This document shows positions 1 to 64,000 of a stretch of 64,000 nt of DNA, in pieces. Each line of letters starts with the position of its first letter. The stretch's first letter is position 1. This DNA is from Microcoleus sp. Lineage in GTDB: Bacteria > Cyanobacteriota > Cyanobacteriia > Cyanobacteriales > Microcoleaceae. The notes beneath the pieces were generated by a model. The model searched no databases and had not been told where the DNA came from. It saw nothing but the letters and a program-made list of their open reading frames with translations. The stretch covers positions 64,001-128,000 of the forward strand of contig JAYFMW010000007.1 of the NCBI GenBank assembly GCA_042408215.1. The letters are read 5' to 3'. A program made the translations under genes and the position numbers.

Positions 1-161
1 TAAAGGGAAGAAAACACGCCCTAGCCGATCGAACTTACAAGCTGAGGGGTGAAAGGTATCGGGGGAAATACCCTACTTGCAACTAAATTTGTTTCCTCTT
101 TCAAATTTAGCAACTAGACCAAATCCCCCAAAACATAAAATTTAGAATTGAATAAAGCACT

Positions 162-192
162 AACCGCCCTTAGATTGAATCTAGGGGCGGTT
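162..192. repeat. Palindromic hairpin (terminator- or REP-like)
   Basis: aaccgccccttagatt-g-aatctaggggcggtt is a near-perfect inverted repeat followed by T residues. Confidence 0.55.
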
Positions 193-255
193 TTGCTGGG
201 GATCAACCCGTTGTGTTTGATAAAATCAGAGGTGTTTCTGACCGGATATATTGTC

Positions 256-371
256 TGTCATGCTGAAAGAAATGTAATGTAGTGAAGTATCTCTGAGATT
301 CTTCGCGACCCTCAGAATGACAGCATTGCATTCAGAATGACAGCATTGCATTCAGAATGACAGCATTGCAT
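256..371. repeat. REP-like element (tgtcatgctga...tcagaatgaca) followed by a 20-bp tandem triplication
   Basis: Inverted ends at 256-266 and 312-322; tcagaatgacagcattgcat x3 at 312-371. Confidence 0.7.
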
Positions 372-403
372 TTTAACTGCAAACATCGCAGAGTGAAATT
401 AAG

Positions 404-3058
404 ATGACAAGCAGCACCAGTATTTTGACTTATTTAGGCCCTCAAGAAATAGAGGCTAATCGAGCCACTGTCTTAGTTGGCAGTTTTGACAAAAATCAAG
501 TCGCGGCCCTGAATGGGACGGCGAGCAATGGAACAGCCCTGAATGTGGCGATAAATCCCTCTACAGGCATTTGGAACATCAGTTTAAACAAAGGATTCGA
601 GCAAGTAGGAACGAGCAGAGTAAAGGTAAAGGCAACTGACAAAACGGGCAAAGTTATCGGCGAAAAAACAATTAACATCAAAGTTAATCCTGCTGCTAAT
701 TCATCGGCTCCATTCACCTTAATTACTCTCGAAGCTACCAAATTTAAAGTAAAAAACGTACCGGAAAAAAATCTCAATCCGCAGCAAAAAGCGGAAGTAC
801 CAGCAGGTAAAACTTATCTTGTTACCGACTACGAATTGGCAGACGGTCACTTAAGTGTAGAACTAAATAATCCAATTTATCCGGTGGGAAAAACTGGTGT
901 TTTTTACGAAAAACACGTACTGCTAACGAAAGGTGCAAAAATTCTCAGATTCGATCCCAGCGACTTGCCCACACCGCCACCGGGAATGCAGTTATTGTGG
1001 GTGAACCAAAAGACCAAGTTGAAGCTCAATCCCTCTGATTCTGCTACTTTAGCGCCGAATCAGAAAGTAGAATTGAGCCAGGGAGAAACTTTCAATATTC
1101 TCGGCTATGCTTGTGTGGAAAATCATTTTCGTGTCACCTTCGATCGGGCAGTTGCTAACTTAGGAAAATCAGGATTTCTTTACTCGCTGCACGTTCAAAT
1201 TTTGCAAAATGGGAGGGAAATTCCGTTTGACAGAAATGCAGTTACAATGACTGTTCTCAAAACTACTGCGTTTAAAAAGCGACCGGTGGATGCGGCAAAT
1301 ATGCAACCGCAAGAAAAAATTACTTTGTCTGCGGGAATGATTTATGGAGTTACCGGATTCTCGATCGAACAAGGTCACATTAAAGTTTCGCTGACCGAAA
1401 ATTTACCTCCCTTTGGTAATACGGGTTTTATTTATCCCGATTTTGTACAGTTTAGCCGCGCTGGTAAATCTTTCAATCCTGCACCGAATTTAACTTATCA
1501 AGGGCCGACAGAGGTTTTGGTGAATCAGGCGATTTCCCTGACAGGTACTTTTGACAAGCAAGAAGCGGTAAAAGTTGACTTAATAGCCGAGGATAAGTTG
1601 CCGCTAAAGGTAACACTAAACCAAACTGCGGGCACTTGGCAAGTAAATTTAGCAACAGGATTTAGCGTGCCTGGATCTCGGTGGTTGCGGCTGCGGGCCA
1701 CTGATAGCAAAGGGAATGTTACTGGTAGCCAAATCATTTATATTACGGTAATTTCTGACCCGCAGACTGTCGGAAAGTCTCTCAGCTTAAAAATACTTTC
1801 TGCTACTTTCTTTAAGGTAGATTCCGTTGATTCTTCCCGGCTGAATAGCCAGCAAAAAGTTCTGGTGACAGCGGGCCAAACTTGGGCGGTTAGCAAGTAC
1901 GGATTTATTGACGGCCATCTCAAGGTGGTTTTGGATGCGGCAATTTCGCCCATCGGCACTTTTGGCTATTTTTACGAACCCGACGTTCAGTTGACCAAAG
2001 GTACGAAAATTCTGAGATTTGACCTAGCCGACGTGCCGAATACAAACGTCAGTGCTCAACTTTTAGTAACTCAAACAACTCAGATTAAAGGCAAACCTCA
2101 AGATTCATCTCAACTCCCTGCAAATCAGGTTGCTGACCTAATTTTAGGCGGCACCTATGCTATCACTGGCTATGCTTGCGTTCTCGGTCATTTTCGGGTA
2201 ACTCTCGCTGCATCTATTCCCGGTTTTGGTAATGTCGGATTTATTTATTGGCGGCACGTTCAAATTAAAAAACAAGGCAAAGAAGTTGTCTTCGACCCGG
2301 ATGCTTTGACAATGATTATCCTGCAACCAACTGTGTTGAAAAAGCGACCAGTTGACAGCGATAAATTGAGTGCTACAGAAAGGACGACGCTGCCTTTAGG
2401 CAGAATTTACGGCGTGGAAAGCTACGGTTTGGAACAAAATCACCTGAAGATTTCTTTGACTGAAGAACTGCCTAATTTTGGCAATACAGGTTATGTTTTT
2501 CCTAATTCTGTTCAGTTCAAGCGGGGATATAAAATTTTCGATCCCGTTCCCAATAATGTGGAATTGAATGTGCCCTATTTTTCGCAGCGTGATAATCCCC
2601 GTTTTGACTGGTCTACTTGCAATGTAACTGCGATCGCGATGGTGCTTTATTACTATGGCGTGAGTTCTAAGTGGGGAGGACAGTTGGAGGATGAGTTATT
2701 GCAGTGGTGTTTTGACTTTGCCGGTCAGGGTTCCCAAACCGATCATAACGTACTGTCGGCACTGATTGAGGCCTACGGGTTTAAGACGAGTTTTAGTGCG
2801 ACTCGCCAATGGGCTGATGTGCGATCGGAATTACTGAATCGGCGGCCAGTAGTTTTAGCTGGAGATTTTACTGCTTCCGGTCATATTATCACCTTAATTG
2901 GCTACAATTCTCAGGGTTATATCGTGCAAGATCCTTGGGGAGATGCACTCACTGGTTACAGCGATACTGAGGGTAGAAAGTTACTTTATCCCTACGGCTA
3001 TATCAATCAAGTCGCCGGGCCAGATGGGAATGTTTGGGCGCATTTTATCTCCCGGTAA
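404..3058 (+). CDS. C39-like cysteine peptidase with repeated N-terminal modules (putative cell-envelope hydrolase)
   Basis: C-terminal LNVPYFSQRDN...TCNVT (Cys)...GHII (His)...VQDPWG (Asp). The N-terminus is two duplicated halves, each with three T.FK..P.DS..L...QK modules. Confidence 0.85.
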   Translation: MTSSTSILTYLGPQEIEANRATVLVGSFDKNQVAALNGTASNGTALNVAINPSTGIWNISLNKGFEQVGTSRVKVKATDKTGKVIGEKTINIKVNPAANSSAPFTLITLEATKFKVKNVPEKNLNPQQKAEVPAGKTYLVTDYELADGHLSVELNNPIYPVGKTGVFYEKHVLLTKGAKILRFDPSDLPTPPPGMQLLWVNQKTKLKLNPSDSATLAPNQKVELSQGETFNILGYACVENHFRVTFDRAVANLGKSGFLYSLHVQILQNGREIPFDRNAVTMTVLKTTAFKKRPVDAANMQPQEKITLSAGMIYGVTGFSIEQGHIKVSLTENLPPFGNTGFIYPDFVQFSRAGKSFNPAPNLTYQGPTEVLVNQAISLTGTFDKQEAVKVDLIAEDKLPLKVTLNQTAGTWQVNLATGFSVPGSRWLRLRATDSKGNVTGSQIIYITVISDPQTVGKSLSLKILSATFFKVDSVDSSRLNSQQKVLVTAGQTWAVSKYGFIDGHLKVVLDAAISPIGTFGYFYEPDVQLTKGTKILRFDLADVPNTNVSAQLLVTQTTQIKGKPQDSSQLPANQVADLILGGTYAITGYACVLGHFRVTLAASIPGFGNVGFIYWRHVQIKKQGKEVVFDPDALTMIILQPTVLKKRPVDSDKLSATERTTLPLGRIYGVESYGLEQNHLKISLTEELPNFGNTGYVFPNSVQFKRGYKIFDPVPNNVELNVPYFSQRDNPRFDWSTCNVTAIAMVLYYYGVSSKWGGQLEDELLQWCFDFAGQGSQTDHNVLSALIEAYGFKTSFSATRQWADVRSELLNRRPVVLAGDFTASGHIITLIGYNSQGYIVQDPWGDALTGYSDTEGRKLLYPYGYINQVAGPDGNVWAHFISR

Positions 3059-3075
3059 TTTACCAGTATTATCGA

Positions 3076-3980
3076 TCCCCCCTAACCCCCCTTAATAAGG
3101 GGGGAAAAGAGCGTTCAAAGTCCCCTAAAAAAGGGGTGGAAAAGAGCGTTCAAACTCCCCTAAAAAAGGGGTGGAAAAGAGCGTTCAAAGTCCCCTAAAA
3201 AAGGGGTGGAAAAGAGCGTTCAAAGTCCCCTAAAAAAGGGGGTGAAAAAGAGCGTTCAAAGTCCCCTAAAAAAGGGGGTGGAAAAGAGCGTTCAAAGTCC
3301 CCTAAAAAAGGGGGAAGAGCGTTTTAAGTCTCCTTAATAAGGGGGAAGAGCGTTTGGGGAGATGCACTCACTGGTTACAGCGATACTGAGGGTAGAAAGT
3401 TACTTTATCCCTACGGCTATATCAATCAAGTCGCCGGGCCAGATGGGAATGTTTGGGCGCATTTTATCTCCCGGTAATTTACCAGTATTATCGATCCCCC
3501 CTAACCCCCCTTAATAAGGGGGGAAAAGAGCGTTCAAAGTCCCCTTAATAAGGGGGAATAGCGTTCAAAGTCCCCTTAATAAGGGGGAATAGCGTTCAAA
3601 GTCCCCTTAATAAGGGGTGGAAAAGAGCGTTAAAAGTCCCCTAAAAAAGGGGTGGAAAAGAGCGTTAAAAGTCCCCTAAAAAAGGGGGTGGAAAAGAGCG
3701 TTAAAAGTCCCCTAAAAAAGGGGTGGAAAAGAGCGTTAAAAGTCCCCTAAAAAAGGGGGTGGAAAAGAGCGTTAAAAGTCCCCTAAAAAAGGGGGTGGAA
3801 AAGAGCGTTAAAAGTCCCCTAAAAAAGGGGTGAAAAATAGCGTTAAAAGTCCCCTAAAAAAGGGGTAAAAAATAGCGTTAAAAGTCCCATTTTTTAGGGT
3901 GGAAAAGAGCGTTAAAAGTCCCCTAAAAAAGGGGGGACAAGAGCGTTTTAAGTCTCATAAAAAAGGGGATTTAGGGGGAT
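3076..3980. repeat. Tandem array of ~29-35 bp palindromic units (aaagtcccctaaaaaaggggtggaaaagagcgtt) interrupted by a gene-tail duplication
   Basis: About 20 near-identical units without unique spacers; array ends cccccctaacccccctt...aaggggatttaggggga are complementary. Confidence 0.9.
3354..3545 (+). repeat. Exact 192-bp duplicate of 2935-3126 (3' end of the C39 gene plus downstream DNA)
   Basis: Direct comparison: ttggggagatgcactcactgg...cccggtaatttaccag...aaagtcccct, offset 419 bp. Confidence 0.92.
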
Positions 3981-4024
3981 AGAGACTCGACTACAAACGA
4001 GAGTACCAGTGGAAACTTTTAATT

Positions 4025-4930
4025 TCAGCTAATCTGGCGCTTCATTTTGCGTTTCGCCGCACCAATACCTAAAATACTAAATCCTGCCAAAGTACCCAGC
4101 CAAGTAGAAGGTTCGGGTACGGCTTCAGAAGACTCTTTTTCAAAGGAGCTTTTAATGGCGATCGCATCATTAGCGCATTCCGCAAAAAAGTTAGCAATAT
4201 AGCTCCCAGAAGGCATGGCAGATTTATCGAAACTGAATCCAATAGTTTGAGAACCTCTAGCATTAAACTGTGCAAAATTCAGGCCAAGAGCGCTCAAAGT
4301 TGCTGGTGTTAGAGAATTAATTTCTCCGACTTTTGTGCCGGTAGCAATTGAGTTGAGAACCGTCCATCTACCTGTTTGTGCAAAGTAGGGGTCATTGGCA
4401 GCTAAATCTCCCGTAGACGGCGTTCCACCTTGAGATTGAACGATGGCGTTATATTGAGCTAGATTCAGAAATCCAGAGTTAGTTTGGGTGACGTTTTTAG
4501 CAGTAACTTTGCTGTAAACGCCTGTTGTGGCTACGCTTGAGTCATTTCCTTCTGCAAAGCGGATACCAAATAAGCTACCGTTTGCGTTAGCTGTGTTGAA
4601 GTTTTGACCGGAAAAGTTGAAGAATAAATCGCCGTAGTTGATGTTGCCTCTTTGAGCTGCGGTTTCAGCAGATCCTGCTAAACTTAGATTGGAGTTGATC
4701 GCGATGAAAGCGGTATCCGATGTTTCTTTGACGGCGATGCCATAAAATTCAAATTCGCCGCCGCCGATTTGAGAGCCTGTCACGCTATCGTTGAAGGAAT
4801 CGATCGCATAATTCCAGCCGTTAGATAGGGTTGCTGCGGCAGCTTTTGGTTGGTGTACAGTGACAATTGCACAAACAACAGCAGCGGAGTAAATCCAGTA
4901 GATGGTGTTTTTGGGAAGTGAATTCATCAA
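4025..4930 (-). CDS. PEP-CTERM exosortase-dependent surface protein
   Basis: N-terminal signal-like segment ending PKAAAA; C-terminal VPEPS, hydrophobic helix and KRKMKR. Confidence 0.9.
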   Translation of the reverse strand: MMNSLPKNTIYWIYSAAVVCAIVTVHQPKAAAATLSNGWNYAIDSFNDSVTGSQIGGGEFEFYGIAVKETSDTAFIAINSNLSLAGSAETAAQRGNINYGDLFFNFSGQNFNTANANGSLFGIRFAEGNDSSVATTGVYSKVTAKNVTQTNSGFLNLAQYNAIVQSQGGTPSTGDLAANDPYFAQTGRWTVLNSIATGTKVGEINSLTPATLSALGLNFAQFNARGSQTIGFSFDKSAMPSGSYIANFFAECANDAIAIKSSFEKESSEAVPEPSTWLGTLAGFSILGIGAAKRKMKRQIS

Positions 4931-5034
4931 AGCCTCGCTGGGGTATAAGTATTGGGGAATCAGTATTAAAGTACAGTCCTGGACGCAAAAACTGCTTTGC
5001 TACACTATTGGTAGCGGTAAGGTGTGCTGTGCAT

Positions 5035-5399
5035 CACCCTACAGATAGAGTTTATGCGTCCTGGACTAAAAGCATCAACTCTGAGCGATTAGTAATATCA
5101 ATTCCGGTTGCACCGTCAGGTGATGTTGACTGTTGACTGTTGACTGTTGACTGTTGACTGTTGGCTGTTGGCTGTTGACTGTTGATGGTTTGAACAATAC
5201 CGATGCAACGGTCAACGATATTATATCGTTGACCGTTGCATCGGAATGATTTAACCGCAGAGAACACAGAGGACACAGAGGGAGAGAATAGAGATCTGAA
5301 TAATTCCGATGCTACTGGATTTGATATCAGGTGCTCCTAGCCCACCCTACAGATAGAGTTTATGTGTCCTGGACTAACAGGATCAACTCTGAGGGATTA
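5035..5399. repeat. 57-bp direct repeats (5035-5091, 5343-5399) enclosing palindromic repeats and a tgttgac heptamer run
   Basis: caccctacagatagagtttatg(c/t)gtcctggacta...ctctgag(c/g)gatta occurs twice; internal attccggttgcaccg-type motif also seen inverted near 8627. Confidence 0.8.
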
Positions 5400-5542
5400 A
5401 TCAACTGATTTTTGATTTCAAACAGATTAATTTGATGTTAAAAAAGTTGAGCTCATTTAAGTACAGGAACTAGGGCAATATAGCATCAGCCCCGGCGGAG
5501 ATGATATTAATGATTGCTAAAACCCTTAATAGTTAAGCATCT

Positions 5543-5577
<35 letters not shown>

Positions 5578-5857
5578 GGCTAGAGTTGTTCGGACAATTC
5601 CCTGGTCTGAATTGGGAAATCTAATTTTTTAGCAAGTGAATTTTCGCTCTTCTATTAGATCGCAAGCCTGTTTTAAAAAATGATTAGGTTGATTTTAAGT
5701 AAATCATAAATTGTGGCGACTTTTATTAAATTTTGGTAAAGATGTCGGCTCTGATTATTGCTTAAGTAAAATCAATTAACTGAAGCGGTGCAGCAATCCA
5801 GGGAATTTGAGAAATAACTTTTTGTAACTAGGAAGCAGTCCCAAGTTTTAAATTCTG

Positions 5858-6073
5858 TTAACCTATTGCTGACAGTTCGTTGACTATCTTGACTCGTCCT
5901 TTAATTACAGAGCGCAGCAAGCGGTTAAGAGAATTTATGTCTTCGTCTTCGAGAGACTCAGCTAAAATAGCTGCCATCAGACCGTAGCGATCGGCTAGAG
6001 TTAGAGTGCCTGTATCGGTGACTGAGGCAAGTATTTCTGAAATAGCGCCGGGGATAAGTTGAACTAAAAACAT
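5858..6073 (-). CDS. Small conserved-looking cyanobacterial hypothetical protein (~71 aa)
   Basis: MFLVQLIPGAISEILASVTDTGTLTLADRYGLMAAIL...; ATG at 6073 preferred to the longer ORF start. Confidence 0.65.
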   Translation of the reverse strand: MFLVQLIPGAISEILASVTDTGTLTLADRYGLMAAILAESLEDEDINSLNRLLRSVIKGRVKIVNELSAIG

Positions 6074-6317
6074 GAGATTGCCCCTGAATTCTATACTTTC
6101 ATGATCTCTCGTTTTCCTCAACTTGATAGTGACGGTTGTACCGTAGAGAAGGTGATGTTTTGAGGCAAAGTGTGTGACAGCGATCGCTTTAGTTATGCGA
6201 TCGGGTGTGGGCTGACATGGCGATCGCATAACTAGATCATTTTCTGTAGACGATCGTCCCAAAATCTCAAGATTTCCAGAGGTTTTCTGACTTGGTGCGT
6301 GTCTTTACCCATTGGTG

Positions 6318-6332
6318 ATGTAAAAACCGCAT
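6318..6332 (+). promoter_or_regulatory. Putative NtcB (LysR) binding site
   Basis: ATGTAAAAACCGCAT fits AT-N11-AT, centred ~93 bp upstream of the start implied by the adjacent NtcA promoter. Confidence 0.65.
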
Positions 6333-6369
6333 GGTCACTATCCGAAAAATTCATAAAACTCAACATTTT

Positions 6370-6411
6370 GTAAAAATAGCTACGAATATCTACGGTTATG
6401 GGCTTTACATT
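6370..6411 (+). promoter_or_regulatory. NtcA-activated promoter 1 of the nir operon
   Basis: GTA-AAAATAGC-TAC (6370-6383), 22-nt spacer, TACATT (TAN3T) at 6406-6411. Confidence 0.85.
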
Positions 6412-6569
6412 AATTCATAACTAAGGCGCATCGAAAGCCAGCGACCGAATCATCGGTAGCAACTATCACAAAAATAGTTTCGAGACTCGCGATCGCAACG
6501 CCCTGTAAAGCTTAACTGTAAAGCTTAACTGTCAAGCTCACCAACGATGCTTAGAAGAAATGCGATCGA

Positions 6570-6611
6570 GTAACTAAATATACAGTTTTAAATCAGTAAA
6601 CTCACTAAGGT
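6570..6611 (+). promoter_or_regulatory. NtcA-type promoter 2 of the nir operon
   Basis: GTA-ACTAAATA-TAC (6570-6583), 22-nt spacer, TAAGGT at 6606-6611. Confidence 0.7.
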
Positions 6612-6680
6612 TAGCAAAAAATCGCACTTTATGCCCCAAGTCAATAGATCCACGAACCAACCAGCAGCGAGGGTAAACTC

Positions 6681-8555
6681 GTGACCCAAACCATAGAACC
6701 CCAAGCCAGCCTCAACAAATTTGAAAGACTCAAAGCCGAAAAAGACGGTCTCGCCGTCAAAGCCGAACTAGAACAGTTTGCCCAAATCGGCTGGGAAGCA
6801 ATGGACGAGATCGATCGCGATCACCGCCTCAAATGGCTAGGGATCTTCTTTCGGCCAGTCACGCCCGGAAAATTCATGATGCGGCTGCGCCTCCCCAGTG
6901 GCATCATTACCAGCAATCAAACTAGAACCTTAGCAGAAATCGTACAACGCTACGGAGACGACGGCAGCGCCGACATTACCACTAGACAAAACCTGCAACT
7001 GCGCGGCATTCGCATCGAAGACTTAGCGGACATCTTCCGCCGCCTCAAAGAAGTTGACCTCACCAGCGTTCAGTCCGGCATGGACAATGTGAGAAATATT
7101 ACAGGTTCGCCAGTAGCAGGCTTAGACGCGGACGAACTGATCGATACGCGGGAACTGTCTTATCAAGTCCAAGACATGATTACCAACAAAGGTGAAGGTA
7201 ATCCCGCGTTTTCCAATTTGCCGAGAAAATTTAATATTGCGATCGCAGGCTGTCGCGACAACTCAGTCCACGCCGAAATCAACGACATCGCCTTCGTACC
7301 CGCTTATAAAGACGGCAACATTGGCTTCAACGTTTTAGTCGGAGGCTTCTTCTCCGCCAAACGCTGCGCCGCCGCAGTGCCCCTCAACGCCTGGGTAGAC
7401 AAGAGTGACGTTGTAGACCTGTGTGAAGCAATATTAATTGTGTATCGCGATCGCGGCCCTAGAGCAAACCGCCAAAAATCTCGCCTGATGTGGCTGATTG
7501 ACGAACTGGGAATTGAACTATTCCGAGCCTGCGTCGAACAGCAACTGGGTCGCACCTTGCTTCCGGCCGCGCCCAAAGATGAAATCATCTGGGACAAACG
7601 CGACCACATCGGCATCTACGCCCAAAAACAATCAGGATTGAATTATGTAGGGTTGCACGTTCCCGTCGGACGGCTTTCCGCAGCAGATTTATTCGACTTG
7701 GCGAGAATCGCCGACGTTTATGGCAGTGGGGAACTCAGACTCACCGTTGAAGAAAACGTGATTATCCCCAACGTTCCCGACTCGCGACTCGAATCGCTGG
7801 TCACAGAACCGCTGTTGGAGCGTTTTTCCATCGACCCCGCACCCCTAACACGAGCCTTGGTTTCCTGCACCGGTGCGAAGTTTTGCAATTTCGCCCTCAT
7901 CGAAACCAAAAGCCGCTCTGTGGCAATGATTAAGGAACTAGAGGCCCAATTGTCCATACCGAAACCAGTGAGAATTCACTGGACTGGTTGTCCCAACTCC
8001 TGCGCCCAACCCCAAGTAGCAGACATTGGTTTGATGGGGACAAAGGTTCGCAAGAATGGGAAAACTCTCGAAGGTGTTGACATCTATATGGGAGGTACTG
8101 TCGGCAAAGATGCTCATTTGGGTACTTGCGTCCAAAAAAGTATTCCCTGTGAAGACCTGAAACCAGTGCTGCGTCAACTGTTAGTCGATAACTTTGGGGC
8201 TGTTCCCAAAACATCCGGGGATATAGGTTCGCTCAACCGACAACTGCTATTGACTGTTGACGACAGTGAAACGATTCTTCCGGCTGCGAAACCTCAGACA
8301 TCTACTGTCATTTTCGCTCGATCGGGCAAAGAAGTTGCTTGCAGCGAAGATGAATTTATCCTCGATGTTGCCGATCGCGCTGGGATTGAACTTGACAGCA
8401 ATTGCCGATCGGGAAGCTGTGGCACTTGCAAGCAAAAACTTGTAGAAGGCAATGTTGCCTACGATGGGGAACTTGACGCACTCAAGGACATAGAATCAGG
8501 GTTCATTTTAGCTTGCAGCGCGCGGGCGATCGGCCAAGTGTCGATCGACGCCTAA
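6681..8555 (+). CDS. nirA: Ferredoxin-nitrite reductase with C-terminal 2Fe-2S ferredoxin-like domain
   Basis: LNKFE..K.EKDG, TTRQN, NLPRKFN, CTGAKFC...WTGCPNSC siroheme/4Fe-4S ligands; tail CRSGSCGTC...LAC. Confidence 0.95.
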   Translation: MTQTIEPQASLNKFERLKAEKDGLAVKAELEQFAQIGWEAMDEIDRDHRLKWLGIFFRPVTPGKFMMRLRLPSGIITSNQTRTLAEIVQRYGDDGSADITTRQNLQLRGIRIEDLADIFRRLKEVDLTSVQSGMDNVRNITGSPVAGLDADELIDTRELSYQVQDMITNKGEGNPAFSNLPRKFNIAIAGCRDNSVHAEINDIAFVPAYKDGNIGFNVLVGGFFSAKRCAAAVPLNAWVDKSDVVDLCEAILIVYRDRGPRANRQKSRLMWLIDELGIELFRACVEQQLGRTLLPAAPKDEIIWDKRDHIGIYAQKQSGLNYVGLHVPVGRLSAADLFDLARIADVYGSGELRLTVEENVIIPNVPDSRLESLVTEPLLERFSIDPAPLTRALVSCTGAKFCNFALIETKSRSVAMIKELEAQLSIPKPVRIHWTGCPNSCAQPQVADIGLMGTKVRKNGKTLEGVDIYMGGTVGKDAHLGTCVQKSIPCEDLKPVLRQLLVDNFGAVPKTSGDIGSLNRQLLLTVDDSETILPAAKPQTSTVIFARSGKEVACSEDEFILDVADRAGIELDSNCRSGSCGTCKQKLVEGNVAYDGELDALKDIESGFILACSARAIGQVSIDA

Positions 8556-8694
8556 TCACACAATGTGAGATGCGATCGGGACAAACAAAATCGTGTCATT
8601 TTACAGTCAACGGTCAACAGTCAACCATTCCGGTGCAACCGGAATTGAGATCGCATCTCACATAATCTCACAATCCACCAACAATTCAAGACCA

Positions 8695-10017
8695 ATGAGC
8701 AACCTTTCCCGCAGAAAATTCATCATCGCCGCCGGAGCAACAGCAGCCGGCACCCTCCTCGCCCACGGTTGCAGTTCCGGTTCCACCACATCTAGCGCAA
8801 CTCCCAGCGGCGCATCGCCCAGCGCCACCCCAGCCGTCAACATCAACCCCGCCGACGCCCCCGAAGTTACCAAAGCCACACTCGGATTCATCGCCCTCAC
8901 TGATTCAGCGCCCTTAATTATTGCCCAAGAAAAAGGGCTGTTTGCCAAGTACGGCATGAAAGACGTACAAGTTACCAAACAAGCATCTTGGCCAGTTACT
9001 CGCGACAACTTAGAACTCGGTTCCGACAAAGGTGGCATTGACGGAGCCCACATTTTATCCCCCATGCCTTACCAAATGACATTAGGCACTATTACCAAAG
9101 GTAATCAGCCAGTGCCGATGAACATTGTGGCGCGGTTAAATACTAATGGTCAGGCAATTTCCCTCAGCAAAAAATACCTAGATTTAAAAATAGGTACTGA
9201 CAGCAAACCTTTTAAAACAGCCCTCGCCAATGAGAAAGTTCCTATTGCTATGACCTTTCCCGGAGGCACCCACGATTTGTGGATACGGTATTGGCTAGCA
9301 GCCGGCGGCATCAATCCAGATACAGATGTTTCCATCATTCCCATACCGCCGCCCCAAATGGTAGCTAACATGAAATCCGGCAGTATGGAAGCTTTTTGCG
9401 TAGGCGAACCTTGGAATGCTCAGTTAGTTACTCAAAAGGTCGGATACACTGCCTTAGTAACAGGAGAACTGTGGAAAGACCATCCTGAAAAAAGTTTAGC
9501 TTTAAGAGCAGATTGGGTGACAAAAAATCCTAAAGCTACTAAAGCAATTACAATGGCTGTCCTGGAAGCCCAGCAGTGGTGCGACAAGCCAGAAAATCAG
9601 GATGAGATGTGCAAAATCATCTCTCAAGATAAGTGGTTGAAAGTGCCAGTTGCAGACATTATTGGTCGCTCTAAGGGTCAAATTGACTACGGTACCGGTC
9701 GCGTTGAACCCGCCAGTACCGTAGCGATGAAATTCTGGGCTGACAATGCTTCCTATCCCTACAAGAGCCATGATGCTTGGTTCATCACAGAAAATATTCG
9801 CTGGGGTTATATACCGGCAACTACCGACATCAAAGCCACGGTTGACAAAGTTAACCGCGAGGATATTTGGAAAGCAGCAGCGACAGCACTTGGTGTGCCC
9901 GCTGCTCAAATTCCGGCTACCACTTCTCGCGGTGTGGAAACCTTCTTTGATGGTGTGAAGTTTGACCCAGATAAACCAGAAGAATATCTGAAGAGTCTGG
10001 CAATCAAGAAGGCATAA
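8695..10017 (+). CDS. nrtA: Nitrate/nitrite ABC transporter substrate-binding lipoprotein
   Basis: Tat-like SRRKFI, lipobox LAHGC, LGFIALTDSAPL, CVGEPWN; position after nirA; ATG at 8695 preferred. Confidence 0.92.
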   Translation: MSNLSRRKFIIAAGATAAGTLLAHGCSSGSTTSSATPSGASPSATPAVNINPADAPEVTKATLGFIALTDSAPLIIAQEKGLFAKYGMKDVQVTKQASWPVTRDNLELGSDKGGIDGAHILSPMPYQMTLGTITKGNQPVPMNIVARLNTNGQAISLSKKYLDLKIGTDSKPFKTALANEKVPIAMTFPGGTHDLWIRYWLAAGGINPDTDVSIIPIPPPQMVANMKSGSMEAFCVGEPWNAQLVTQKVGYTALVTGELWKDHPEKSLALRADWVTKNPKATKAITMAVLEAQQWCDKPENQDEMCKIISQDKWLKVPVADIIGRSKGQIDYGTGRVEPASTVAMKFWADNASYPYKSHDAWFITENIRWGYIPATTDIKATVDKVNREDIWKAAATALGVPAAQIPATTSRGVETFFDGVKFDPDKPEEYLKSLAIKKA

Positions 10018-10027
10018 TTAGTGAATA

Positions 10028-10103
10028 GTTGACTGTTGACTGTTGACTGTTCACTGTTGACTGTTGATTGTTGACTGTTGATTTTTGACTGTTGATTTTT
10101 GAC
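10028..10103. repeat. STRR heptamer (tgttgac)n
   Basis: Tandem degenerate heptamers. Confidence 0.8.
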
Positions 10104-10174
10104 CAATTCTTAAGTTGAGTGGAGTTGGGGTTTCGTAACGAACTTATTACAAAAAGACCCACCCCAGCCTACCA

Positions 10175-10456
10175 GGGCTGTTTCATTCTCAGGAAAACCA
10201 GAGTTTTGTAGGGGTCGTGCCCCCGTGCCTCCCCCCCCACGAGGGCAATGGTTTGACACTTCGGCTACGCGAGCGTGCGATGGTAGGCGCGTGCGTAGTC
10301 GAACCACGCTTCGCGGCGGTAGGCGCGTGCGTAGTCGAACCATTCCTGAGCGTAGTCGAAGGGCACCAACCGCCGCGGGGGGATTGCCCCTACAGGCATT
10401 TCAGGGATCGGGGCTTTTCTAGGGGAGATTGACCCCTACAAAGAATGAAACAGCCC
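10175..10456. mobile_element. MITE-like composite element between nrtA and nrtB
   Basis: Perfect 15-bp terminal inverted repeats gggctgtttcattct / agaatgaaacagccc, nested tgtaggggtc / gacccctaca, internal gcgtagtcgaa repeats, cccagcctac on both flanks. Confidence 0.65.
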
Positions 10457-10530
10457 CAACCCAGCCTACAGGGTTCTCACTTCAAACTATTTACAAATAA
10501 TCGATTATTCACTATACTGCAAGCAGAAAA

Positions 10531-11400
10531 ATGGCAACAAACCTTTCTATTTCTACGATCAAAAATCCGGTAACGTTCATTCTGAATCAGGTTCAGAAAA
10601 ATCGCAAAAAAATTATCCGTCCCTTAGTCGCGATCGCAGTTCTGCTCGTAATCTGGCAAATCCTCTGCCACAGTCCAGAGTCCTCTTTACCCGGCCCGAT
10701 TAAAGTTGTTCAAGAAAGCTGGAATCTGATTATCAATCCCTTTTTCGATAACGGTGGCACCGACAAAGGCTTATTTTGGCAACTTGCAGCCAGCTTACAG
10801 CGGGTGGCGATCGGCTTTACTCTAGCAGCAGTTCTTGGCATTGGTTTAGGAATATTAATTGGCACAAACTCTTTGATGTTTGATGCTTTAGACCCGCTGT
10901 TTCAAGTATTCAGAACTATCCCGCCACTGGCTTGGCTGCCGATCGCCCTGGCAGTATTTCAACAGTTTAATCCCTTTGAAGCGCTGGGGATGAAAGCTAA
11001 CGAAGTTTCAGCACTTTTCGTAATCTTGATTACAGCAATTTGGCCGATTCTAATTAACACTACAGTAGGCGTTCAACAAATACCCCAAGACTACAGAAAC
11101 GTCGCCCGCGTATTGCGTCTACCCAACCAAAAATACTTCTGGAAAATTTTGCTTCCGTCTTCAGTGCCTTACATCTTCACAGGTTTGAGAATCGGCATCG
11201 GTTTGTCTTGGCTGGCGATTGTAGCTGCGGAAATGTTGGTCGGCGGCGTTGGTATCGGCTTCTTCATCTGGGATGCTTACAACAGTTCTCGACTCAGCGC
11301 CGTGATTCTGGCTGTGCTTTATGTAGGAATTGTCGGTTTGATTCTAGACAGACTTGTAGGTTTCATCGCCTCCAAAGTTGTTCCTGAAGAACAGAAATAG
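10531..11400 (+). CDS. nrtB: Nitrate ABC transporter permease
   Basis: NPFFDNGGTDKGLFWQ, RTIPPLAWLP, GLRIGIGLSWLAIVAAEM. Confidence 0.95.
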   Translation: MATNLSISTIKNPVTFILNQVQKNRKKIIRPLVAIAVLLVIWQILCHSPESSLPGPIKVVQESWNLIINPFFDNGGTDKGLFWQLAASLQRVAIGFTLAAVLGIGLGILIGTNSLMFDALDPLFQVFRTIPPLAWLPIALAVFQQFNPFEALGMKANEVSALFVILITAIWPILINTTVGVQQIPQDYRNVARVLRLPNQKYFWKILLPSSVPYIFTGLRIGIGLSWLAIVAAEMLVGGVGIGFFIWDAYNSSRLSAVILAVLYVGIVGLILDRLVGFIASKVVPEEQK

Positions 11401-11404
11401 AATT

Positions 11405-11560
11405 TGGGCATGGGGCATGGGGCATGGGGCATAGGGCATGGTTGATCGGTAATCGGTAATCGGTAATGAGTTATTGGAACTAACAAATAACTAATTCGCA
11501 ATGCCCAATGCCCAATGCCCAATGCCCAATTCCCAATGCCCAATGCCCAATTCCCAATTA
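11405..11560. repeat. Convergent STRR heptamer runs (gggcatg / tgcccaa)
   Basis: Tandem heptamers in inverted arrangement between nrtB and nrtC. Confidence 0.8.
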
Positions 11561-11600
11561 ATAATTACCATCTACAAAGTAAAAACTACCCTAAAAAATT

Positions 11601-13637
11601 ATGTCAGTATTTGTTGAAGTAGACCACGTAGACCGCGTATTTAACTTACCCAATGGTGAGCAATATATCGCGCTCAAAAACATTGAACTCAAGATTAAAA
11701 AGGGAGAATTTATCTCCTTAATCGGACACTCCGGCTGTGGAAAATCGACACTGTTAAATATCATCGCCGGACTAGATCAAGCAACTCAGGGCGGGATTAC
11801 TCTAGAAGGGCGCGAAGTCCGCGAGCCCGGCCCCGATCGCATGGTAGTGTTTCAAAATTACTCCCTGCTTCCTTGGCTGACAGTTCGCGAAAATATTGCT
11901 CTAGCAGTCGATGAAATCTATAGAGATATCTCTCAAGAAGACCGCGACTTGATTATCGAACACCACATCGCCTTAGTCGGACTGCGACAAGCCGCCGACA
12001 AACGTCCGGGGGAAATTTCTGGGGGGATGAAACAAAGAGTTGCGATCGGCCGCGCCCTCGCCATCCGCCCCAAATTGCTGTTGCTAGACGAACCCTTCGG
12101 CGCATTGGATGCTTTAACCCGTGGCGGCTTACAAGACCAGTTGATGAAAATTTGCGAAGAAAGCAAAGTAACAGGCGTGATGGTAACGCACGACGTTGAC
12201 GAAGCCTTGCTGCTGAGCGATCGCATCGTCATGCTAACCAACGGCCCCGAAGCGCAAATCGGGCAAATCCTCGAAGTCAACATCCCCCGCCCCCGCAAAC
12301 GGATGGAAGTAGTCAACCACCCCAGTTACTACGCCCTACGCAACGAAATGGTTTACTTCCTCAACCAGCAAAAACGAGTCAAACAGCGCCGCGCAGCACA
12401 ACAAAAAGCTCCAGCGGTAGTTGTCGCCCGCAACGGCTTGGAAAAAGTCAACCTCGATATCGGCTTTGTTCCCCTCACCGACTGCGCCCCCTTAGTCGTA
12501 GCTAAAGAAAAAGGATTTTTCAAAGCCCACGGCTTAGAAGAAATCACCCTCAGCCGCGAACCTAGCTGGAAAACGATCGCCCAAGGAGTAGCCCAAGGAC
12601 GGCTGGACGCAGCCCAAATGGTCGCAGGAATGCCGATCGCCATGCTGCTAGGTCTCGACGGAGAAGCCCCTGTTCCCGTCTGTAGCGCCCTTACCCTGTC
12701 CCGGAATGGCAATTCGATTGTTTTCGGCAAACAGCTCTACAACGCAGGTATTCGGACGCTGGCAGATTTCAAAGAGGCGATCGCCAGAACCCCCGATAAA
12801 GTTCACACCTTGGGTATGGTACACTCGGCCTCGATGCACAACCTGCTGTTCCGCTACTGGCTGGCATCCGGCGGCATCGACCCCGACCTCGACGTGGGCT
12901 TGACCGTGATTCCGCCCCCGCAGATGGTATCCAATTTAAAAGCAGGTAATATTGACGGCTACTGCGCCGGCGAGCCCTGGAATTCCCGCGCTGTCAACGA
13001 CGGTACGGGTTTTGTGATGGCTCGTTCCCTGGACATTCTCCCCGGACATATCGAAAAAGTTCTGGGTGTTACGGAAGAGTGGGCTCAGCTATATCCCAAA
13101 ACTCACGTCGCCCTGGTGAAAGCTTTGGTCGAAGCTTGCGATTACTGCGACGATCGCCGTAACCGCCAAGAAATACTAGAATTGATTGGCAAGGAACAAT
13201 ACATTGGTGCAGATCCCAAGGACATCCGTCCGGGTTTCCTTGACCCTTACAACTCCGGTACTGATGCGAAACCGGAAATGCTCTACAACTTCAATCAGTT
13301 CTACGTTGACAAAACCAATTGTCCAGACCGCCTGGAAATGGTGTGGGTGATGGCGCAAATGGCCCGCTGGGGACTGATTCCATTCCCGAAAAACTGGGTG
13401 GAAGTGGTCGATCGAGTTTTGCGACCCGACGTGTTCGGTCAAGCAGTCCGCGAACTGGGTTTACCTGATATTCCCAGAATTCGCCGCAGTATCGAGCTAT
13501 TTGACGGCGCTCTCTTCAGTCTAGACGACCCGATCGGCTATTTAGAAAATGTCAAAATCAAACACGACCTCCGCATAGAAGAAATCTTAATTGAGAAGAT
13601 AGGTAGTCAGTGTTCAATTAGACAGCCCGCAGCATAA
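11601..13637 (+). CDS. nrtC: Nitrate ABC transporter ATPase with C-terminal NrtA-like regulatory domain
   Basis: GHSGCGKS, ISGGMKQR, LLLDEPF, then GFVPLTDCAPL...GYCAGEPWN. Confidence 0.95.
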   Translation: MSVFVEVDHVDRVFNLPNGEQYIALKNIELKIKKGEFISLIGHSGCGKSTLLNIIAGLDQATQGGITLEGREVREPGPDRMVVFQNYSLLPWLTVRENIALAVDEIYRDISQEDRDLIIEHHIALVGLRQAADKRPGEISGGMKQRVAIGRALAIRPKLLLLDEPFGALDALTRGGLQDQLMKICEESKVTGVMVTHDVDEALLLSDRIVMLTNGPEAQIGQILEVNIPRPRKRMEVVNHPSYYALRNEMVYFLNQQKRVKQRRAAQQKAPAVVVARNGLEKVNLDIGFVPLTDCAPLVVAKEKGFFKAHGLEEITLSREPSWKTIAQGVAQGRLDAAQMVAGMPIAMLLGLDGEAPVPVCSALTLSRNGNSIVFGKQLYNAGIRTLADFKEAIARTPDKVHTLGMVHSASMHNLLFRYWLASGGIDPDLDVGLTVIPPPQMVSNLKAGNIDGYCAGEPWNSRAVNDGTGFVMARSLDILPGHIEKVLGVTEEWAQLYPKTHVALVKALVEACDYCDDRRNRQEILELIGKEQYIGADPKDIRPGFLDPYNSGTDAKPEMLYNFNQFYVDKTNCPDRLEMVWVMAQMARWGLIPFPKNWVEVVDRVLRPDVFGQAVRELGLPDIPRIRRSIELFDGALFSLDDPIGYLENVKIKHDLRIEEILIEKIGSQCSIRQPAA

Positions 13638-13833
13638 TTAGGAAGTCATTAGTCATTAGTCAGTAGTCATTAGTCATTAGTCATTGGTCATTAGTCATTA
13701 GTCATTAGTTACCGATGCCCGATGCCCTATGAGGCCGATGCCCATTCTCCAACTCAAAACTCAAAACTCGTGCACTATTCTCTTCTCCTCTCCCATGCCT
13801 AATTCCCCAACCCCTAACCCCAACTCCGAAAAT

Positions 13834-15735
13834 ATGCAAACCCTCAAGAATCAAAAAACAACTAAATCTGTAGGTGACACCGCCACAGCTACCAAACCTT
13901 TTCTATCTATTAAAGATGTATCGAAAGTCTACGAAAATCCTAAAGACCCCGAACAACCTTTCGTAATTCTCGATGGTGTAAACCTCCAGATTAATGAAGG
14001 CGAATTTATTTGCTTGATTGGTCACTCCGGCTGTGGCAAATCTACTTTGCTCAACATGATCGCCGGATTCAATGGGCCTACAGACGGAGAGGTTGCACTC
14101 GAAGGTTCGCGGATTACTGAACCAGGCCCCGATCGCATGGTAGTGTTTCAAAATTACTCCCTGCTGCCTTGGCTGACTGCTACTGAAAACATCCACCTCG
14201 GCGTTGAAACTGTTTACGCCGAAAAGTCCCCAGAGGAACACAATGCGATCGTTCAGCAACACCTGGAATTGGTGGGACTTACCGAAGCTTGCAACAAAAG
14301 GCCAGGCCAATTGTCCGGGGGGATGAAACAGCGGGTGGCGATCGCCCGTGCCCTAGCAACTCGCCCCAAACTGTTGATTTTAGACGAACCCTTCGGAGCT
14401 CTAGATCCAATTACGCGGGAAGAGTTGCAGGAAGAATTACTCAAAATTTGGCGGGAGTACAAAATTACCGTCATCATGATTACTCACGATATCGATGAGG
14501 CTTTGTTCTTGGCCGATCGCATCGTGATGATGACCAACGGCCCCTCTGCTAGCATCGGCGAAGATATGCACATTCCCTTCAGTCGTCCCCGCAACCGCAC
14601 GCGGATGATGGAAGATCCGAAATACTACGAACTGCGGAACTTTGCTTTAGAGTTCTTGTTCTCTCGCTACGCCCACACAGACGGCGACGAAGAAACCGAA
14701 ACCGCCCTCCCACCCTTGCCAGAATCAGCCCTCAGACCCGCCCCTGTTCCTGCGGCACCGTCGAGAACCAACTTCGCGCCGGCATCATTTGTGCCTCACG
14801 CTTCCCAACCCTCAGAAGCATCACGGATCAAAGGTGGGGTGCTAGGAGTATCTTGGTTATTCGCGATGTCTGTTTTGGCTGCTGTCAATATGTCTGTTGT
14901 TTCCAGCCAACAAAAGCAAAAATTAGCAGAAGCTGCACCGAGTGCGCCGGCTGCGGTGATTAGTTCTCCTCCCACTCCGGCTGCACCAACTGCTACGGCG
15001 ACAACTGCACCAACTGCTGCGGCGACAACTGCACCAACTGCTGCGGCGACAACTGCACCAACTGCTGCGACTACAACTGCACCAACTGCTGCGACTACAA
15101 CTGCACCAATCCCTACGGCGACAACTGCACCAACTGCTGCGGCGACAACTGCACCAATCCCTACGGCGACAACTGCACCAATCCCTACGGCGACAACTGC
15201 ACCAATCCCTACGGCGACAACTGCACCAATCCCTACGGCGACAACTGCACCAATCCCTACGGCGACAACTGCACCAATCCCTACGACTACAACTGCACCA
15301 ACTGCTGCGGCTACAACTGCACCAACTGCTGCGGCTACAACTGCACCAACTGCTGCGGCTACAACTGCACCAACTGCTGCGGCTACAACTGCACCAACTG
15401 CTGCGGCTACAACCGATGCTACTACCTCAGAGATTGCGGACAAAGCCCAACTCGACGCGATCGGCAAAAATTTGTATACACAAATTGACCAAAGTTGGAG
15501 CACAACTCCCACCTTTACCGAAAGTTTGACTTATCGAGTCAAAGTTCAGCAAAACGGCGACATCGTGCAGTTCGAGCCTACAAATCAAGCAGCTAAAGAT
15601 TTCCTCCAAGAAACTCCTCTGCCAGTTTTGCAAATTCCTGCCGGTACCCCAGCAGGTGCTGAAAAAACTGCTGAATTTCAAGTAACTTTTAGCCCCAGCA
15701 ATGGCGGCAAATTAGAAGTTAAAACTGGGAAATAG
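13834..15735 (+). CDS. nrtD: Nitrate ABC transporter ATPase with TM segment, Thr/Ala/Pro repeat and C-terminal domain
   Basis: GHSGCGKS, LSGGMKQR, LILDEPF; ~350 extra C-terminal residues; ATG at 13834 preferred (start uncertain). Confidence 0.85.
   Translation: MQTLKNQKTTKSVGDTATATKPFLSIKDVSKVYENPKDPEQPFVILDGVNLQINEGEFICLIGHSGCGKSTLLNMIAGFNGPTDGEVALEGSRITEPGPDRMVVFQNYSLLPWLTATENIHLGVETVYAEKSPEEHNAIVQQHLELVGLTEACNKRPGQLSGGMKQRVAIARALATRPKLLILDEPFGALDPITREELQEELLKIWREYKITVIMITHDIDEALFLADRIVMMTNGPSASIGEDMHIPFSRPRNRTRMMEDPKYYELRNFALEFLFSRYAHTDGDEETETALPPLPESALRPAPVPAAPSRTNFAPASFVPHASQPSEASRIKGGVLGVSWLFAMSVLAAVNMSVVSSQQKQKLAEAAPSAPAAVISSPPTPAAPTATATTAPTAAATTAPTAAATTAPTAATTTAPTAATTTAPIPTATTAPTAAATTAPIPTATTAPIPTATTAPIPTATTAPIPTATTAPIPTATTAPIPTTTTAPTAAATTAPTAAATTAPTAAATTAPTAAATTAPTAAATTDATTSEIADKAQLDAIGKNLYTQIDQSWSTTPTFTESLTYRVKVQQNGDIVQFEPTNQAAKDFLQETPLPVLQIPAGTPAGAEKTAEFQVTFSPSNGGKLEVKTGK
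14983..15414 (+). repeat. In-frame 24-bp minisatellite, 18 copies (APTAAATT / APIPTATT)
   Basis: gcaccaactgctgcggcgacaact-type units counted from the translation. Confidence 0.9.
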
Positions 15736-15907
15736 CTAATTGGCACTCTTGGCGCTGTGCAAGGAAAGAAACGCCTAACCCCTGACATGGGGCCGGCGGA
15801 GAGTCAAACATCGGTCAAAACCCTGTTGATCTTTCGCTGACATCCAAGTCTCGATCGCCCTCCCATCCCCCGGAAATTGGAAAAAATAAGCATCTATAAA
15901 TTAGGAA

Positions 15908-18091
15908 ATGGAAACTCAAAAAACTCTTTGCCCTTACTGCGGTGTAGGTTGTGGTCTAGAAATTGTTCCCGACAAAAACCAAGGTTGGAAAGTCCGGGGC
16001 GATCGCCACCACCCATCGAGTCAAGGCATGGTTTGTGTGAAGGGAGCAACGGTAGCAGAGTCAATTCGCACCGATCGACTGCTTTATCCGATGATGCGGG
16101 ATACTCTCGACCAACCCTTCCGTCGCGCTAGCTGGGACGAAGCATTAGATGCGATCGTCAACCGCATCCAAACAATTCGCAGCACTAGCGGCCCCGATGC
16201 TATATGCGTTTATGGTTCCGGTCAATTCGTCACTGAAGATTATTATGTTGCCCAAAAACTGGTGAAAGGTTGTCTGGGAACTAATAATTTTGATGCCAAT
16301 TCTCGATTGTGTATGTCTTCAGCAGTTTCGGGATACGTTCAAAGTTTTGGTGCTGACGGGCCGCCTTGTTGTTACGACGATTTAGAATTAACAGATTGCG
16401 CTTTTATTATTGGTAGCAATACAGCAGAATGTCATCCAATTGTTTTTAATCGCTTAGCAAAATACCATAAAAAGAATCAAAATGTCAAGATGATTGTGGT
16501 AGATCCGAGGCGGACTCCGACTGCGGAAGCGGCGGATTTGCACTTGGCAATCAAACCAGGTACGGATATAGACTTGCTTAATGGAATTGCATATTTGTTG
16601 TTGCAAAGCGAAAGCATAGATCCAAAATTTATTCAGGAATCCACGGTTAATTTCGAGGATTTTGTTGAAGTTGTCAACAGCTATACGCCGGAATTGGTAG
16701 CCTCGCGCTGTGGCATTTCTGTGGGGGACTTGGAAACAGCGGCAAATTATTGGCAACAGTCGCAGCGGGTTTTGTCTCTGTGGTCGATGGGAATGAACCA
16801 GTCCTCCGAAGGCACGGCAAAGGTGCGATCGCTCATTAATTTGCACTTGATGACCGGTCAAATCGGCAAACCGGGATGCGGCCCGTTTTCCCTCACAGGC
16901 CAGCCAAACGCGATGGGAGGGCGGGAAGCGGGGGGACTTTCTCAGTTATTACCGGGATATCGATCGGTGAAAAATGCCGAACACAGAGCCGAAGTCGAGC
17001 AGTTTTGGGGCATTGCACCGGGAAGCATTTCAGAATATCCGGGCCGCACGGCTTGGGATATGATCGCCGGTTTGGAAACAGGCGAGGTAGAGATGCTGTG
17101 GATTGCAGCTACCAATCCAGCGGTAAGTATGCCGGATTTGGAACGGACAAAAGCGGCTTTGTTGCGATCGCCCTTTACCATATATCAAGAAGCTTACGAT
17201 CCAACGGAAACCTCGGCCTACGCTCACATCCTCTTGCCGGCAACGCAGTGGAGTGAAAAAACCGGAGTGATGACGAATTCGGAACGTCGCGTTACCCTTT
17301 GTATGGGTTTCGACACTCCTTCAGGAGAAGCCCGCGACGACTGTCACATTTTCGCCGAGGTGGGGCGCAGGTTGGGTTTTGCCGAACAGTTTGCTTTCGA
17401 GAACAGTGCTGACATCTACCAAGAGTTCGTGCAGTTGACGCGGGGCCGGCCTTGCGACGTGACCGGCCTGAGCCACGAATACTTGCGCCAAGAAGGTCCG
17501 CAGCAGTGGCCTTGTCGGGAAAATGAGCCAAAACATCCGGCGAAAGAAGCCAAACGGCTTTACACTGACGGGCGTTTCCACACGGACGACGGGCGGGCCA
17601 GATTTGCAGCTCATCATTCCCGTGGACTAGCCGAACCTCCCGATCCGAATTATCCGTTTGTGCTGACGACGGGCAGGGTTTATGGACACTGGCACACGAT
17701 GACGCGCACCGGTAGAACTGACAAAATTAATCAATTACACCCCGATCCTTTTTTGGAAATTCACCCGCGAGATGCTGCCAAATTAAAGATTAAGGAGGGG
17801 GATTTGCTGGAAGTTCGATCGCGCCGCGGCAAGTCGCAGTTTCCGGCAAAAATTACTAAGGCGATCGTCCCTGGTACACTATTTGTACCCATGCACTGGG
17901 GTTCTCTGTGGGCAGAAGGTGCTGAAGCCAACGCCATGACTCACCCTGAACGTTGTCCCGATTCTAAACAGCCGGAGTTAAAAGCTTGTGCGGTGCATTT
18001 GGTGCTGGTTGGGGCAGAAATTGATTCAGAAGTTGGGGCAGAAGTTGACGAGTTTAATTGGGCGAAATCCACCGTCGCGGTCATTTCTTGA
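15908..18091 (+). CDS. narB: Ferredoxin-dependent assimilatory nitrate reductase
   Basis: CPYCGVGCG...[36 protein letters not shown]. Confidence 0.95.
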
Positions 18092-18414
18092 GCTGGCTTC
18101 CCACTTGCGACCGATTCCCAGGCTGTTCCTACGGATTTGCGTTCCCACGCAAGAGCCTCGGCATGAAAAACGTAAATTTTTTTTAAGCGTTTTTCCTTCT
18201 TTCTTATGGGTTTTTCCTTCTTCCTTCTTCCTTCTTCCTTCTTCCTTCTTCCTTCTTCCCTCCTTTGAGTCGATCGATCTCACCAAACAATTGCAGTATG
18301 CATAAACAGGTGCTATGATCTACCCATAAGGCTTATTTTCGGTAGTATAGTTCGTTCGATCGGCGTTCCTCCGGATTTAATTCTCTACACCCCTCTGATT
18401 CTGGAGAATGTTCA

Positions 18415-18720
18415 ATGTCAATCTATGTCGGCAATTTATCCTACGAAGTTACGCAGGAACACCTCAGCCAAACTTTTGGAGAATACGGCACTGTCAAACG
18501 CATTCAGTTACCTGCTGACCGCGAAACTGGTCGGATGCGTGGCTTCGCTTTCGTAGAAATGTCTACTGAAGCAGAAGAAGCGGCAGCCATTGAAGCACTT
18601 GACGGTGCTGAGTGGATGGGTCGCGACCTCAAGGTCAATAAAGCTAAGCCCCGCGAGGACCGAGGTCCTTCTAACAGCGGTAACTGGGGAAACAACGATC
18701 GCTCTTCTCGCCGCTACTAA
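18415..18720 (+). CDS. rbp: RRM RNA-binding protein (cyanobacterial Rbp family)
   Basis: MSIYVGNLSY (RNP2), RGFAFVEM (RNP1), GRDLKVNKAKPRE. Confidence 0.95.
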   Translation: MSIYVGNLSYEVTQEHLSQTFGEYGTVKRIQLPADRETGRMRGFAFVEMSTEAEEAAAIEALDGAEWMGRDLKVNKAKPREDRGPSNSGNWGNNDRSSRRY

Positions 18721-18829
18721 ATCACAGAAGCGAAATTTTTAGCTTGACTGTGGGTTTACAGGGGTTGAGCGAGGAGTAAATAATATTTCTCGGTTGAGAA
18801 TAATTTATCAGGCGATCGCACCCCTTCTT

Positions 18830-18870
18830 AAAAGCCTCAAAGTATTGTATAGCAATAGTTTGAGGCTTTT
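18830..18870. terminator. Intrinsic terminator after rbp
   Basis: aaaagcctcaaa...tttgaggctttt hairpin. Confidence 0.75.
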
Positions 18871-18936
18871 TAATGTCAAAATTTTCTCAATTTACAGTCA
18901 ATACACATCAGCATGATATGATGCACCTACTGCTGT

Positions 18937-19455
18937 ATGCAGGAGAGCAATTTTAAATTTTTATCAAACGTAAATTCCTCCTATTTGACAACTATGCTTT
19001 TCAGAAAATTAGGTCGGCAAATTAATAAGTTAGGCACTGAGGAACAATTTCTACATTTTCTAGAAAGCATAGAAGTAATAATATCTAAAATTTTATCGCT
19101 GGCGATGGTGATGGTAATTATCGTCAGCGTTTGCGATTTAATAATTTTTTTAGCGAGAGAATTATTTAACTCTCCTCAGACTCTATTAAAAGACACGTTA
19201 TTCGTCATATTTGGATTGTTTTTAAATGTTTTAATTGCTCTGGAAATCTTGGAAAATATTACAGCTTATCTCAAAAAGCACGTCATTCAAGTAGAGTTAG
19301 TTATCGTAACTTCTTTGATCGCCGTATCTAGGAAAATCATTATTCTAGATTTGGAAAAGAAAACCGCAGCCGATTTGATTGGTTTGTCTATTGCAATTTT
19401 CTCCCTTTCCATCAGTTACTTGATAGTGCGACAGACAAATAAAGGAAATAATTGA
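18937..19455 (+). CDS. PsiE-family membrane protein
   Basis: Four hydrophobic segments; [21 protein letters not shown]...[12 protein letters not shown]. Confidence 0.8.
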
Positions 19456-19456
19456 T

Positions 19457-19686
19457 ATTGGGAATTGGTCATGGGGAATGGGGAATTGGTAATGGGGAAT
19501 TGGGAATCGGGAATGGGGAATCGGGAATGGGGAATGGGAAATTGGAAATTGGGAATTGGTAACTAATGACAACTGACAACTGACAACTGACAACAGACAA
19601 CAGTCAACAGTCAACAGTCAACAGTCAACAGTCAACAGTCAACAGTCAACAGTCAACAGTCAACAGTCAACAGTCAACAGTCAACT
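19457..19686. repeat. STRR heptamers (gggaatt/gggaatg and caacagt runs)
   Basis: Tandem heptamers between convergent genes. Confidence 0.85.
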
Positions 19687-19724
19687 AACAGAAGCAGATG
19701 AAGTTTGCAGACAATTCCTTAACT

Positions 19725-20363
19725 TTAATCCAACAAACCAAAAGGAGGCAAAATTTCAATTCGACCTTTTTCTAAATCAACAATTGGAACTATCTCTTTC
19801 ACAAAAGGAATCAAAACCTTTTTAGTTTGCGGTTGTTTAACGCGGGGGGTTTTGCGTTTTTTGCGACGACTATCTTTGTGTTCAACTTCTAAAGAGACAG
19901 TTTCTGGCTGTTCTGGTTCTGCGGCGACTGTTTCCGGCTGCGTTTGATTTAATTCAACCTCTAAAAGGTCGTTCCCTGCGGGGATAATAGCACTTACTTT
20001 ACCCAAGATTTCTCCTGTCAATTGGTTGAAGACTTCCATACCAAACAAATCTTGCACGTAAAATTCATCGGGTTCGAGGTAAGGTCGTGAGCCTTTTTCT
20101 ACAAACAGTTTACAGCCTCGTAGCGCCTCAGCACCCTCGCGGTCTTCCACCCCTTCTATCTCTACAGCATACAATCCTTTGCCCGGAATGTAGCGACCTC
20201 CCAAAAATTCGATCGGTTCCGGTTCTTTTTTATTAGGGAACAACAGCCACCGCTTCCCCGGTTCGATAAACCTTTCCGGGAAATCGGAATCGGGATAGAC
20301 TCGCACTTCCCCGTATAAACCTTGAGCTGCTACAATTGTACCGATTTCTATCCATTCAGACAT
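19725..20363 (-). CDS. rimM: 16S rRNA processing protein
   Basis: EIGTIVAAQGLYGEVRV...EFYVQDLFG...GNDLLEV...LIPFVKEIVP. Confidence 0.93.
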   Translation of the reverse strand: MSEWIEIGTIVAAQGLYGEVRVYPDSDFPERFIEPGKRWLLFPNKKEPEPIEFLGGRYIPGKGLYAVEIEGVEDREGAEALRGCKLFVEKGSRPYLEPDEFYVQDLFGMEVFNQLTGEILGKVSAIIPAGNDLLEVELNQTQPETVAAEPEQPETVSLEVEHKDSRRKKRKTPRVKQPQTKKVLIPFVKEIVPIVDLEKGRIEILPPFGLLD

Positions 20364-20471
20364 ATATTCTAATTATTGGTAATTGGGAATTGGGAATTGG
20401 GCATCGGGAATTGCTAATTGGTAGTAAATAACAAATAACCAATAACAAATAACCAATAACCAATAACTACT

Positions 20472-21104
20472 TTACACCAATCCGGTTCTAAGCGCTACAA
20501 CGGCTGCTTGCACACGGTCATCTACTGCCAACTTATTCATAATACCGCGAACGTGGGTTTTTATCGTATTTGGACTGAGATAAAGGGCGGCTGCAATCTC
20601 AGGATTGCTATAACCTTCAACCATTAATTTTAACACCTCCAATTCCCGCTGCGACAATTGACCGAAAGTGGTTGCAGATGCAGCTACCGGGGGTTTGAGA
20701 TGATCGATAACAGTCCGGGCAATTTGAGGATCGAGATATGTCGCCCCCTCCGCTGCTGCTGCGATCGCAGCTAACAACCTATCCACAGAAGCACCTTTGA
20801 TACAATAAGCATCGGCACCGCTAGAAAGAGCAGCAATAATTTCAGTTTCTGCCGTGTGGGAAGTTAACATTACTACTCGTACTTCAGGCAGTTTTGCTTT
20901 AATTTGTTGCGTCGCTGCTATACCGTCCAAGCGCGGCAAACCGATATCCATCACAATAAGATCAGGTTTGAGTTTTAGTGCGGCTGCTACACCTAAATAG
21001 CCGTCTTCTGCTTGTCCTACTATTTCTATTTCTGGACAATCTGCTAAAACTTGCTCTAATCCCAGTTGCATCATTGGGTCATCTTCAACAATTAAAATTC
21101 TCAT
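20472..21104 (-). CDS. NarL/LuxR-family response regulator
   Basis: [27 protein letters not shown]...[13 protein letters not shown]; the longer ORF start runs through STRR DNA, so ATG at 21104 is used. Confidence 0.9.
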
Positions 21105-21410
21105 AATTAATTGGGAATTGGGCATTGGGAATTGGGCATTGGGCATTGGGCATTGGGCATTGGGCATTGGGCATTGGAAGCAACCAATAACAAATAACAA
21201 ATAACCAATAACAAATAACTAATGACTACTGACTACTGACTAATGACTACTGACTAATTACTACTGACTACTGACTACTGACTACTGACTACTGACTAAT
21301 GACTAATGACTAATGACTAATGACTACTGACTACTGACTACTGACTACTGACTACTGACTACTGACTACTGACTACTGACTACTGACTACTGACTACTGA
21401 CTACTGACTA
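21105..21410. repeat. STRR heptamers (ttgggca, caaataa, tgactac)
   Basis: Long tandem heptamer tracts. Confidence 0.9.
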
Positions 21411-22675
21411 ACTTTTAAAACATCAACAAATTCGCCTGGCCAAATCCAGGTTTCCGCTGCTGGTAAAACTGCTAAACCTGTAGTATTTGCCAGGTTAATT
21501 AAATTCGCTGAATTTTGGCTGCCACTAGCCGGTTCAAATTCCCAGACTCCGGCCACTAAATACAGTTTACCCCAAACATAAGTTTCGCGCTTACCAGGCG
21601 ATCGCAATTCAACATTACATCGAGCCCGTACAAACTCCGGCCCCCAAGCATCCGGGCCAAGTCCAGAAATCTTTCTCAAAGCAGGTACGACAAACCGCCA
21701 ACAACATACTAACGCTGAAACAGGATTTCCGGGCAAGCCAAAATAGAGACAATCAGAACTCGCAATTGGCGCATCCGAATTTTCTACATCTCGTTGAAAC
21801 TGAGCAACAGTCAAAGGTTTACCCGGTTTAATGGCGACAGCGCGAATGTGAATTTTTCCACCCAAAGATGCCAAAATTTTCTCAACATAATCGTATTCTC
21901 CTACCGAAACCCCGCCCGTAGAAAGCACTACATCTGCTGTCGAAACAGCCTGGGCAATTGCCTTTGTTAGTTCCTGCTGATTATCGGGAATTATCCCCAA
22001 TCCGATCGCTTCAAATCCCATTTGCGCCAACAAAACGGTCAAAGCGTACTGATTAGAGTCTACCAGTTTTCCCGGTGACAAAGATTGGTCTGGCGAGATC
22101 AATTCATCACCAGTCGAAAAAATTGCCACCCGCAGACGCCGATAAACTGGAACTTGAATACACTGTGCAGTTGCTAACACAGCTATTTCCGAGGCATTGA
22201 TAACAGTACCCGGATTTAGCAAAGGCATTCCTGCTTGATAAAAAGCACCTTTGTGTCTGACAAACGCTTGCGGTTTTTCAGGAGAAACTAAGATGAAAAT
22301 GCGATCGCCCTCACGCCTCGTTTCCTCCTGCATTACCACCGTATCAGCACCAGCAGGCATTACAGCACCGGTAAAAATCCGCGCCGCTTGTCCAGATTGT
22401 ACAGTATGTTGAGGCTGATATCCCGCTGGAATCTCTTCAACTACGTCAAGGGCGATCGGTTTGTCGCTGTTGCAGTTTTCCACATCAGCAAACCGCACCG
22501 CATAGCCATCCATTGCCGAATTGTCCCAATAGGGAAAATCCAGGGAACTTGTCACGGGTGCGGCCAAAACTCGCCCCGATGCTGCCAACAAGTCTACAGT
22601 TTCTACATCCCGCTGACTGTCGAGGGGTTGGGCTAAATTTAGAACTATCGACTCTGCTTCTTGTACTGACAGCAT
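21401..22675 (-). CDS. moeA: Molybdopterin molybdotransferase
   Basis: NSAMDGYAV, IFTGAVMPAGAD, STGDEL, TGGVSVG, KPGKP, GLPGNP. Confidence 0.93.
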   Translation of the reverse strand: MLSVQEAESIVLNLAQPLDSQRDVETVDLLAASGRVLAAPVTSSLDFPYWDNSAMDGYAVRFADVENCNSDKPIALDVVEEIPAGYQPQHTVQSGQAARIFTGAVMPAGADTVVMQEETRREGDRIFILVSPEKPQAFVRHKGAFYQAGMPLLNPGTVINASEIAVLATAQCIQVPVYRRLRVAIFSTGDELISPDQSLSPGKLVDSNQYALTVLLAQMGFEAIGLGIIPDNQQELTKAIAQAVSTADVVLSTGGVSVGEYDYVEKILASLGGKIHIRAVAIKPGKPLTVAQFQRDVENSDAPIASSDCLYFGLPGNPVSALVCCWRFVVPALRKISGLGPDAWGPEFVRARCNVELRSPGKRETYVWGKLYLVAGVWEFEPASGSQNSANLINLANTTGLAVLPAAETWIWPGEFVDVLKVSQ

Positions 22676-22788
22676 CACTGTATCCTTGTTTCGATAACAC
22701 TGATTAATTTTAGCAAAATAACACATATATTAGTGATATAATTTTTTAGTGCTTTGACGGTCAAGCTGCATTTTGGTGTGAATCGCTT

Positions 22789-23424
22789 ATGACTATCGAT
22801 CGCTCTGTTGTCAAACTAAATTTTTTCTGCTTATTGCTGGTATTAGTGCTGATAGTTTTTACTCATTTTTCGGGATTAAAAGTCAGAGATTTATTCTTTA
22901 ACCCTTATTTCTCCCCCCATCCCAATGTCGCCTTGTTAACTCGGACATTCCAGATTTTATGTTCTGTACCAGTCATTGTTTGTACTTTTACCTATGGATT
23001 GGCTAAAACTATTCAACCGCGCTCTTGGGAAAATCGATTTATTCTATTTTCGGCTTTGTTAACCGGTGGATTTCTGCTCAATGAAATTTACAGAATTCAT
23101 ATATATATGATAGCAGTAGGAATTCCCAAGCTAGGAGTAAGTTTTTTGTACGCTGTTTTTTTGTCCTCCTACGGATGGTTTTTTCGGCGAGAACTCCAGA
23201 CGACTCCCTACCAAATATTGTTGGCTGGCTTGGGGTTGTTGTTTTTGGCGATCGGCGTTGATGCGCTGAATTTAAAAAGCCAGATAATTTCCAGTTTACT
23301 AGAAGGAGTGCCTAAATTGTTTAGCGAAATCAACATTGCCTTTTATTATTGGTATGTCTGTAAGTGTTTTGTAGAAAAAGCTTTTCATCAAATCATTGAC
23401 ACCTCAGACAAGTGTGTGATATAA
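22789..23424 (+). CDS. Hypothetical multi-pass membrane protein
   Basis: 211-aa ORF with about six hydrophobic segments. Confidence 0.7.
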   Translation: MTIDRSVVKLNFFCLLLVLVLIVFTHFSGLKVRDLFFNPYFSPHPNVALLTRTFQILCSVPVIVCTFTYGLAKTIQPRSWENRFILFSALLTGGFLLNEIYRIHIYMIAVGIPKLGVSFLYAVFLSSYGWFFRRELQTTPYQILLAGLGLLFLAIGVDALNLKSQIISSLLEGVPKLFSEINIAFYYWYVCKCFVEKAFHQIIDTSDKCVI

Positions 23425-23554
23425 TCATAGTACCAGTTATGCCAAAAAAATCTCAATTCCAAACCGCTTTCCCACATCAATATTTATAGCATTTGCATGG
23501 GCGTTGATCCACGTTCATCTGCGGTCAAAACCCAACGCATCCTGATAGCATACC

Positions 23555-24133
23555 ATGATAGCAGTTACCATCAACTTCAACTCGATCGCCCAAATAACCG
23601 ACGACAAATTTTATGAACTGTGTCGCGAAAACCCCGATGTCAAATTTGAACGCAACGCCCAAGGAAAAATAATCATCATGTCACCTACAGGAGGAGAAAC
23701 CGGAAATTACAATTCAGAAATCAATGCTGATTTTGTGATTTGGAACCGACAAACTAAACTGGGAATTTGTTTCGATTCTTCAACTTGCTTCAAATTGCCC
23801 AGCGGTGCAAATCGTTCTCCCAATGTTTCTTGGATCAAAAAATCAAGATGGGACGCACTCACTCCCGAACAAAAACAGAAATTTCCTCCGATTGCGCCAG
23901 ATTTTGTCTTAGAGTTAATGTCGCCGACAGACAGTCTCAAAGACACTCAAGACAAAATGCAAGAATACATGAACAACCAAGTAAAATTAGGTTGGTTAAT
24001 TAACCGCAAAAACCGCCGAGTCGAAATCTATCGCCAAGGACAAGCAGTAGAAATACTGGAATCTCCAACAGAACTATCAGGAGAAGATATTTTACCCGGT
24101 TTTGTGCTAAACTTACAAGCAATCTGGGAATAA
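23555..24133 (+). CDS. Uma2-family (PD-(D/E)XK fold) protein
   Basis: KFERNAQG.IIIMSPTGGETG, FDSSTCFKLP, APDFVLELMSPTD, LSGEDILPGF. Confidence 0.9.
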   Translation: MIAVTINFNSIAQITDDKFYELCRENPDVKFERNAQGKIIIMSPTGGETGNYNSEINADFVIWNRQTKLGICFDSSTCFKLPSGANRSPNVSWIKKSRWDALTPEQKQKFPPIAPDFVLELMSPTDSLKDTQDKMQEYMNNQVKLGWLINRKNRRVEIYRQGQAVEILESPTELSGEDILPGFVLNLQAIWE

Positions 24134-24192
24134 CTAGATATCCTGCATCTATCAGCGTTTATTTGCGTTCATCTGCGGTCAAAAAAAATCTC

Positions 24193-24828
24193 ATGGAAAC
24201 CAATACAGAAACCACTGCAACCACTGGCTTAACAGCGGAACAACACAAACAGAAAATGCAGCGCCGCCAAGAAGTGCAATCGCAGCGAATCGCTAACTCC
24301 TCAAAAGAAAAAGGTTTAGTTATTGTCAATACTGGTAACGGGAAAGGCAAAACTACGGCGGCTTTGGGAATGGTAGTGCGATCGCTCGGTCACGGATACC
24401 GCGTCGCCATAGTACAATTTATCAAAGGAGCTTGGGAACCAGCAGAAAAAGCCGTGTTTCAAATGTGGGAAAAACAGCTAGAATTTCATGCAATGGGAGA
24501 AGGCTTTACCTGGGATACGCAAGACAGAGACAGAGATATCGAAACAGCTCAAAAAGCCTGGGATAAAGCTCTAACTTTTATCTGCAATCCAGAATTTAAA
24601 TTAGTGCTTTTAGATGAAGTTAATATAGCATTAAAGCTAGGTTATTTGCAAGCAGAACAAGTCCTAGCAGGGTTAGAACAAAAACCTGAAGAAACTCATG
24701 TTATTTTAACAGGTAGAGGCGCGCCTCCTGCACTAATTGAACGGGCGGACTTGGTGACAGAAATGACTTTAGTTAAGCATCCATTCCGAGAACAAGGAAT
24801 TAAAGCTCAACCGGGTATTGAGTATTAA
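24193..24828 (+). CDS. cobO: Cob(I)yrinic acid a,c-diamide adenosyltransferase
   Basis: NTGNGKGKTTAALG, VQFIKG, MGEGFTW, LTGRGAP, KHPF. Confidence 0.93.
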   Translation: METNTETTATTGLTAEQHKQKMQRRQEVQSQRIANSSKEKGLVIVNTGNGKGKTTAALGMVVRSLGHGYRVAIVQFIKGAWEPAEKAVFQMWEKQLEFHAMGEGFTWDTQDRDRDIETAQKAWDKALTFICNPEFKLVLLDEVNIALKLGYLQAEQVLAGLEQKPEETHVILTGRGAPPALIERADLVTEMTLVKHPFREQGIKAQPGIEY

Positions 24829-24879
24829 TCAATGTGGGAGCAATTATTCAATCCAAAATCGCCCTAAACCCTGCACTAT

Positions 24880-27423
24880 TCATAACTCTGCTGGTAATAT
24901 TACAGTAAAAGTTGACCCCTTGCCCAACTCACTTTTAACCGTAATTTCTCCCCCTAGCATCAGAGAGTATTTCTGCGCAATTGCCAAACCCAAACCCGTA
25001 CCTCCATACTTGCGGGTAGTCGAAGCATCAGCTTGCGTAAAAGGTTGAAATAACTTCTGTACCTGTTCCGCAGTCATCCCAATCCCAGTATCAGCACAGT
25101 TAAAAATTAACCAGTCAGAATCGTAACTATTCTCGTCGTTTGTAATTCTTTCAACGCTGAATGTAATCGTCCCTTGCTGAGTAAACTTAGCTGCATTGCT
25201 GAGCAAATTAAACAAAATCTGAGTCAGTTTCACTCGATCTGAGTGGAAGTCACCAATCCGATCGGGATACTCAACATTCAGGCGATTGGAGTTTCGCAAA
25301 AATAGTGGTTTAACAGTTGTCGTTACCTCTTGAATTACCTCCGACAGGTCAAAAGTTTCTAAGTCAAGCTCCGTCTGGCCTGCTTCAATCTTTGATAAAT
25401 CTAGAAGATCATTGATTAATCCTAATAAATGATTCCCGGCCTTGTGAATTTTTTCCAAATCAATAACAAAATCATCTTCCCCCAAATCCAAAGCATCTTC
25501 TTGCAGAATCTCGCTGTAGCCGATAATCGCATTTAGAGGAGTTCGCAGTTCGTGACTCATGTTAGCCAAAAACTGACTTTTAGACACATTAGCTGCTTCC
25601 GCCGCTTCCTTAGCCTTGTACAATTTTGCCTCAGCCTGCAAGCGGTCGGTAACATCCTGAGCTAACACTAGCTCAGCTTTCCTGTTGTCAAATACTAGCT
25701 CATAAGAATTAATTTCTACATCAATAATTGTCCCATTTTTCTTCTGGTGTTGGCAGACGCTGGTCAAATCTATTTCCGCATCTACTTGAGATCTATTTTC
25801 GAGGAATCTAGGGAATTTTTCAGGAGCACGAATTTCCCCAACTGTCATGTTGAGAAACTCGTCGCGAGTGTAGCCGTAGTGCTCGACAGCAGCCTGATTG
25901 ACAGCTATAAATTGCAGAGTGTCTAAATCGTAAACCCACATTGGATGAGGGTTATTTTTAAACAATAGTCTGTAGCGTTCCTCGGAAGCTCGCAATTCGG
26001 CTTCGGCCTGTTTGCGTTCGGTAATGTCGCGGACAACAGTGCAAATAATCTCGCGGCCACCGTAGGAAATCACGCTCCCGCTTACTTCTACATCCACGCA
26101 GGAACCGTCTCGGCGCCGGTAGAGAACTTCGCCAATTCTGAATTGTTGGTCGGTCAGCAGCAATTCAATATTGTCGTCAATTAGGTCTTTCGAGTAAGCG
26201 ACGATATCGTAAATAGTCAGTTGTAAAATTGCATCGGGGCTGTAATTGAGCAAGTTTCTAAAAGCTGTATTGGCTTCTAAAAGGTGTTTGGTTTGAGCGT
26301 CCCACAGGAATATACAGTCTGTAGCCTGCTCGACTACGGCTTGGTAGCGCGCTTTTTCTTCAATTTGTTCGTTTTCGGCATTGGCGATCGCACTCAGCAT
26401 TCCGTTGATAGTATTGGCAAGGTCGGACAACTCATCTTCACCAGTCACCGACAGCCGCAGCGACAAATCTTGGCTAGCGCTGACGCAGTTCACCCCCTTC
26501 GCTAAACTGCTGAGCCGAAACAGCACCAGATGCTCTAGTAGCAGCAGAGTACAGCCGATCAACCCCATTCCCGCTAAGATTACAGACACCAGAAGATATC
26601 GCAGACTGGTTTGACCTTGGCGGTATATTTCTCTGGGGAGCTCCACCCGCAGAATTAGTGCGGGTTGGTTGTAAATATCATTGAGTAAAGCGTAACCCGC
26701 GATCGCATCTTCACTCAAAGCCCGCACCAAAATCGGTTTATTTGCCGACAATTTCTCCCGCACTTTTTGGAATTCAGCAGGCAACTCAGGCTCATTAACA
26801 CTGTGTACAATCAGCGGCAGGCGAGTGATTTTAGACAGCTTCGCAATGCCAGCAGCATCCAAATTGCGCCCAAATACCAGGGTGCCTCGAATTGGGCCAG
26901 TGCTTTTAGTAGTGACAATTGGCCGCGAAGTAATCAGCACCGGCCCGGACGGCAGCAGCATGATCCCAGCGAGGCTGCTTTCGGCGTTGGGGTGCTGCAA
27001 TAGCGGGTCGTTAAGAGAAATATGTTGTTTTAATGCCTCTGGAACAGGCGTTACTTGCAGCTTTTTAGTGTCTAAACCTGTACCGTAAACAATCTTCCCA
27101 GAAGTGTTGACAAATACCGCTATATTCACTCTCACATTAGCCAGCCCTTCTGGTACTAGATTTGAGGCAATGAATTCTTTGTTGCGGTTTTGGATAAAGG
27201 CATAGGTATCATCCCAGGCTGACCAGTCTGCAAAGCGGGAGTTGAAGTCATCTGCGGTTTGGCTGAACACGCTCAGCACTCCTTTGACAACCTGAGTGGC
27301 TTCTTGTTCCTCCGCCTTGACGAGGCTACCTAAGAGGATGGTTGAGGATGTGGCGTACAGAACGCCAGTCAATCCAGCAATGGTAATACCAACTATTGAT
27401 AATGTCTTCCGACGCAGTTTCAT
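24880..27423 (-). CDS. Sensor histidine kinase (CHASE4-HAMP-PAS-PAS-HisKA-HATPase)
   Basis: DWSAWDDTY (CHASE4), GEDELSDLA (HAMP), two PAS domains, [26 protein letters not shown]. Confidence 0.92.
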
Positions 27424-27499
27424 CTTAGCGAGTGTTTGGTGTCCGTCCGAAAGTTTCAACTTAGGAGCAACTTGATTCGGGTTAGTTGAACCTTGACTG

Positions 27500-28141
27500 C
27501 TATTTTGCCCACACCTCGTCCTGGTGAGCTGCCTTGCAAATACCCAAAATTCGCCGATCGTTGTCGCTGACGGTGGGGATTCGGTGATACTGTTGCAGGT
27601 TTACTGAGTAGGGAGAGGTAGTGCCGTCGAAACTGTCTACTACTGTTAAATTTAACTGAGTTAGTTCTAGAGTGCCGTAAAAACAGTAAAAAGCAGACCG
27701 AGGCAGGTAAAAAGCGCCGATGACCTTGCCCCGCCGCACTTCAAATACAAAATACTCTTTTTTAATTTCGTCTGGCTTGGGAGACTCGCCGTAGAGGTAA
27801 ATCCCATCCCAAGAGCCAATGCTAGCCGCATCGGGCGTCGGATTTGGGAGAGTTCGATCGCTCAAAACCTCAGATTTGAGCTCCAAATGTAGATCCCGAT
27901 CTGGGGTTGGCCAGCCCACCCCAAATTCTGCTGCCGGCAATTTGGCGCTGATGTTATCGGGCGATCGGGCTAGTGCGATCGCGCGAGCTTCTAAACTACT
28001 CGTCAATATCAAATAAGTAAAAACCACTCCTGATCCCAAAACTGAAATTAGCAGCCTCGAAGCGCCCCGCCTGCGACTCGGGTTGCAGAAACTCGGTTTT
28101 TTCAAGCATAAGCTTTCCACAACTAACCTGTTGCTTGCCAT
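27500..28141 (-). CDS. Hypothetical protein (likely exported)
   Basis: 213-aa ORF with hydrophobic N-terminal segment; [10 protein letters not shown]...[14 protein letters not shown]. Confidence 0.65.
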
Positions 28142-28342
28142 TGATATCTTGCACCAGTTTCGATTAAGTTACTCAAAAAAATACTCAAAAAAACCGGTGT
28201 CTGGCTTCAAATCCTGGCTAGTAGCTTGAAGTTACGATCGCCAACCAGGTTCCTGAACTCAGGGTGCCAGATTAGTTTTTACCAATTTGGCGATCGTCCT
28301 GACGATCGATCGGCCATCCAATAACAGTATTCTTCCCCCAGT

Positions 28343-28372
28343 GCCCAAATCTAAAAAGAGTTTAGATTTTGG
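28343..28372. mobile_element. Hairpin at the downstream end of the IscB element
   Basis: cccaaatctaaa-aagag-tttagattttggg immediately past the iscB stop. Confidence 0.55.
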
Positions 28373-28376
28373 GAAT

Positions 28377-29705
28377 CTAAACTCTCACTCTTTTCTCGGA
28401 CATTTCGCGACAATTTCCTACAAATGAGTAGTTGTATCCGTCATTTCTGTAAACCAGCTTAATTTGATTCCTCGAAACGCTAATCACAGTCGTATCGTTT
28501 ACTCGAATATCAAAGTTACCCTTAAACCTTGTAGTTTTAATTCGCTTGCATTTAACCCCCTCATGTTGGCCACCAATCACTGAGATCATATCTCCAGTAT
28601 TCCAACCTTTGACCTTTTGTTTGGGTTTGTAACCCTTGCGAGTCAAACCATATTTATCATTCTGTACAACTTGGCGACTACCCCAACCCATAGCTTTAAT
28701 TAACAAAGGTTGATCGATTGCCAAAGTTAATCCCTGAGTCACATCTCCACAGCAAGCTGCATCTATCCAATGAGCCTTTGGGAAACCCAATTTAGTCCGA
28801 TTGAACTTAGTTAGAGAACCCCGTCCCACATAAATAGGCTCTAGGTTCGTAGCCTTTAAAGCTTTAAGCAAAGCCGATTTAGTCCCATTGACCGCCGTGG
28901 CATCCTTTAATGGTGCTTTAGCTTGACTCATTATTCTTTTCAGAATCTCAGGCTTACCTTTAAGAAAGTCATTGATGTCTTGAGTCCCCTTTTTGGTGTT
29001 GCATTTTTTACAGGCCAAGCAGAGGTTAGAAACGCGGTTGCTACCACAAGAAGCGCGTGGGTTAATATGCTCAACTTGCAACGGTAAATTTTCAGCACCA
29101 CAGTAAGCACATTTGCGATTCCACTTTTCAAGTAAGTATTCTCTCACCTCATAACCTTGCAATTCCCCTTGTTGATATTCCACACCATAAATCTCTGGAT
29201 TTTGCATTTTTTGAGTATCAAAGTTTACCAACTCAAAAGCTATTGACTTAATTGGTGCTAACTTACAAAGGCGATTAACCCATGTCATTGTGGTTAACAC
29301 CCGATGTTGCAAACTGGGAGGTAGCCAACCTTTCGGGCGAGTACGGTTGAAAAATCGTGGTTTCCGATATCGGGTTTTACGATTACGGCGGCTGCGTCGG
29401 ATGGCGCTGCGGGTTTCAAGTCGGGATTTGATAGCTTGCCCCCGATGGGTAAGTTCAGCCCCCCAAATTACTTGGGTTAAGCTCACCAAAGCTAGGCCTG
29501 TAGTTTTACTGCCTGGATCTATGCGAATTTCTATTGGTTCCGGTTGTTCATCAACTGTTTTTTTCAGGATGATTGTAAATGGATACAGCCTGAAAACATG
29601 AGCTTTTCCTGCATTCAATAGCTTTCTAGCTATCACTGGTAGGCACGGGGTTAGAGGTTTTTTGCTGTTGTCAAGTACGAATACTTGATTGGGGGTTTTA
29701 GACAT
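28377..29705 (-). CDS. iscB: IscB RNA-guided endonuclease (IS200/IS605 OMEGA)
   Basis: PLTPC (PLMP-like), RuvC-I IDPGSKTTG, RRSRR bridge helix, RuvC-II FELV, CAYC...VEHINP...SNL...CKKCN HNH, RuvC-III HWIDAAC. Confidence 0.93.
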   Translation of the reverse strand: MSKTPNQVFVLDNSKKPLTPCLPVIARKLLNAGKAHVFRLYPFTIILKKTVDEQPEPIEIRIDPGSKTTGLALVSLTQVIWGAELTHRGQAIKSRLETRSAIRRSRRNRKTRYRKPRFFNRTRPKGWLPPSLQHRVLTTMTWVNRLCKLAPIKSIAFELVNFDTQKMQNPEIYGVEYQQGELQGYEVREYLLEKWNRKCAYCGAENLPLQVEHINPRASCGSNRVSNLCLACKKCNTKKGTQDINDFLKGKPEILKRIMSQAKAPLKDATAVNGTKSALLKALKATNLEPIYVGRGSLTKFNRTKLGFPKAHWIDAACCGDVTQGLTLAIDQPLLIKAMGWGSRQVVQNDKYGLTRKGYKPKQKVKGWNTGDMISVIGGQHEGVKCKRIKTTRFKGNFDIRVNDTTVISVSRNQIKLVYRNDGYNYSFVGNCREMSEKRVRV

Positions 29706-29936
29706 GGTTGCGTCTATTCCTAGTTAGTAAAGTTTGCCTCGGCATTGTTATTGGTCGGTACTTTCTCAGCAGCACTGGCTTTACAAAATCCTTGCCTGTT
29801 TAACTGCCGAGTTATAGAGCTTGGGGCGGGCACGCACCCCAAGGTATGAACTTGAACGCTTGCCAATAACGAAAGCCTGGACTTACTTAGCCATTTCGGG
29901 GTTTATTCCGAAATGTCTAGGATTTGAGTAAGTCTT
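29706..29936 (-). ncRNA. omegaRNA/HEARO-like scaffold upstream of iscB
   Basis: ~230-nt structured leader: gacttact/agtaagtc, catttcgg/ccgaaatg, cttgggg/ccccaag and gttattg/caataac stems; boundaries approximate. Confidence 0.75.
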
Positions 29937-29944
29937 TTTAGTTG

Positions 29945-30949
29945 CTAGCTAGCTAAGTATTCTCGGACATGAGCTTGGCGGCGCCGCAGGTGGGCGAGGG
30001 CTTGATGTTCTAGCTGCCGCACCCGTTCGCGGCTGAGACTGAGCCGTTCTCCGACTTTCGCCAGGGACAATTCGATGCCGTCTTCTAAACCGAAGCGCAG
30101 AACGATCACATCTCGTTGCTGAGGAGTCAGTTCTGAGATCAGAGTATTGAGGTCTTGTCGCAACAATTCCGAGGTAATGTAATTGTCGGGAGATGCGGTT
30201 TCGTCTTCTAGGAGTTCTTGCAGTTCGGTATCTTGGTTGTCTCCTACCCGCAAGTCTAAAGATACTGGATGTCTGGCCATCAGCAGGTATTCCCGAATTT
30301 GGGAAGGGTGCAGTTCCAACACTGAGGCAATTTCTGTGGGCGTGGGAGACCGGCCCAACTGCTGGGTGAGTTCCCGCTGCACTTTTTTGATTTTGTTGAG
30401 TTTTTCGGTGATGTGAATTGGTAATCGAATGGTGCGGGCGTGTTGGGCGATCGCGCGGGTAATTGCTTGCCGAATCCACCAGTAGGCGTAGGTAGAAAAT
30501 TTGTATCCCCGCATCGGGTCAAATTTTTCGACTCCTCGTTCTAAACCGAGGGTGCCTTCTTGAATTAAATCCAAGAATTCCATGTTGCGTTTCTGGTATT
30601 TTTTGGCGATCGCGACTACTAGGCGCAGATTCGCTTCAATCATCTTCTTTTTGGCGCGCCGTCCTATTTGCAAGATCCGGCTCAGTTCAGCTTCGGTCAA
30701 CTCCATTTCGGCCGCCCACTCTTCGGGAGTCAATTCCCGCTGCCATTCTTTAGCAAGTGCTTGTTTTGCTTCGATTAATTTCATCATTTGCTGCACTTGC
30801 TTCCCGAAGACAATCTCTTCCTCTCGGGTTAGCAGAGGTACTCGACCGATCTCGTGCAGATAGGTACGTACCGTATCCGTTGAGGAGTATGGCCGGGTGC
30901 CCATGCGATCGGCTTTAGCTGTTTTGTTTTTGGGGGTTGTAGTGGACAT
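29945..30949 (-). CDS. sigB: Group 2 sigma-70 factor (SigB-like)
   Basis: DTVRTYLHEIGRVPLL, ANLRLVVAIAKKY, DLIQEG, KFSTYAYWWIRQAITRAI, SRERVRQLE; paralog assignment tentative. Confidence 0.8.
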   Translation of the reverse strand: MSTTTPKNKTAKADRMGTRPYSSTDTVRTYLHEIGRVPLLTREEEIVFGKQVQQMMKLIEAKQALAKEWQRELTPEEWAAEMELTEAELSRILQIGRRAKKKMIEANLRLVVAIAKKYQKRNMEFLDLIQEGTLGLERGVEKFDPMRGYKFSTYAYWWIRQAITRAIAQHARTIRLPIHITEKLNKIKKVQRELTQQLGRSPTPTEIASVLELHPSQIREYLLMARHPVSLDLRVGDNQDTELQELLEDETASPDNYITSELLRQDLNTLISELTPQQRDVIVLRFGLEDGIELSLAKVGERLSLSRERVRQLEHQALAHLRRRQAHVREYLAS

Positions 30950-31464
30950 GGGTGAGTATTGCACTCCTTGTAACAACAGATAAAAAGTTGGTGATACCCT
31001 GTCCCACTTTTGCCAGTGGGATAGAAACTGCTACAGGGGGAGGTATTTCCCCTCCTGTTCATCGGTGACGATCGGTAGAAGCTTTTTGTTTGGGATTACT
31101 TTTAAGCTTGATTGTCTAGCAATCCTGGTTGATTTTCGGTAGCTCGCTAGCTTTAACGGCTAGTTCAAGGCGAAGTGAATTTAAGTTTACTTTGCTCAAT
31201 ATTATTCCAAATTTTGAGGTTAGTAAAGGGCAAAAACCTCTGTCTTAAGGTGAACATTCTACATTTTTCCTTAAGGTTTTAGAACCCCTGCTAGTTTTGA
31301 CTGCAATTCCACTTCACAATACTCATGCAAACAGACTCATGCAAACAGAGGGCTTTGTTTTGCTCTCTGTTCTATCATCGCTTGAAATTTAGGCGCTGCC
31401 TAGATGCTCTTATGCGAGATAACCGAACCCGATCTCGTCGTAGTATGGTCGATGTTGAAGGAAG

Positions 31465-31553
31465 AGGGGGTGAGGGGGTGAGGGGGTGAGGCGTGAGGGA
31501 GAGAGAGGGGGTGAGGGGGAAAAAGAGAGAGAGGGGGTGAGAGGCTGAGGGGT
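31465..31553. repeat. Purine-rich (gagggggt)n repeat
   Basis: Tandem octamers. Confidence 0.7.
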
Positions 31554-31601
31554 AAAAGCTCCTTACCCCTAGCTATCGTAGTTGCAGAAAGTTCTCTAAA
31601 A

Positions 31602-32354
31602 TTAAGCGTTGCTGTTCTTGCCTTCTTCGTTCCAAAATTCTAACGCGCTAATCCGCAGAGGGTTATCTAACGCTAATTTTTTTAATTCGGCGATCGCCCG
31701 CTGCTGCACTTCTCCTCTGCCCAACATCCTCAACCACATAGTTTCCGGTATTTCTGGCAATTGATGGATGACGACGATCGCCGATCGAAAAGCCGATCCC
31801 AAAAAATACATTCCCTTCATCCAATTTGCTTCGTCTGGGAAAGCCCCAAATCCTGTTAAAAAATCGTCTGAAGCCGTGGGAGTGAGAATCCAAAGCATTG
31901 GGAATGCAGATAAATCCCAGGGAATATTTTGTTTTTTGAATTTCTCTTCTAATTCAACACGTAACTTGAGGTATTTGCCCATACAATCCCACATATCATT
32001 TTTGATAATTGGGTTGCCCAAAGGTTCAAAAATTGCTGTCGGGCCGGCCATTCTCCCCAATAGTCCCAAATTTTCGATATCTTGCGGTTGGGAAGTGGTT
32101 TGAGTAAAGTAGATAGGGATTTCGCGGATTTCTGAAGTGACATCGCGCCTAACATTAACCGTTCCGAGGGGAGACAGCAATTCCTGTAATAAGTTTTTGG
32201 CAAAGCGATTGTGAATCACTTCTGTCGCTGGTTTTTCTTGATTTATTTCCCCATCATTTGAATTGGTGCATTGATGAACATGAACCGTGCCGATGGTAGA
32301 TAGTAAAGTTGTGAGATATTCTTTGGCAAAGCGATCGTGAATTAATTCTGTCAT
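31602..32354 (-). CDS. Cyanobacterial hypothetical protein (HDxFAK family) with duplicated N-terminal motif
   Basis: IHDRFAKEYL..LLS.IGTV and IHNRFAKNLL..LLS.LGTV; LWILTPTAS, IHQLPEIPETMWLRMLGRG. Confidence 0.75.
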   Translation of the reverse strand: MTELIHDRFAKEYLTTLLSTIGTVHVHQCTNSNDGEINQEKPATEVIHNRFAKNLLQELLSPLGTVNVRRDVTSEIREIPIYFTQTTSQPQDIENLGLLGRMAGPTAIFEPLGNPIIKNDMWDCMGKYLKLRVELEEKFKKQNIPWDLSAFPMLWILTPTASDDFLTGFGAFPDEANWMKGMYFLGSAFRSAIVVIHQLPEIPETMWLRMLGRGEVQQRAIAELKKLALDNPLRISALEFWNEEGKNSNA

Positions 32355-32492
32355 TGGATTTGTGATTTGAGATTACTGCGGTATATCAATTAAGCTGTTA
32401 CGCATTTAAACCACTAACGAGGTCTGTAGGGTGCCACGGCTCGTAGGCGTAAGCCGGGGCGCAGCCATCGCTTACTATACAAGGGAAACGTT

Positions 32493-32552
32493 TGTTTTCC
32501 GGTGTATTACCGCTCACAAGCGAATTTCCATTTCAGAGTAGGAGTCAGGTCA
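32493..32552 (-). pseudogene. Collapsed remnant of a further toxin cassette
   Basis: 32493-32518 matches 38514-38539 and 32519-32552 matches 39061-39094 of cassette E. Confidence 0.7.
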
Positions 32553-32559
32553 GAGGATG

Positions 32560-32603
32560 ATTGTACTATAATTCAGAAGTTAAAATAATTGACTAGATAA
32601 TTT
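32560..32603 (+). promoter_or_regulatory. Conserved pentapeptide-gene promoter/leader, also before 33627, 34650 and 39146
   Basis: attgtacTATAATtcagaagttaaaataattgactagataattt-ATG repeated almost exactly four times. Confidence 0.7.
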
Positions 32604-33401
32604 ATGAATGCTGAAGAATTACTAAGACGATATGCTGATGGTGAAAGAGATTTTGCTGAGGTTGATTTGAGCGGTGTCGATTTGAACAAGGCAAATCTCC
32701 TTGATATCAGTCTCGCCAATGCCAATCTGATTAATGCTAACTTTAGTTATGCTGACTTGATTAATGCTAACTTGAGTGGTGCTAACTTGAGCAATGCTAA
32801 CTTGAATTGTATTGACTTGAACGACGCTAACTTGAGCAATGCTAACTTGAGCGAGGCTCACTTGGATGGTGCTCAGTTGATTAATGCTAATTTTAGTGGT
32901 GCTAACTTGAGAGAAGCTTGGTTGGAAGGGGCTGACTTGAGTGGAGCCAATCTAAGTAATGCCTGCTTGGAAAATGCAACTTTGCACTATGCTGACGCGA
33001 CTGATGCCAACCTCAGTGGAGCTAATTTGAAAAATGGTTTTTTATCTAGGCTCAACTGTGAAAATACTAACCTCACTGGAGCCGACCTCAGCGATGCAGA
33101 CCTCGGTGAAGCTGGTTTTGACAAAGCAACTCTAATTGGCGCGAATCTAAGTAACACCAAGCTGCATCAAACAGGGTTTGAAAATTCCGATCTTACTGGA
33201 GCTAACTTTAGTGGTTCAATTATGGATGAAACATCGTTTGATGGTTCAAATCTCAGTCACGCTAATCTGATGGGAGTTCAGCCAGAACCTAGTCTGATGG
33301 CAAAGAAGGTTAGGCTTATGGGAAAAGGGTTTGAAGAAGCTATCTTATGTAAGACTATCATGCCTGATGGTAGCATCCGCAATGATAATTGTACAGCTTG
33401 A
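32604..33401 (+). CDS. Pentapeptide repeat protein (candidate immunity)
   Basis: A(N/D)LXX repeats; N-cap EELLRRYADGERDF, C-cap LCKTIMPDG. Confidence 0.92.
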   Translation: MNAEELLRRYADGERDFAEVDLSGVDLNKANLLDISLANANLINANFSYADLINANLSGANLSNANLNCIDLNDANLSNANLSEAHLDGAQLINANFSGANLREAWLEGADLSGANLSNACLENATLHYADATDANLSGANLKNGFLSRLNCENTNLTGADLSDADLGEAGFDKATLIGANLSNTKLHQTGFENSDLTGANFSGSIMDETSFDGSNLSHANLMGVQPEPSLMAKKVRLMGKGFEEAILCKTIMPDGSIRNDNCTA

Positions 33402-33626
33402 TTAATGCTAAACATTACTGAAAACATATCTACCTTCCGTTTGAAAATTCATCATATTTCTGTTTCGACCCACGTCTGATAAATTAATATAAATCCGCGT
33501 TAAATATCCTCTTTATAATTAACCTCAGCAGCGGTAATATGAAGTTGAGGGCGATCGCATTGGAATAGCAAAACAAAGAATAATTGTACTATAATTCAGA
33601 AGTTAAAATAATTGACTAGATAATTT

Positions 33627-34427
33627 ATGAACGCTGAAGAATTGCTCGAACGGTATACCAGTGGAGAAAGACACTTTGCTGGGGTTGACTTGAGCGGTGT
33701 CGATTTGAACAAGGCAAAGCTCATTGATATCAATCTCGCCAATGCTATTTTGATTAATGCTAACTTGACGAGTACTCATTTGAGTGGTGCTGACTTGAGT
33801 GGTGCTAACTTGAGCGAGGCTAACTTGGATTGTATTCACTTGACCGAGGCTAACTTGACCGAGGCTAACTTGACCGAGGCTAACTTGGATGGCGCTGAGT
33901 TGATTAAGGCTAATTTTAGTGGTGCTAACTTGAAAGGAGCTTGGTTGGAAGGGGCTGACTTGACGGGAGCTAATCTAAGTAATGCCTGCTTAGAAAACGC
34001 AACTTTGCACTATGCTGACGTGACTGATGCCAACCTCAGTGGAGCTAATTTGAAAAATGGTTTTTTATCTCGGCTCCACTGTCAAAATACAAACCTCACT
34101 GGAGCCGACCTCAGCGATGCAGATGTCACTGAAGCTGGTTTTTATAAAGCAACTCTAATTGGCGCAAATCTGAGTAACACCCAGTTGCATCAAACAGGGT
34201 TTACTAATTCAGATCTTACTGGAGCAAACCTCAGTGGTGCGATTCTAGAGGAAACATCATTTGATGGTTCAAATCTGTGCAATGCTAATCTGATGGGAGC
34301 TAGAGGAGAGCCTGAATATGGCCCAAATACAACAATCAATCTTTGCGGAGAATGGGAAGACGCTACCTTGTGCAATACTGTCATGCCAGATGGAACGATC
34401 CGAAACGATAATTGCCCAGAGCGATAA
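33627..34427 (+). CDS. Pentapeptide repeat protein (candidate immunity)
   Basis: Paralog 1023 bp after the previous gene. Confidence 0.92.
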   Translation: MNAEELLERYTSGERHFAGVDLSGVDLNKAKLIDINLANAILINANLTSTHLSGADLSGANLSEANLDCIHLTEANLTEANLTEANLDGAELIKANFSGANLKGAWLEGADLTGANLSNACLENATLHYADVTDANLSGANLKNGFLSRLHCQNTNLTGADLSDADVTEAGFYKATLIGANLSNTQLHQTGFTNSDLTGANLSGAILEETSFDGSNLCNANLMGARGEPEYGPNTTINLCGEWEDATLCNTVMPDGTIRNDNCPER

Positions 34428-34649
34428 ATGCTAAACATTGCTGAAAACATATCTACCCTCCGTTTGAATATTTATCATATTTCTGTGTCGATAGGCGTCA
34501 GATAAATTAATACAAATCCGCGTTAAATATCCCCTTTATAATTAACCGCACCAGCGCGACTAGGAGGTTAACTGCGATCGGATAGGACTAGCAAAACATA
34601 GGATAATTGTACTATAATTCAAAAGTTAAAATAATTGACTAGATAATTT

Positions 34650-35447
34650 ATGAACGCTGAAGAATTGCTCGAACGGTATACCAGTGGAGAAAGACACTTT
34701 GCTGGGGTTGACTTGAGCGGTGTCGATTTGAACAAGGCAAAGCTCATTGATATCAATCTCGCCAATGCTATTTTGATTAATGCTAACTTGACGAGTACTC
34801 ATTTGAGTGGTGCTGACTTGAGTGGTGCTAACTTGAGCGAGGCTAACTTGGATTGTATTCACTTGACCGAGGCTAACTTGACCGAGGCTAACTTGACCGA
34901 GGCTAACTTGGATGGCGCTGAGTTGATTAAGGCTAATTTTAGTGGTGCTAACTTGAAAGGAGCTTGGTTACAAGGGGCTGACTTGACGGGAGCTAATCTA
35001 AGTAATGCCTGCTTAGAAAACGCAACTTTGCACTATGCTGACGTGACTGATGCCAACCTCAGTGGAGCTAATTTGAAAAATGGTTTTTTATCTCGGCTCA
35101 ACTGCCAAAATACAAACCTCACTGGAGCCGACCTCAGCGATGCAGACCTCGGTGAAGCTGGTTTTTATGAAGCGACTCTAATTGGCGCGAATCTAAGTAA
35201 TACCAAGTTGCATCAAACAGGGTTTTGGAATTCTAACCTAAGTAAAGCTAACTTTAGTGGTGCGATTATGGATGAAACATCATTTGATGGTTCAAATCTG
35301 TGCCACGCTAATCTGATGGGAGCTAGACCCGATCCTGAATATGACGACTCAAATATAATCAATCTTTGCGGAAAATGGGAAGACGCTACCTTGTGCAATA
35401 CTATCATGCCAGATGGAACGATCCGAAATGATAATTGTACAGCTTGA
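34650..35447 (+). CDS. Pentapeptide repeat protein (candidate immunity, facing cassette E)
   Basis: Paralog 1023 bp after the previous gene. Confidence 0.92.
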   Translation: MNAEELLERYTSGERHFAGVDLSGVDLNKAKLIDINLANAILINANLTSTHLSGADLSGANLSEANLDCIHLTEANLTEANLTEANLDGAELIKANFSGANLKGAWLQGADLTGANLSNACLENATLHYADVTDANLSGANLKNGFLSRLNCQNTNLTGADLSDADLGEAGFYEATLIGANLSNTKLHQTGFWNSNLSKANFSGAIMDETSFDGSNLCHANLMGARPDPEYDDSNIINLCGKWEDATLCNTIMPDGTIRNDNCTA

Positions 35448-35514
35448 GGAATGCTAAACATTACTAAAAACAGATATTCATCTGATTTCTGTTTCAATAG
35501 GAGTCAGATAAATT

Positions 35515-35635
35515 AATACAAATCCGCGTTAAATATCCCTTTTATAATTAACCGCACCAGCGCGACTAGGGCCGAGAGGGAGATCGAGAGAGTTGGGGAA
35601 GAACATAAAGGGGATTTTAACGCGGATTCGGTATT
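35515..35635. repeat. 31-bp inverted repeat between the convergent pentapeptide and nuclease genes
   Basis: aatacaaatccgcgttaaatatcccttttat (35515-35545) pairs with ataaaggggattttaacgcggattcggtatt (35605-35635). Confidence 0.75.
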
Positions 35636-35640
35636 ATTTA

Positions 35641-38600
35641 TTATTCCTCCTCAAGTTCCTCAGATTCACCCTCAAGCTCCTCAAGTTCCTCTTCCGGCTC
35701 TGTAGGGTCTTCGGGAAGTGGCGGTGGATTTGATTTCCAAGGAAGGCTAGCCCAAGTATCTCCAATAGATTCTTTACTGGGAAAGATGTATTTGATATCT
35801 TTGATATCTTGTTTTATTTCTTGAGGAAGAAGAGGGAATAGATCGTAGCCGATCTTGGTTTCTATTTCTTCAAGAGACCAGACAGGACGTTGAGTGAGAT
35901 CGTCAATCTTACTCCAATCCTTGTTTCTCCAGCCTTCGGCAATGTTACGGGGGTCTTGATTTGGATAATAAAAACCAACGGCATATACAGGAGTTGCGCT
36001 AGGGTCTGCACCCGGCTTATCCAAAACCACCATGACTTTCCATATATTTGCTGGAATTTGAATATCTTTACCGCCCGCATCCAAATTGTCCTTAATGCCA
36101 TCAATGCCATTAATGACATAGACTTCTTTACCGTTTAGCGCAAAATCTTGCCCGTAGTTTTCAAATTTCTCCCAAAAACTTACGCTATTATGTTTCGTCT
36201 GCTGTGGAACAATATTTGTTAGCAGATTGACAGCTTTACTGTCCTTGAGAGTAATACTGCGAGATGCCAGAGGTGTTTGATGACCTCCAACATAAGGAGC
36301 TCTATTTTTATAATCAGCGTTTGTCACTTGGTAAAAATCTGGTGGAAGGCTGCGATCGTTAGTGAAACCGCGCTTACTAGGATTTTGCTCTCCTGTCAAA
36401 TATATCGATGATTTATTGATCTGGAAACTCGCCCAGTTAGGTATATTTCCAGTACCGTTGTAAGACAGAGTATACTGCGGTTTTTCAAGCAGCAAGTTGT
36501 CTTTATAGAGATTCCCATCATAAGCAGCACCGCTATACCTTGCTGGACTGCTGCCATTCTTGGGTGTCGGTTCCCCAAATTTAAGAGAACTACTCTTGAA
36601 AAAGACATCATCTAAGTAAACCGCGTCGCTACCTTCCAATTCAAATTTGAGCGTCGCTGTTTTACCTCGGAACTTATCTAATTCTTTTTGTTGGGTTGAC
36701 CCTTGATAGAAAGTGTCAAATACATTAAAAGTTTCAAAACCTCTAGTCGCATATCCAAGTTTACGGGCAGCATCTTTTTCGAGATCGTTGTTGTAGAAAG
36801 AGTCTGATGTTCCTGTTAGAAAATTAGCTTCATCGAGAAGAATAATTTCAGTTATCTCTTCACCAGAAGCTACATCTTTTAGAGTAACTTTAAGCTTCCC
36901 ATGTCCATTAGCTGCTTCTTTGGGAACATGAATGTTGAACCGCAAAGACCCCCAATCTGGTACAACAAAGCGGTTGTGCGTCATGCTGTCACCACCCTTT
37001 AATTCCAGAGCATAGTTAGAGAAGTTAGGGTCATTACTATCAATACCCATCCTTTCTAGATAAGAGGTTCCAGGGATCTCATTGTTGTGTCGTAGGCTAC
37101 GTTGTTTGAGACTATCAATGGTACTCCAATTTACTAAATGCTTCGTGGGGTCTGCCAACTTTGATGTGGCACTATTGTGGAAAGACCACCCCGGAATTTC
37201 CTGAGAGATAGCATTCCGACCCAAATTTTCGGCAGCACTCTTATTAGGAATGTACTGGTCAAAATTCCCATTAAACAGAGTAGGAACCGCATAATCTCCC
37301 CGCATCCCAGCTTCAAGCGTATTATCAAAACTCACCGGAACGCGCCCAGTAGGGCTATACTGACGCTGCTCTTTACCTCCACCCAAAACAGAATAAAACC
37401 AACCCTCACCAACCCCTTCACCATTGCCATTATCATACCAAGGTTTAGCTGCCGGGAAATTCGGATCGAACATTTCGGGTAAACCCATTTTACCCAACAT
37501 ATCGTTAACTGCTTGAGGCTTCTCAGAAGCCTCCACATGAGGATACTGAAGTAAAACTTCCTCCAAGTCTAAATCAACTGTCCCCGCATACCATCCAAAT
37601 GCTCGCTTGTGCGTCCCTGCAATAACATCATCCTTAGTAAACCCAATCCGACTGTTTATCCGATCTGGTTCCTCCTCACGAGTACCGAGTAAAATCTCTC
37701 GGTCTGCCTTCCCTAAAGTAACACCCGACGCTTTAGGAAAATTCAGTCCAGCGGGTTTGGGATTCTTATCCAATTCCTCTTGTGGAAGTAGACCCAAAGC
37801 ACGACCATTAGGAGTAGCAGTACCACCATTCGGGTCAGCCACAGTTTGATAATAGTTATCAGCAAACGTAACATTATTCCAAACCTGAACCTTGGGTTCG
37901 TAGAAATCGCTGAAATTTGTTTCGATAAATTCCAGTAAATTTAATTTCAAACTAGGTTGGTAGAAATCGTGCGGGTCGATTGTTGTCATTTGGAGGTCTC
38001 GTGAGGCCATAGATTTGCCGCCCGCTTGGGGGAAAAAAGTCCCTAAACGCTGTACGATTTCGCTATTGACAACAGTACCCCGACTGAAACCCATGAAGTG
38101 CAGTGGCGAGTTGAACAAATCCCCCTGAGTGCGAATCAGGTTCCCTTGGCTGTCGTACAACCGCTTTAATTGATTGTTTTCATACTCTCCAACCTTACCC
38201 CCTAATGCCAGATCCAACTGCACCATAGAAGCAAACAAAGCATCAGCCGCGCCCTCAGAAAAGCCAACGTCAGGAATGACTGATTCTCTGTCCAACGACC
38301 ATTCATTCAGCAACACTAACGGTTTGTTATTGTTGAGGTATTTAATCTCCTTTCCATCTATAACCACACCTTTTTTTAACTTATTTGCCAAAGTTGATAA
38401 ATAAGCTGTTTCGCTGGTGTTAAGCCCGTCGGTCAACTCAGTTATTACCCGTCCCTGTAAATCTATAGGAATCCAGTTGCCTGTAGGCTTGTCGTAACGC
38501 ATAATTAACCCGCTGTTTTCCGGTGTATTGCCGCTAACAGTGGCAATTTTATTGGTCATTTGGAAAAAGGAATCAGGAATCCCAGACTGCACCGGCAAAA

Positions 38601-39094
38601 GTGTAAAACCATGAGTCAACACGCTCACGCTGCTGAAAGGACTGTTGCTAACAGGAAGTAAAGTTTTAAACTGCCCCAAATCTTTGGTCACAGCGCCGCT
38701 CTTACTCACAGCTTCAACAGCAAAATTGTAGTTCTGGCCCGCAGTAAGACTCCTCGGTAGCGTGAAGTTAGTGCTAGTATTTGCGGGGTCATTTAAAGGT
38801 TGGTCAAGAGGCGTAATCCCGTCGTGCCCGTACCACTTGCCAGTATCTTTCTTCCAAGTCGCCGTCAGAATCCGGTTGGGATTGAAGTCGTCATAACCGT
38901 TCCAAGGCTTGGAAAGAAGTTGACGCTTTTGTGTTTCCGAGAAGCCGGGAAGGAGTGCCGAATCTGATAAATCGACGACTTTATCCCAGGGCAATAAACC
39001 CTTGCCTTGCTCGAACGTACTGACAAAAAGATTGACCTCTTTCACATTCTCCCAACCAGGAGCAAACTGCCATTGAAAAGTAGGAGTCAGGTCA
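35641..39094 (-). CDS. Cassette E: 5'-truncated toxin copy (hydrolase domain plus NucA-like nuclease, acidic tail)
   Basis: Homology to the longer copies begins abruptly at DLTPTFQWQFAPGW; GFSRG; EKPQYTLSYN...NWASF...GGHQTP...TNIVPQ. Confidence 0.82.
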
Positions 39095-39145
39095 GAGGAT
39101 GATTGTACTATAATTCAGAAGTTAAACTAATTGAATAGATAATTT

Positions 39146-39964
39146 ATGAACGCTGAAGAATTGCTCCGACGGTATGCTGCTGGTGAGAGGAATTTTGCTG
39201 GGGTTGATTTGAGCGGTGTCGATTTGAACAAGGCAAATCTCCTTGAGATCAATCTCGCCAATGCCAATCTGATTAATGCTAACTTGAGTTATGCTGACTT
39301 GAGTGGTGCTGACTTGAGCAATGCTAACTCGATCAATGCTAACTTGCGTTGTATTGACTTGATTAATGCTAACTTGAGTAATGCTAACTTGAGCGAGGCT
39401 AACTTGGATGGCGCTCAGTTGATTAATGCTAATTTTAGTGGTGCTAACTTGAAAGGAGCTTGGTTGGAAGGGGCTGACTTGACTGGAGCTAATTTCAGTA
39501 ATGCCTGCTTAGAAAAAGCCAACTTAGGTCATACTGACTTAACTGATGCCAACCTCAGTGGAGTCAATTTAAAAAGTGGTTTTTTATCAGGAGTAAACTG
39601 TGAAAATACTAACCTCAACGGAGCCGATATCAGCGATGGAGATATCACTGAAGCCTACTTTGAAAAAGCGACTCTAATTGGCACGAATCTAAGTAATACC
39701 AAGTTGCATCAAACTGGGTTTTGGAATTCTGACCTAACTGGAGCTAATTTCAGCGGTGCAGTTCTCGATGAAACTTCGTTTGAAGGAGCCAATCTCAGCA
39801 ATGCTAATCTAAAGGGGGCTCAACCAGAACCTACTCTCCTCACACAGAGGATTAGGTTGATGGGGAAAGGGTTTGAAGAAGCTATCTTATGTAAGACTAT
39901 CATGCCTGATGGCAGTATCCGCAATGATAATTGTATGCCTGAACAATCCAATGAGCTAATATAA
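39146..39964 (+). CDS. Pentapeptide repeat protein (candidate immunity, facing cassette D)
   Basis: Close paralog of the 32604-35447 genes. Confidence 0.92.
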   Translation: MNAEELLRRYAAGERNFAGVDLSGVDLNKANLLEINLANANLINANLSYADLSGADLSNANSINANLRCIDLINANLSNANLSEANLDGAQLINANFSGANLKGAWLEGADLTGANFSNACLEKANLGHTDLTDANLSGVNLKSGFLSGVNCENTNLNGADISDGDITEAYFEKATLIGTNLSNTKLHQTGFWNSDLTGANFSGAVLDETSFEGANLSNANLKGAQPEPTLLTQRIRLMGKGFEEAILCKTIMPDGSIRNDNCMPEQSNELI

Positions 39965-39998
39965 AAATTTTCAGATCCAGACAATACAAAGTGGGGAT

Positions 39999-40033
39999 AA
40001 AAAATCAGGCTTCTTGGAGAAGCCTGGTTTTTT
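39999..40033. terminator. Bidirectional terminator-like hairpin
   Basis: aaaaatcaggcttc-ttgga-gaagcctggtttttt between convergent stops. Confidence 0.7.
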
Positions 40034-40066
40034 GCTACATTACACTCATCGGAAAACCTCTATCAA

Positions 40067-43000
40067 TTATTCACTCTCAAGTTCCTCAGATTCCTCTTCT
40101 GGATCTGTAGGGTCTTCTGGAGGTGGCGGTGGATTTGATTTCCAAGGAAGGCTATCCCAAGTATCTCCAATAGATTTTTGCTTTGGAAAAATGTACTTGA
40201 TATCTTTGATATCTTTTTTGATTTCTTGAGGAAGAAGAGGGAATAGATCGTAGCCGATCTCGTTTTCTATTTCTTCCAAAGACCAGACAGGACGTTGAGT
40301 ACGATCGTCTATCTTACTCCAATCCTTATTTCTCCACTTTGTGGCAATCTTACCAGGGTCTTCATTTGGATAATAAAAACCAACGGCATAAACGGGAGTT
40401 GTGGTAGGATCTGCACCTGGTTTATCCAAAACCAGCATGACTTTCCACAAATTAGCAGGAATTTGAATAGTTTTACCATCGGCATCAAATCTATCCTTGA
40501 TTCCATGAATGCCATTAATGACATAAACTTCTTTACCTTCCTTGGCAAAATCTTGCCCGTAGTTTTCAAATTTCTCCCACAGTGGGCTGTTATTTTTAAT
40601 CTGTTGTGGAACGATATTAGTCATCAGATTGACAAATCTCTTGTCTTTTATCGTAATGCTGCGAGCTGCTAGAGGTGTTTGATGACCTTGAACGTAACCC
40701 AAGGGGACTGCGCTATCGTAATCATTACTACTTACCCGATTAAAATTGGGTGGAAGGCTTTTGTCTATAATAAAAGATCGCTCAGTAGGATTAGGCTCAC
40801 CTGGCAAATATATCGATGATTTATCGATCTGGAAACTAGCCCAGTTAGGTATGTTTCCAGTACCGTTGTAAGACAGAGTATACTGCGGTTTTTCAAGCAG
40901 CAAGTTGTCTTTATAGAGATTCCCATCATAAGCAGCACCGCTATACCTTGCTGGACTGCTGCCATTCTTGGGTGTCGGTTCCCCAAATTTAAGAGAACTA
41001 CTCTTGAAAAAGACATCATCTAAGTAAACCGCGTCGCTACCTTCCAATTCAAATTTGAGCGTCGCTGTTTTACCTCGGAACTTATCTAATTCTTTTTGTT
41101 GGGTTGACCCTTGATAGAAAGTGTCAAATACATTAAAAGTTTCAAAACCTCTAGTCGCATATCCAAGTTTACGGGCAGCATCTTTTTCGAGATCGTTGTT
41201 GTAGAAAGAGTCTGATGTTCCTGTTAGAAAATTAGCTTCATCGAGAAGAATAATTTCAGTTATCTCTTCACCAGAAGCTACATCTTTTAGAGTAACTTTA
41301 AGCTTCCCATGTCCATTAGCTGCTTCTTTGGGAACATGAATGTTGAACCGCAAAGACCCCCAATCTGGTACAACAAAGCGGTTGTGCGTCATGCTGTCAC
41401 CACCCTTTAATTCCAGAGCATAGTTAGAGAAGTTAGGGTCATTACTATCAATACCCATCCTTTCTAGATAAGAGGTTCCAGGGATCTCATTGTTGTGTCG
41501 TAGGCTACGTTGTTTGAGACTATCAATGGTACTCCAATTTACTAAATGCTTCGTGGGGTCTGCCAACTTTGATGTGGCACTATTGTGGAAAGACCACCCC
41601 GGAATTTCCTGAGAGATAGCATTCCGACCCAAATTTTCGGCAGCACTCTTATTAGGAATGTACTGGTCAAAATTCCCATTAAACAGAGTAGGAACCGCAT
41701 AATCTCCCCGCATCCCAGCTTCAAGCGTATTATCAAAACTCACCGGAACGCGCCCAGTAGGGCTATACTGACGTTGCTCTTTACCACCACCCAAAACAGA
41801 ATAAAACCAACCCTCACCAACCCCTTCACCATTGCCATTATCATACCAAGGTTTAGCAGCCGGGAAATTCGGATCGAACAATTCGGGTAAACCCATTTTA
41901 CCCAACATATCGTTAACTGCTTGAGGCTTCTCAGAAGCCTCCACATGAGGATACTGAAGTAAAACTTCCTCCAGGTCTAAATCAACCGTCCCAGCATACC
42001 ATCCAAATGCTCGCTTGTGCGTCCCTGCAATACTATCATCTTTCGTAAACCCAATCCGACTATTTATCCGATCTGGTTCCCCCTGACGAGTACCGAGTAA
42101 AATCTCTCGGTCTGCTTGCCCTAAAGTAACACCATTAACTGTCGGAAAATTCAGTCCCGCAGGTTTAGGATTCTTATCCAATTCCTCTTGTGGAAGTTGA
42201 CCCAAAGCACGACCGTTGGGAGTAGCAGTCAAACCATTAGGATTAGCCACAGTTTGATAATAGTTATCAGCAAACGTAACATTATTCCAAACCTGAACCT
42301 TTGGTTCGTAGAAATCGCTAAAATTTGTGCTGATAAAACCAGGTAATTGTAAATTCAAACTAGGTTGGTAGAAATCGTGCGGGTCGATTGTTGTCATCTG
42401 GAGGTCTCGGTTAGCCATAGATGTTCCACCAGCTTGGGGGAAGAAAGTTCCTAAACGCTGTACGATTTCGCTATTGACAACAGTACCCCGACTGAAACCC
42501 ATGAAGTGCATGGGCGAATTGAACAAATCCCCCTGCTGGCGAATCAGCTTCCCTTGGCTGTCGTACAACCGCTTTAATTGATTACCTTCATATTCTCCAA
42601 CCTTACCCCCTAATGCCAGATCCAATTGCACCATTGAGGCAAACAAAGCATCAGCAGCACCTTCGGAGAAGCCAACATCGGGAATAACTGACTCCCTATC
42701 CAGCGACCATTCATTCAGCAACACTAACGGTTTGTTCTTGTTGAGGTATTTAATCTCCTTTCCATCTATAACTACCCCGGCTTTTAACTTATTTGCCAAA
42801 GTTGATAAATAAGCTGTTTCGCTGGTGTTAAGCCCGTCGGTCAACTCAGTTATCACCCGTCCCTGTAAATCTATAGGAATCCAGTTACCTGTAGGCTTGT
42901 CGTAGCGCATAATTAACCCGCTGTTTTCAGGTGTGTTGCCGCTAACAGTGGCAATTTTATTTGCCATTTGGAAAAAGGAATCAGGAATCCCAGACTGCAC

Positions 43001-43662
43001 CGGCAAAAGTGTAAAACCATGAGTCAACACACTCACGCTGCTGAAAGGACTGTTGCTAACAGGAGGTATGGTTTGAAACTGCCCCAAATCTTTGGTCACA
43101 GCCCCGCTATTACTCACAGCTTCAACAGCAAAATTGTAGTTCTGCCCCGCAGTAAGACTCCTCGGTAGCGTGAAGTTAGTGCTAGTATTTGCGGGGTCAT
43201 TTAAAGGTTGGTTAAGAGGCGTAATCCCGTCATGGCCGTACCACTTGTTAGTATCTTTCTTCCAAGTCGCCGTCAGAATCCGGTTGGGATTGAAATCGTC
43301 ATAACCGTTCCAAGGCTTGGAAAGAAGTTGACGCTTTTGTGTTTCCGAGAATCCGGGAAGGAGTGCCGAATCTGATAAATTGACAACCTTATCCCAGGGC
43401 AATAAACCCTTCCCTTTATCGAAGGTACTGACAAAAAGATTAACCTCTTTCACATCCTCCCAACCCGGAGCAAACTGCCATTGAAAAGTCGGAGTCAGGT
43501 CACTTGTAGTTGCACCAGACCCCTTCAAATTCAGCCAGTCAGTCGGTGCAATGCTCAAATCCCGTAAATTTCCCCCAGTACCGATGGGTGCGCGTGTTGT
43601 ACCTGACGGCACCCCATAAGTAAACTGATTAGCAGGTCGGTTCTCCTGAAGAATCCCATAGT
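40067..43662 (-). CDS. Cassette D: 5'-truncated toxin copy (hydrolase plus NucA-like nuclease, acidic tail)
   Basis: Homology begins at YGILQENRPANQFTYGV; GFSRG; VQGHQTP...TNIVPQ. Confidence 0.82.
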
Positions 43663-43724
43663 TAAATATCCTAACCTTCTTTTACTCCTTTTTATAATAC
43701 CTAGAGAATTGTAGTATAATTTAT

Positions 43725-43837
43725 AAACATGAATGTTGAACTTCAAAATACCGGATTTAGGCACAACAAACTGATTGTGTGTAATGCTGTTATCAGATGT
43801 TAATCTCAAAGCATAGTTAGGTTTAGCTGGATCGTAG
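43725..43837 (-). pseudogene. Degenerate toxin fragment
   Basis: YDPAKPNYALRLTSDNSITHNQFVVPKSGILKFNIHV matches cassette C YDPAQPNYALKLTSDDSITHNRFVVPDWGTLRFNLHV. Confidence 0.75.
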
Positions 43838-43858
43838 TAGAGATTTAGGAGGAGAGTT

Positions 43859-44800
43859 ATGGACAGAGAAGAATTACTGAGACGATATGCTAATCGGGAA
43901 AGAGATTTTTCTGGGAGCGATCTGACTAATGTTGATTTAACTGGCATTAACTTAAGTCACGCTAATTTTACAGAGTCTAACTTGAGAAATATCAACTTGC
44001 TTAATGCCAATCTCAGTCATGCCAATTTCTCGAATTCAGGCTGGGAAGAAAGCAATCTGCGGGGGGTGAATTTGAGAGGAGCCAACTTAGAAGGTGTTGT
44101 GATGAGAGATATTATTTTAGAGAACGCTGATTTAACTGATATTAACTTGAGCAATGCTGAACTCAATGAAGTTTACCTCATGGGTGCTAATCTAACTGGT
44201 GCCAACTTGAGTAATGCTTCTTTGTATATTGTGAGTCTTGCCTCTGCTAACTTGGAGCAAGCTATATTCCGCAATACTACTCTTGATGAAGTTAGTTTTG
44301 AGCCTCCAAATCCACGATATATAGAAGTTCGTAAATTGCTCGAACAGTACGCTGCTGGGGAGAGAAATTTTGCGGGAATTAAGGTTAATAACACTGCCCT
44401 GAGCGGGGTTGACCTAAGTGGAATCAATTTGAGCAAAGCCCACCTTATGACTCTCAATTTGAGCAATGCCAATTTGAGTAATGCTCACTTGCAGGGAGCT
44501 AGAATGCTTGGTACTAACCTAAGTGGCGCGAATCTGAGCGGGGCTAATCTAAGCAATGCCGACCTCAGCGGTACGAATCTGAGAAAAGCTAATTTGAACG
44601 ATGCCGACTTAAGAGATGCTATTTTGAGTGGTGCTGATTTGACCGAGGCTGACTGCGAGAGAACCAAAACTGAAAATGTTATTTTGGTGGCAACCAACCT
44701 GACAGGTGCCAAAGGTTTTGGCAGTGGGATAGGATCTTTTGTCTGCAAAACCATTGAACCAGGGGGAGAATTCGTAGAGGGACCCGATTGGATTGAGTAA
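43859..44800 (+). CDS. Two-module pentapeptide repeat protein
   Basis: Two N-cap motifs (EELLRRYANRERDF and KLLEQYAAGERNF); RBS aggagg. Confidence 0.9.
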   Translation: MDREELLRRYANRERDFSGSDLTNVDLTGINLSHANFTESNLRNINLLNANLSHANFSNSGWEESNLRGVNLRGANLEGVVMRDIILENADLTDINLSNAELNEVYLMGANLTGANLSNASLYIVSLASANLEQAIFRNTTLDEVSFEPPNPRYIEVRKLLEQYAAGERNFAGIKVNNTALSGVDLSGINLSKAHLMTLNLSNANLSNAHLQGARMLGTNLSGANLSGANLSNADLSGTNLRKANLNDADLRDAILSGADLTEADCERTKTENVILVATNLTGAKGFGSGIGSFVCKTIEPGGEFVEGPDWIE

Positions 44801-44950
44801 ATAAACTTATAAATTTAATATTATACCAATATTAATTTAACAGTTTTGAGTAGCGATAGGAGACCAGAAATAATCAGAATTTTATTCATAAAAGGTAAGA
44901 GTGAAAGTGCGTGCTAATATGAAAGCATAAACAACTTGCATAAGAAAGCT

Positions 44951-45631
44951 ATGGACGTTGAAGAACTATATAGGCGTTACGCTGCGGGAGAGAGGGATTT
45001 CTCTGGAGTTGATTTAAGTCGTGCTAACTTAAACGTTGCTGACGTGACATACGTCGAAGACCTAGAACCAGGTCAAAATGACTTGAGCGGTATCAATCTC
45101 AGCGGTGCTAACTTGACTAAAGCAAATCTGAGTCTTGTTAATCTCAGCGGTGCTAACTTAAGCGATGCTCAACTTGATTGGGCTAAGCTAGCTGAAGCTG
45201 ACCTATCGGGGGTCAATCTTAGCAATGCTAGTTTATCTTCTGCCGAATTATGCCGAATCGATCTGAGTGGAGCTGACTTAAGTGGGGCAAATTTGGATTG
45301 TACTGACTCAACAGGAGCCAACTTAAGGGGAGCTAACCTCAGCGGGGCAAGTATAGCTGAAGCTATATGGGAAGCAACTGACTTGAGCGGTGCTAATTTG
45401 AGCGAAGCTAATTTGACACAAAGCGCTCTTTGCAATGCCAATTTAACAGGGGCTTGCTTAAGAGATACAAATTTAGAGGAGCCTTCGCTAGATGGAGCTA
45501 ATTTAACCAATGTAGACTTAAGTGAATCTTTCATCAATTTAGATATGGCTAACATTAACAGAATTAGGGGCGCAATTTTGTGTAATACAACTATGCCAGA
45601 TGGCAGTATTAGGAATGACCATTGTCAGTAA
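44951..45631 (+). CDS. Pentapeptide repeat protein (facing cassette C)
   Basis: MDVEELYRRYAAGERDF...LCNTTMPDG; ATG at 44951 preferred. Confidence 0.9.
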   Translation: MDVEELYRRYAAGERDFSGVDLSRANLNVADVTYVEDLEPGQNDLSGINLSGANLTKANLSLVNLSGANLSDAQLDWAKLAEADLSGVNLSNASLSSAELCRIDLSGADLSGANLDCTDSTGANLRGANLSGASIAEAIWEATDLSGANLSEANLTQSALCNANLTGACLRDTNLEEPSLDGANLTNVDLSESFINLDMANINRIRGAILCNTTMPDGSIRNDHCQ

Positions 45632-45721
45632 ATAAGTTTTCTGTATTAAAAGTAGCGAGGAAGAATTGATTCGCCCTCGCTAGTTAAGCAATTATTGCCA
45701 AGTGTTAGCTACTACCAAAAC

Positions 45722-47331
45722 TTAGGTAACTACATTTGGAAAATCATTAACTGTCACTGAACCAATATAGGATCGGCTCTCCAATATATTTTCAATTTCA
45801 TCTGGGAGGTTGGAGAGAAGGTCAAGACCTGTAAGTTCTTCAATCCTGTCAACAGTAGTTATGTTTTCCGGATCAAACCACGGTATTCGCGTTGTACCGG
45901 GATAATTAGGAAAATTAGGTAGCATGACAGCTATTACAGGTGTATTTGCTGTTACATCTGCTATACCTTGTCCAGGTCTTAGAGGTACAATCACTTTCCA
46001 CATGAATTCAGGAAGATTAATGTTCTCTATATTGAGGGGGTTATCGGGTGGTAATTCGTCATTATACGATTCATATCCACCCGCAATGTTATACAATTCC
46101 CAACCACGATCCTTAACAATTCCCTTACTAAAGACTTCTAACGCTCGCCATGCTCCTCTTTGATTCTCCCCTGGTTCTTGTGGAAGTAAGTTCGTTGTCA
46201 GGAATGTAGCAAACTGATCTTTCTGAGTTCTTTGACGCTGTTCTCTAGCAGTCAAGTGACCTCGGTCAAAACCACTATTTCGGTATTCCCATCCCTCGGT
46301 TGTATCTAATTCACTGGGAAGTGCGCTATCTGACCTCCAAGGGAAAGGATCGTAAGGCTCTGCACCACCCCCCTGTGGTGATCCAAGATTGCCCAACCAC
46401 GTTTTGTTGAGCTGCCAACTCACCCAATTAGAACCTTTGTTACTCTCATTATAAGACAGCGAATACTGTGGTTTTTCAATCAAATAGTTGTTGGCATTAG
46501 CAGCGGCATTCGGTCTAGCTACTTGTCCGTTTAAAGTGGGATTACCAAACATGAGATGAGTGCTCTTAAAGAAGACATCATCAAGATAAACTGTATCATT
46601 CCCTTCCAACTCAAACTTAAGCTTAGCTGACTTGCCCCGCAACACTTCAGGTACATCAACATGGAAAGTTTCAAACCCTACATTACCATAACCAATCCGG
46701 TTAGTGTCAGTATCAGCATAGCCTGTAGGGTAAGCGATTTCTGCTAAATCACCTGGATTAACTCGACCATCGGCCACTCTCAAGTCAATATTACCTATGG
46801 GTTGATAATTTTCATAACCAGGTTCATCGCCTTGGATAGAAACCTTTAACGTGCCACCATTAGGATTAGGAACATGAAGATTAAATCGCAAAGTCCCCCA
46901 ATCAGGCACAACAAACCGATTGTGTGTAATGCTGTCATCAGATGTTAATTTCAGAGCATAGTTAGGTTGGGCTGGATCGTACCCTACCAGTGTCCTGTAA
47001 TTGTCAAGACTAGGAATATCCCTCCAATCAACTAACCTACTTGTCGGCGACGCAATATTTGACGTACCGCCGTGAAAAGACCAACCAGGAATCGCATCAG
47101 AAATCGCATTTCGGAACAAACTACGCGGATTAAAGACAGCATCAAAATTGCCACCAAAAAGAGTAGGAATCGCAAAATCTCCCCGCATCCTGCTTTCTGC
47201 TGTATTGTCAAAAGAAAGAGGCACGCGCTCCACATTATTAGTCGGTCGCAAATTAGCGATCGCACCCGTATTAGGATCTTTAGTCAAACCACCTCCAACA
47301 ACAGAATAGAACTAACCAGTACCAATACCCT
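45722..47331 (-). CDS. Cassette C: shortest 5'-truncated toxin tip (NucA-like nuclease)
   Basis: Homology to cassette B starts at GIGTG(W>stop at 47312-47314)FYSV; FGNPT, EKPQYSLSYN, NWVSWQL, FDRGHLT, TNLLPQ. Confidence 0.82.
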
Positions 47332-47397
47332 TCTTTCTAATCAAAAAATGAGGTATTATTAACAGCCTACAATGATTATAAACTAAGGACAAAAGTT

Positions 47398-47985
47398 ATG
47401 GATGCCGAACAATTACTAAGACGATACGCTGATGGTGAAAGAGATTTTGAAGGTGTTGACTTGAGAAGGGTTGATCTATGTAATGCCAATTTGAGCGGTA
47501 TTAATTTGAGAAATTCTTATATTGAAGAAAGTGGGCTGATACACATCAATTTGAGCGGTGCCAATTTAGAGGGTATTGATTTAAGGGATATTGTTTTGGA
47601 AAATGCCAACTTGAGTGCTGTGAATATGATCGAGGCTAACTTAAGTGAAGTCAATTTGATGTGTGCCAATATAACAGATGCAAATTTTAATGGTGCTTGC
47701 CTTTCTAATGTCCGCCTTCTCTACGCTAACCTATCGAGAAGTATATTCAGAAATACCAAGATGAATGAAGTTGATTTTGATGGTACTAACTTGGCCGATG
47801 CTGATTTTAGAGATGCTAAAGATGCTTATCTTGATGATATATACATCTTCGATCCCTACCTAAGATATGCTGCCGTTAAGCCTGTTAGCCCGAATCTTAT
47901 TGAGAGAGGAGGGGCTATTTTTTGTCACACTATTATGCCAGATGGGAGTATCTGTAATGACGGTTGCGATCGAATCAGATCGTGA
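47398..47985 (+). CDS. Pentapeptide repeat protein
   Basis: EQLLRRYADGERDF...FCHTIMPDG; resembles the first module of 43859. Confidence 0.9.
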   Translation: MDAEQLLRRYADGERDFEGVDLRRVDLCNANLSGINLRNSYIEESGLIHINLSGANLEGIDLRDIVLENANLSAVNMIEANLSEVNLMCANITDANFNGACLSNVRLLYANLSRSIFRNTKMNEVDFDGTNLADADFRDAKDAYLDDIYIFDPYLRYAAVKPVSPNLIERGGAIFCHTIMPDGSICNDGCDRIRS

Positions 47986-48059
47986 AACCAGCCACCTATC
48001 CTATGGAGAACTACTAACAATAGGATCTATAATCGTAATAGAGATTTAGGAGGAGAGTT

Positions 48060-48539
48060 ATGGATGCTAAAGAATTGCTCGAGAGGTACGCTGCTGGAGA
48101 AAAAGATTTTAGCGGAGTTGATTTGAGTGCTGTAAACCTTGTCCGCGCCTACCTTCCCGAAATTAACTTGAGCAACGCCAACTTGAGAGGAGCTAACTTT
48201 GTCTGTGCTGAACTCAACGGAGCCAATCTTAGTGGAGCCGATTTAAGTAGAGCTGCTTTGAGCGGAGCGACCTTGGAAAATGCCGATTTGAGTAGAGCAG
48301 ATTTAACTGAAGCGAATTTAGCTGATTGTATTTTGGAGGGAGCAGATTTAACTGAAGCTGATTTGAGCAGAGCGAACCTTATCGAAGCTCCCCTTATTAA
48401 TGCAAATTTGACCAGAGCTATACTGGATGATGCTTTATTAGGCAGCCCTTTGCTTGAAGGAGCCAATTTGACCGGGGTTGATTTGAGCAAGGCCAGAATG
48501 GATGTCTTTCCCTACGGATATGAGTTCTTAGACACCTAA
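48060..48539 (+). CDS. Pentapeptide repeat protein lacking the MPDG C-cap (possibly truncated)
   Basis: KELLERYAAGEKDF; same gatttaggaggagagttATG leader as 43859. Confidence 0.85.
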   Translation: MDAKELLERYAAGEKDFSGVDLSAVNLVRAYLPEINLSNANLRGANFVCAELNGANLSGADLSRAALSGATLENADLSRADLTEANLADCILEGADLTEADLSRANLIEAPLINANLTRAILDDALLGSPLLEGANLTGVDLSKARMDVFPYGYEFLDT

Positions 48540-48821
48540 ATTACTCGTTGCGATCCACGAAGAAATGAGGAGAAGGGAGAGAGAGGATTCATGCTTCAAA
48601 AAATGACTAGCCTTTCTAGTTGATTAGTTAACTCAATAGTTCTCACGTAAAGTTCACTAATACTCGTCATCTTTTTAGTTATTTCTAAGGAAGATTAATT
48701 GAAATTAATTCCTCAGTATTCAAAAGTGCAAATTAAATGCAGACAACTAGCATCAGACATTGGCAAAGTCTTGCTATATTGATAGTATAAACTGATATTC
48801 TAAATAGAGGGAGGGAAAAAC

Positions 48822-49310
48822 TTGAACGTTGAAGAACTATATAGGCGCTACGCTGCCGGAGAGAGGGATTTCTCTGGAGTTGATTTAAGTCATGCTAACT
48901 TAAACGTTGCTAAAGTGGGTGATATCAGAGACCTCCCACCAGGTCAAAATGAGTTGATCGGTATCAATCTCAGCGGTGCAAACTTGACCAGAGCTATTTT
49001 GAGTTTTGTAAATCTCAGCGGTGCAAACTTGAGTAGTGCAAACCTAGAATTTGCGATCCTATTAGGTACTATATTGACTGGTGCCAATCTGAGTCATGCT
49101 ATCCTAAATTATGCCGACGAGGTATGCGACCTAATTGATGTTGACTTGAGAGAAGCCAGTCTATTTTGTACGCGATTGCTTGGTTCTAACCTAACCAGAG
49201 CTAACTTGATGGGGGCAACATTGAAAATCGTACCAAAGGGTCGTTTGATTTTTAGTGATACCATCATGCCAGATGGTACTATTAATAATGAAGATGAAAA
49301 TTATGGTTAG
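48822..49310 (+). CDS. Pentapeptide repeat protein (facing cassette B)
   Basis: TTG start after gaggag; paralog of 44951; DTIMPDG cap. Confidence 0.88.
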   Translation: MNVEELYRRYAAGERDFSGVDLSHANLNVAKVGDIRDLPPGQNELIGINLSGANLTRAILSFVNLSGANLSSANLEFAILLGTILTGANLSHAILNYADEVCDLIDVDLREASLFCTRLLGSNLTRANLMGATLKIVPKGRLIFSDTIMPDGTINNEDENYG

Positions 49311-49484
49311 CCTAAATCATTTGTGCAATAGCGTGTAATAGTAATGCTTGCTGAAGCAGCTTTTCCGATATTTTTGCTTTGCACAACTCATTTAGGTTCG
49401 CTATAGTTCAATCTCATTAAAACCCAAGAGCCTGATAAGCCAAGTCAGCTTGACAGCAGGCTACTTTGTTTGTTGTCTAGATCA

Positions 49485-52400
49485 TCAGCCTCCTGATTCG
49501 ATTATTTCCTCAATCTCATCAGGAATATTTGAGAAGAAGTCAAGCCCAGTCAAAGCCTCGATTTCGTTAACAGTCAGCTTCCATGTTTGCCAATTTCTCC
49601 AAGCAGCTTTGTTTGGTATATCTGGACGACTTAACCCCAACAAAGCATTGAATGGGTGAGGAACTGATAGCGCAAAATCTCCATTATTACCTACTGTGCC
49701 ATTTGGATTAGCTGGTACGTGATCTGGTTCAACCTCGTTGGGTGTTAAAATGCCGTAAGTTGCAGCGTTAGCAATTGTGACACCAGCAGGAGTCAGTCCT
49801 GGTTGCTCTAAATCCAGTACAACCTTCCAAGTCCAACCAGGAATATTAATTCCTTTATTTATAAGAATTTGGGGATTTGTTAATGTGGTAGGTTCCGAGT
49901 AATGACTGAAACGCTGCGGATCGGGATTGCTGCCATAACCCCCAGCCACAACATAAAGCTCTTTTGGGGTCTCAGTAATTGGATCGCTCTTAGTAATCTT
50001 TTTAAGAAAATCGTCAAAACTTGTCCATACTGCACGATCTGGGATTTCTCCAGTAAACACCTCATTGTTATCAAAATGCTGTGGAATTACATTTGTCAAC
50101 AGAAAAGTAGCTATGTTGTCTTTTTCGCTATTAGTTCGGTGATCCGAAGGTAGCAGATGCCCCTTTCGATATTCACTGCCAACGTAGTCTTCATTTACGA
50201 TCCGACCCCAGCTTTCAGGAATACTTTGATCTTCAATAAAGTTGATTTTTGAACGAGGAGTTTCATCCAGCCACTTTTGATTCATTTGCCAACTTACCCA
50301 TTTAGGAGTTTTACTGCTGTCATTGTAAGCAGTCGCAAACTGTGCTTTCTCTAGCAAATAGTTATTGCTATCCGCAACATTAAGGTTAGTTGTATTCCTC
50401 GCATCTGAGGGATTTCCAAACAGTAGATGTTGACTTTTGAAGAATACATTATCTAAGTAAACAGTACCGCCACCAACAACTTCAAACTTGAGGGTTGCTA
50501 CTTGACCACGCAAATTGTCAGGTACCTCAAATTGGAAAGTCTCAAACCCTTGAATTCCATAATCAATCTTTTGAGTGTCTGCTAAGTAAGAACCTCGTGT
50601 GCGATTTGCTCGCGTCAAGTTGACCGATGATGAAACGCCTAAAGGACTTCCATCTGCTGCTTCTAAAGTGACCAAAACACTTCTTCCCGAACCCAGTTCT
50701 GCTTCTGGAACATGGAGGTCAAACCGTAAATTTCCCCAATCAGGTACAACAAAACGGTTGTGAGTAATACTTTTACCTGATTCTAGCTTCAGAGCATAAT
50801 TTTGTTGAGTGCGATCGACTCCAATTCTATCGAGTTCTGCGTGCAAAGCCGGAGCATCACTTGCAGATAGCTGATTCACATCAACGAGATTATTTGTAGA
50901 CACACTAGCCGATGTTTCATCATTATGAAAAGACCAGCCCGGAATCGCATCAGAAATCGCATTTCGGAACAAACTACCCGGATTAAAAACAGCATCAAAA
51001 TTGCCACCAAAAAGAGTAGGAACCGCAAAATCACCCCGCATCCGCCTTTCCGCTGTATTGTCAAAAGAAAGAGGCACGCGCTCCAGAGTATTAGTCGGTC
51101 GCAAATTAGTAATCGCACCCGTATTGGGATCTTTAGTCAAACCACCTCCAAGAACAGAATAGAACCAACCAGTACCAATACCCTCATTGGGAGCATTAGC
51201 AGCACCCAGAGAAAAGTTAGGTTGCCCGCTATATTTAGGCGTGTACCAGGGGTTGACACGAGGGTCTTGAGGACTTCCACTGAAAGAAAAGTCTCTGTCA
51301 AACAGTTGCTCGTAATGCCCATCACCCCGACGCCGCGAGATCGGGTCAACAGGTTGCGTACTAGAAGAATTTTGGCGATACTCAGTTAGTCCCAGGTCAG
51401 CAGTCCCCGCATACCACGTCAGGACTCGCCCGTGCGGCCCCCCAGCGAGATCGTCTTTCGTAAACCCCGGCAAACTATTTTCATAACCATCAGCATTGCG
51501 TCGAGTACCCAAGAAAACCGTTTCGTCAGGTTTCCCTAGAAGTTCCCCCGCACTGTTTCTGGGAAATTTGAGACCTGCTCTAATCTCTGTTCGCAGAGCA
51601 TCGGGCCCGCTCAAATTGGGAATGTCTCGACCCGCAGGTGTCAGCGTAGGAATTTGTGGAATGCCTTGGTCTAGCCTGGGTACCGTTTGGTAGTAGTTGT
51701 CGGCAAAAGTCACATTCTTCCAAACCTGAACCTTCGGTTCGCGGAAATCTGCAAATCCCGCTTCTCCTAGAAATGGTAACTGTACCGAAAAACTTGGTTG
51801 GTCAAAATCATGGGGATCTAATGTAGTCATCTGGAGGTCGCGAAACAGAGAATTCTCCTTCCCGCCAGCTAGAGGGAAGTAAGTCCCTACACGCTGAATC
51901 ATTTCGCTATTGACCACAGCCCCCCGACTGAAGCCAACAAAGTGCAGTGGCGAATTGAAAATTGCCCCCTGAGAGCGAACAAAATTCCCTTGGCTGTCGA
52001 ACTTAGCACCACCTCCGAGCGACTGATCTAGCTGCACTAGCGAAGCAAAGAAACTATCTGCTGCTCCCTCCGTGAAGCCAGAATCGGGAATAGCTGACTC
52101 ATTATTTTGAGACCAGTCAGGCAGAAGCACTAATGGTTTGTTGGCTTGGAGGTAGGGAGCTATATAGCTCGACAAAGCAGTACGATAACTGGGAGCGGCT
52201 TGGTCAAAACCATTAGGAAAATAAGTTGAATTACTAAAGAAATCACCCAAGACTTGCCCGTATTTATCGACCGGAACCCAGTTACCTGTGGGCGAGTCGT
52301 AGCGCATGAGCAATCCTTCACCCCCAGTAGTAGCAATGCTGTCAGCCATTTTGTAGAATTCGCTGGGAATCCCTGGTCCGGTAATGACCGGAGGCTTAAA

Positions 52401-55400
52401 ACCGTGGGTCAGTACAGTGACGCTGCTGAAAGTGCTGTTGCCGTTGAGAGCAGGCGGTGGCGATGTTTTGAACTGCCCAACATCGAGATTTCGCTTTCCA
52501 TCCTTGCTCAAAGCTTCAACAGCCCAATGATAAGTCTGACCAGCCGTCAGAGTCCGATTATCGGGCAGTGTGAACTGGGTATTGGTGTTTGAAGGGTCAA
52601 GGGGTAGACCACCAAGCCCCACCCAGCCTTGACCGGGCTTCCAAGTCGCTGTCAGGATGCGGTTGGGGTTGTAGTCATAAGTACCGAACTGGGAGTTCCA
52701 TTTTGCTAACAAGTTTTGCTGCTGCTGTGGGCTGAGATTATTGAAGTTTGGATTTTGGATATTGGCGAGATCCTCCCACCTATCCTCTGGCAACAAACCC
52801 TCCCCTTTATCGAAGGTACTGACAAAAAGATTAACCTCTTTCACATCCTCCCAACCCGGAGCAAACTGCCATTGAAAAGTCGGAGTCAGGTCATTTGTAG
52901 TTGCACCAGGCCCCTTCAAATTCAGCCAGTCAGTCGGTGCAGAACTCAAATCCCGTAAATTGCCTCCAGTACCGACTGGTGCGCGTGTTGTCTGCGGCAG
53001 CACCCCATAAGTAAACTGATTAGCAGGTCGATTCTCCTGAAGAATCCCATAGTCAGCAGCAATACTAATAGCCGGATTTATATCATCAATAGGAACCCTT
53101 GTGAAATCAGCCGCAGTCACAGACTTCGCCGTAGTAGCATTGAAGAAAGGAGACTTAACACCCCTGTCAAGGCTGTCAATTTGGAATTGACCAGGATTGT
53201 CCAGGGTTTTGATGATCTCCTCGACATTAAAGGTATAAACCCCCCCAGCACTACCAGGAGCCGGGTAAGAAGAAAATAGGGATTTATTGTCATTCGATAG
53301 TACCAAATCGTTCGTCAGCCCCCCAGGAATCGGTCTGGTAGCAGCTACTAATTGAGGATTCGGTCCCAAGGGGTCTTTGATAATACCAATGTTGCTCCCA
53401 GAGCGCGGATCCGCATAGGGGTTGACATAATTTCTATAATTGCGACCCGCAACGAACGCATATCGCCCGTCACGCATTACCGTTACAGAAACTCCCTCGT
53501 TGACATCAAAGTAATCGTTGGCAAAACCCAACCCTAAAGGAATATAGCGGACAGCGGTAGCAAAATTGAGGGGGTCATCAGACGTAATTTCCAGCACGCC
53601 AAAGCCCTTGCTGTCATCCTGAAGGGGTAGAAAATCGGTTTGTATGCTAGCCAATCCGTTGGTGAAAACCATTTTTCGGGGGTCAGCGGTAGCTGCTATC
53701 CCCTCTGTCTCTGAAGCGGTGGCAATTACTCCAATCTGCTGGTGCCACTTCCGCTCGTTAGAACCCTCAGCGATCGGTTTGTCGCGAGGGTCAATGTTGA
53801 CCGCATAAATGCTACGGTTGCGTACTCGTTCATTATCGTCGGAACCCGTAGCGAAGAGCTTGCGCCCGTCGCTGCTGATGGCCAACTGGCTCAGTCCCAG
53901 TGGCGATGTAACGTTAATGGTTTGAACAACAGTGTGATAGGTTGCTGAGAAGGGGTCGATGTCGAGGACGTAGATGTTGGGCCGATCGCGATCGGCAATG
54001 TAAGCATAATTATCCTTGGGGTCGATCGCGATCGACTTAGGTTTAGCCCCCGCTGGTAGAACAATAGGATTGACACCCGGAGTATTGGGCTGGGTGTCCA
54101 CTTGTCGCAGTACCATCGGATCGACCATCGCGACGCCGCCTGATTCCCTTAAGACTACATAAACCCTCGTGCCGTCGCTAGTCACAGCGCTCGCTTCTGC
54201 GGCATCAGTAGACTTGTCGCCTACGGGGATTCTGGAAATTAACAAGTCCTTGCTTCTGGTAGCTTCTACCACTGCTTTTGGATTAGAACCCTGAATAACT
54301 ACCAGTTCGCTCAAACTTTTGGGGTTGATTGGGGGGAAGTTCTGGGTTGCAAAAACGTACTCTGCCCCCTGTGGCAGACGTATTGGATTGCTGCTGTACT
54401 CAATAGGTTTATACACCGGTGCCGTGCCGTTTTGCTCGACCAACTGATTTTGCTTCCTGGTCAAAACTATGCCGGATGCACCCAGGGGTAAGGTGTTGGG
54501 AACTTGTACGGCAACTTCAAACTGGTTGCCCCCAACAGAACGGCTGCGGTTGGGCAATATCGTTCCAGGGTACACCTGATTCCCGACCTGAAATTCCACA
54601 ACCAAGTCCTCAAACCGACTGCCTTTAGAGTCGCTGGCATTGTTGACCAGAATGTTGCCCCCCGTTAGGAAAAGAAGTGGTTCGCCTTTCTCAAATTGCT
54701 GGTTGTTCTCATCCTTGAATTTCAATTCAGCTTTTTGGAGGACAGGAGGTGTTGTGGGGTCAGAGGTGGTTGGGGCTGGCATATTCAAAGCTGCCTTAAA
54801 TGTGGCGGTGCCGTCGTCGTTTCGCTGGACACCCACCTCTGTGACGACGGGAAGTCCCACCTTGGGGATTGCTACCACCTGCACTGAAGATATGTCGCGA
54901 GTTACGGTAAAGGCTGGAGTGGTAACGAATTTGTCCGGGTCGATTAACTGACCGATATTTCCCAGGGGGTCAATGATGCCAAAAAATGCTAGGGGGAAGT
55001 TGTAGTTGAGGGTAAGCTGACCTTTGACTAAGGTGGCGCTGCCTGTCGGACTGGCGTAGACTACTGCGTATTCGCCTGGTCTGACCACGCCTGGATAGGG
55101 AGGAGACTGGGTGCGAATGTTGCCGTCATCTCCGACTATGCCTGATTCTTCTTGCAGCCAAATCGGATTCCAAGTGCCGATTGCGTCAGGAATTGCTCCT
55201 TTTCGCAGGAAGTATGCCACAGTTCCTGGTGCTAATCCGGCTGGTGCTGGTATTGCTAACTGGGCGGGTATATTCAGGGAGTTATCGCTAAAGTTTAAGT
55301 TGAAGGCTCCTGCAAATTCAAATCCCGGTGGTAGTGGTAGGGACAAGTTTTGTTGGTTGACTGGGGCAATGCTGACGGTTGCATTCTGTTTGAGAGCGCC

Positions 55401-56500
55401 CGGAGGTATCATGACTGCTAGGGTTCCGTCGCTTGAGTTGATGATGCCACCGTCGGTTCCCAAGGCTGTTGTGCCGATTTTCGGTGCTTCGACTCGAACT
55501 GGAATGGTGGCGGATGCGGTTCCGTGAATGGCTGTGACGGTGGCATCGCCAATGCCGACTGCTGTAATGGTGCCGTCGGGACTGACGTTGAGGATGTTGC
55601 TGTTGTTGCTAAAGTAGCGCGTACCTGTGCTGGCTGCGGTTAAGTTGGCTTCGGTGAAGTTGGAGTTTAAGCTGAGGGAGAGTTTCCGCGTTGCGCCAAC
55701 AGATAGGGAGACGGCATCTGGGTAGGGGTCTAGTCCGTACATTTCGGCTAGTATCTGATGCAGTTGAGCGTCTGTTGTGGGTGCTGGCATCGTCCCAATT
55801 CGGATTGGGGTGACTGCTTGTAGGTTATTTCGACTTGCGCTCAAAACTGAAGTACCGTTGGTTAAACCTGTCACTTTCCCCGTTGGATCAATTGGTGCTA
55901 CTTCTGGATTTATTGAAGTGTAAGTTAGATAAGAATCTGGGAGCACTACACCTTTTTGGTCGGCAAAATCTCCGAGCACAATCAATTCCGTATTTTCTCC
56001 TGCATTGAGGCTCGGATTTCGCTTCACAAAATCTAGATTCAGCAGGGGAACATCGCTGACATTGACTGTCACGCGCGCGGGCGTTGAACTCCCAAAAGCG
56101 TCGCTGGCAAGGAAATCAAAGCTGGCAATTCCAGAGAAGCCGATTGCTGGTTTAAACGATGCTTTGTTCGTTAAGGGATTGAAAATTACAGTACCGTTTA
56201 CTGGACCCTGGACGCTAATTGTGAGAGGGTCGCCCTCTGCATCTGTGGCAAGATTGTCTAATGAAATAGTTGTCTCTAATTCTGTATAAGTCCGAGTGCT
56301 TGTCGGTGAAACAACGGGCGGATTGTTGTCAGAATTCGGGGGATTGGCTTCGGCGAGCAATTGTTGTCCTAAGGTCGTATTGCGCCATTCTTTGTCAGGG
56401 TTGATGACTGTATCTAGCAGCGGTGCGTTTCCTGTTGCGCCACTAATTTTAAAGATTAGGTCATTGTAATCTCTGTCTGAGTTCGCTGATGATGCGGGTG
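49485..56500 (-). CDS. Cassette B: long 5'-truncated toxin copy (DUF4114-like end, Ig-like repeats, beta-propeller, hydrolase, NucA-like nuclease)
   Basis: Frame is open to ~56546 without ATG or signal peptide and reads SDRDYNDLIFKISGATGNAPLLDTVINPDKEWR upstream of the ORF call; GFSRG; YRKGHLLP...TNVIPQ. Confidence 0.82.
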
Positions 56501-56614
56501 ATTGAGAAATGCTTGTAATTGCAGTAGTATTTGAATAAAAATAGTTTTAAACATACAAATACTCTTACCTGGGATTCTGGTTATTATTGTAAATAAATTC
56601 TAGGAGACAAAGTT

Positions 56615-57337
56615 ATGGAGAGAATAGATGCAGAAGAACTACTCAGACGGTACGCGGCTGGAGAAAGAGACTTTGCAGGCCTTGACCTAAGTGGAATTCT
56701 TTTGGGTAGACGTTACGCTGACGAGTTAATCAGGCGGTATCAAAGTGAAGAAAACACTCGAATTGGTGGAGTCAACCTGCGCGGTATAAATCTGAGTGGC
56801 GCTAATCTTGAAAAGGCTAACCTGGAAGCTGTTGATTTTATGGGAGCCAATTTGAGTGGAGCTAACTTGACTCGAGCTATATTGCAGGTGGCGAGGCTCA
56901 ATGAAGCTAACCTGAGCGGAGCTAACCTCAGAGAAGTTATCCTTAGCTCGGCTCGACTGCATCAAACTAACTTGAGTGGGGCTATTTTGGAAAGAGCAAT
57001 ATCCTATGATGCCGAATTCATAGGGACGATTCTGAAGCGAGCAAAGCTCAGGGGGGCTGGTTTGGAAACTTCTCGCTTTACTGGCGTTGACTTTACCAGT
57101 GCTGACTTAAGAGAGGTAGGTATGGGACCAGCTACCATTGAGCAATGCAACTTTACCAAAGCCAATTGGAATCGAGGGTGTATTCAACGGTGTACGTTTA
57201 TCGATTGCGATTTTACCAAGGCTAGCTTTAGCAAAGCCGGTGCAATAGAATCGAATTTTATTCGGTGTAATTTTACAGATACTAAATTGGAGAAAATGAA
57301 AATTTTTGATGCCTCTACAACAGATTCTATTTTTTAA
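56615..57337 (+). CDS. Pentapeptide repeat protein (facing copy A)
   Basis: EELLRRYAAGERDF N-cap; divergent from the other nine. Confidence 0.9.
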   Translation: MERIDAEELLRRYAAGERDFAGLDLSGILLGRRYADELIRRYQSEENTRIGGVNLRGINLSGANLEKANLEAVDFMGANLSGANLTRAILQVARLNEANLSGANLREVILSSARLHQTNLSGAILERAISYDAEFIGTILKRAKLRGAGLETSRFTGVDFTSADLREVGMGPATIEQCNFTKANWNRGCIQRCTFIDCDFTKASFSKAGAIESNFIRCNFTDTKLEKMKIFDASTTDSIF

Positions 57338-57351
57338 ATAGTTAGAGTGAT

Positions 57352-57383
57352 AGAGGGTCAATAAATGTTGGATTTGACCCTCT
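57352..57383. terminator. Hairpin between convergent genes
   Basis: agagggtca...tgaccctct. Confidence 0.55.
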
Positions 57384-57418
57384 GACTGACCTGGGGAATA
57401 AATCTCTAAATCATTCGT

Positions 57419-60400
57419 TTATGGCAAGCGCTCAAAGATTGTATTCTTAATCCGTTCTTTGCCTAAAGACTCTGGCAGATTAGACAAGAATTGGTATTGG
57501 GGAGATATACCTGGCAAATCTCCATTGAGCAAGTTTTCCAAGTTGTGGATCGATTGTTTTTGATACCCACTTCTTGCGTCGTTACCCAAATAGATACCAT
57601 AGTGAGCATACTGAGGGAGTTCGGTGTTTTTGTCTTTAGTCATAACTACTTTCCACAGACCGACTGGGAATTGGATGAGGGGATCTAAGTTTGAATTCTG
57701 CGAGATCCCCGTATAGGGACGCTGGCTGGGATTGTCGTAGTACCCATATCCCCCGGCAAACATATAGGTTTCTAGACCGCTTGAGTTAGGCGAATTAATT
57801 ACACCTCTGATTTGGCCTTCAATAGTCTCCCAAATTCCTCGATTGTTACTGCTCTCTTGAGGAAGTAAGTTCGTCGTTAAGAAAGTAGCATAAAGATCCT
57901 TAGCTGTCCTGCTTCTATCAGCAGCCGGAGCCATGTGACCCCGATCTATTCCGAGGATGGGAATGTAGTTCCCGTTGTCATCAATTTCAAAATCTACGTA
58001 CCCATCGGGATACCGATCGCCTTTTCGATTGTCTACTACTTGCCCATCTTTATCTTTGAGATAAAGCGCATCATAGTCACTATCTTTTACCGAATACCAG
58101 CTAGTTTTCACTAATTCCGGGTCTTGAGCAAAGCCCAAGAACGGCGGTCTTTTAATATCTCCTAACCACGTTTTATCTAATTTCCAACCAACCCAATTAA
58201 CGGTATTTTTGCTGCGGTTATAAGAAAGAGTGTATTGAGGCTTTTCAATCAAAAAGTTATTTTCAAACTGAAAATCGTTTCTGGCTTCAGTAGGATTCCC
58301 CCACTTCAGAACTTCACTCTTGAAGAATGCGTTGTCTATATACACAGGCTCCTCACCTTGCAATTCAAACGTGAGTTTGGCAACTTTACCTCTCAGGCTG
58401 GGAGGTACATCAATATGGAAAGTTTCAAAGCCAGATGAGCCGTAACCAATGGTATCCTTGTCATAGCCGTAATTGCCAGGTATATTAACCTCATATGTTT
58501 TGCGACTCCCATCTGGCTCTCGCTCTCTCAAGCTAGTTCTTGTGGCTTTCTCCGTTGTGGGTTCAGATTCTTCTAGCGAAATTTCTCCTATTTTTACATT
58601 TTCCGGCGAACCTACTTCCTCCAGATACACCTTGAGTCTTCCACCTTTGTTCAAAGATGACTCTGGAACGTGAATATCTAAACGCAATACTCCCCAATCC
58701 GGTACAACAAAGCGATTGTGCGTAATGCTCTCGCCCGCACCTAATTTTAGAGCATAATTGGGTTGATAATTTTGAGCTTGAGAGTTAATACCTAATAAGC
58801 TCAAGTAATTGGAAAAATTGGGAGATTGTTGAGCTATCTCATTCCACTCTACAAGGTTGTTGATAGGTGACACCAAAGTTGATGTGGCACTATTATGAAA
58901 AGACCACCCAGGAATTTCCTTAGAGATAGTATTCCGACCAAATTCTTCAGCCCCACTCTTATTCGGAATAAACTGGTCAAAATTGCCATTAAACAGAGTA
59001 GGAACCGCATAATCTCCCCGCATCCCAGCAGAAAGAGTATTATCAAAACTCACCGGAACGCGCCCAACAGAACTCAACGTCCGCTGCTCTTTACCTCCAC
59101 CCAAAACAGAATAAAACCAACCCTCACCAACCCCTTCACCATTGCCATTATCATACCAAGGTTTAGCAGCCGGGAAATTCGGATCGAACATTTCGGGTAA
59201 ACCCATTTTACCCAACATATCGTTAACTGCTTGAGGATTCTCAGAAGCCTCCACATGAGGATACTGAAGTTTTACTTCCTCCAGGTCTAAATCAACCGTC
59301 CCAGCATACCATCCAAATGCTCGCTTGTGCGTCCCTCCAATAACATCATCTTTTGTAAACCCAATCCGACTGTTTTCACGACCTGGTTCCCCCTGACGAG
59401 TACCGAGTAAAATCTCTCGGTCTGCTTGCCCTAAAGGATCGCCCTTAACTGTAGGAAAATTCAGTCCAGCGGGTTTCGGATTCTTATTCAACTCCTCTTG
59501 TGGAAGTAGACCCAAAGAACGACCATTAGGAGTAGCAGTCAAACCATTAGGATTAGCCACAGTCTGGTAATAGTTATCAGCAAAAGTCACATTATTCCAA
59601 ACCTGAACTTTTGGTTCGTAGAAATCGCTGAAATTTGTGCTGATAAAACCAGGTAATTGTAAATTCAAACTAGGTTGGTAGAAATCATGCGGGTCGATTG
59701 TTGTCATCTGGAGGTCTCGGTTAGCCATAGATGTTCCACCAGCTTGGGGGAAGAAAGTTCCTAAACGCTGTACGATTTCGCTATTGACAACAGTACCCCG
59801 ACTGAAACCCATGAAGTGCAGTGGCGAGTTGAACAAATTCCCCTGCTGGCGAATCAGCTTCCCTTGGCTATCGTACAACCGCTTTAATTGATTGCCTTCA
59901 TACTCTCCAACGCCACCCCCCAACGCCAGATCCAATTGCACCATTGAGGCAAACAAAGCATCAGCAGCGCCTTCGGAGAAGCCAACATCGGGAATAACTG
60001 ATTCTCTATCCAGCGACCACTCTGGCAGTAACACTAACGATTTATTCTGGTTAACATAGTTAGCCTGAATATTGTTAGTTAAAGTCCGAAAATAGTTAGT
60101 ATCTGTTGGTTGCAGTCCACCCGTTAAAGTTGTTAAAACTCCTCCATTTTTATCAATAGGAATCCAAGACCCGGTGGGTTTTTCGTAGCGCAAAATTAAC
60201 CCATCATTACCAGTTTTTGCAATACTGTCAGCTACCTCGTAGAAGGAGTCAGGAATTCCCCCTTGGCCGGGCAAAAGTGTAAAACCATGAGTCAACACGC
60301 TCACGCTGCTGAAAGGACTGTTGCTAACAGGAAGTAAAGTTTTAAACTGCCCCAAATCTTTGGTCACAGCGCCGCTATTGCTCACAGCTTCAACAGCAAA

Positions 60401-63400
60401 ATTGTAGTTCTGCCCCGCAGTAAGACTCCTCGGTAGCGTGAAGTTAGTGCTAGTATTTGCGGGGTCATTTAAAGGTTGATTAAGAGGTGTAATCCCGTCA
60501 TGGCCGTACCACTTGCCAGTATCTTTCTTCCAAGTCGCTGTCAGAATTCGGTTGGGATTGAAATCGTCATAACCGTTCCAAGGCTTGGAAAGAAGTTGAC
60601 GCTTTTGTGTTTCCGAGAATCCGGGAAGGAGTGCCGAATCCGATAAATTGACAACCTTATCCCAGGGCAATAAACCCTCCCCTTTATCGAAGGTACTGAC
60701 AAAAAGATTAACCTCTTTCACATCCTCCCAACCCGGAGCAAACTGCCATTGAAAAGTCGGAGTCAGGTCATTTGTAGTTGCACCAGGCCCCTTCAAATTC
60801 AGCCAGTCAGTCGGTGCAGAACTCAAATCCCGTAAATTGCCTCCAGTACCGACTGGTGCGCGTGTTGTCCCCGGCAGCACCCCATAAGTAAACTGATTAG
60901 CAGGTCGGTTCTCCTTAGTAATCCCATAATCAGCAGCAATACTAATAGCCGGATTTATATCATCAATAGGAACCCTTGTGAAATCAGCAGCAGTCACAGA
61001 CCTCGCCGTAGTAGCATTGAAGAAAGGAGACTTAACACCCCTGTCAAGACTATCAATTTTGAATTGACCAGGATTGTCCAGAGTTTTAATCATTTCCTCA
61101 ACATCGAAAGCATAAACGCTCCCAGCACTACTAGGAGCTGGGTAAGAAGAAAATAGGGATTTATTGTCATTCGATAGTACCAAATCGTTCGTCAGTCCCC
61201 CAGGAATCGGTCTGGTAGCAGCTACTAATTGAGGATTTGGCCCCAAGGGGTCTTTGATAATACCAATGTTGCTTCCAGAGCGCGGATCTGGCTCGAGAGC
61301 GACATTATCTCTATTGTTGCGACCTGCAACAAACGCATACCGCCCGTCACGCATTACCGTTACAGAAACTCCCTCGTTGACATCAAAGTAATCGTTAGCA
61401 GAACCCAGCGATAAATCTATGTAGCGGTTAGTGGCTGTAAAGTTAAGGGGGTCATCCGATGCGATCTCAAGCACCCCGTAGCCCTTACCGTCCGTAGTGG
61501 TGTTCCCACTAGTGAAAATCATCGCTTTGGGATTTGAGGTAGCCGTCAGCCCTGTAACTCCCAGCGGCCCTGTAGGTCCCAGCGGTCCTGCAACGGCTCC
61601 AATTTGCTCGTGCCATTTGCGAGGGTTAGAGTTAGGTTGGTTTGGTCGGTCTTTAGGGTCAATGTTGACCGCGTAAATGTAATTGTCGGACGCGGTAGCA
61701 AAAAGCTTGTGCCCGTCACTGCTAATTGCCAGATTACGCAGTTTGGTGGTGTTTGAGCCGAGGTTTATGGTTTTGATGACCTGATGGTACGTTGTTGAGA
61801 AGGGGTCGATGTCGAGGACGTAGATGTTGGGCCGATCGCGATCGGCAATGTAAGCATAATTATCCTTGGGGTCGATCGCGATCGCCCCCGGTAGAGCACC
61901 GGCAGGCAATGCAATGGGGTTGACACCTAGAATATCCGGCTGAGTATCTACCTGCCGCAAAACCATCGGATCTACCAAAACTACTTGACCTGATTGCCTT
62001 AAGGTCACGTAAGCCCGAGTGCCGTCGCTAGTTGTCGCGGTCGCCTCCGCCCAGCCACCCACAGGAATGCTTGACAGTAGCAAGTCACTGCTGCGAGCAG
62101 CTTCCACCACAGATTTGGGGTCCGTACCGTCCAAAACGGCCACCCGGTTAGCGCCGCCCAAGGCTGCAAAGACGTACTCGGCCCCCTCGGGCAACTGCAT
62201 GGAATTGCTGCTGTACTCCATTGCTTCGTACACCGGCGCCGTGCCGTTTTGTTCTACCAACTGATTTTGTTTCCGAGTCACAACGATGTGGGATGCCCCC
62301 AACGGCACGGTGTCGGGTACTCTCACCGCTACTTCATACTGATTGCCCCCGAGATTCCGGCTGCGGTTGGGCAATACCGTTCCCTCATACACGCGATTCC
62401 CAACCTGAAATTTCACAACCAAGTCCTCAAACCGACTGCCTTTGGAGTCGCTGGCATTATTGACTAAAATGTTGCCCCCCGTCAGAAATAAGAGGGGCTC
62501 ATTGTTCTCAAATTGCTGGTTGTTCTCATCCTTGAATTTCAGTTCAGCCTTTTGGAGGACAGGAGGTGTTGTGGGGTCAGAGGTAGTTGGGGCTGGCATA
62601 TTCAAAGCTGCCTTAAATGTGGCAGTACCGTCGTCGTTTCGCTGCACGCCCACCTCTGTGACTACGGGAAGTCCCACCTTGGGGATTGCTACTACCTGTA
62701 CTGAAGATATGTCGCGAGTTACTGTAAAGGCCGGGGTGGTAACGAATTTGTCCGGGTCGATTAACTGACCGATGTTTCCCAGGGGGTCAATGATGCCAAA
62801 AAATGCTAGGGGGAAGTTGTAGTTGAGGGTAAGCTGACCTTTGACTAAGGTGGCGCTGCCTGTCGGACTGGCGTAAACTACTGCGTATTCGCCCGGTCTG
62901 ACTACACCTGGATAGGGAGGAGACTGGGTGCGAATCTTGCCGTCATCTCCGACTATGCCTGATTCTTCTTGCAGCCAAATCGGATTCCAAGTGCCGGTTG
63001 CGTCAGGAATTGCTCCTTTTCGGAGGAAGTATGCTACAGTTCCTGGTGCTAATCCGGCTGGTGCTGGTATTGCTAACTGGGCGGGTATATTCAGGGAGTT
63101 ATCGCTAAAGTTTAAGTTGAAGGCTCCTGCAAATTCAAATCCCGGTGGTAGTGGTAGGGACAAGTTTTGTTGGTTGACTGGGGCAATGCTGACGGTTGCA
63201 TTCTGTTTGAGAGCGCCCGGAGGTATCATTACTGCTAGGGTTCCGTCGCTTGAGTTGATGATGCCACCGTCGGTTCCCAAGGCAGTCGTGCCGATTTTCG
63301 GTACTTCGACTCGAACTGGAATGGTGGCGGATGCGGTTCCGTGAATGGCTGTGACGGTGGCATCGCCAATGCCGACTGCTGTAATGGTGCCGTCGGGACT

Positions 63401-64000
63401 GACGTTGAGGATGTTGCTGTTGTTGCTAAAGTAGCGCGTACCTGTGCTGGCTGCGGTTAGGTTGGCTTCGGTGAAGTTGGAGTTTAAGCCGAGAGAGAGT
63501 TTCCGGGTTGCACCGGGTGTCAGGGAGACGGCATCTGGGTATGGGTCTAGTCCGTACATTTCGGCTAGTATCTGATGCAGTTGAGCGTCTGTTGTGGGTG
63601 CTGGCATTGTCCCAATTCGGATTGGGGTGACTGCTTGCAGGTTGTTGCGACTCGCGCTCAAAACTGAAGTGCCGTTGACCAAACCTGTCACTTTCCCCGT
63701 TGGATCAATTGGTGCTACTTCTGGATTGAAAGAAGTGTAAGTTAAATAAGAATCTGGCAGCACTACACCTTTTTGGTCGGCAAAATCTCCGAGCACAACT
63801 AATTCCGTATTTTCTCCTGCATTGAGGCTCGGATTTCGCTTCACAAAATCTAGATTCAGCAGCGGAACATCGCTGACGTTGACTGTCACCCGCGCGGGAG
63901 TTGAACTCCCAAAAGCGTCGCTGGCAAGGAAATCAAAGCTGGCAATTCCAGAGAAACCGGTTGCTGGTTTAAACGATGCTTTGTTAGTTAAGGGATTGAA
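57419..64000 (-). CDS. Copy A: giant multidomain protein with C-terminal NucA-like nuclease (5' end outside the window)
   Basis: Frame is open to base 64000; same domain order as B; WGNPT, EKPQYTLSYN, NWVGWKL, IDRGHMAP, TNLLPQ..NN. Confidence 0.88.
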   Translation of the reverse strand, partial: FNPLTNKASFKPATGFSGIASFDFLASDAFGSSTPARVTVNVSDVPLLNLDFVKRNPSLNAGENTELVVLGDFADQKGVVLPDSYLTYTSFNPEVAPIDPTGKVTGLVNGTSVLSASRNNLQAVTPIRIGTMPAPTTDAQLHQILAEMYGLDPYPDAVSLTPGATRKLSLGLNSNFTEANLTAASTGTRYFSNNSNILNVSPDGTITAVGIGDATVTAIHGTASATIPVRVEVPKIGTTALGTDGGIINSSDGTLAVMIPPGALKQNATVSIAPVNQQNLSLPLPPGFEFAGAFNLNFSDNSLNIPAQLAIPAPAGLAPGTVAYFLRKGAIPDATGTWNPIWLQEESGIVGDDGKIRTQSPPYPGVVRPGEYAVVYASPTGSATLVKGQLTLNYNFPLAFFGIIDPLGNIGQLIDPDKFVTTPAFTVTRDISSVQVVAIPKVGLPVVTEVGVQRNDDGTATFKAALNMPAPTTSDPTTPPVLQKAELKFKDENNQQFENNEPLLFLTGGNILVNNASDSKGSRFEDLVVKFQVGNRVYEGTVLPNRSRNLGGNQYEVAVRVPDTVPLGASHIVVTRKQNQLVEQNGTAPVYEAMEYSSNSMQLPEGAEYVFAALGGANRVAVLDGTDPKSVVEAARSSDLLLSSIPVGGWAEATATTSDGTRAYVTLRQSGQVVLVDPMVLRQVDTQPDILGVNPIALPAGALPGAIAIDPKDNYAYIADRDRPNIYVLDIDPFSTTYHQVIKTINLGSNTTKLRNLAISSDGHKLFATASDNYIYAVNIDPKDRPNQPNSNPRKWHEQIGAVAGPLGPTGPLGVTGLTATSNPKAMIFTSGNTTTDGKGYGVLEIASDDPLNFTATNRYIDLSLGSANDYFDVNEGVSVTVMRDGRYAFVAGRNNRDNVALEPDPRSGSNIGIIKDPLGPNPQLVAATRPIPGGLTNDLVLSNDNKSLFSSYPAPSSAGSVYAFDVEEMIKTLDNPGQFKIDSLDRGVKSPFFNATTARSVTAADFTRVPIDDINPAISIAADYGITKENRPANQFTYGVLPGTTRAPVGTGGNLRDLSSAPTDWLNLKGPGATTNDLTPTFQWQFAPGWEDVKEVNLFVSTFDKGEGLLPWDKVVNLSDSALLPGFSETQKRQLLSKPWNGYDDFNPNRILTATWKKDTGKWYGHDGITPLNQPLNDPANTSTNFTLPRSLTAGQNYNFAVEAVSNSGAVTKDLGQFKTLLPVSNSPFSSVSVLTHGFTLLPGQGGIPDSFYEVADSIAKTGNDGLILRYEKPTGSWIPIDKNGGVLTTLTGGLQPTDTNYFRTLTNNIQANYVNQNKSLVLLPEWSLDRESVIPDVGFSEGAADALFASMVQLDLALGGGVGEYEGNQLKRLYDSQGKLIRQQGNLFNSPLHFMGFSRGTVVNSEIVQRLGTFFPQAGGTSMANRDLQMTTIDPHDFYQPSLNLQLPGFISTNFSDFYEPKVQVWNNVTFADNYYQTVANPNGLTATPNGRSLGLLPQEELNKNPKPAGLNFPTVKGDPLGQADREILLGTRQGEPGRENSRIGFTKDDVIGGTHKRAFGWYAGTVDLDLEEVKLQYPHVEASENPQAVNDMLGKMGLPEMFDPNFPAAKPWYDNGNGEGVGEGWFYSVLGGGKEQRTLSSVGRVPVSFDNTLSAGMRGDYAVPTLFNGNFDQFIPNKSGAEEFGRNTISKEIPGWSFHNSATSTLVSPINNLVEWNEIAQQSPNFSNYLSLLGINSQAQNYQPNYALKLGAGESITHNRFVVPDWGVLRLDIHVPESSLNKGGRLKVYLEEVGSPENVKIGEISLEESEPTTEKATRTSLREREPDGSRKTYEVNIPGNYGYDKDTIGYGSSGFETFHIDVPPSLRGKVAKLTFELQGEEPVYIDNAFFKSEVLKWGNPTEARNDFQFENNFLIEKPQYTLSYNRSKNTVNWVGWKLDKTWLGDIKRPPFLGFAQDPELVKTSWYSVKDSDYDALYLKDKDGQVVDNRKGDRYPDGYVDFEIDDNGNYIPILGIDRGHMAPAADRSRTAKDLYATFLTTNLLPQESSNNRGIWETIEGQIRGVINSPNSSGLETYMFAGGYGYYDNPSQRPYTGISQNSNLDPLIQFPVGLWKVVMTKDKNTELPQYAHYGIYLGNDARSGYQKQSIHNLENLLNGDLPGISPQYQFLSNLPESLGKERIKNTIFERLP

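Follow-up and report, generated by a model that had tools for sequence, protein, structure and literature searches.

We detected in a genome of the filamentous cyanobacterium Microcoleus sp. (GCA_042408215.1) an array of giant nuclease-tipped genes facing pentapeptide-repeat protein (PRP) genes, which we interpret, with a probability of roughly 0.6, as a polymorphic nuclease and PRP-inhibitor system. The array spans positions 32493-64000 of the analysed stretch JAYFMW010000007.1:64001-128000 (64,000 nt, hereafter the window) and was described in an earlier note on this DNA as five minus-strand nuclease-tipped genes (A-E) opposite ten plus-strand PRP genes (P1-P10). Pfam agrees with both counts, placing PF01223 (Endonuclease_NS) at the C-terminus of 5/5 nuclease copies and PF00805 (Pentapeptide; tandem A(D/N)LXX repeats) above the cut-off in 10/10 small plus-strand ORFs. 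The further claim that no other gene type lies in this stretch was borne out, bar a single 130-aa relic ORF (43555..43947, minus strand), a fragment of the pre-tip region whose DNA at 43726-43836 is 84% identical to 46871-46981. No published description of the giant nuclease-PRP pairing was found in the literature.

All five nucleases have their stop codon 81-193 bp from the 3' end of the facing PRP gene. Copy E (57419..64000, minus strand, running on past the window to G000:C7:131033; nuclease domain 57419-58258) is the only full-length giant gene, with 3194-3204 aa, and faces the 240-aa P10 (56615..57337, plus strand, as are all PRP genes) across a gap of 81 bp. Copy D (49485..56546, minus strand, as are all nuclease copies; nuclease domain 49485-50363) has an open frame of 2353 aa, or 2291 aa from the first start codon at 56360, and lies opposite the 162-aa P9 (48822..49310). 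Two PRPs without a facing tip of their own are P8 (48060..48539, 159 aa), a candidate surplus immunity gene, and P7 (47398..47985, 195 aa). The shortest orphan, copy C (45722..47287, 521 aa; nuclease domain 45722-46489), is opposite the 231-aa P6 (44936..45631), beyond which lies P5 (43859..44800, 313 aa). Orphan copy B (40067..43612, 1181 aa; nuclease domain 40067-40906) faces P4 (39146..39964, 272 aa), and orphan copy A (35641..39045, 1134 aa; nuclease domain 35641-36498), with a CBM-like (~36490-37245) and a lipase-like domain (~37246-38658), faces P3 (34650..35447, 265 aa). The remaining PRPs are P2 (33627..34427, 266 aa), 91% identical to P3, and P1 (32604..33401, 265 aa), 80% identical to P4.

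All five window copies end in an active-looking beta-beta-alpha-metal nuclease domain of the NucA family. The PF01223 matches, of which the whole genome has seven, score 99-119.5 bits in the window against a cut-off of 23, and the closest solved chains to the tips are 2o3b_A and 1zm8_A (E 6e-66), which we take to be Anabaena NucA alone and with NuiA, in line with the NucA-type tips claimed before. The catalytic His (GH), the metal-binding Asn and a downstream acidic residue (E/D) are present in 6/6 genome copies (A-F) and in almost every one of the 79 domains aligned; the roles of the (D)RGH His, the TNxxPQ Asn and the acidic residue are presumed from the Serratia and NucA literature. Only E and C keep the Arg of DRGH; D and F have Lys in its place, and B and A have Gln or Gly. 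Its absence from four of six copies weighs against a polymorphic nuclease/inhibitor reading. Endonuclease_NS was also found in 4/6 other sampled genomes of the genus (1, 10, 6 and 1 matches) and had 0 matches in the other two; the system seems to be accessory and polymorphic within the genus.

The earlier note spoke of five copies of one giant protein with near-identical upstream DNA and five different nuclease tips. The five genes are indeed related and share a trunk, but only E is full length (~3,200 aa), and A-D are N-truncated orphans, whose alignment to E begins at E residue 909 (D), 2055 (B), 2105 (A) and 2651 (C). The trunk DNA is in fact 86-94% identical, in mosaic blocks, and the five tips fall into four families, because A and B (92% identity overall, 78% within the nuclease domain) are related subtypes. 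Compared with B and A, E is 82-100% identical to about E residue 2700 and 35-50% beyond that, so that the conserved trunk with divergent C-terminal toxin domain of polymorphic toxins is found here in E vs A/B, and in D vs F the trunks are about 60% and the tips about 90% identical. Further along, past the 3' end of the main gene, there are orphan toxin/immunity cassettes, D, C, B and A each having their own PRPs, and similar orphan arrays occur in two other genomes (G056 and G062). At its 5' end, C has a 259-bp candidate recombination tract (47073..47331) that is 94% identical to 50926-51184 in D, and a contig from an RNA library joins 47235 to 51089, exactly in register with it; contigs from RNA libraries are few, and such contigs cannot show transcription. 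Elsewhere in the genome, a second locus (contig C29) has a 1703-aa nuclease-tipped gene opposite two PRPs amid unrelated housekeeping genes, and a relic (contig C8) likewise comes with two PRPs.

The genome (7.36 Mb) contains 66 ORF matches to PRP profiles, about one per 110 kb, 14 of which adjoin nuclease tips; the PRP-nuclease pairing is not due to chance. The PRPs beside tips are acidic (median pI 4.58, 87% below 5.5), and the remaining 52 PRP ORFs have a median pI of 5.93 (38% below 5.5). For four PRPs, the NCBIfam profile penta_Alr5209 (NF052603, cut-off 125 bits) gave 171.3 (P6), 129.8 (P10), 126.4 (P1) and 74.1 bits (P9). The closest solved relatives are Np275-Np276, HetL and Alr5209, whose functions are unknown or unrelated; Qnr, MfpA and McbG-like chains are also among the profile matches.

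Pairing with a PRP extends to the relatives. The earlier note held that its reading would suffer if homologous giant nucleases usually lacked adjacent PRPs; in a neighbourhood survey of 78 related loci, all cyanobacterial, all with the Endonuclease_NS fold and not independent, many being from related Microcoleus and Tychonema genomes, a PRP gene adjoins the nuclease domain in 75/75 assessable loci (51 C-terminal and 24 internal), and the reading therefore withstands this test. Among the 51 C-terminal loci, defined by at least 400 bp of available downstream DNA, the PRP starts within 1 kb in 50 (46 convergent, 4 co-directional), and in the remaining one tip and PRP are separated by a transposase; counting L045, the orientation is convergent in 47/51. 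Pfam supports PF00805 in 48/48 first PRPs submitted from these loci. NuiA, the proven inhibitor of NucA, has no match (PF07924) in this 99.98%-complete genome, extending to the whole genome the absence noted earlier. Among 151 evenly sampled cyanobacterial genomes, NuiA is convergent and directly downstream in 6/14 stand-alone small NucA genes tested, and a PRP lies beside 7/7 giant-type nuclease matches; the PRP occupies the same convergent slot as NuiA beside stand-alone NucA.

The PRPs also co-vary with the tips. Across 54 tip-PRP pairs (1431 comparisons), tips of at least 70% identity (63 comparisons) are accompanied by PRPs with a median identity of 80% (minimum 50%), and tips below 50% (1326 comparisons) by PRPs with a median of 34% (maximum 56%). 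Where trunks are at least 75% identical but tips below 55%, PRP identity is 18-55%. At the syntenic PrmA/SerA locus, L038 has a trunk 85-91% identical with a different tip (33-35%) and a different PRP. D and F have trunks of 58%, tips of 86% and PRPs of 80% identity. P10 and a PRP of another locus (L011) share 92% identity, as do the tips beside them. Considering that PRP type tracks tip type and not trunk type, we conclude that the two are exchanged together, as a single cassette. Adjacency and co-variation, as in cognate immunity genes, are therefore both found here, in a convergent orientation and with immunity as a prediction.

The co-fold of a tip with its PRP, a check suggested by the earlier note, passed its controls for the nuclease domain of tip D and P9, with a score of 0.61 vs 0.00 for the best of three controls. 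This mark was reached by 116/157 solved complexes and 2/215 mismatched pairs. The alignments were self-built and unpaired, and one of three runs scored 0.00; runs share at least 66% of contacts, with a partner pLDDT of at least 85. The nuclease contacts predicted by the model (61-64, 74 and 101-104) flank the catalytic His69 and Asn100, and those predicted for P9 have a period of about 20 residues, corresponding to one helix face. We regard it as likely that the PRP is a cognate nuclease inhibitor.

An internal nuclease, with Big_9, PKD and Calx-beta domains after it, is found in 24/78 loci. The PRP ORF in these loci is antisense, 19-166 nt past the nuclease domain (PF00805 in 24/24), and the giant reading frame remains open across it; an antisense PRP within an open giant frame is new here. 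In 236/276 comparisons of the overlapping stretch, conservation is higher in the PRP frame than in that of the giant gene. An internal position with domains after it is an unusual place for a delivered toxin, and this arrangement misfits a simple C-terminal-toxin model. Rather tentatively, we suggest that PRPs could be a previously unrecognised cognate, probably DNA-mimicking immunity class for His-Me finger nucleases, and that the ancestral system would have had a protein-coding immunity gene antisense inside the giant toxin gene, in a conserved, dual-coding overlap that would couple the expression of antidote and nuclease. If so, this immunity role would partly explain the puzzling expansion of PRPs among cyanobacteria.

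Pfam and NCBIfam gave no match to a known secretion or trafficking domain in E or its relatives, and inspection by eye of E and its complete relatives gave no signal peptide or hydrophobic leader; a secretion or trafficking module of polymorphic toxins (T5SS, T6SS, T7SS or Sec leader) was thus not found by these searches. The marks of CDI and Rhs systems (TPS domain, FHA repeats, VENN motif, RHS/YD repeats) likewise had no Pfam match in A-E or full-length E. The surface location and the role in competition or kin discrimination put forward earlier are therefore putative, and we give delivery of the nuclease into neighbouring cells an even chance. An exported or surface nuclease might instead degrade extracellular DNA, for nutrients, for biofilm or mat remodelling or for barring foreign DNA, with the PRP shielding the producer cytoplasm as NuiA does and no delivery into other cells. 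The convergent slot shared with NuiA, the internal nucleases with PKD and Calx-beta domains of adhesin-like character behind them, and the lack of a recognised translocation or delivery domain fit this explanation, which we nevertheless find unlikely, as it does not explain the joint diversification of tip and PRP on trunks 75-98% identical, the retained arrays of orphan tip-PRP cassettes, or the surplus PRPs without a facing tip.

It is much less probable that the giant protein remains in the cell, as a toxin-antitoxin or cell-suicide module in which stress or phage attack would free the nuclease from the PRP. The missing signal peptide and a HerA-like ATPase directly upstream of E are compatible with such a module, but that neighbour is not kept in 15 other loci inspected, and the giant proteins contain Ig-like, cadherin-like, PKD, Calx-beta and CBM-like domains, which are typical of extracellular proteins. 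About equally improbable is that the PRP is no inhibitor but a tip chaperone or export adaptor, or that its gene throttles the giant gene via convergent or antisense transcription, for although the orientation is conserved (convergent in 47/51 C-terminal loci, antisense in 24/24 embedded ones) and the relevant passages of two papers treat PRPs beside T6SS nucleases as accessory proteins (PMC5714182, PMC10933656), the PRP is conserved as a protein sequence, even above the giant's in the overlap, and co-varies with the tip, and the contacts predicted by the co-fold lie on either side of the catalytic His.

Overall, the interpretation of the earlier note is partly supported: NucA-type tips, adjacency, co-variation and the co-fold speak for it, but no export signal was found, and the relatives show a single nuclease fold, with an internal nuclease in almost a third of the loci. 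In the polymorphic nuclease and PRP-inhibitor system that we propose, E and the four orphan copies, each ending in a nuclease, would be matched by a cytoplasmic acidic PRP encoded tail-to-tail. One face of the PRP beta-helix would cover the DNA-binding or active-site side of the cognate nuclease, blocking it as NuiA blocks NucA, possibly via DNA mimicry. Tip and PRP would travel jointly as a cassette, recombination between the homologous trunk tracts would bring orphan cassettes onto the expressed gene, and surplus PRPs may guard against the tips of other strains. A function as antidote would assign a role to these repeat proteins, which have long been enigmatic.

The system resembles Anabaena NucA/NuiA in nuclease subfamily and in the convergent geometry of the inhibitor slot, but the candidate inhibitor is a pentapeptide-repeat beta-helix instead of NuiA, and the nuclease, unlike NucA (~270 aa), lies within a protein of 1,100-10,000 aa, with tips and PRPs that are polymorphic and arrayed. 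In E-type colicins and S-type pyocins, a C-terminal His-Me finger DNase is tightly bound by a highly specific, co-varying acidic Im protein. The C-terminal His-Me finger nuclease and its acidic, co-varying candidate partner are alike here, although nuclease subfamily and immunity fold differ, and the colicin and pyocin immunity gene is co-directional, with known uptake domains, whereas the PRP gene is convergent. The Rhs/CDI/MafB-like layout recognised earlier holds: the trunk is mosaic, the tip can be swapped, the orphans form an array, and the small genes are in surplus. As far as those systems are covered in the consulted parts of PMC3482391, CDI (CdiA-CT/CdiI), Rhs and MafB share with this locus the conserved trunk, the variable C-terminal nuclease with an adjacent specific small gene, N-truncated orphans that have tracts homologous to it, and an excess of immunity-like genes beside the trunk-bearing main gene; they differ in that neither TPS, FHA, RHS, VENN or PAAR nor any further known element for trafficking was found here, that the small gene is convergent and not co-directional, and that there is one toxin fold only, with no alternative fold on the same trunk in any of the 78 loci. 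In the same source (Zhang et al. 2012), Tox-NucA is paired with Imm36, Imm-SUKH and Imm-NTF2, cyanobacteria are not listed for Tox-NucA in the parts consulted, and 'pentapeptide' occurs 0 times in 300,000 characters of text. The sections of Jablonska et al. 2017 (PMC5714182) on GH-E His-Me finger nucleases describe, in T6SS regions, a comparable nuclease toxin with an adjoining YjbI-like PRP gene, report no annotated immunity gene and leave the PRP 'of unknown function'; unlike the present case, that is a different nuclease group in a proteobacterial T6SS context, and those sections contain no co-variation or inhibitor proposal. Finally, MfpA, Qnr, AlbG and McbG are described in parts of PMC8145042 and PMC7980463 as DNA-mimic PRPs acting on DNA gyrase; while the proposed target here is instead a non-specific nuclease domain, they belong to the same fold family, are likewise acidic, and protect the cell against an agent that damages DNA via a DNA-binding enzyme.

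From 32.5 kb to the end of the window, five minus-strand genes (A to E), each with a C-terminal Endonuclease_NS domain, are interspersed with ten plus-strand genes (P1 to P10) encoding pentapeptide-repeat proteins (PRPs). Every nuclease gene ends tail-to-tail with a PRP gene, its stop codon lying 81–193 bp from the PRP gene's 3' end, and the only additional noteworthy ORF (130 aa) is a relic of the region preceding the tip, i.e., the C-terminal nuclease domain. The domain content, the facing gaps and the single relic ORF therefore confirm the array that an earlier note had claimed, namely five nuclease-tipped copies facing ten PRP genes. The description of these genes as five giant copies holds for the nuclease tip, present in all of them, but only E, which extends past the window to a total of 3194–3204 aa, is full length; alignment to E starts only at residue 909 for D, 2055 for B, 2105 for A and 2651 for C, which are thus progressively N-truncated orphans. 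Likewise, the upstream DNA, reported as near-identical, is highly identical in blocks but forms a mosaic when sliding identity is considered. E and D share 90–100% identity across E 900–1500, E and B/A share 82–100% across E 2064–2700 and 35–50% beyond, and C and D have in common only one 259-bp tract (94% identical). The tips do differ from each other, except that A and B are related (92% identical overall, 78% in the nuclease domain); the closer partner of each of these two tips is in another genome (91%). Scanning positions 32400–52000 for promoters and terminators gave 40 promoter-like and 16 terminator-like sites, compared to 38.5 and 17.0 in shuffled sequences, and thus no signal. Elsewhere in the window, an ordinary nitrate/nitrite assimilation cluster (6681–18091, plus strand) contains genes for a ferredoxin-nitrite reductase, an NrtABCD-like transporter and a molybdopterin nitrate reductase, with a higher G+C content (0.49–0.52) than the nuclease array (0.41–0.44). 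The 442-aa product of a minus-strand gene at 28377–29705 combines RRXRR and HNH domains, which is the architecture of IscB-type RNA-guided nucleases.

The pairing of nuclease and PRP genes is not due to chance. Of 66 PRP-profile ORF matches in the source genome (7.36 Mb, 99.98% complete, with Tychonema and Microcoleus as nearest relatives by sequence), 14 lie beside nuclease tips. A second locus, on contig C29 and flanked by PrmA/SerA and thioredoxin genes, has two PRPs facing a nuclease-tipped gene of 1703 aa, and a third, decayed one (contig C8, 163539–165052) retains a 142-aa nuclease fragment with two adjoining PRP ORFs. We further surveyed relatives by a pattern-plus-tblastn search with one genome per species, the best 80 of 117 relatives giving 78 loci, all of them cyanobacterial. 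Three loci ending 0–394 bp past the nuclease were left out of the adjacency count. Among the 51 loci with a C-terminal nuclease and at least 400 bp downstream, a PRP started within 1 kb in 50 (46 convergent, 4 co-directional), and Pfam confirmed all 48 first PRPs submitted. In the remaining locus, L045, an inserted DDE transposase gene (11361–12293, plus strand) separates the nuclease tip from the PRP; this PRP has no TTA, CTA or TCA codons, as in the embedded PRPs described below. Together with 24 loci of the embedded type, a PRP thus follows the nuclease in 75/75 assessable loci, and the usual lack of adjacent PRPs, which the earlier note had named as evidence against its reading, was not seen. 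In Prochloron, an RHS-repeat protein of 1145 aa (L054:11568–15002, plus strand) adjoins two PRPs after the giant nuclease gene. In another cyanobacterium, a 728-aa fusion of Trypsin_2 and Endonuclease_NS (L112:1354–3537, minus strand) has an adjacent KAP/AAA NTPase and no PRP.

The tip and its PRP also vary together. Over 54 tip–PRP pairs (1431 comparisons), tips at least 70% identical (63 comparisons) had PRPs with a median identity of 80% (minimum 50%), and tips below 50% (1326 comparisons) had PRPs with a median identity of 34% (maximum 56%). Where the trunk, i.e., the part N-terminal to the tip, was at least 75% identical but the tip below 55%, PRP identity was 18–55%. D and F, a further nuclease copy in the same genome, are 58% identical in the trunk, 86% in the tip and 80% in the PRP, and at the syntenic PrmA/SerA locus a relative (L038) combines a trunk of 85–91% identity with a different tip and a different PRP. 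Judged by these identities, tip and PRP behave as one cassette, so that the pairing and cassette behavior read from the window by the earlier note are largely borne out by adjacency and co-variation. A 444-nt contig (depth 4) from a soil RNA library joins 46995–47235 (tip C, 5' part) to 51089–51284, in a D-like trunk, with the joint (47235/51089) exactly in register with the 259-bp C/D homology tract, weakly suggesting that D-like trunks bearing a C-type tip may exist in nature. Stretches without cover in the RNA-library contigs carry no meaning, and DNA-run joints with short sides (21–33 letters) were left out of the analysis.

The most unexpected result is the form that the system takes in relatives, where the PRP gene lies antisense within the giant gene. 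In 22 loci and two cut loci, the giant ORF extends 170 to more than 3,000 residues beyond the nuclease, with Big_9, PKD and Calx-beta domains past it. That these internal-nuclease loci are PRP-free was ruled out, as an antisense PRP ORF was found inside the giant ORF in 24/24. In L012, a complete PRP gene (11537–12283, minus strand) lies antisense in the giant ORF directly past the nuclease, and the same layout is seen in L016, L021, L022, L024, L025, L026, L039, L044, L048, L054, L062, L066, L067, L068, L070, L071, L078, L079, L083, L085, L086, L087 and L088. In the annotated plasmid record of Calothrix brevissima, the strand opposite a 31,290-bp CDS named 'polymorphic membrane protein' carries a strong PRP ORF within that CDS. 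All 24 embedded ORFs encode 120–250 aa, start 19–166 nt past the nuclease domain and match PF00805, usually beginning with ATG and then an EELLxRYAAGERDF cap; the giant's own reading of the overlap gave no family match in the four cases tested. PRP and giant frames are codon-aligned in 24/24 embedded loci, compared to phases of 16, 11 and 17 in 44 separate convergent pairs, in which 5–43 stops break the giant's frame. The giant frame stays open because the PRP gene avoids TTA, CTA and TCA. Their count of zero in embedded PRPs arises by construction, since the internal class is defined by an open frame, and the informative parts of this codon test are the expectation from local codon usage (6–19) and the control (a median of 10 in 58 non-embedded PRPs). 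Within the overlap, the PRP reading is better kept than the giant's reading in 236/276 comparisons. A quick tree of the nuclease domains shows the two architectures intermingled, and its supported branches force at least six changes.

The tips are of the NucA type, as the earlier note had recognized. A profile of 52 nuclease domains matched 2o3b_A and 1zm8_A, the Anabaena NucA–NuiA complex and NucA, at E 6e-66; all six genome copies keep the catalytic His, the TNxxPQ Asn and the acidic residue downstream, and only E and C retain the motif Arg. The source genome has no match to NuiA in a profile search, in agreement with the earlier reading. Endonuclease_NS occurs in 21 genomes of an evenly drawn set of 151 from cyanobacteria. 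In this set, NuiA (PF07924) was convergent and directly downstream in 6/14 stand-alone small NucA genes tested (L090:1019–1426, L091:2175–2627, L095:2260–2682, L096:2356–2775, L098:2283–2684 and L099:1034–1456), and only 1/16 such genes had a PRP within 1.5 kb, while PRPs accompanied 7/7 giant-type loci retrieved from this sample. The geometry of NuiA is that of the PRP beside giant nucleases, which puts the PRP in a position otherwise held by a proven inhibitor. Co-folding, proposed in the earlier note, was done for one pair: the nuclease domain of tip D with P9, the PRP facing it, scored 0.61, and the best of three controls 0.00. This score was reached by 116/157 solved complexes and 2/215 mismatched pairs; individual runs with custom alignments gave 0.78, 0.61 and 0.00, with a contact agreement of at least 66% and a partner pLDDT of at least 85. 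The predicted nuclease contacts (61–64, 74 and 101–104) flank His69 and Asn100, and those on P9 are spaced about 20 residues apart, i.e., on one face of the beta-helix. We know of no solved PRP–nuclease complex that the model could have memorized. The tip-associated PRPs, which have no leader, are acidic (median pI 4.58, compared to 5.93 for the other PRP ORFs of the genome), and share an N-cap RYxxGxRxF (13/14 vs 9/52 others) and a C-terminal TxMPDG motif (10/14 vs 2/52). Among solved structures, these PRPs are closest to Np275-Np276, HetL and Alr5209.

The N-terminus of E has no visible hydrophobic leader, and inspection of the giants by eye gave no convincing double-glycine or other leader motif at the N-terminus. 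Its first ~830 residues are Pro/Thr/Ser-rich with 13-residue tandem repeats, followed by DUF4114, Big_9 and Big_2, a weak beta-propeller signal and a 470-residue domain (model pLDDT 76.5) with a GxSxG motif. Assignment of the latter as a lipase was rejected, the fold matches being weak (E about 3e-4, TM 0.25–0.48); the GxSxG serine is not conserved (of 44 sequences, 29 have Ser and 15 have Gly), which makes catalysis doubtful. A beta-sandwich of roughly 220 residues follows (pLDDT 71.6), with carbohydrate-binding modules as best matches (CBM27 at E 2.7e-5) and a conserved VYLDNVFFKS..L.FGNP motif at its C-terminal end, and the nuclease comes last. Compared by sequence with solved structures, the 849-aa trunk of A gave no matches at E up to 1, and domain profile searches found no known trafficking module in the giants. 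Downstream of two internal-type giants (L016:18149–21023 and L021:10764–13839) are genes for a PPIase and for an ABC transporter that carries cNMP-binding and C39 peptidase domains, a hint at type I secretion for this class; nothing comparable flanks the window's nuclease genes. A HerA-like ATPase with a HAS barrel and DUF87 (L008:10473–12209, minus strand) lies directly upstream of E, just past the window's right end, followed by a 479-aa PRP (L008:12771–14210, minus strand); as a conserved export partner it was dismissed, being absent at 15 other loci inspected. The window also encodes an 884-aa protein with a C-terminal Peptidase_C39_2 and no ABC module (404–3058, plus strand).

No description of a nuclease–PRP pairing was found in the literature searched, supplements aside. 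The word 'pentapeptide' is absent from the first 300,000 characters of Zhang et al. 2012 (PMC3482391), and the immunity partners of Tox-NucA in that part are Imm36, SUKH and NTF2. The nearest published hint is in Jablonska et al. 2017 (PMC5714182), where GH-E nucleases have YjbI-like PRPs of unknown function as neighbors and no immunity gene was found. What cyanobacterial PRPs do biochemically is, in the words of a 2021 review (PMC8145042), 'almost completely unknown', and a nuclease-inhibitor role, if true, would assign a function to one defined PRP subfamily and add a new fold to the catalogued immunity proteins. It would also place polymorphic nuclease systems in mat-forming cyanobacteria such as Microcoleus and Tychonema, with a bearing on kin recognition and on competition between strains. 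Bacterial genes that overlap at length in antisense are considered exceptional (PMC7103648), and the 24 embedded PRP genes would rank among the best-supported cases. Overall, the PRP is probably the cognate inhibitor of its nuclease (a probability of roughly 0.8), and whether the tips are delivered into neighboring cells is evenly balanced, both estimates following from the single toxin fold, the internal nuclease in a third of the family and the trafficking module searches. By the first two of these features, the family departs from classical polymorphic toxins.

Follow-up and report, generated by a model that had tools for sequence, protein, structure and literature searches.

Why should five nuclease genes on one strand of cyanobacterial DNA each face a pentapeptide-repeat protein (PRP) gene on the other, with PRPs that differ as the nucleases do? 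This is the question raised by a locus within a 64,000-nucleotide stretch of Microcoleus sp. (the window). The earlier note had suggested cognate toxin-immunity pairs, and our comparison of sequences across cyanobacteria lends that reading strong support, although its argument from copies B and C fails, as the motifs that these share are recombination arms. We consider it likely that interchangeable NucA-like tips on a giant trunk make up the locus, each with its own acidic PRP type that would bind and block it as cognate immunity.

The array resembles those of polymorphic toxins: one full-length protein of ~3,200 aa and four 5'-truncated copies, all five (A-E) ending in a NucA-like nuclease and lying tail to tail with PRP genes. 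All five are minus-strand Endonuclease_NS (PF01223) proteins, with profile scores of 99-120 bits against a cut-off of 23, and the PRPs lie opposite on the plus strand. The only full-length gene is A, whose 3' part occupies 57419-64000 and whose open frame of 3,204 aa continues to about window position 67,033; it encodes DUF4114, Ig-like domains, a propeller-like and GFSRG hydrolase-like trunk and a C-terminal NucA-like nuclease (DRGH). Copy B (49485-56546, minus strand) lacks about 950 N-terminal aa and ends in nuclease type B (RKGH), cassette C (45722-47331, minus strand) is an orphan tip with a short trunk arm and nuclease type C (DRGH), and cassettes D (40067-43660, minus strand) and E (35641-39094, minus strand), both 5'-truncated, carry nuclease subtypes D (VQGHQTP) and E (VGGHQTP). 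A trunk remnant of a deleted cassette is found at 43726-43836 on the minus strand. Two copies of a 98-bp direct repeat, at 32393-32490 and, 97% identical, just upstream of gene A, bracket the array and are the only full copies in the genome. For the GFSRG domain, atlas matches were to alpha/beta hydrolases with scores of only 0.82-0.84 and none came from the PDB, which makes the resemblance a lead only.

The catalytic set GH...N...N...E is widely retained: among 80 nucleases His is present in 79, the first Asn in 77 and Glu or Asp in all 80, the second Asn having been judged by eye only. In nuclease B, Asp replaces the catalytic Glu, and in D and E the GH is not preceded by the DR of the DRGH motif. 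D and E are indeed the related GHQTP nucleases they had been taken for, both with that motif and with 83% identity across the final 360 aa. B and C had been grouped by their shared motifs, but a single nuclease type is ruled out by their identity of 44% and their placement in separate clades of a quick tree.

Ten PRP genes, all on the plus strand, are present in the window; nine had been correctly placed before and a tenth (48060-48539) overlooked. Those facing A (56615-57337), B (48822-49310, with a TTG start) and C (44951-45631) are the likely cognate inhibitors of these nucleases, and the first is as divergent as had been proposed (28-41% identical to the others). Facing D is a PRP with a D-type C-terminal loop (39146-39964) and facing E one with an E-type loop (34650-35447); more distal are a second E-type PRP (33627-34427) and one with a D-type loop (32604-33401), which is at a distance of only 0.05 from the D-type-facing PRP of a relative (locus L063). 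These four do form one tight family, 70-90% identical to each other and 36-50% to the six other window PRPs. For the three remaining distal PRPs, at 48060-48539, 47398-47985 (likely an orphan immunity gene) and 43859-44800 (a two-cap protein of 313 aa), no cognate was found among the nucleases compared. The motif EES.L...LEG...RDI.LENA, by which 47398 and 43859 had been joined, does occur in both, but their identity of 46% is no more than background; the motif is found in 5 of 284 PRP ORFs examined, each time distal to the nuclease. The whole genome holds ~60 PRP ORFs in 7.4 Mb, yet a PRP is the first neighbour of all 7 of its Endonuclease_NS matches, so the adjacency exceeds chance.

What, then, do the features common to B and C signify? 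The TKDPNTGAI trunk block is shared as described before, 50926-51184 being 94% identical in DNA to 47073-47331, and there is a second pair of arms on the PRP side (44952-45162 and 48823-49033, 86% identical), the latter forming the first 211 bp of the PRP facing B. The VEELYRRY...PGQN start of the PRPs opposite B and C is thus truly shared, but it does not track nuclease type: in 12 VEELYRRY PRPs the first 62 residues differ by 0.23 within types vs 0.21 between them, and the remaining part does track type (0.26 within vs 0.85 between). Trunk block and PRP start alike are recombination arms, not marks of nuclease type. Swaps are seen in relatives, in which the C tip and C PRP body sit on a B trunk, or the A tip and A PRP on the trunk at the D position, and nuclease and PRP are always exchanged together as one physical cassette between short homology arms. 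Since the two travel as one cassette, co-inheritance is not fully separable by sequence from binding specificity. The same trunk carries many nuclease types or ART-PolyVal at its C-terminus; interchangeable tips on a trunk, and downstream orphan tips with homology arms, are features of polymorphic toxins.

The pairing recurs in dozens of cyanobacteria. Of the 133 complete nuclease domains in related loci that could be evaluated, 132 had a PRP <=600 bp away, and the first neighbour of the Tox-NucA-type nuclease was a PRP in 132/133, not Imm36, SUKH or NTF2. The linkage is kept in three geometries (convergent, co-oriented and nested) and in many families. At locus L092 no PRP lies within 5.9 kb of the complete nuclease, the first neighbour at L077 and L059 is not of the expected PRP type, and no PRP was near any of 8 standalone NucA-like genes in loci with 1.5-kb flanks. 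Tips of other kinds have other partners: behind ART tips (n=13) comes a small Cys-rich protein in 12 cases and a PRP in none, and behind the three HExxH tips examined come long genes that are ankyrin-like by sequence, one of which was scanned. OGFr_N was considered as the ART immunity protein and rejected, as it is not the first neighbour and is not mentioned in PMC9503650.

Does the PRP type follow the nuclease, or only the neighbourhood? PRPs were compared by distances and clusters and not by a PRP tree, because the repeats align poorly. A partial Mantel analysis of 107 pairs gave 0.35 for PRP and nuclease given trunk and 0.06 for PRP and trunk given nuclease, with p-values that are too strong because kin are not independent. 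From the same pairs, cluster agreement was 0.80 vs 0.66 (ARI), and similar PRPs occurred in none of the 26 pairs with a close trunk but a distant nuclease. PRPs that face D-subtype nucleases differ in their C-terminal loops from those that face the E subtype (3/3 each). The congruence that the earlier note had expected is present in the 107 pairs, but imperfect: of the 21 nuclease types with several members, 5 are paired with two or more PRP clusters. As far as sequences can tell, PRP type tracks nuclease type rather than trunk or other flank; given the constant adjacency of nuclease and PRP, linkage accounts for part of the congruence.

In ~39 genomes outside the window's family, the PRP gene lies antisense and codon-aligned inside the giant nuclease ORF. 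The records viewed either annotate the giant gene and omit the PRP, or show the PRP with no more than a 3' piece of the giant. Where a nested PRP adjoins the nuclease at one end and a conserved domain at the other (32 genes), its type goes with the nuclease (0.54 vs 0.13; 27 of 32 conflicts). Antisense-stop codons number 0/7,085 in nested PRPs and 973/21,689 in free ones. The nearest nuclease to A outside the window's family, on a plasmid of Calothrix brevissima NIES-22 (L137), carries a nested PRP whose nearest match among 73 free PRPs is the A type. Codon use in the linked PRPs of the Microcoleus genome shows no relic of nesting (4.6 vs 4.9 antisense-stop codons per 100), so that a nested-then-convergent order is an argument from parsimony.

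The PRPs are under purifying selection (dN/dS 0.36). Positive selection on outward pentapeptide positions, for which the earlier note had proposed a check, was not found, no PRP position class exceeding 1 and the highest reaching 0.66 at i+2. Linked PRPs are acidic, with a median charge of -7.3 vs -0.65 per 100 aa (14 linked vs 36 unlinked, p=2e-5), and in the D/E family outward charge is strongest on two to three faces. In A we found neither a hydrophobic stretch at the N-terminus nor an RTX motif that would signal export. Promoter and terminator scans were at chance (38 vs 36.8 and 15 vs 14.3). Four contig-only RNA libraries overlap parts of 43800-50400, as contigs that have neither strand nor level and may contain DNA, and in one library a contig, possibly also DNA, spans 43847-47300 at ~92-96% identity.

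We think that these observations are probably best read as a class of diversified PRPs that confer immunity to Tox-NucA toxins. Full-length A would be exported and used against competing strains, and B-E would be silent spare tips whose PRP genes, having starts of their own on the other strand, would continue to be expressed and broaden immunity, with the distal PRPs as putative orphan immunity genes. More tentatively, the acidic beta-helix might sit in the DNA-binding cleft and mimic DNA there, and specificity might be set by variable loops and the C-terminal cap. A bolder version, which we hold to be evenly poised between right and wrong, is of a phylum-wide cyanobacterial toxin family whose antidote, a DNA-mimicking PRP beta-helix, is encoded antisense inside the toxin gene, so that toxin and antidote form one inseparable, swappable piece of DNA; dozens of mutually specific pairs would make up a kin-recognition code, and convergent arrays would derive from the nested form via a stop codon after the nuclease.

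Might the PRPs instead spare the cell from a nuclease that is no weapon at all? They would then act as NuiA does, perhaps broadly, on a surface-anchored scavenging or biofilm nuclease. The closest solved relative is a secreted scavenging nuclease, NucA, nested nucleases lie within giant adhesin-like proteins (with Ig, PKD and Calx-beta domains, one beside an HlyD gene), and a mechanism of entry into target cells is not evident; however, arrays of orphan tips, orphan PRPs, matching nuclease and PRP types and ART tips with a partner of their own sit badly with self-protection, which we judge unlikely. It is quite improbable, too, that a PRP came by chance to lie beside an ancestral nuclease and was copied along with it, the proteins never interacting. 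The constant adjacency of the two genes, their joint swapping, a VEELYRRY start that is pure cassette history and the abundance of PRPs in the genome would all suit co-duplication, but the link has outlasted changes of geometry and family, the PRP varies with the nuclease and not with the flank that adjoins it just as closely on the other side, it is missing behind ART tips, and its upkeep inside a giant ORF required the purging of three codons.

One may also ask whether the PRP is a mere shadow, the by-product in the antisense frame of a functional repetitive linker in the giant, released only later. The linker in the giant's own frame is itself a Gln/Ile/Ser-rich five-residue repeat, as that would predict, but in five nested pairs the PRP frame has a dN/dS of 0.22 and the linker frame one of 0.93, the PRPs retain start, N-cap and C-cap, and 91 free PRPs are conserved despite stops in their antisense frame, so that there is very little chance of it being correct.

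The function of most cyanobacterial PRPs is a long-standing question. If cognate immunity is the correct reading, a large subset of them would gain a specific role that is cheaply testable, with more than 100 natural toxin-partner pairs at hand. NucA-type toxins would gain a new immunity class and mat-forming cyanobacteria a system of kin competition. The nested form is a conserved pair of genes, one wholly embedded antisense in the other, for which there is a clear rationale, and annotation conceals it. Orthogonal nuclease-inhibitor pairs are also potential tools.

How does the array compare with known systems? Tox-NucA polymorphic toxins have the motif GH, N, N, E (Zhang et al., 2012; PMC3482391) and share with the array a conserved trunk, a variable C-terminal toxin, orphan tips and adjacent candidate immunity genes. 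Their immunity genes are co-transcribed, whereas the partners here are convergent or nested antisense; in the part of that paper drawn on here the immunity proteins listed are Imm36, SUKH and NTF2, cyanobacteria are outside the listed range, and the word "pentapeptide" does not occur in the first 300,000 of its 357,715 characters. The closest solved relative of the array nucleases is NucA of Anabaena PCC 7120 (PDB 2o3b, 1zm8; E=7e-36), of the same nuclease family, whose producer is shielded by a cytoplasmic protein inhibitor, NuiA (PMC13522737, from the portion used). NucA, however, is a single small secreted scavenging nuclease and NuiA is not a PRP. NuiA does not adjoin the nucleases here, all 7 matches in the genome having PRP neighbours, and a genome search for it (PF07924) gave no match, as was also the case in control genomes.

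Qnr, MfpA and McbG are gyrase-protecting PRPs with a DNA-mimic role. They and HetL have the same beta-helix fold as the window PRPs, but they act by protecting a target or by competing with a peptide, and none is known to be a cognate nuclease inhibitor. The nearest natural solved relatives of the PRPs are HetL (3du1), which acts through binding of a protein partner (PMC7476756, in the part used), and Np275-Np276 (2j8k). Of the ten window PRPs two were scanned, both falling below the Qnr, MfpA and HetL cut-offs, and 39146 passed only the Alr5209 model. Closer in arrangement are the YjbI-like genes near GH-E His-Me toxins, where the portion of PMC5714182 used reports that no annotated immunity gene was found, and the PRP-like Tsi6a, the putative immunity protein of a Stenotrophomonas Rhs tip (10.64898/2026.07.13.738213). 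In both, as in the array, a pentapeptide-repeat gene adjoins a nuclease-type toxin, but the toxin families are others, delivery is by T6SS, and the parts of those two sources used here describe neither type-matched PRP diversification nor nested antisense genes. TseG/TsiG of Pantoea was set aside as a precedent, as its pentapeptide repeats sit in the effector. The nested PRP, finally, is like olg1 and olg2 of Pseudomonas aeruginosa (PMC8850804, in the portion used) in being a long antisense embedded ORF with stop depletion and purifying selection; those genes, however, are taxonomically restricted and recent, whereas the fold of the nested PRP is known, and it occurs in many cyanobacterial families and is also found as a free gene.

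The window, C7:64001-128000, lies in a genome of 7.36 Mb, judged by its closest named relatives to be probably that of a Microcoleus-like filamentous cyanobacterium, and carries five minus-strand ORFs with a C-terminal Endonuclease_NS domain, A (from 57419), B (49485), C (45722), D (40067) and E (35641), for which the nearest solved structure is Anabaena NucA. Only A is full length, an open frame of 3,204 aa with DUF4114 and Ig-like domains; the others are 5'-truncated copies of its upstream part, the trunk. Tail to tail with these nucleases lie 10 plus-strand genes for pentapeptide-repeat proteins (PRPs); all those listed in the earlier note exist, but its count of nine was incomplete. A 98-bp direct repeat (32393-32490 and, in locus L003, C7:131324-131421) brackets the whole 35-kb array and may be the sign of an integrated island. 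Past the window end (~66050-66470, L003), the low-complexity N-terminus of protein A contains a 16-residue tandem repeat. The trunk at 37200-38700 and its equivalents (56 of 84 trunks examined) have an alpha/beta-hydrolase-like GFSRG motif, which may mark another effector domain or one for processing. At 28377-29705 there is a 442-aa ORF with RRXRR and HNH-like motifs, a candidate IscB-like protein.

The trunk as query found matches in 42 of 144 family genomes and in 13 of 401 sampled across the phylum. Regions around the stronger matches, plus 38 named loci, formed the locus set (L003-L033 were excluded from pairing as duplicates or short-flank controls), and removal of identical sequences left 137 complete nuclease domains, 133 of them evaluable and four at contig ends. 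A PRP lies within 600 bp of 132 of the 133, in about 74 genomes, on the opposite strand in 123 cases and the same strand in nine; the single exception is L092. None of eight standalone NucA-like control genes has a PRP within 1.5 kb.

Which part of the cassette does the PRP follow? For the 107 of 132 pairs in which the trunk was usable and the PRP both complete and capped, partial Mantel values were 0.35 for PRP with nuclease given trunk and 0.06 for PRP with trunk given nuclease. Similar PRPs occurred in 0/26 comparisons of close trunks with distant nucleases and in 10/23 of distant trunks with close nucleases. The congruence across genomes that the earlier note named as a check is seen in the agreement of nuclease and PRP clusters (ARI 0.80 vs 0.66), with a single PRP cluster facing 16 of 21 multi-member nuclease types, although the other five face more than one. 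The discordant loci L077 and L059 do contain the expected PRP type, though not as first neighbour. As had been proposed, nucleases D and E are related (C-terminal identity 83%) and faced by a tight PRP family (70-90% identical), and the PRP facing A is divergent. Within this GHQTP group, the C-terminal PRP loop is basic opposite three D-subtype nucleases and acidic opposite three of E-subtype. All these co-variation tests count relatives as independent, which inflates their significance.

The earlier note's proposal of cognate toxin-immunity pairs is partly supported: the feature is real, but its argument from B and C had to be corrected. These cassettes do have in common a block of 259 bp in the trunk and one of 211 bp at the start of the PRP gene, yet the two C-termini, with just 44% identity, sit in separate clades. 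The VEELYRRY start of PRPs such as 48822 and 44951 fails as a type marker, the first 62 residues (n=12 PRPs) being blind to nuclease type (0.23 vs 0.21); the part after residue 62 tracks it (0.26 vs 0.85). In two relatives (L035, L036), the window's B cassette carries the nuclease and PRP body of C exactly between both shared blocks, and in a third (L034) the B trunk bears a C tip and the D-position trunk an A tip together with the PRP of A. Because of these swaps, and because the start is not tied to nuclease type, the shared blocks are taken to be recombination arms. The distal PRPs 47398 and 43859, formerly matched to the B and C nucleases, are at a distance of at least 0.61 from every nuclease-facing PRP in the set, and distal PRP 48060 likewise has no match there (at least 0.61). 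Elsewhere in the genome, on contig C29, a B-type nuclease (87% identical to B) faces two 48822-type PRPs.

Beyond the window's family, the usual place of the nuclease is inside a giant ORF, up to about 11,000 codons long, that has Ig, PKD and Calx-beta domains. A PRP gene is nested antisense directly behind the nuclease, and in the five cases inspected the two are codon-aligned. Such a PRP was present at 41/41 complete internal nucleases (about 39 genomes), a count biased upward since, after the first five from a trunk-only query, the remainder came from queries containing the nested stretch. Codons TTA, CTA or TCA number 0/7,085 in nested PRPs and 973/21,689 in free ones. Across five close nested pairs the PRP frame has a dN/dS of 0.22 and the frame of the giant one of 0.93: all the giant requires is read-through. 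An HExxH domain usually lies downstream. Of 34 nested genes, 32 had sufficient sequence on that side, and in these the PRP goes with the nuclease (0.54) rather than with the equally adjacent downstream domain (0.13); where the flanks conflict the nuclease wins in 27/32. This comparison is the best control against plain linkage. The pairing extends across architectures: a Calothrix brevissima plasmid has the A type in nested form. One giant ORF (L115:2-20000; 8,564 codons) has two trunk-nuclease-nested-PRP modules, along with matches to RHS and DUF6531. At L134, L140, L144, L183 and L189, PRPs with 0-2 antisense-stop codons lack a complete nuclease alongside and are likely orphan immunity cassettes of nested type.

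The same trunk also carries other tips. On contig C8 of this genome it ends in ART-PolyVal (L002:5228-6427), followed by small Cys-rich genes and OGFr_N, beyond which lie a fragmentary nuclease and its two PRPs; further ART-PolyVal tips occur at L036, L052, L071 and L072. These tips have their own orphan tip arrays, with a PRP within 600 bp in 0/13 and a Cys-rich protein (~60 aa, CxxC...C...H) next in 12/13, fused to OGFr_N at L052; the two likely form a second toxin-immunity class. Distant trunk relatives (L121, L122, L123) end in a metallopeptidase-like tip with HExxH, behind which come long genes with ankyrin repeats, and tipless trunk-only genes (L119, L124) lie opposite arrays of small membrane-protein genes.

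We consider it quite probable, on comparative sequence evidence, that the PRPs are cognate immunity proteins for the NucA-like nucleases. Nuclease catalytic residues are intact, the linked PRPs are acidic, and PRPs are under purifying selection (dN/dS 0.36, 23 independent pairs); no sign of diversifying selection was detected. Each PRP would bind and block its own nuclease, probably by DNA mimicry; spare tips would be silent while their opposite-strand PRPs are still expressed, and distal PRPs would provide orphan immunity. No export signal was seen in the sequence of protein A, a real gap because nested giants have a C-terminal region that is lost on truncation after the nuclease.

PRPs adjoining other toxins have been noted (PMC5714182; 10.64898/2026.07.13.738213). 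Our search of full-text literature (few subscription journals, without supplements) found neither Tox-NucA-PRP pairs in cyanobacteria, though such neighbourhoods may appear in the supplementary tables of PMC3482391, nor a description of a nested antisense immunity gene. The PRP partners here differ from the Tox-NucA immunity classes in the accessible part of PMC3482391. Judged from its genes, the array would work like a polymorphic toxin system, and it has the genomic features of one.

Follow-up and report, generated by a model that had tools for sequence, protein, structure and literature searches.

A tandem array of 5′-truncated NucA-tipped cassettes with convergent pentapeptide-repeat genes in Microcoleus: a probable polymorphic-toxin locus

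On the minus strand of the window, as we call the whole 64,000-nt stretch that was analyzed of the DNA of Microcoleus sp., a filamentous, mat-forming cyanobacterium, a full-length gene, A, is followed by four 5′-truncated cassettes, B, C, D and E. Each of the five has as its tip a nuclease domain like that of Anabaena NucA, and downstream of each tip lie one to three convergent genes for pentapeptide-repeat proteins (PRPs). Gene A (57419–64000+, minus strand) has its 3′ 2193 codons in the window; its frame runs on to 67033 outside it and probably starts at a GTG at 66994 (in window coordinates, beyond the window end), which gives a total of about 3190 codons. The domain order is Pro/Thr-rich repeats, DUF4114, Ig-like domains, β-propeller, lipase-like domain, pre-tip domain and NucA-type tip. 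The tip (57422–58291, minus strand) matches Endonuclease_NS/NucA (PF01223, E 8e-29; PDB 1ZM8/2O3B) and has a DRGH motif. No signal peptide was seen by eye, and in the first 998 residues of A only DUF4114 was matched, a secretion-related Pfam or NCBIfam family not being found there. Upstream of A are genes for a HerA-like ATPase and a PRP; convergent with it is the PRP gene P56615 (56615–57337, plus strand; PF00805, E 2e-34), which has an SD motif and an ATG. The trunk motif GFSRG was considered as that of a serine hydrolase and rejected, the Ser being Gly in 18 of 54 homologues and the match to a lipase fold being weak (Foldseek E 1e-4, TM 0.24/0.41).

Cassette B (49485–56546, minus strand; own NucA tip) shares 92–100% of its amino acids with A over A residues 900–1550 and 1874–2120 and is divergent beyond; it is followed by three PRP genes (48822–49310, 48060–48539 and 47398–47985, plus strand). 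Cassette C (45722–47331, minus strand, with an open frame from 45722 to 47311 and six codons upstream of a TAG), also with its own NucA tip, is followed by two (44948–45631 and 43859–44800, plus strand). Between the PRP gene at 43859 and the 5′ junction of D sits a relic of a pre-tip domain, degenerate and about 200 nt long (43687–43899, minus strand), which matches A residues 2721–2791 and is kept in the related genome G011. Cassette D (40067–43681, minus strand) has a NucA tip with QGH for RGH and an acidic tail, and just 3′ of its stop a terminator-like hairpin with a T run, a pattern match only (40006–40026, minus strand); its PRP gene, P39146 (39146–39964, plus strand), has a perfect TATAAT 33–38 nt upstream of the ATG. 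Cassette E (35641–39114, minus strand), with a tip 52–86% identical in amino acids to that of D, is followed by three tandem PRP genes (34650–35447, 33627–34427 and 32604–33401, plus strand) with a 1023-nt period and 84–88% nucleotide identity. A trunk scar of about 45 nt with the DLTPTFQW junction that also opens E (32519–32563, strand not assigned) marks the distal end of the array, on the upstream side of the last PRP gene.

The preliminary description had placed the 5′ ends of the cassettes at four different points of the trunk, and each of these was found again: B begins inside the DUF4114 motif SDRDYNDLIF, with DNA homology to the trunk of A from 56483, C at GIGTG*FYSV (47331), where TAG replaces TGG at 47312–47314, D at YGILQENRP (about 43662) and E at DLTPTFQW (39094). 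It was also right that the four frames are open (2353 codons in B, 529 in C, 1204 in D and 1157 in E), a TAG being found only at the edge of C, that no convincing ATG lies near any 5′ edge, where only GTG and TTG inside conserved coding sequence occur, and that homology ends abruptly beside a PRP leader, the distance to the start of the divergent PRP gene being 132 nt in B, 67 nt in C, 197 nt in D and 52 nt in E. Promoter-like hexamers on the minus strand lie upstream of B (56610–56583), C (47382–47355) and D (43803–43774); promoter-like sites numbered 29 vs. 32.4 expected in shuffled sequence, and the scan for terminators gave no excess either, so that neither is informative on silence. The SD-like motifs before TTG or GTG (GGAGG in C, GGGAG in E) are likewise not above chance. 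The window's ORF list has no integrase or transposase ORF between the cassettes, and similarity between PRP leaders is confined to related PRPs, for which reasons an integron- or shufflon-like mechanism was dropped.

In a Pfam scan all five tips matched PF01223 with 99–120 bits (cut-off 23), and the tip profile matched Anabaena NucA (PDB 1ZM8, 2O3B) at E 2e-74. In 50 tips G118 is invariant, and conservation is 90% or more at H119, N141 and other positions; the residue before GH is Q or G instead of R in D and E. At the level of sequence this shows that all tips belong to the NucA family and have kept the catalytic GH...N positions. The tips themselves are acidic.

All eight PRPs that were scanned matched PF00805 with 81–196 bits (cut-off 20.2); those at 33627 and 32604 were outside the scan and are 84–88% identical in nucleotides to a scanned one. 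The PRP genes have SD motifs and ATG starts, and the structures matched are PDB 3DU1, 2J8K, 2XTY, 2BM4 and 2XT4. Nine of the ten array PRPs are acidic, the exception being P56615 (pI 6.6), and their median pI is 4.3 vs. 5.6 for 37 other PRP-like ORFs of the genome. Of the toxin ORFs, 49 had 1.5 kb or more of DNA downstream, and a convergent PRP gene was found within 1.5 kb of 47 of these; the base rate of PRP-like ORFs in this genome is about 0.057 per 1.5 kb. The paired loci come from Microcoleus, Tychonema, Okeania, Oscillatoria, Phormidium, Baaleninema and Lyngbya.

The type of the PRP also follows that of the tip. Where two tips were at least 80% identical (66 pairs), PRP identity was at least 60% in 98%; where they were less than 30% identical (463 pairs), it was so in 2%. 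The pairs are A with P56615, C with P44948, and D and E with the P32604 and P33627 types. P56615 travels with A-type tips in two other loci and is predicted to be the cognate immunity gene of the A tip; the P48822 type adjoins B-type tips in nine of nine other loci, and the two PRPs after C accompany C-type tips in other species. The correspondence is not one to one, in that a PRP type is common to two tip types about 50% alike (11 pairs), and P48060 and P47398 are extra PRPs to which no tip was matched.

The preliminary description regarded the cassettes as a reservoir of tips that could be recombined onto the full-length gene, with kilobases of identity as substrate. The extent of identity was overstated: the cassettes are 86–92% alike in nucleotides, similarity to A being 86–88% (D and E) and 86.5% (B), and the longest exact blocks shared with A are 133–198 nt long. 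The trunk homology of C comprises only 259 nt (94%), to B 50926–51184, and C has no match to A at the DNA level, which makes it improbable that homologous recombination could join C directly to A. Over 3.4 kb, a stretch that takes in their related tips, D and E agree in 92% of positions. Within this stretch E 36446–37365 (minus strand) is identical to D 40854–41773, a block of 920 nt that ends where the nuclease domain begins; the proteins are 100% identical before the tip and 52–86% within it. In a pair diverged by 8%, 920 identical bases by chance are not realistic, and the block shows a recent exchange. Identity profiles along the trunk are mosaic, and the trunk is 86–100% alike vs. 23–50% amino acid identity between tips of different types. 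In all 15 segment comparisons showing divergence, D vs. E among them, dN/dS was 0.13–0.37, indicating that the divergence arose in working genes. Across the genus, 9 of 106 pre-tip matches carry stops, which indicates that some cassettes do decay.

That tips have been exchanged among cassettes and the full-length gene, the other part of the earlier proposal, was borne out when species were compared for the position of each tip. The family was found in 33 of 79 genomes of the genus; the compared loci come from related genomes and are not independent. On contig C50 of G011 an A-type tip (92% amino acid identity) together with a P56615-like PRP (92–93%) sits on an orphan of 1193 codons, whose 5′ junction is that of D in this genome (95% nucleotide identity across the junction), and on the same contig a C-type tip (100% over 250 amino acids) with its two PRPs sits on a gene of at least 2441 codons. 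A D-type tip (89%) is found on a gene of 3004 codons on contig C4 of G042, and an orphan in G013 has the junction of E with a different tip. The D and E junctions are thus older than the species splits. Since these junctions are shared with other tips, and since A-, C- and D-type tips with matching PRPs take an orphan position in one species and that of a long gene in another, tip exchange, putatively by homologous recombination in the trunk, is shown on an evolutionary scale. A shorter family of paralogs, of about 1780–1880 codons, has its own N-terminus.

It had been feared that the repeats might be an assembly artefact. This is unlikely, because the junctions recur in the assemblies of other species and similar arrays are present in a 6-contig and a 1-contig genome. 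Among public sequencing runs, of which only contigs were used, the best contained a fraction of 0.58 of the sampled words. Most of the stretch is spanned piecewise by contigs from DNA metagenomes, with mosaic joints, e.g., 38404 to 42841 in X6, which may be strain variants or chimeras. One RNA-library contig of a relative joins 47235 to 51089, so that a C-like tip follows a B-like trunk, the two positions being homologous. Other RNA-library contigs overlap parts of E, D, C, B and PRP genes; they are uninformative on strand, level and context, and gaps in them mean nothing.

We therefore propose, with a probability of about two in three, that this is a polymorphic-toxin locus, in which a NucA-tipped gene of about 3190 codons is followed by four 5′-truncated copies, the convergent PRPs are predicted DNA-mimicking immunity proteins, and the copies likely serve as donors and recipients of tips via homologous recombination in the trunk. 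The array would grow when a module of trunk piece, tip and PRP, incoming or duplicated, enters the long gene through a homologous crossover in the trunk at one side and an illegitimate joint beside a PRP leader at the other, whereby the new module would push the older tip downstream. By comparison with G011, for example, a module of the B tip and three PRPs would have been inserted at GIGTGW, orphaning C. Unequal crossing-over between trunk repeats could then duplicate, delete and re-fuse modules; the orphan of G011 would be a D/A hybrid, followed by P56615 and a scar of the B edge. Since each PRP gene appears to carry a promoter and a ribosome site of its own, immunity would remain active even as the headless toxins stayed unexported. 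The PRPs would act by occupying the DNA groove of the nuclease and thus blocking the enzyme.

Could the cassettes be a fossil record only, i.e. displaced remains of tip replacement that are kept via selected PRP immunity genes against toxin-making kin and have no role as donors? Such a model is discussed for CDI orphans (PMC4927057), and it would fit the good SD motifs and ATG starts that the PRP genes have and the orphans lack, the decay visible in the relic at 43687–43899, the scar at 32519–32563 and the stops in the genus, and the extra genes P48060 and P47398. Remains of this kind would not be expected to keep about 5,240 orphan codons open when the D and E junctions predate the species splits, nor to differ in tip between species that share a junction; the 920-nt block, indicating recent exchange, and the presence of the same modules on long genes elsewhere also speak for more than a record, and we consider this explanation rather unlikely. 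We regard it as very unlikely that each cassette functions as a gene of its own, with transcription starting in the divergent intergenic region and translation of a shorter nuclease starting at an internal GTG or TTG. The hexamers upstream of B, C and D and the GGAGG (C) and GGGAG (E) before TTG or GTG could be read in this way, as could a dN/dS well below 1 and the paralog family of about 1780–1880 codons, which has an N-terminus of its own. However, promoter-like sites are no more frequent than in shuffled sequence, the candidate starts fall in conserved codons of the trunk that A has as well, the truncation points are up to 1,700 codons apart and cut domains (DUF4114 in B), C has a TAG at its edge, and the products would be devoid of the conserved N-terminal 900–2,600 residues.

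The closest solved relative of the tips, NucA, is a secreted nutritional or defensive nuclease with a dedicated inhibitor, NuiA. This raises the question whether there is a conflict system at all, or rather a plain expansion of paralogs encoding surface or secreted nucleases that scavenge DNA, with the PRPs as intracellular safety inhibitors in the manner of NuiA. A match to NuiA (PF07924) was found neither in this genome nor in the control genomes. A housekeeping enzyme would hardly be expected to concentrate its diversity in the tip (D vs. E 100% before it, 52–86% within), to be accompanied by a PRP whose type follows that of the tip, or to occur in truncated cassettes with modules shuffled between species, which are hallmarks of polymorphic toxins. 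We give this last explanation hardly any credence.

To our knowledge, orphan-cassette arrays have been well studied in proteobacteria and hardly in cyanobacteria. The polymorphic-toxin reading would bring the same logic, on an unrelated trunk, to a mat-forming cyanobacterial genus, and the cross-species comparison provides an unusually clear record of how such an array is built and reshuffled by ordinary recombination. It also suggests a role for PRPs, whose abundance in cyanobacteria is unexplained, as predicted antidotes of nuclease toxins; 14 of the 51 PRP-like genes of this genome sit behind such tips, which, if the PRPs are indeed immunity proteins, would explain a good part of the cyanobacterial PRP expansion. 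More tentatively, and with somewhat less than even odds, we suggest that PRPs are a cyanobacteria-wide class of DNA-mimicking immunity proteins for NucA-type polymorphic toxins, convergent and with their own promoters, so that immunity would be on while the spare tips are headless, and that the array recombines actively, as an "accordion" by which kin boundaries are set in Microcoleus-type mats.

The DNA-mimicking PRPs MfpA, Qnr and AlbG protect gyrase from drugs or toxins, and the array PRPs share the repeat family PF00805 and the acidic composition with these as well as with All3740 and Np275/276. In the literature searched, most subscription journals being outside the search, we found no PRP shown to inhibit a nuclease toxin and no description of PRP immunity to NucA toxins or of cyanobacterial orphan arrays. 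PRPs have been reported to adjoin GH-E toxins (PMC5714182), and one is annotated as the antitoxin of a T7SS toxin (bioRxiv 10.64898/2026.07.13.738213).

The tips, like Anabaena NucA (1ZM8, 2O3B), which is their closest solved relative and has a dedicated protein inhibitor, are nucleases of one family; unlike the array tips, NucA is a stand-alone secreted enzyme, and its inhibitor is NuiA rather than a PRP. They also resemble the Tox-NucA polymorphic toxins (Zhang et al., 2012, PMC3482391), which, in the part of that paper available to us, are described as C-terminal DNases of the NucA clade of His-Me finger nucleases with GH...N...N...E and polymorphic tips. In the same part Tox-NucA is listed for nine phyla or groups, cyanobacteria not among them, with Imm36, Imm-SUKH and Imm-NTF2 as partners and without the word "pentapeptide"; the operons considered there consist of same-strand neighbors only, so that a convergent partner would be missed. 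The opposite-strand arrangement of the PRP genes may thus explain why operon-based surveys did not notice the pairing. By the features used in that type of survey, the locus has a conserved trunk with variable tips and truncated cassettes near a full-length gene; in 47 of 49 loci a partner lies directly downstream, encoded however on the opposite strand, and an N-terminal trafficking module was not found in the trunk searched.

The immunity genes of known polymorphic toxins are co-directional with the toxin gene, which the array PRP genes are not. In other respects the locus is organized like the orphan cdiA-CT/cdiI and rhs-CT/rhsI modules, in which a full-length toxin gene is followed, in tandem arrays, by 5′-truncated copies with trunk homology, another toxin and a partner gene; for the origin of these orphans both displacement and duplication-recombination models have been proposed (PMC4927057, citing Poole 2011 and Koskiniemi 2014). 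By Pfam, A–E contain no TPS, FHA or VENN/pretoxin domain, unlike CDI proteins, and the genes upstream encode a HerA-like ATPase and a PRP, not CdiB; unlike in Rhs proteins, no YD/RHS repeats or PAAR domain were matched in A–E. The orphans here keep up to 2,350 codons of trunk, and in this window no transposase or integrase lies between the modules, differing in both from the CDI and Rhs systems. As judged from its architecture, the Microcoleus locus belongs with the orphan arrays of CDI/Rhs-like polymorphic toxins, the new elements being a cyanobacterial trunk and PRP partners that are encoded on the opposite strand behind leaders of their own.

The window, G000:C7:64001-128000, carries an array of one full-length giant toxin gene, A, followed on the minus strand by four 5'-truncated cassettes, B to E. 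The frame of A runs from 57419 to beyond the window end and is open to window coordinate 67033; its start is probably the GTG at 66994, which has AGGAG ahead of it. All five frames end in an Endonuclease_NS domain (Pfam, 99-120 bits at a cut-off of 23 bits), and a profile built from 50 such C-terminal domains, here called tips, matched Anabaena NucA (1ZM8; 2O3B with NuiA) with an E-value of 2e-74. Interspersed among the cassettes are ten pentapeptide-repeat protein (PRP) genes on the plus strand, starting at 56615 (after A), at 48822, 48060 and 47398 (after B), at 44948 and 43859 (after C), at 39146 (after D) and at 34650, 33627 and 32604 (after E); hereafter they are named by these starts (P56615 and so on). 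Each PRP set is convergent with the preceding toxin gene and divergent from the following truncated cassette, and PF00805 was present in all eight of the ten PRPs that were scanned. Just past the array lies a 250-codon ORF (31602-32354, minus strand) with an internal duplication (…HDRFAKEYL… / …HNRFAKNLL…), for which a Pfam scan gave no match.

The preliminary description had placed four truncation points in the conserved trunk, the part preceding the tip, and comparison of trunk DNA and protein finds them where it put them. B begins inside DUF4114 (SDRDYNDLIF), with DNA homology from 56483, C at GIGTG*FYSV (47331), D at YGILQENRP (about 43662) and E at DLTPTFQW (39094). Also borne out are the abrupt end of homology beside the next PRP leader (it stops 52-197 nt away from the PRP start), the intact frames, which comprise 2353 (B, 49485-56546), 529 (C, 45722-47311), 1204 (D, 40067-43681) and 1157 (E, 35641-39114) open codons, and the TAG that replaces TGG at 47312-47314 on the edge of C. 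No ATG lies near any of the four edges, as had been claimed; the only candidate starts are GTG/TTG codons within conserved trunk codons, two of them preceded by Gly/Trp-Glu codons resembling a Shine-Dalgarno (SD) sequence, unlike the PRP genes, in which SD and ATG starts are clear. Between the D edge and the PRP at 43859 there is a degenerate relic of the pre-tip, the domain just before the tip, and upstream of the last PRP a trunk scar of about 45 nt with the same DLTPTFQW junction as the E edge.

The "kilobases of identity" of that description did not hold: the repeats are merely similar, and exact blocks common with A reach at most 133-198 nt. E and D are 92% alike across 3440 nt, D/E and A 86-88% across about 2 kb, B and A 86.5% across 3.7 kb, and C and B 94% across only 259 nt; a DNA comparison of C with A gave no match. 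One exact block of 920 nt is common to D (40854-41773) and E (36446-37365) and stops at the start of the nuclease domain, where identity drops to 56-90%. Along the cassettes the identity profiles are patchy in both protein and DNA. Thus A and B share 92-100% of amino acids over A residues 900-1550 and 1874-2120, 45-84% in the propeller region between these blocks and about 60% beyond 2120, and D/E match A at 88-100% over 2074-2694 except for a 58-61% patch at 2259-2337; divergence of all types begins at about residue 2695. In all 15 segment comparisons with divergence dN/dS was 0.13-0.37 (D versus E: trunk 0.18, tip 0.31), which indicates that the differences arose in coding sequence under purifying selection rather than by decay in place.

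A comparison of strains for tip positions, which the preliminary description had suggested, found C-type and D-type tips on the long gene in the related genomes G011 and G042, respectively, and an A-type tip on an orphan of G011. Contig G011:C50 is collinear with window 41563-47331 (95.6% over 5777 nt). Its long gene extends past the contig end and has at least 2441 codons; there a B-like trunk leads without a break into a C-type tip (100% amino acid identity over 250 residues), behind which lie PRPs like P44948 (100%) and then P43859 (93%). Relative to G011, "B tip + three PRPs" would have been inserted here at GIGTGW, orphaning C. The next G011 cassette has the D junction (95% nucleotide identity across junction and relic), is D-like in its 5' part only and A-like from the pre-tip onward, and ends in an A-type tip (92%), a P56615-like PRP (92-93%) and the B-edge scar. 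G013:C257 has the E junction to the base and a different tip, and in G054:C185 a cassette of 2299 codons carries an E-type tip (92%). A 3004-codon gene in G042:C4 ends in a D-type tip (89% over 265 aa), behind which lie two P32604-like PRPs (86-91%), and has a 2.5-kb insert between pre-tip and tip. The 607-codon ORF of this insert (G042:C4:22423-24243, stretch L022) is presumably, by its motifs, a group II intron reverse transcriptase/maturase; if the insert splices, the toxin gene would stay intact.

In these comparisons "tip + PRP" modules have moved between orphan and long-gene positions, and the orphan junctions predate the species. Recombination among cassettes is thereby shown on an evolutionary scale, and the array is probably a live reservoir of tips. 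That the repeats are an assembly artefact is argued against by the recurrence of a long gene with truncated cassettes in G003:C98, in the 6-contig assembly G042 and in G051, an assembly of a single contig. The cassettes themselves are likely to be silent. The index of public reads held none from the strain itself (best run share 0.58). In an RNA library of a relative, one contig (2383 nt) connects 47235 with 51089, so that a C-like tip follows a B-like trunk, as in G011; further RNA-library contigs touch several cassettes and PRPs, their genomic context being not assignable. Hexamers resembling promoters lie ahead of B, C and D and of several PRPs, no more densely than in shuffled sequence.

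Of 24 other genomes in the genus, 14 have the trunk, and it was not found in 16 genomes from other families of the order (0/16); the pre-tip domain occurs in 33 of 79 genus genomes, counting our own, with internal stops in 9 of 106 genus matches. The closest copies among titled records are from Tychonema and Microcoleus. The pre-tip was also seen in other cyanobacterial orders (fetched stretches L044 and L061, records titled Calothrix plasmids, L077, L099 and L108), there within open frames of >3,800-4,300 codons running past the fetched stretch, some on plasmids. In the same genome as the array (G000), a paralog of A is split into three frames (C8:166430-175274 and C8:163527-165785) and has a non-nuclease C-terminus (...FDPKQVVVVEE), an ending found also in G009 and G042, so the trunk family carries more than one toxin type; behind it follow a co-directional 185-codon gene and a nuclease-tip fragment with two PRPs. 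Additional N-terminal copies at contig ends (C13:83877-88037, C15:74737-78666, C30:1464-5624) indicate that the genome holds more family members than assembled.

Within A, residues 2120-2640 (59084-60646, minus strand) form a trunk domain conserved across cyanobacterial genera, whose homologues match it at 31-94% identity. The structure predicted for it (mean pLDDT 75) has a weak likeness to lipases and phospholipases of the alpha/beta-hydrolase type, a T6SS Tle effector among them (Foldseek E 1e-4, TM 0.24/0.41), and the serine of GFSRG is replaced by Gly in 18 of 54 homologues; the domain could possibly be either a dead scaffold or a second activity aimed at membranes. The Pro/Thr-rich N-terminal part contains about nine tandem 48-nt units (66053-66470; L001:2053-2470 in the stretch extending beyond the window), each encoding about 16 aa, LEPNKT[AV]PATV[LS]PTDK, which are likely to be a length-variable stalk. 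The N-terminus, MPLTDPIGEPLIEELESLIPGL (L001:2950-2994), shows no signal peptide by eye and is kept in paralogs and relatives; it may loosely resemble the consensus of a double-glycine-type leader.

The PRPs are probably the immunity proteins to the tips, a prediction from gene neighbourhood. Of 49 toxin ORFs that have the pre-tip motif, a GH motif and 1.5 kb or more of DNA downstream, 47 were followed within 1.5 kb by a convergent PRP-like ORF and one by a co-directional one only (own-genome base rate by the same criterion about 0.057 per 1.5 kb), in loci that are not independent and include records titled Okeania, Oscillatoria, Phormidium, Baaleninema and Lyngbya. PRP type co-varies with tip type, except for 11 pairs in which tip types about 50% alike go with one PRP type; the P48822 type stands behind B-type tips in 9 of 9 other loci. 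Of the 51 PRP-like genes in our genome, 14 are located no more than 4 kb downstream of a NucA-like tip. Among the solved PRPs that the array PRPs match are QnrB1, MfpA and AlbG-like proteins. With a median pI of 4.3 the array PRPs are acidic (37 other PRP-like ORFs: 5.6), P56615 with pI 6.6 being the exception. By analogy with PRPs of the MfpA/Qnr type, whose behaviour is established, they may inhibit the nucleases through DNA mimicry.

The literature searched contained no description of a NucA-tip/PRP pairing or of cyanobacterial orphan arrays. Zhang et al. (2012; PMC3482391) list Imm36, SUKH and NTF2 as partners of Tox-NucA, in phyla other than cyanobacteria; their treatment of these partners leaves pentapeptide repeats unmentioned and counts only same-strand neighbours. 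PRPs adjoining His-Me finger toxins have been hinted at (PMC5714182; 2026 preprint, bioRxiv 10.64898/2026.07.13.738213). Since Pfam scans of the toxin genes revealed none of the TPS, FHA, VENN, YD and PAAR parts, the array belongs to neither the CDI nor the Rhs family. It works like the orphan modules of these systems, for which the sections of PMC4927057 that deal with orphans report two proposed models, one of fossils and one of a silent reserve with duplication and recombination.
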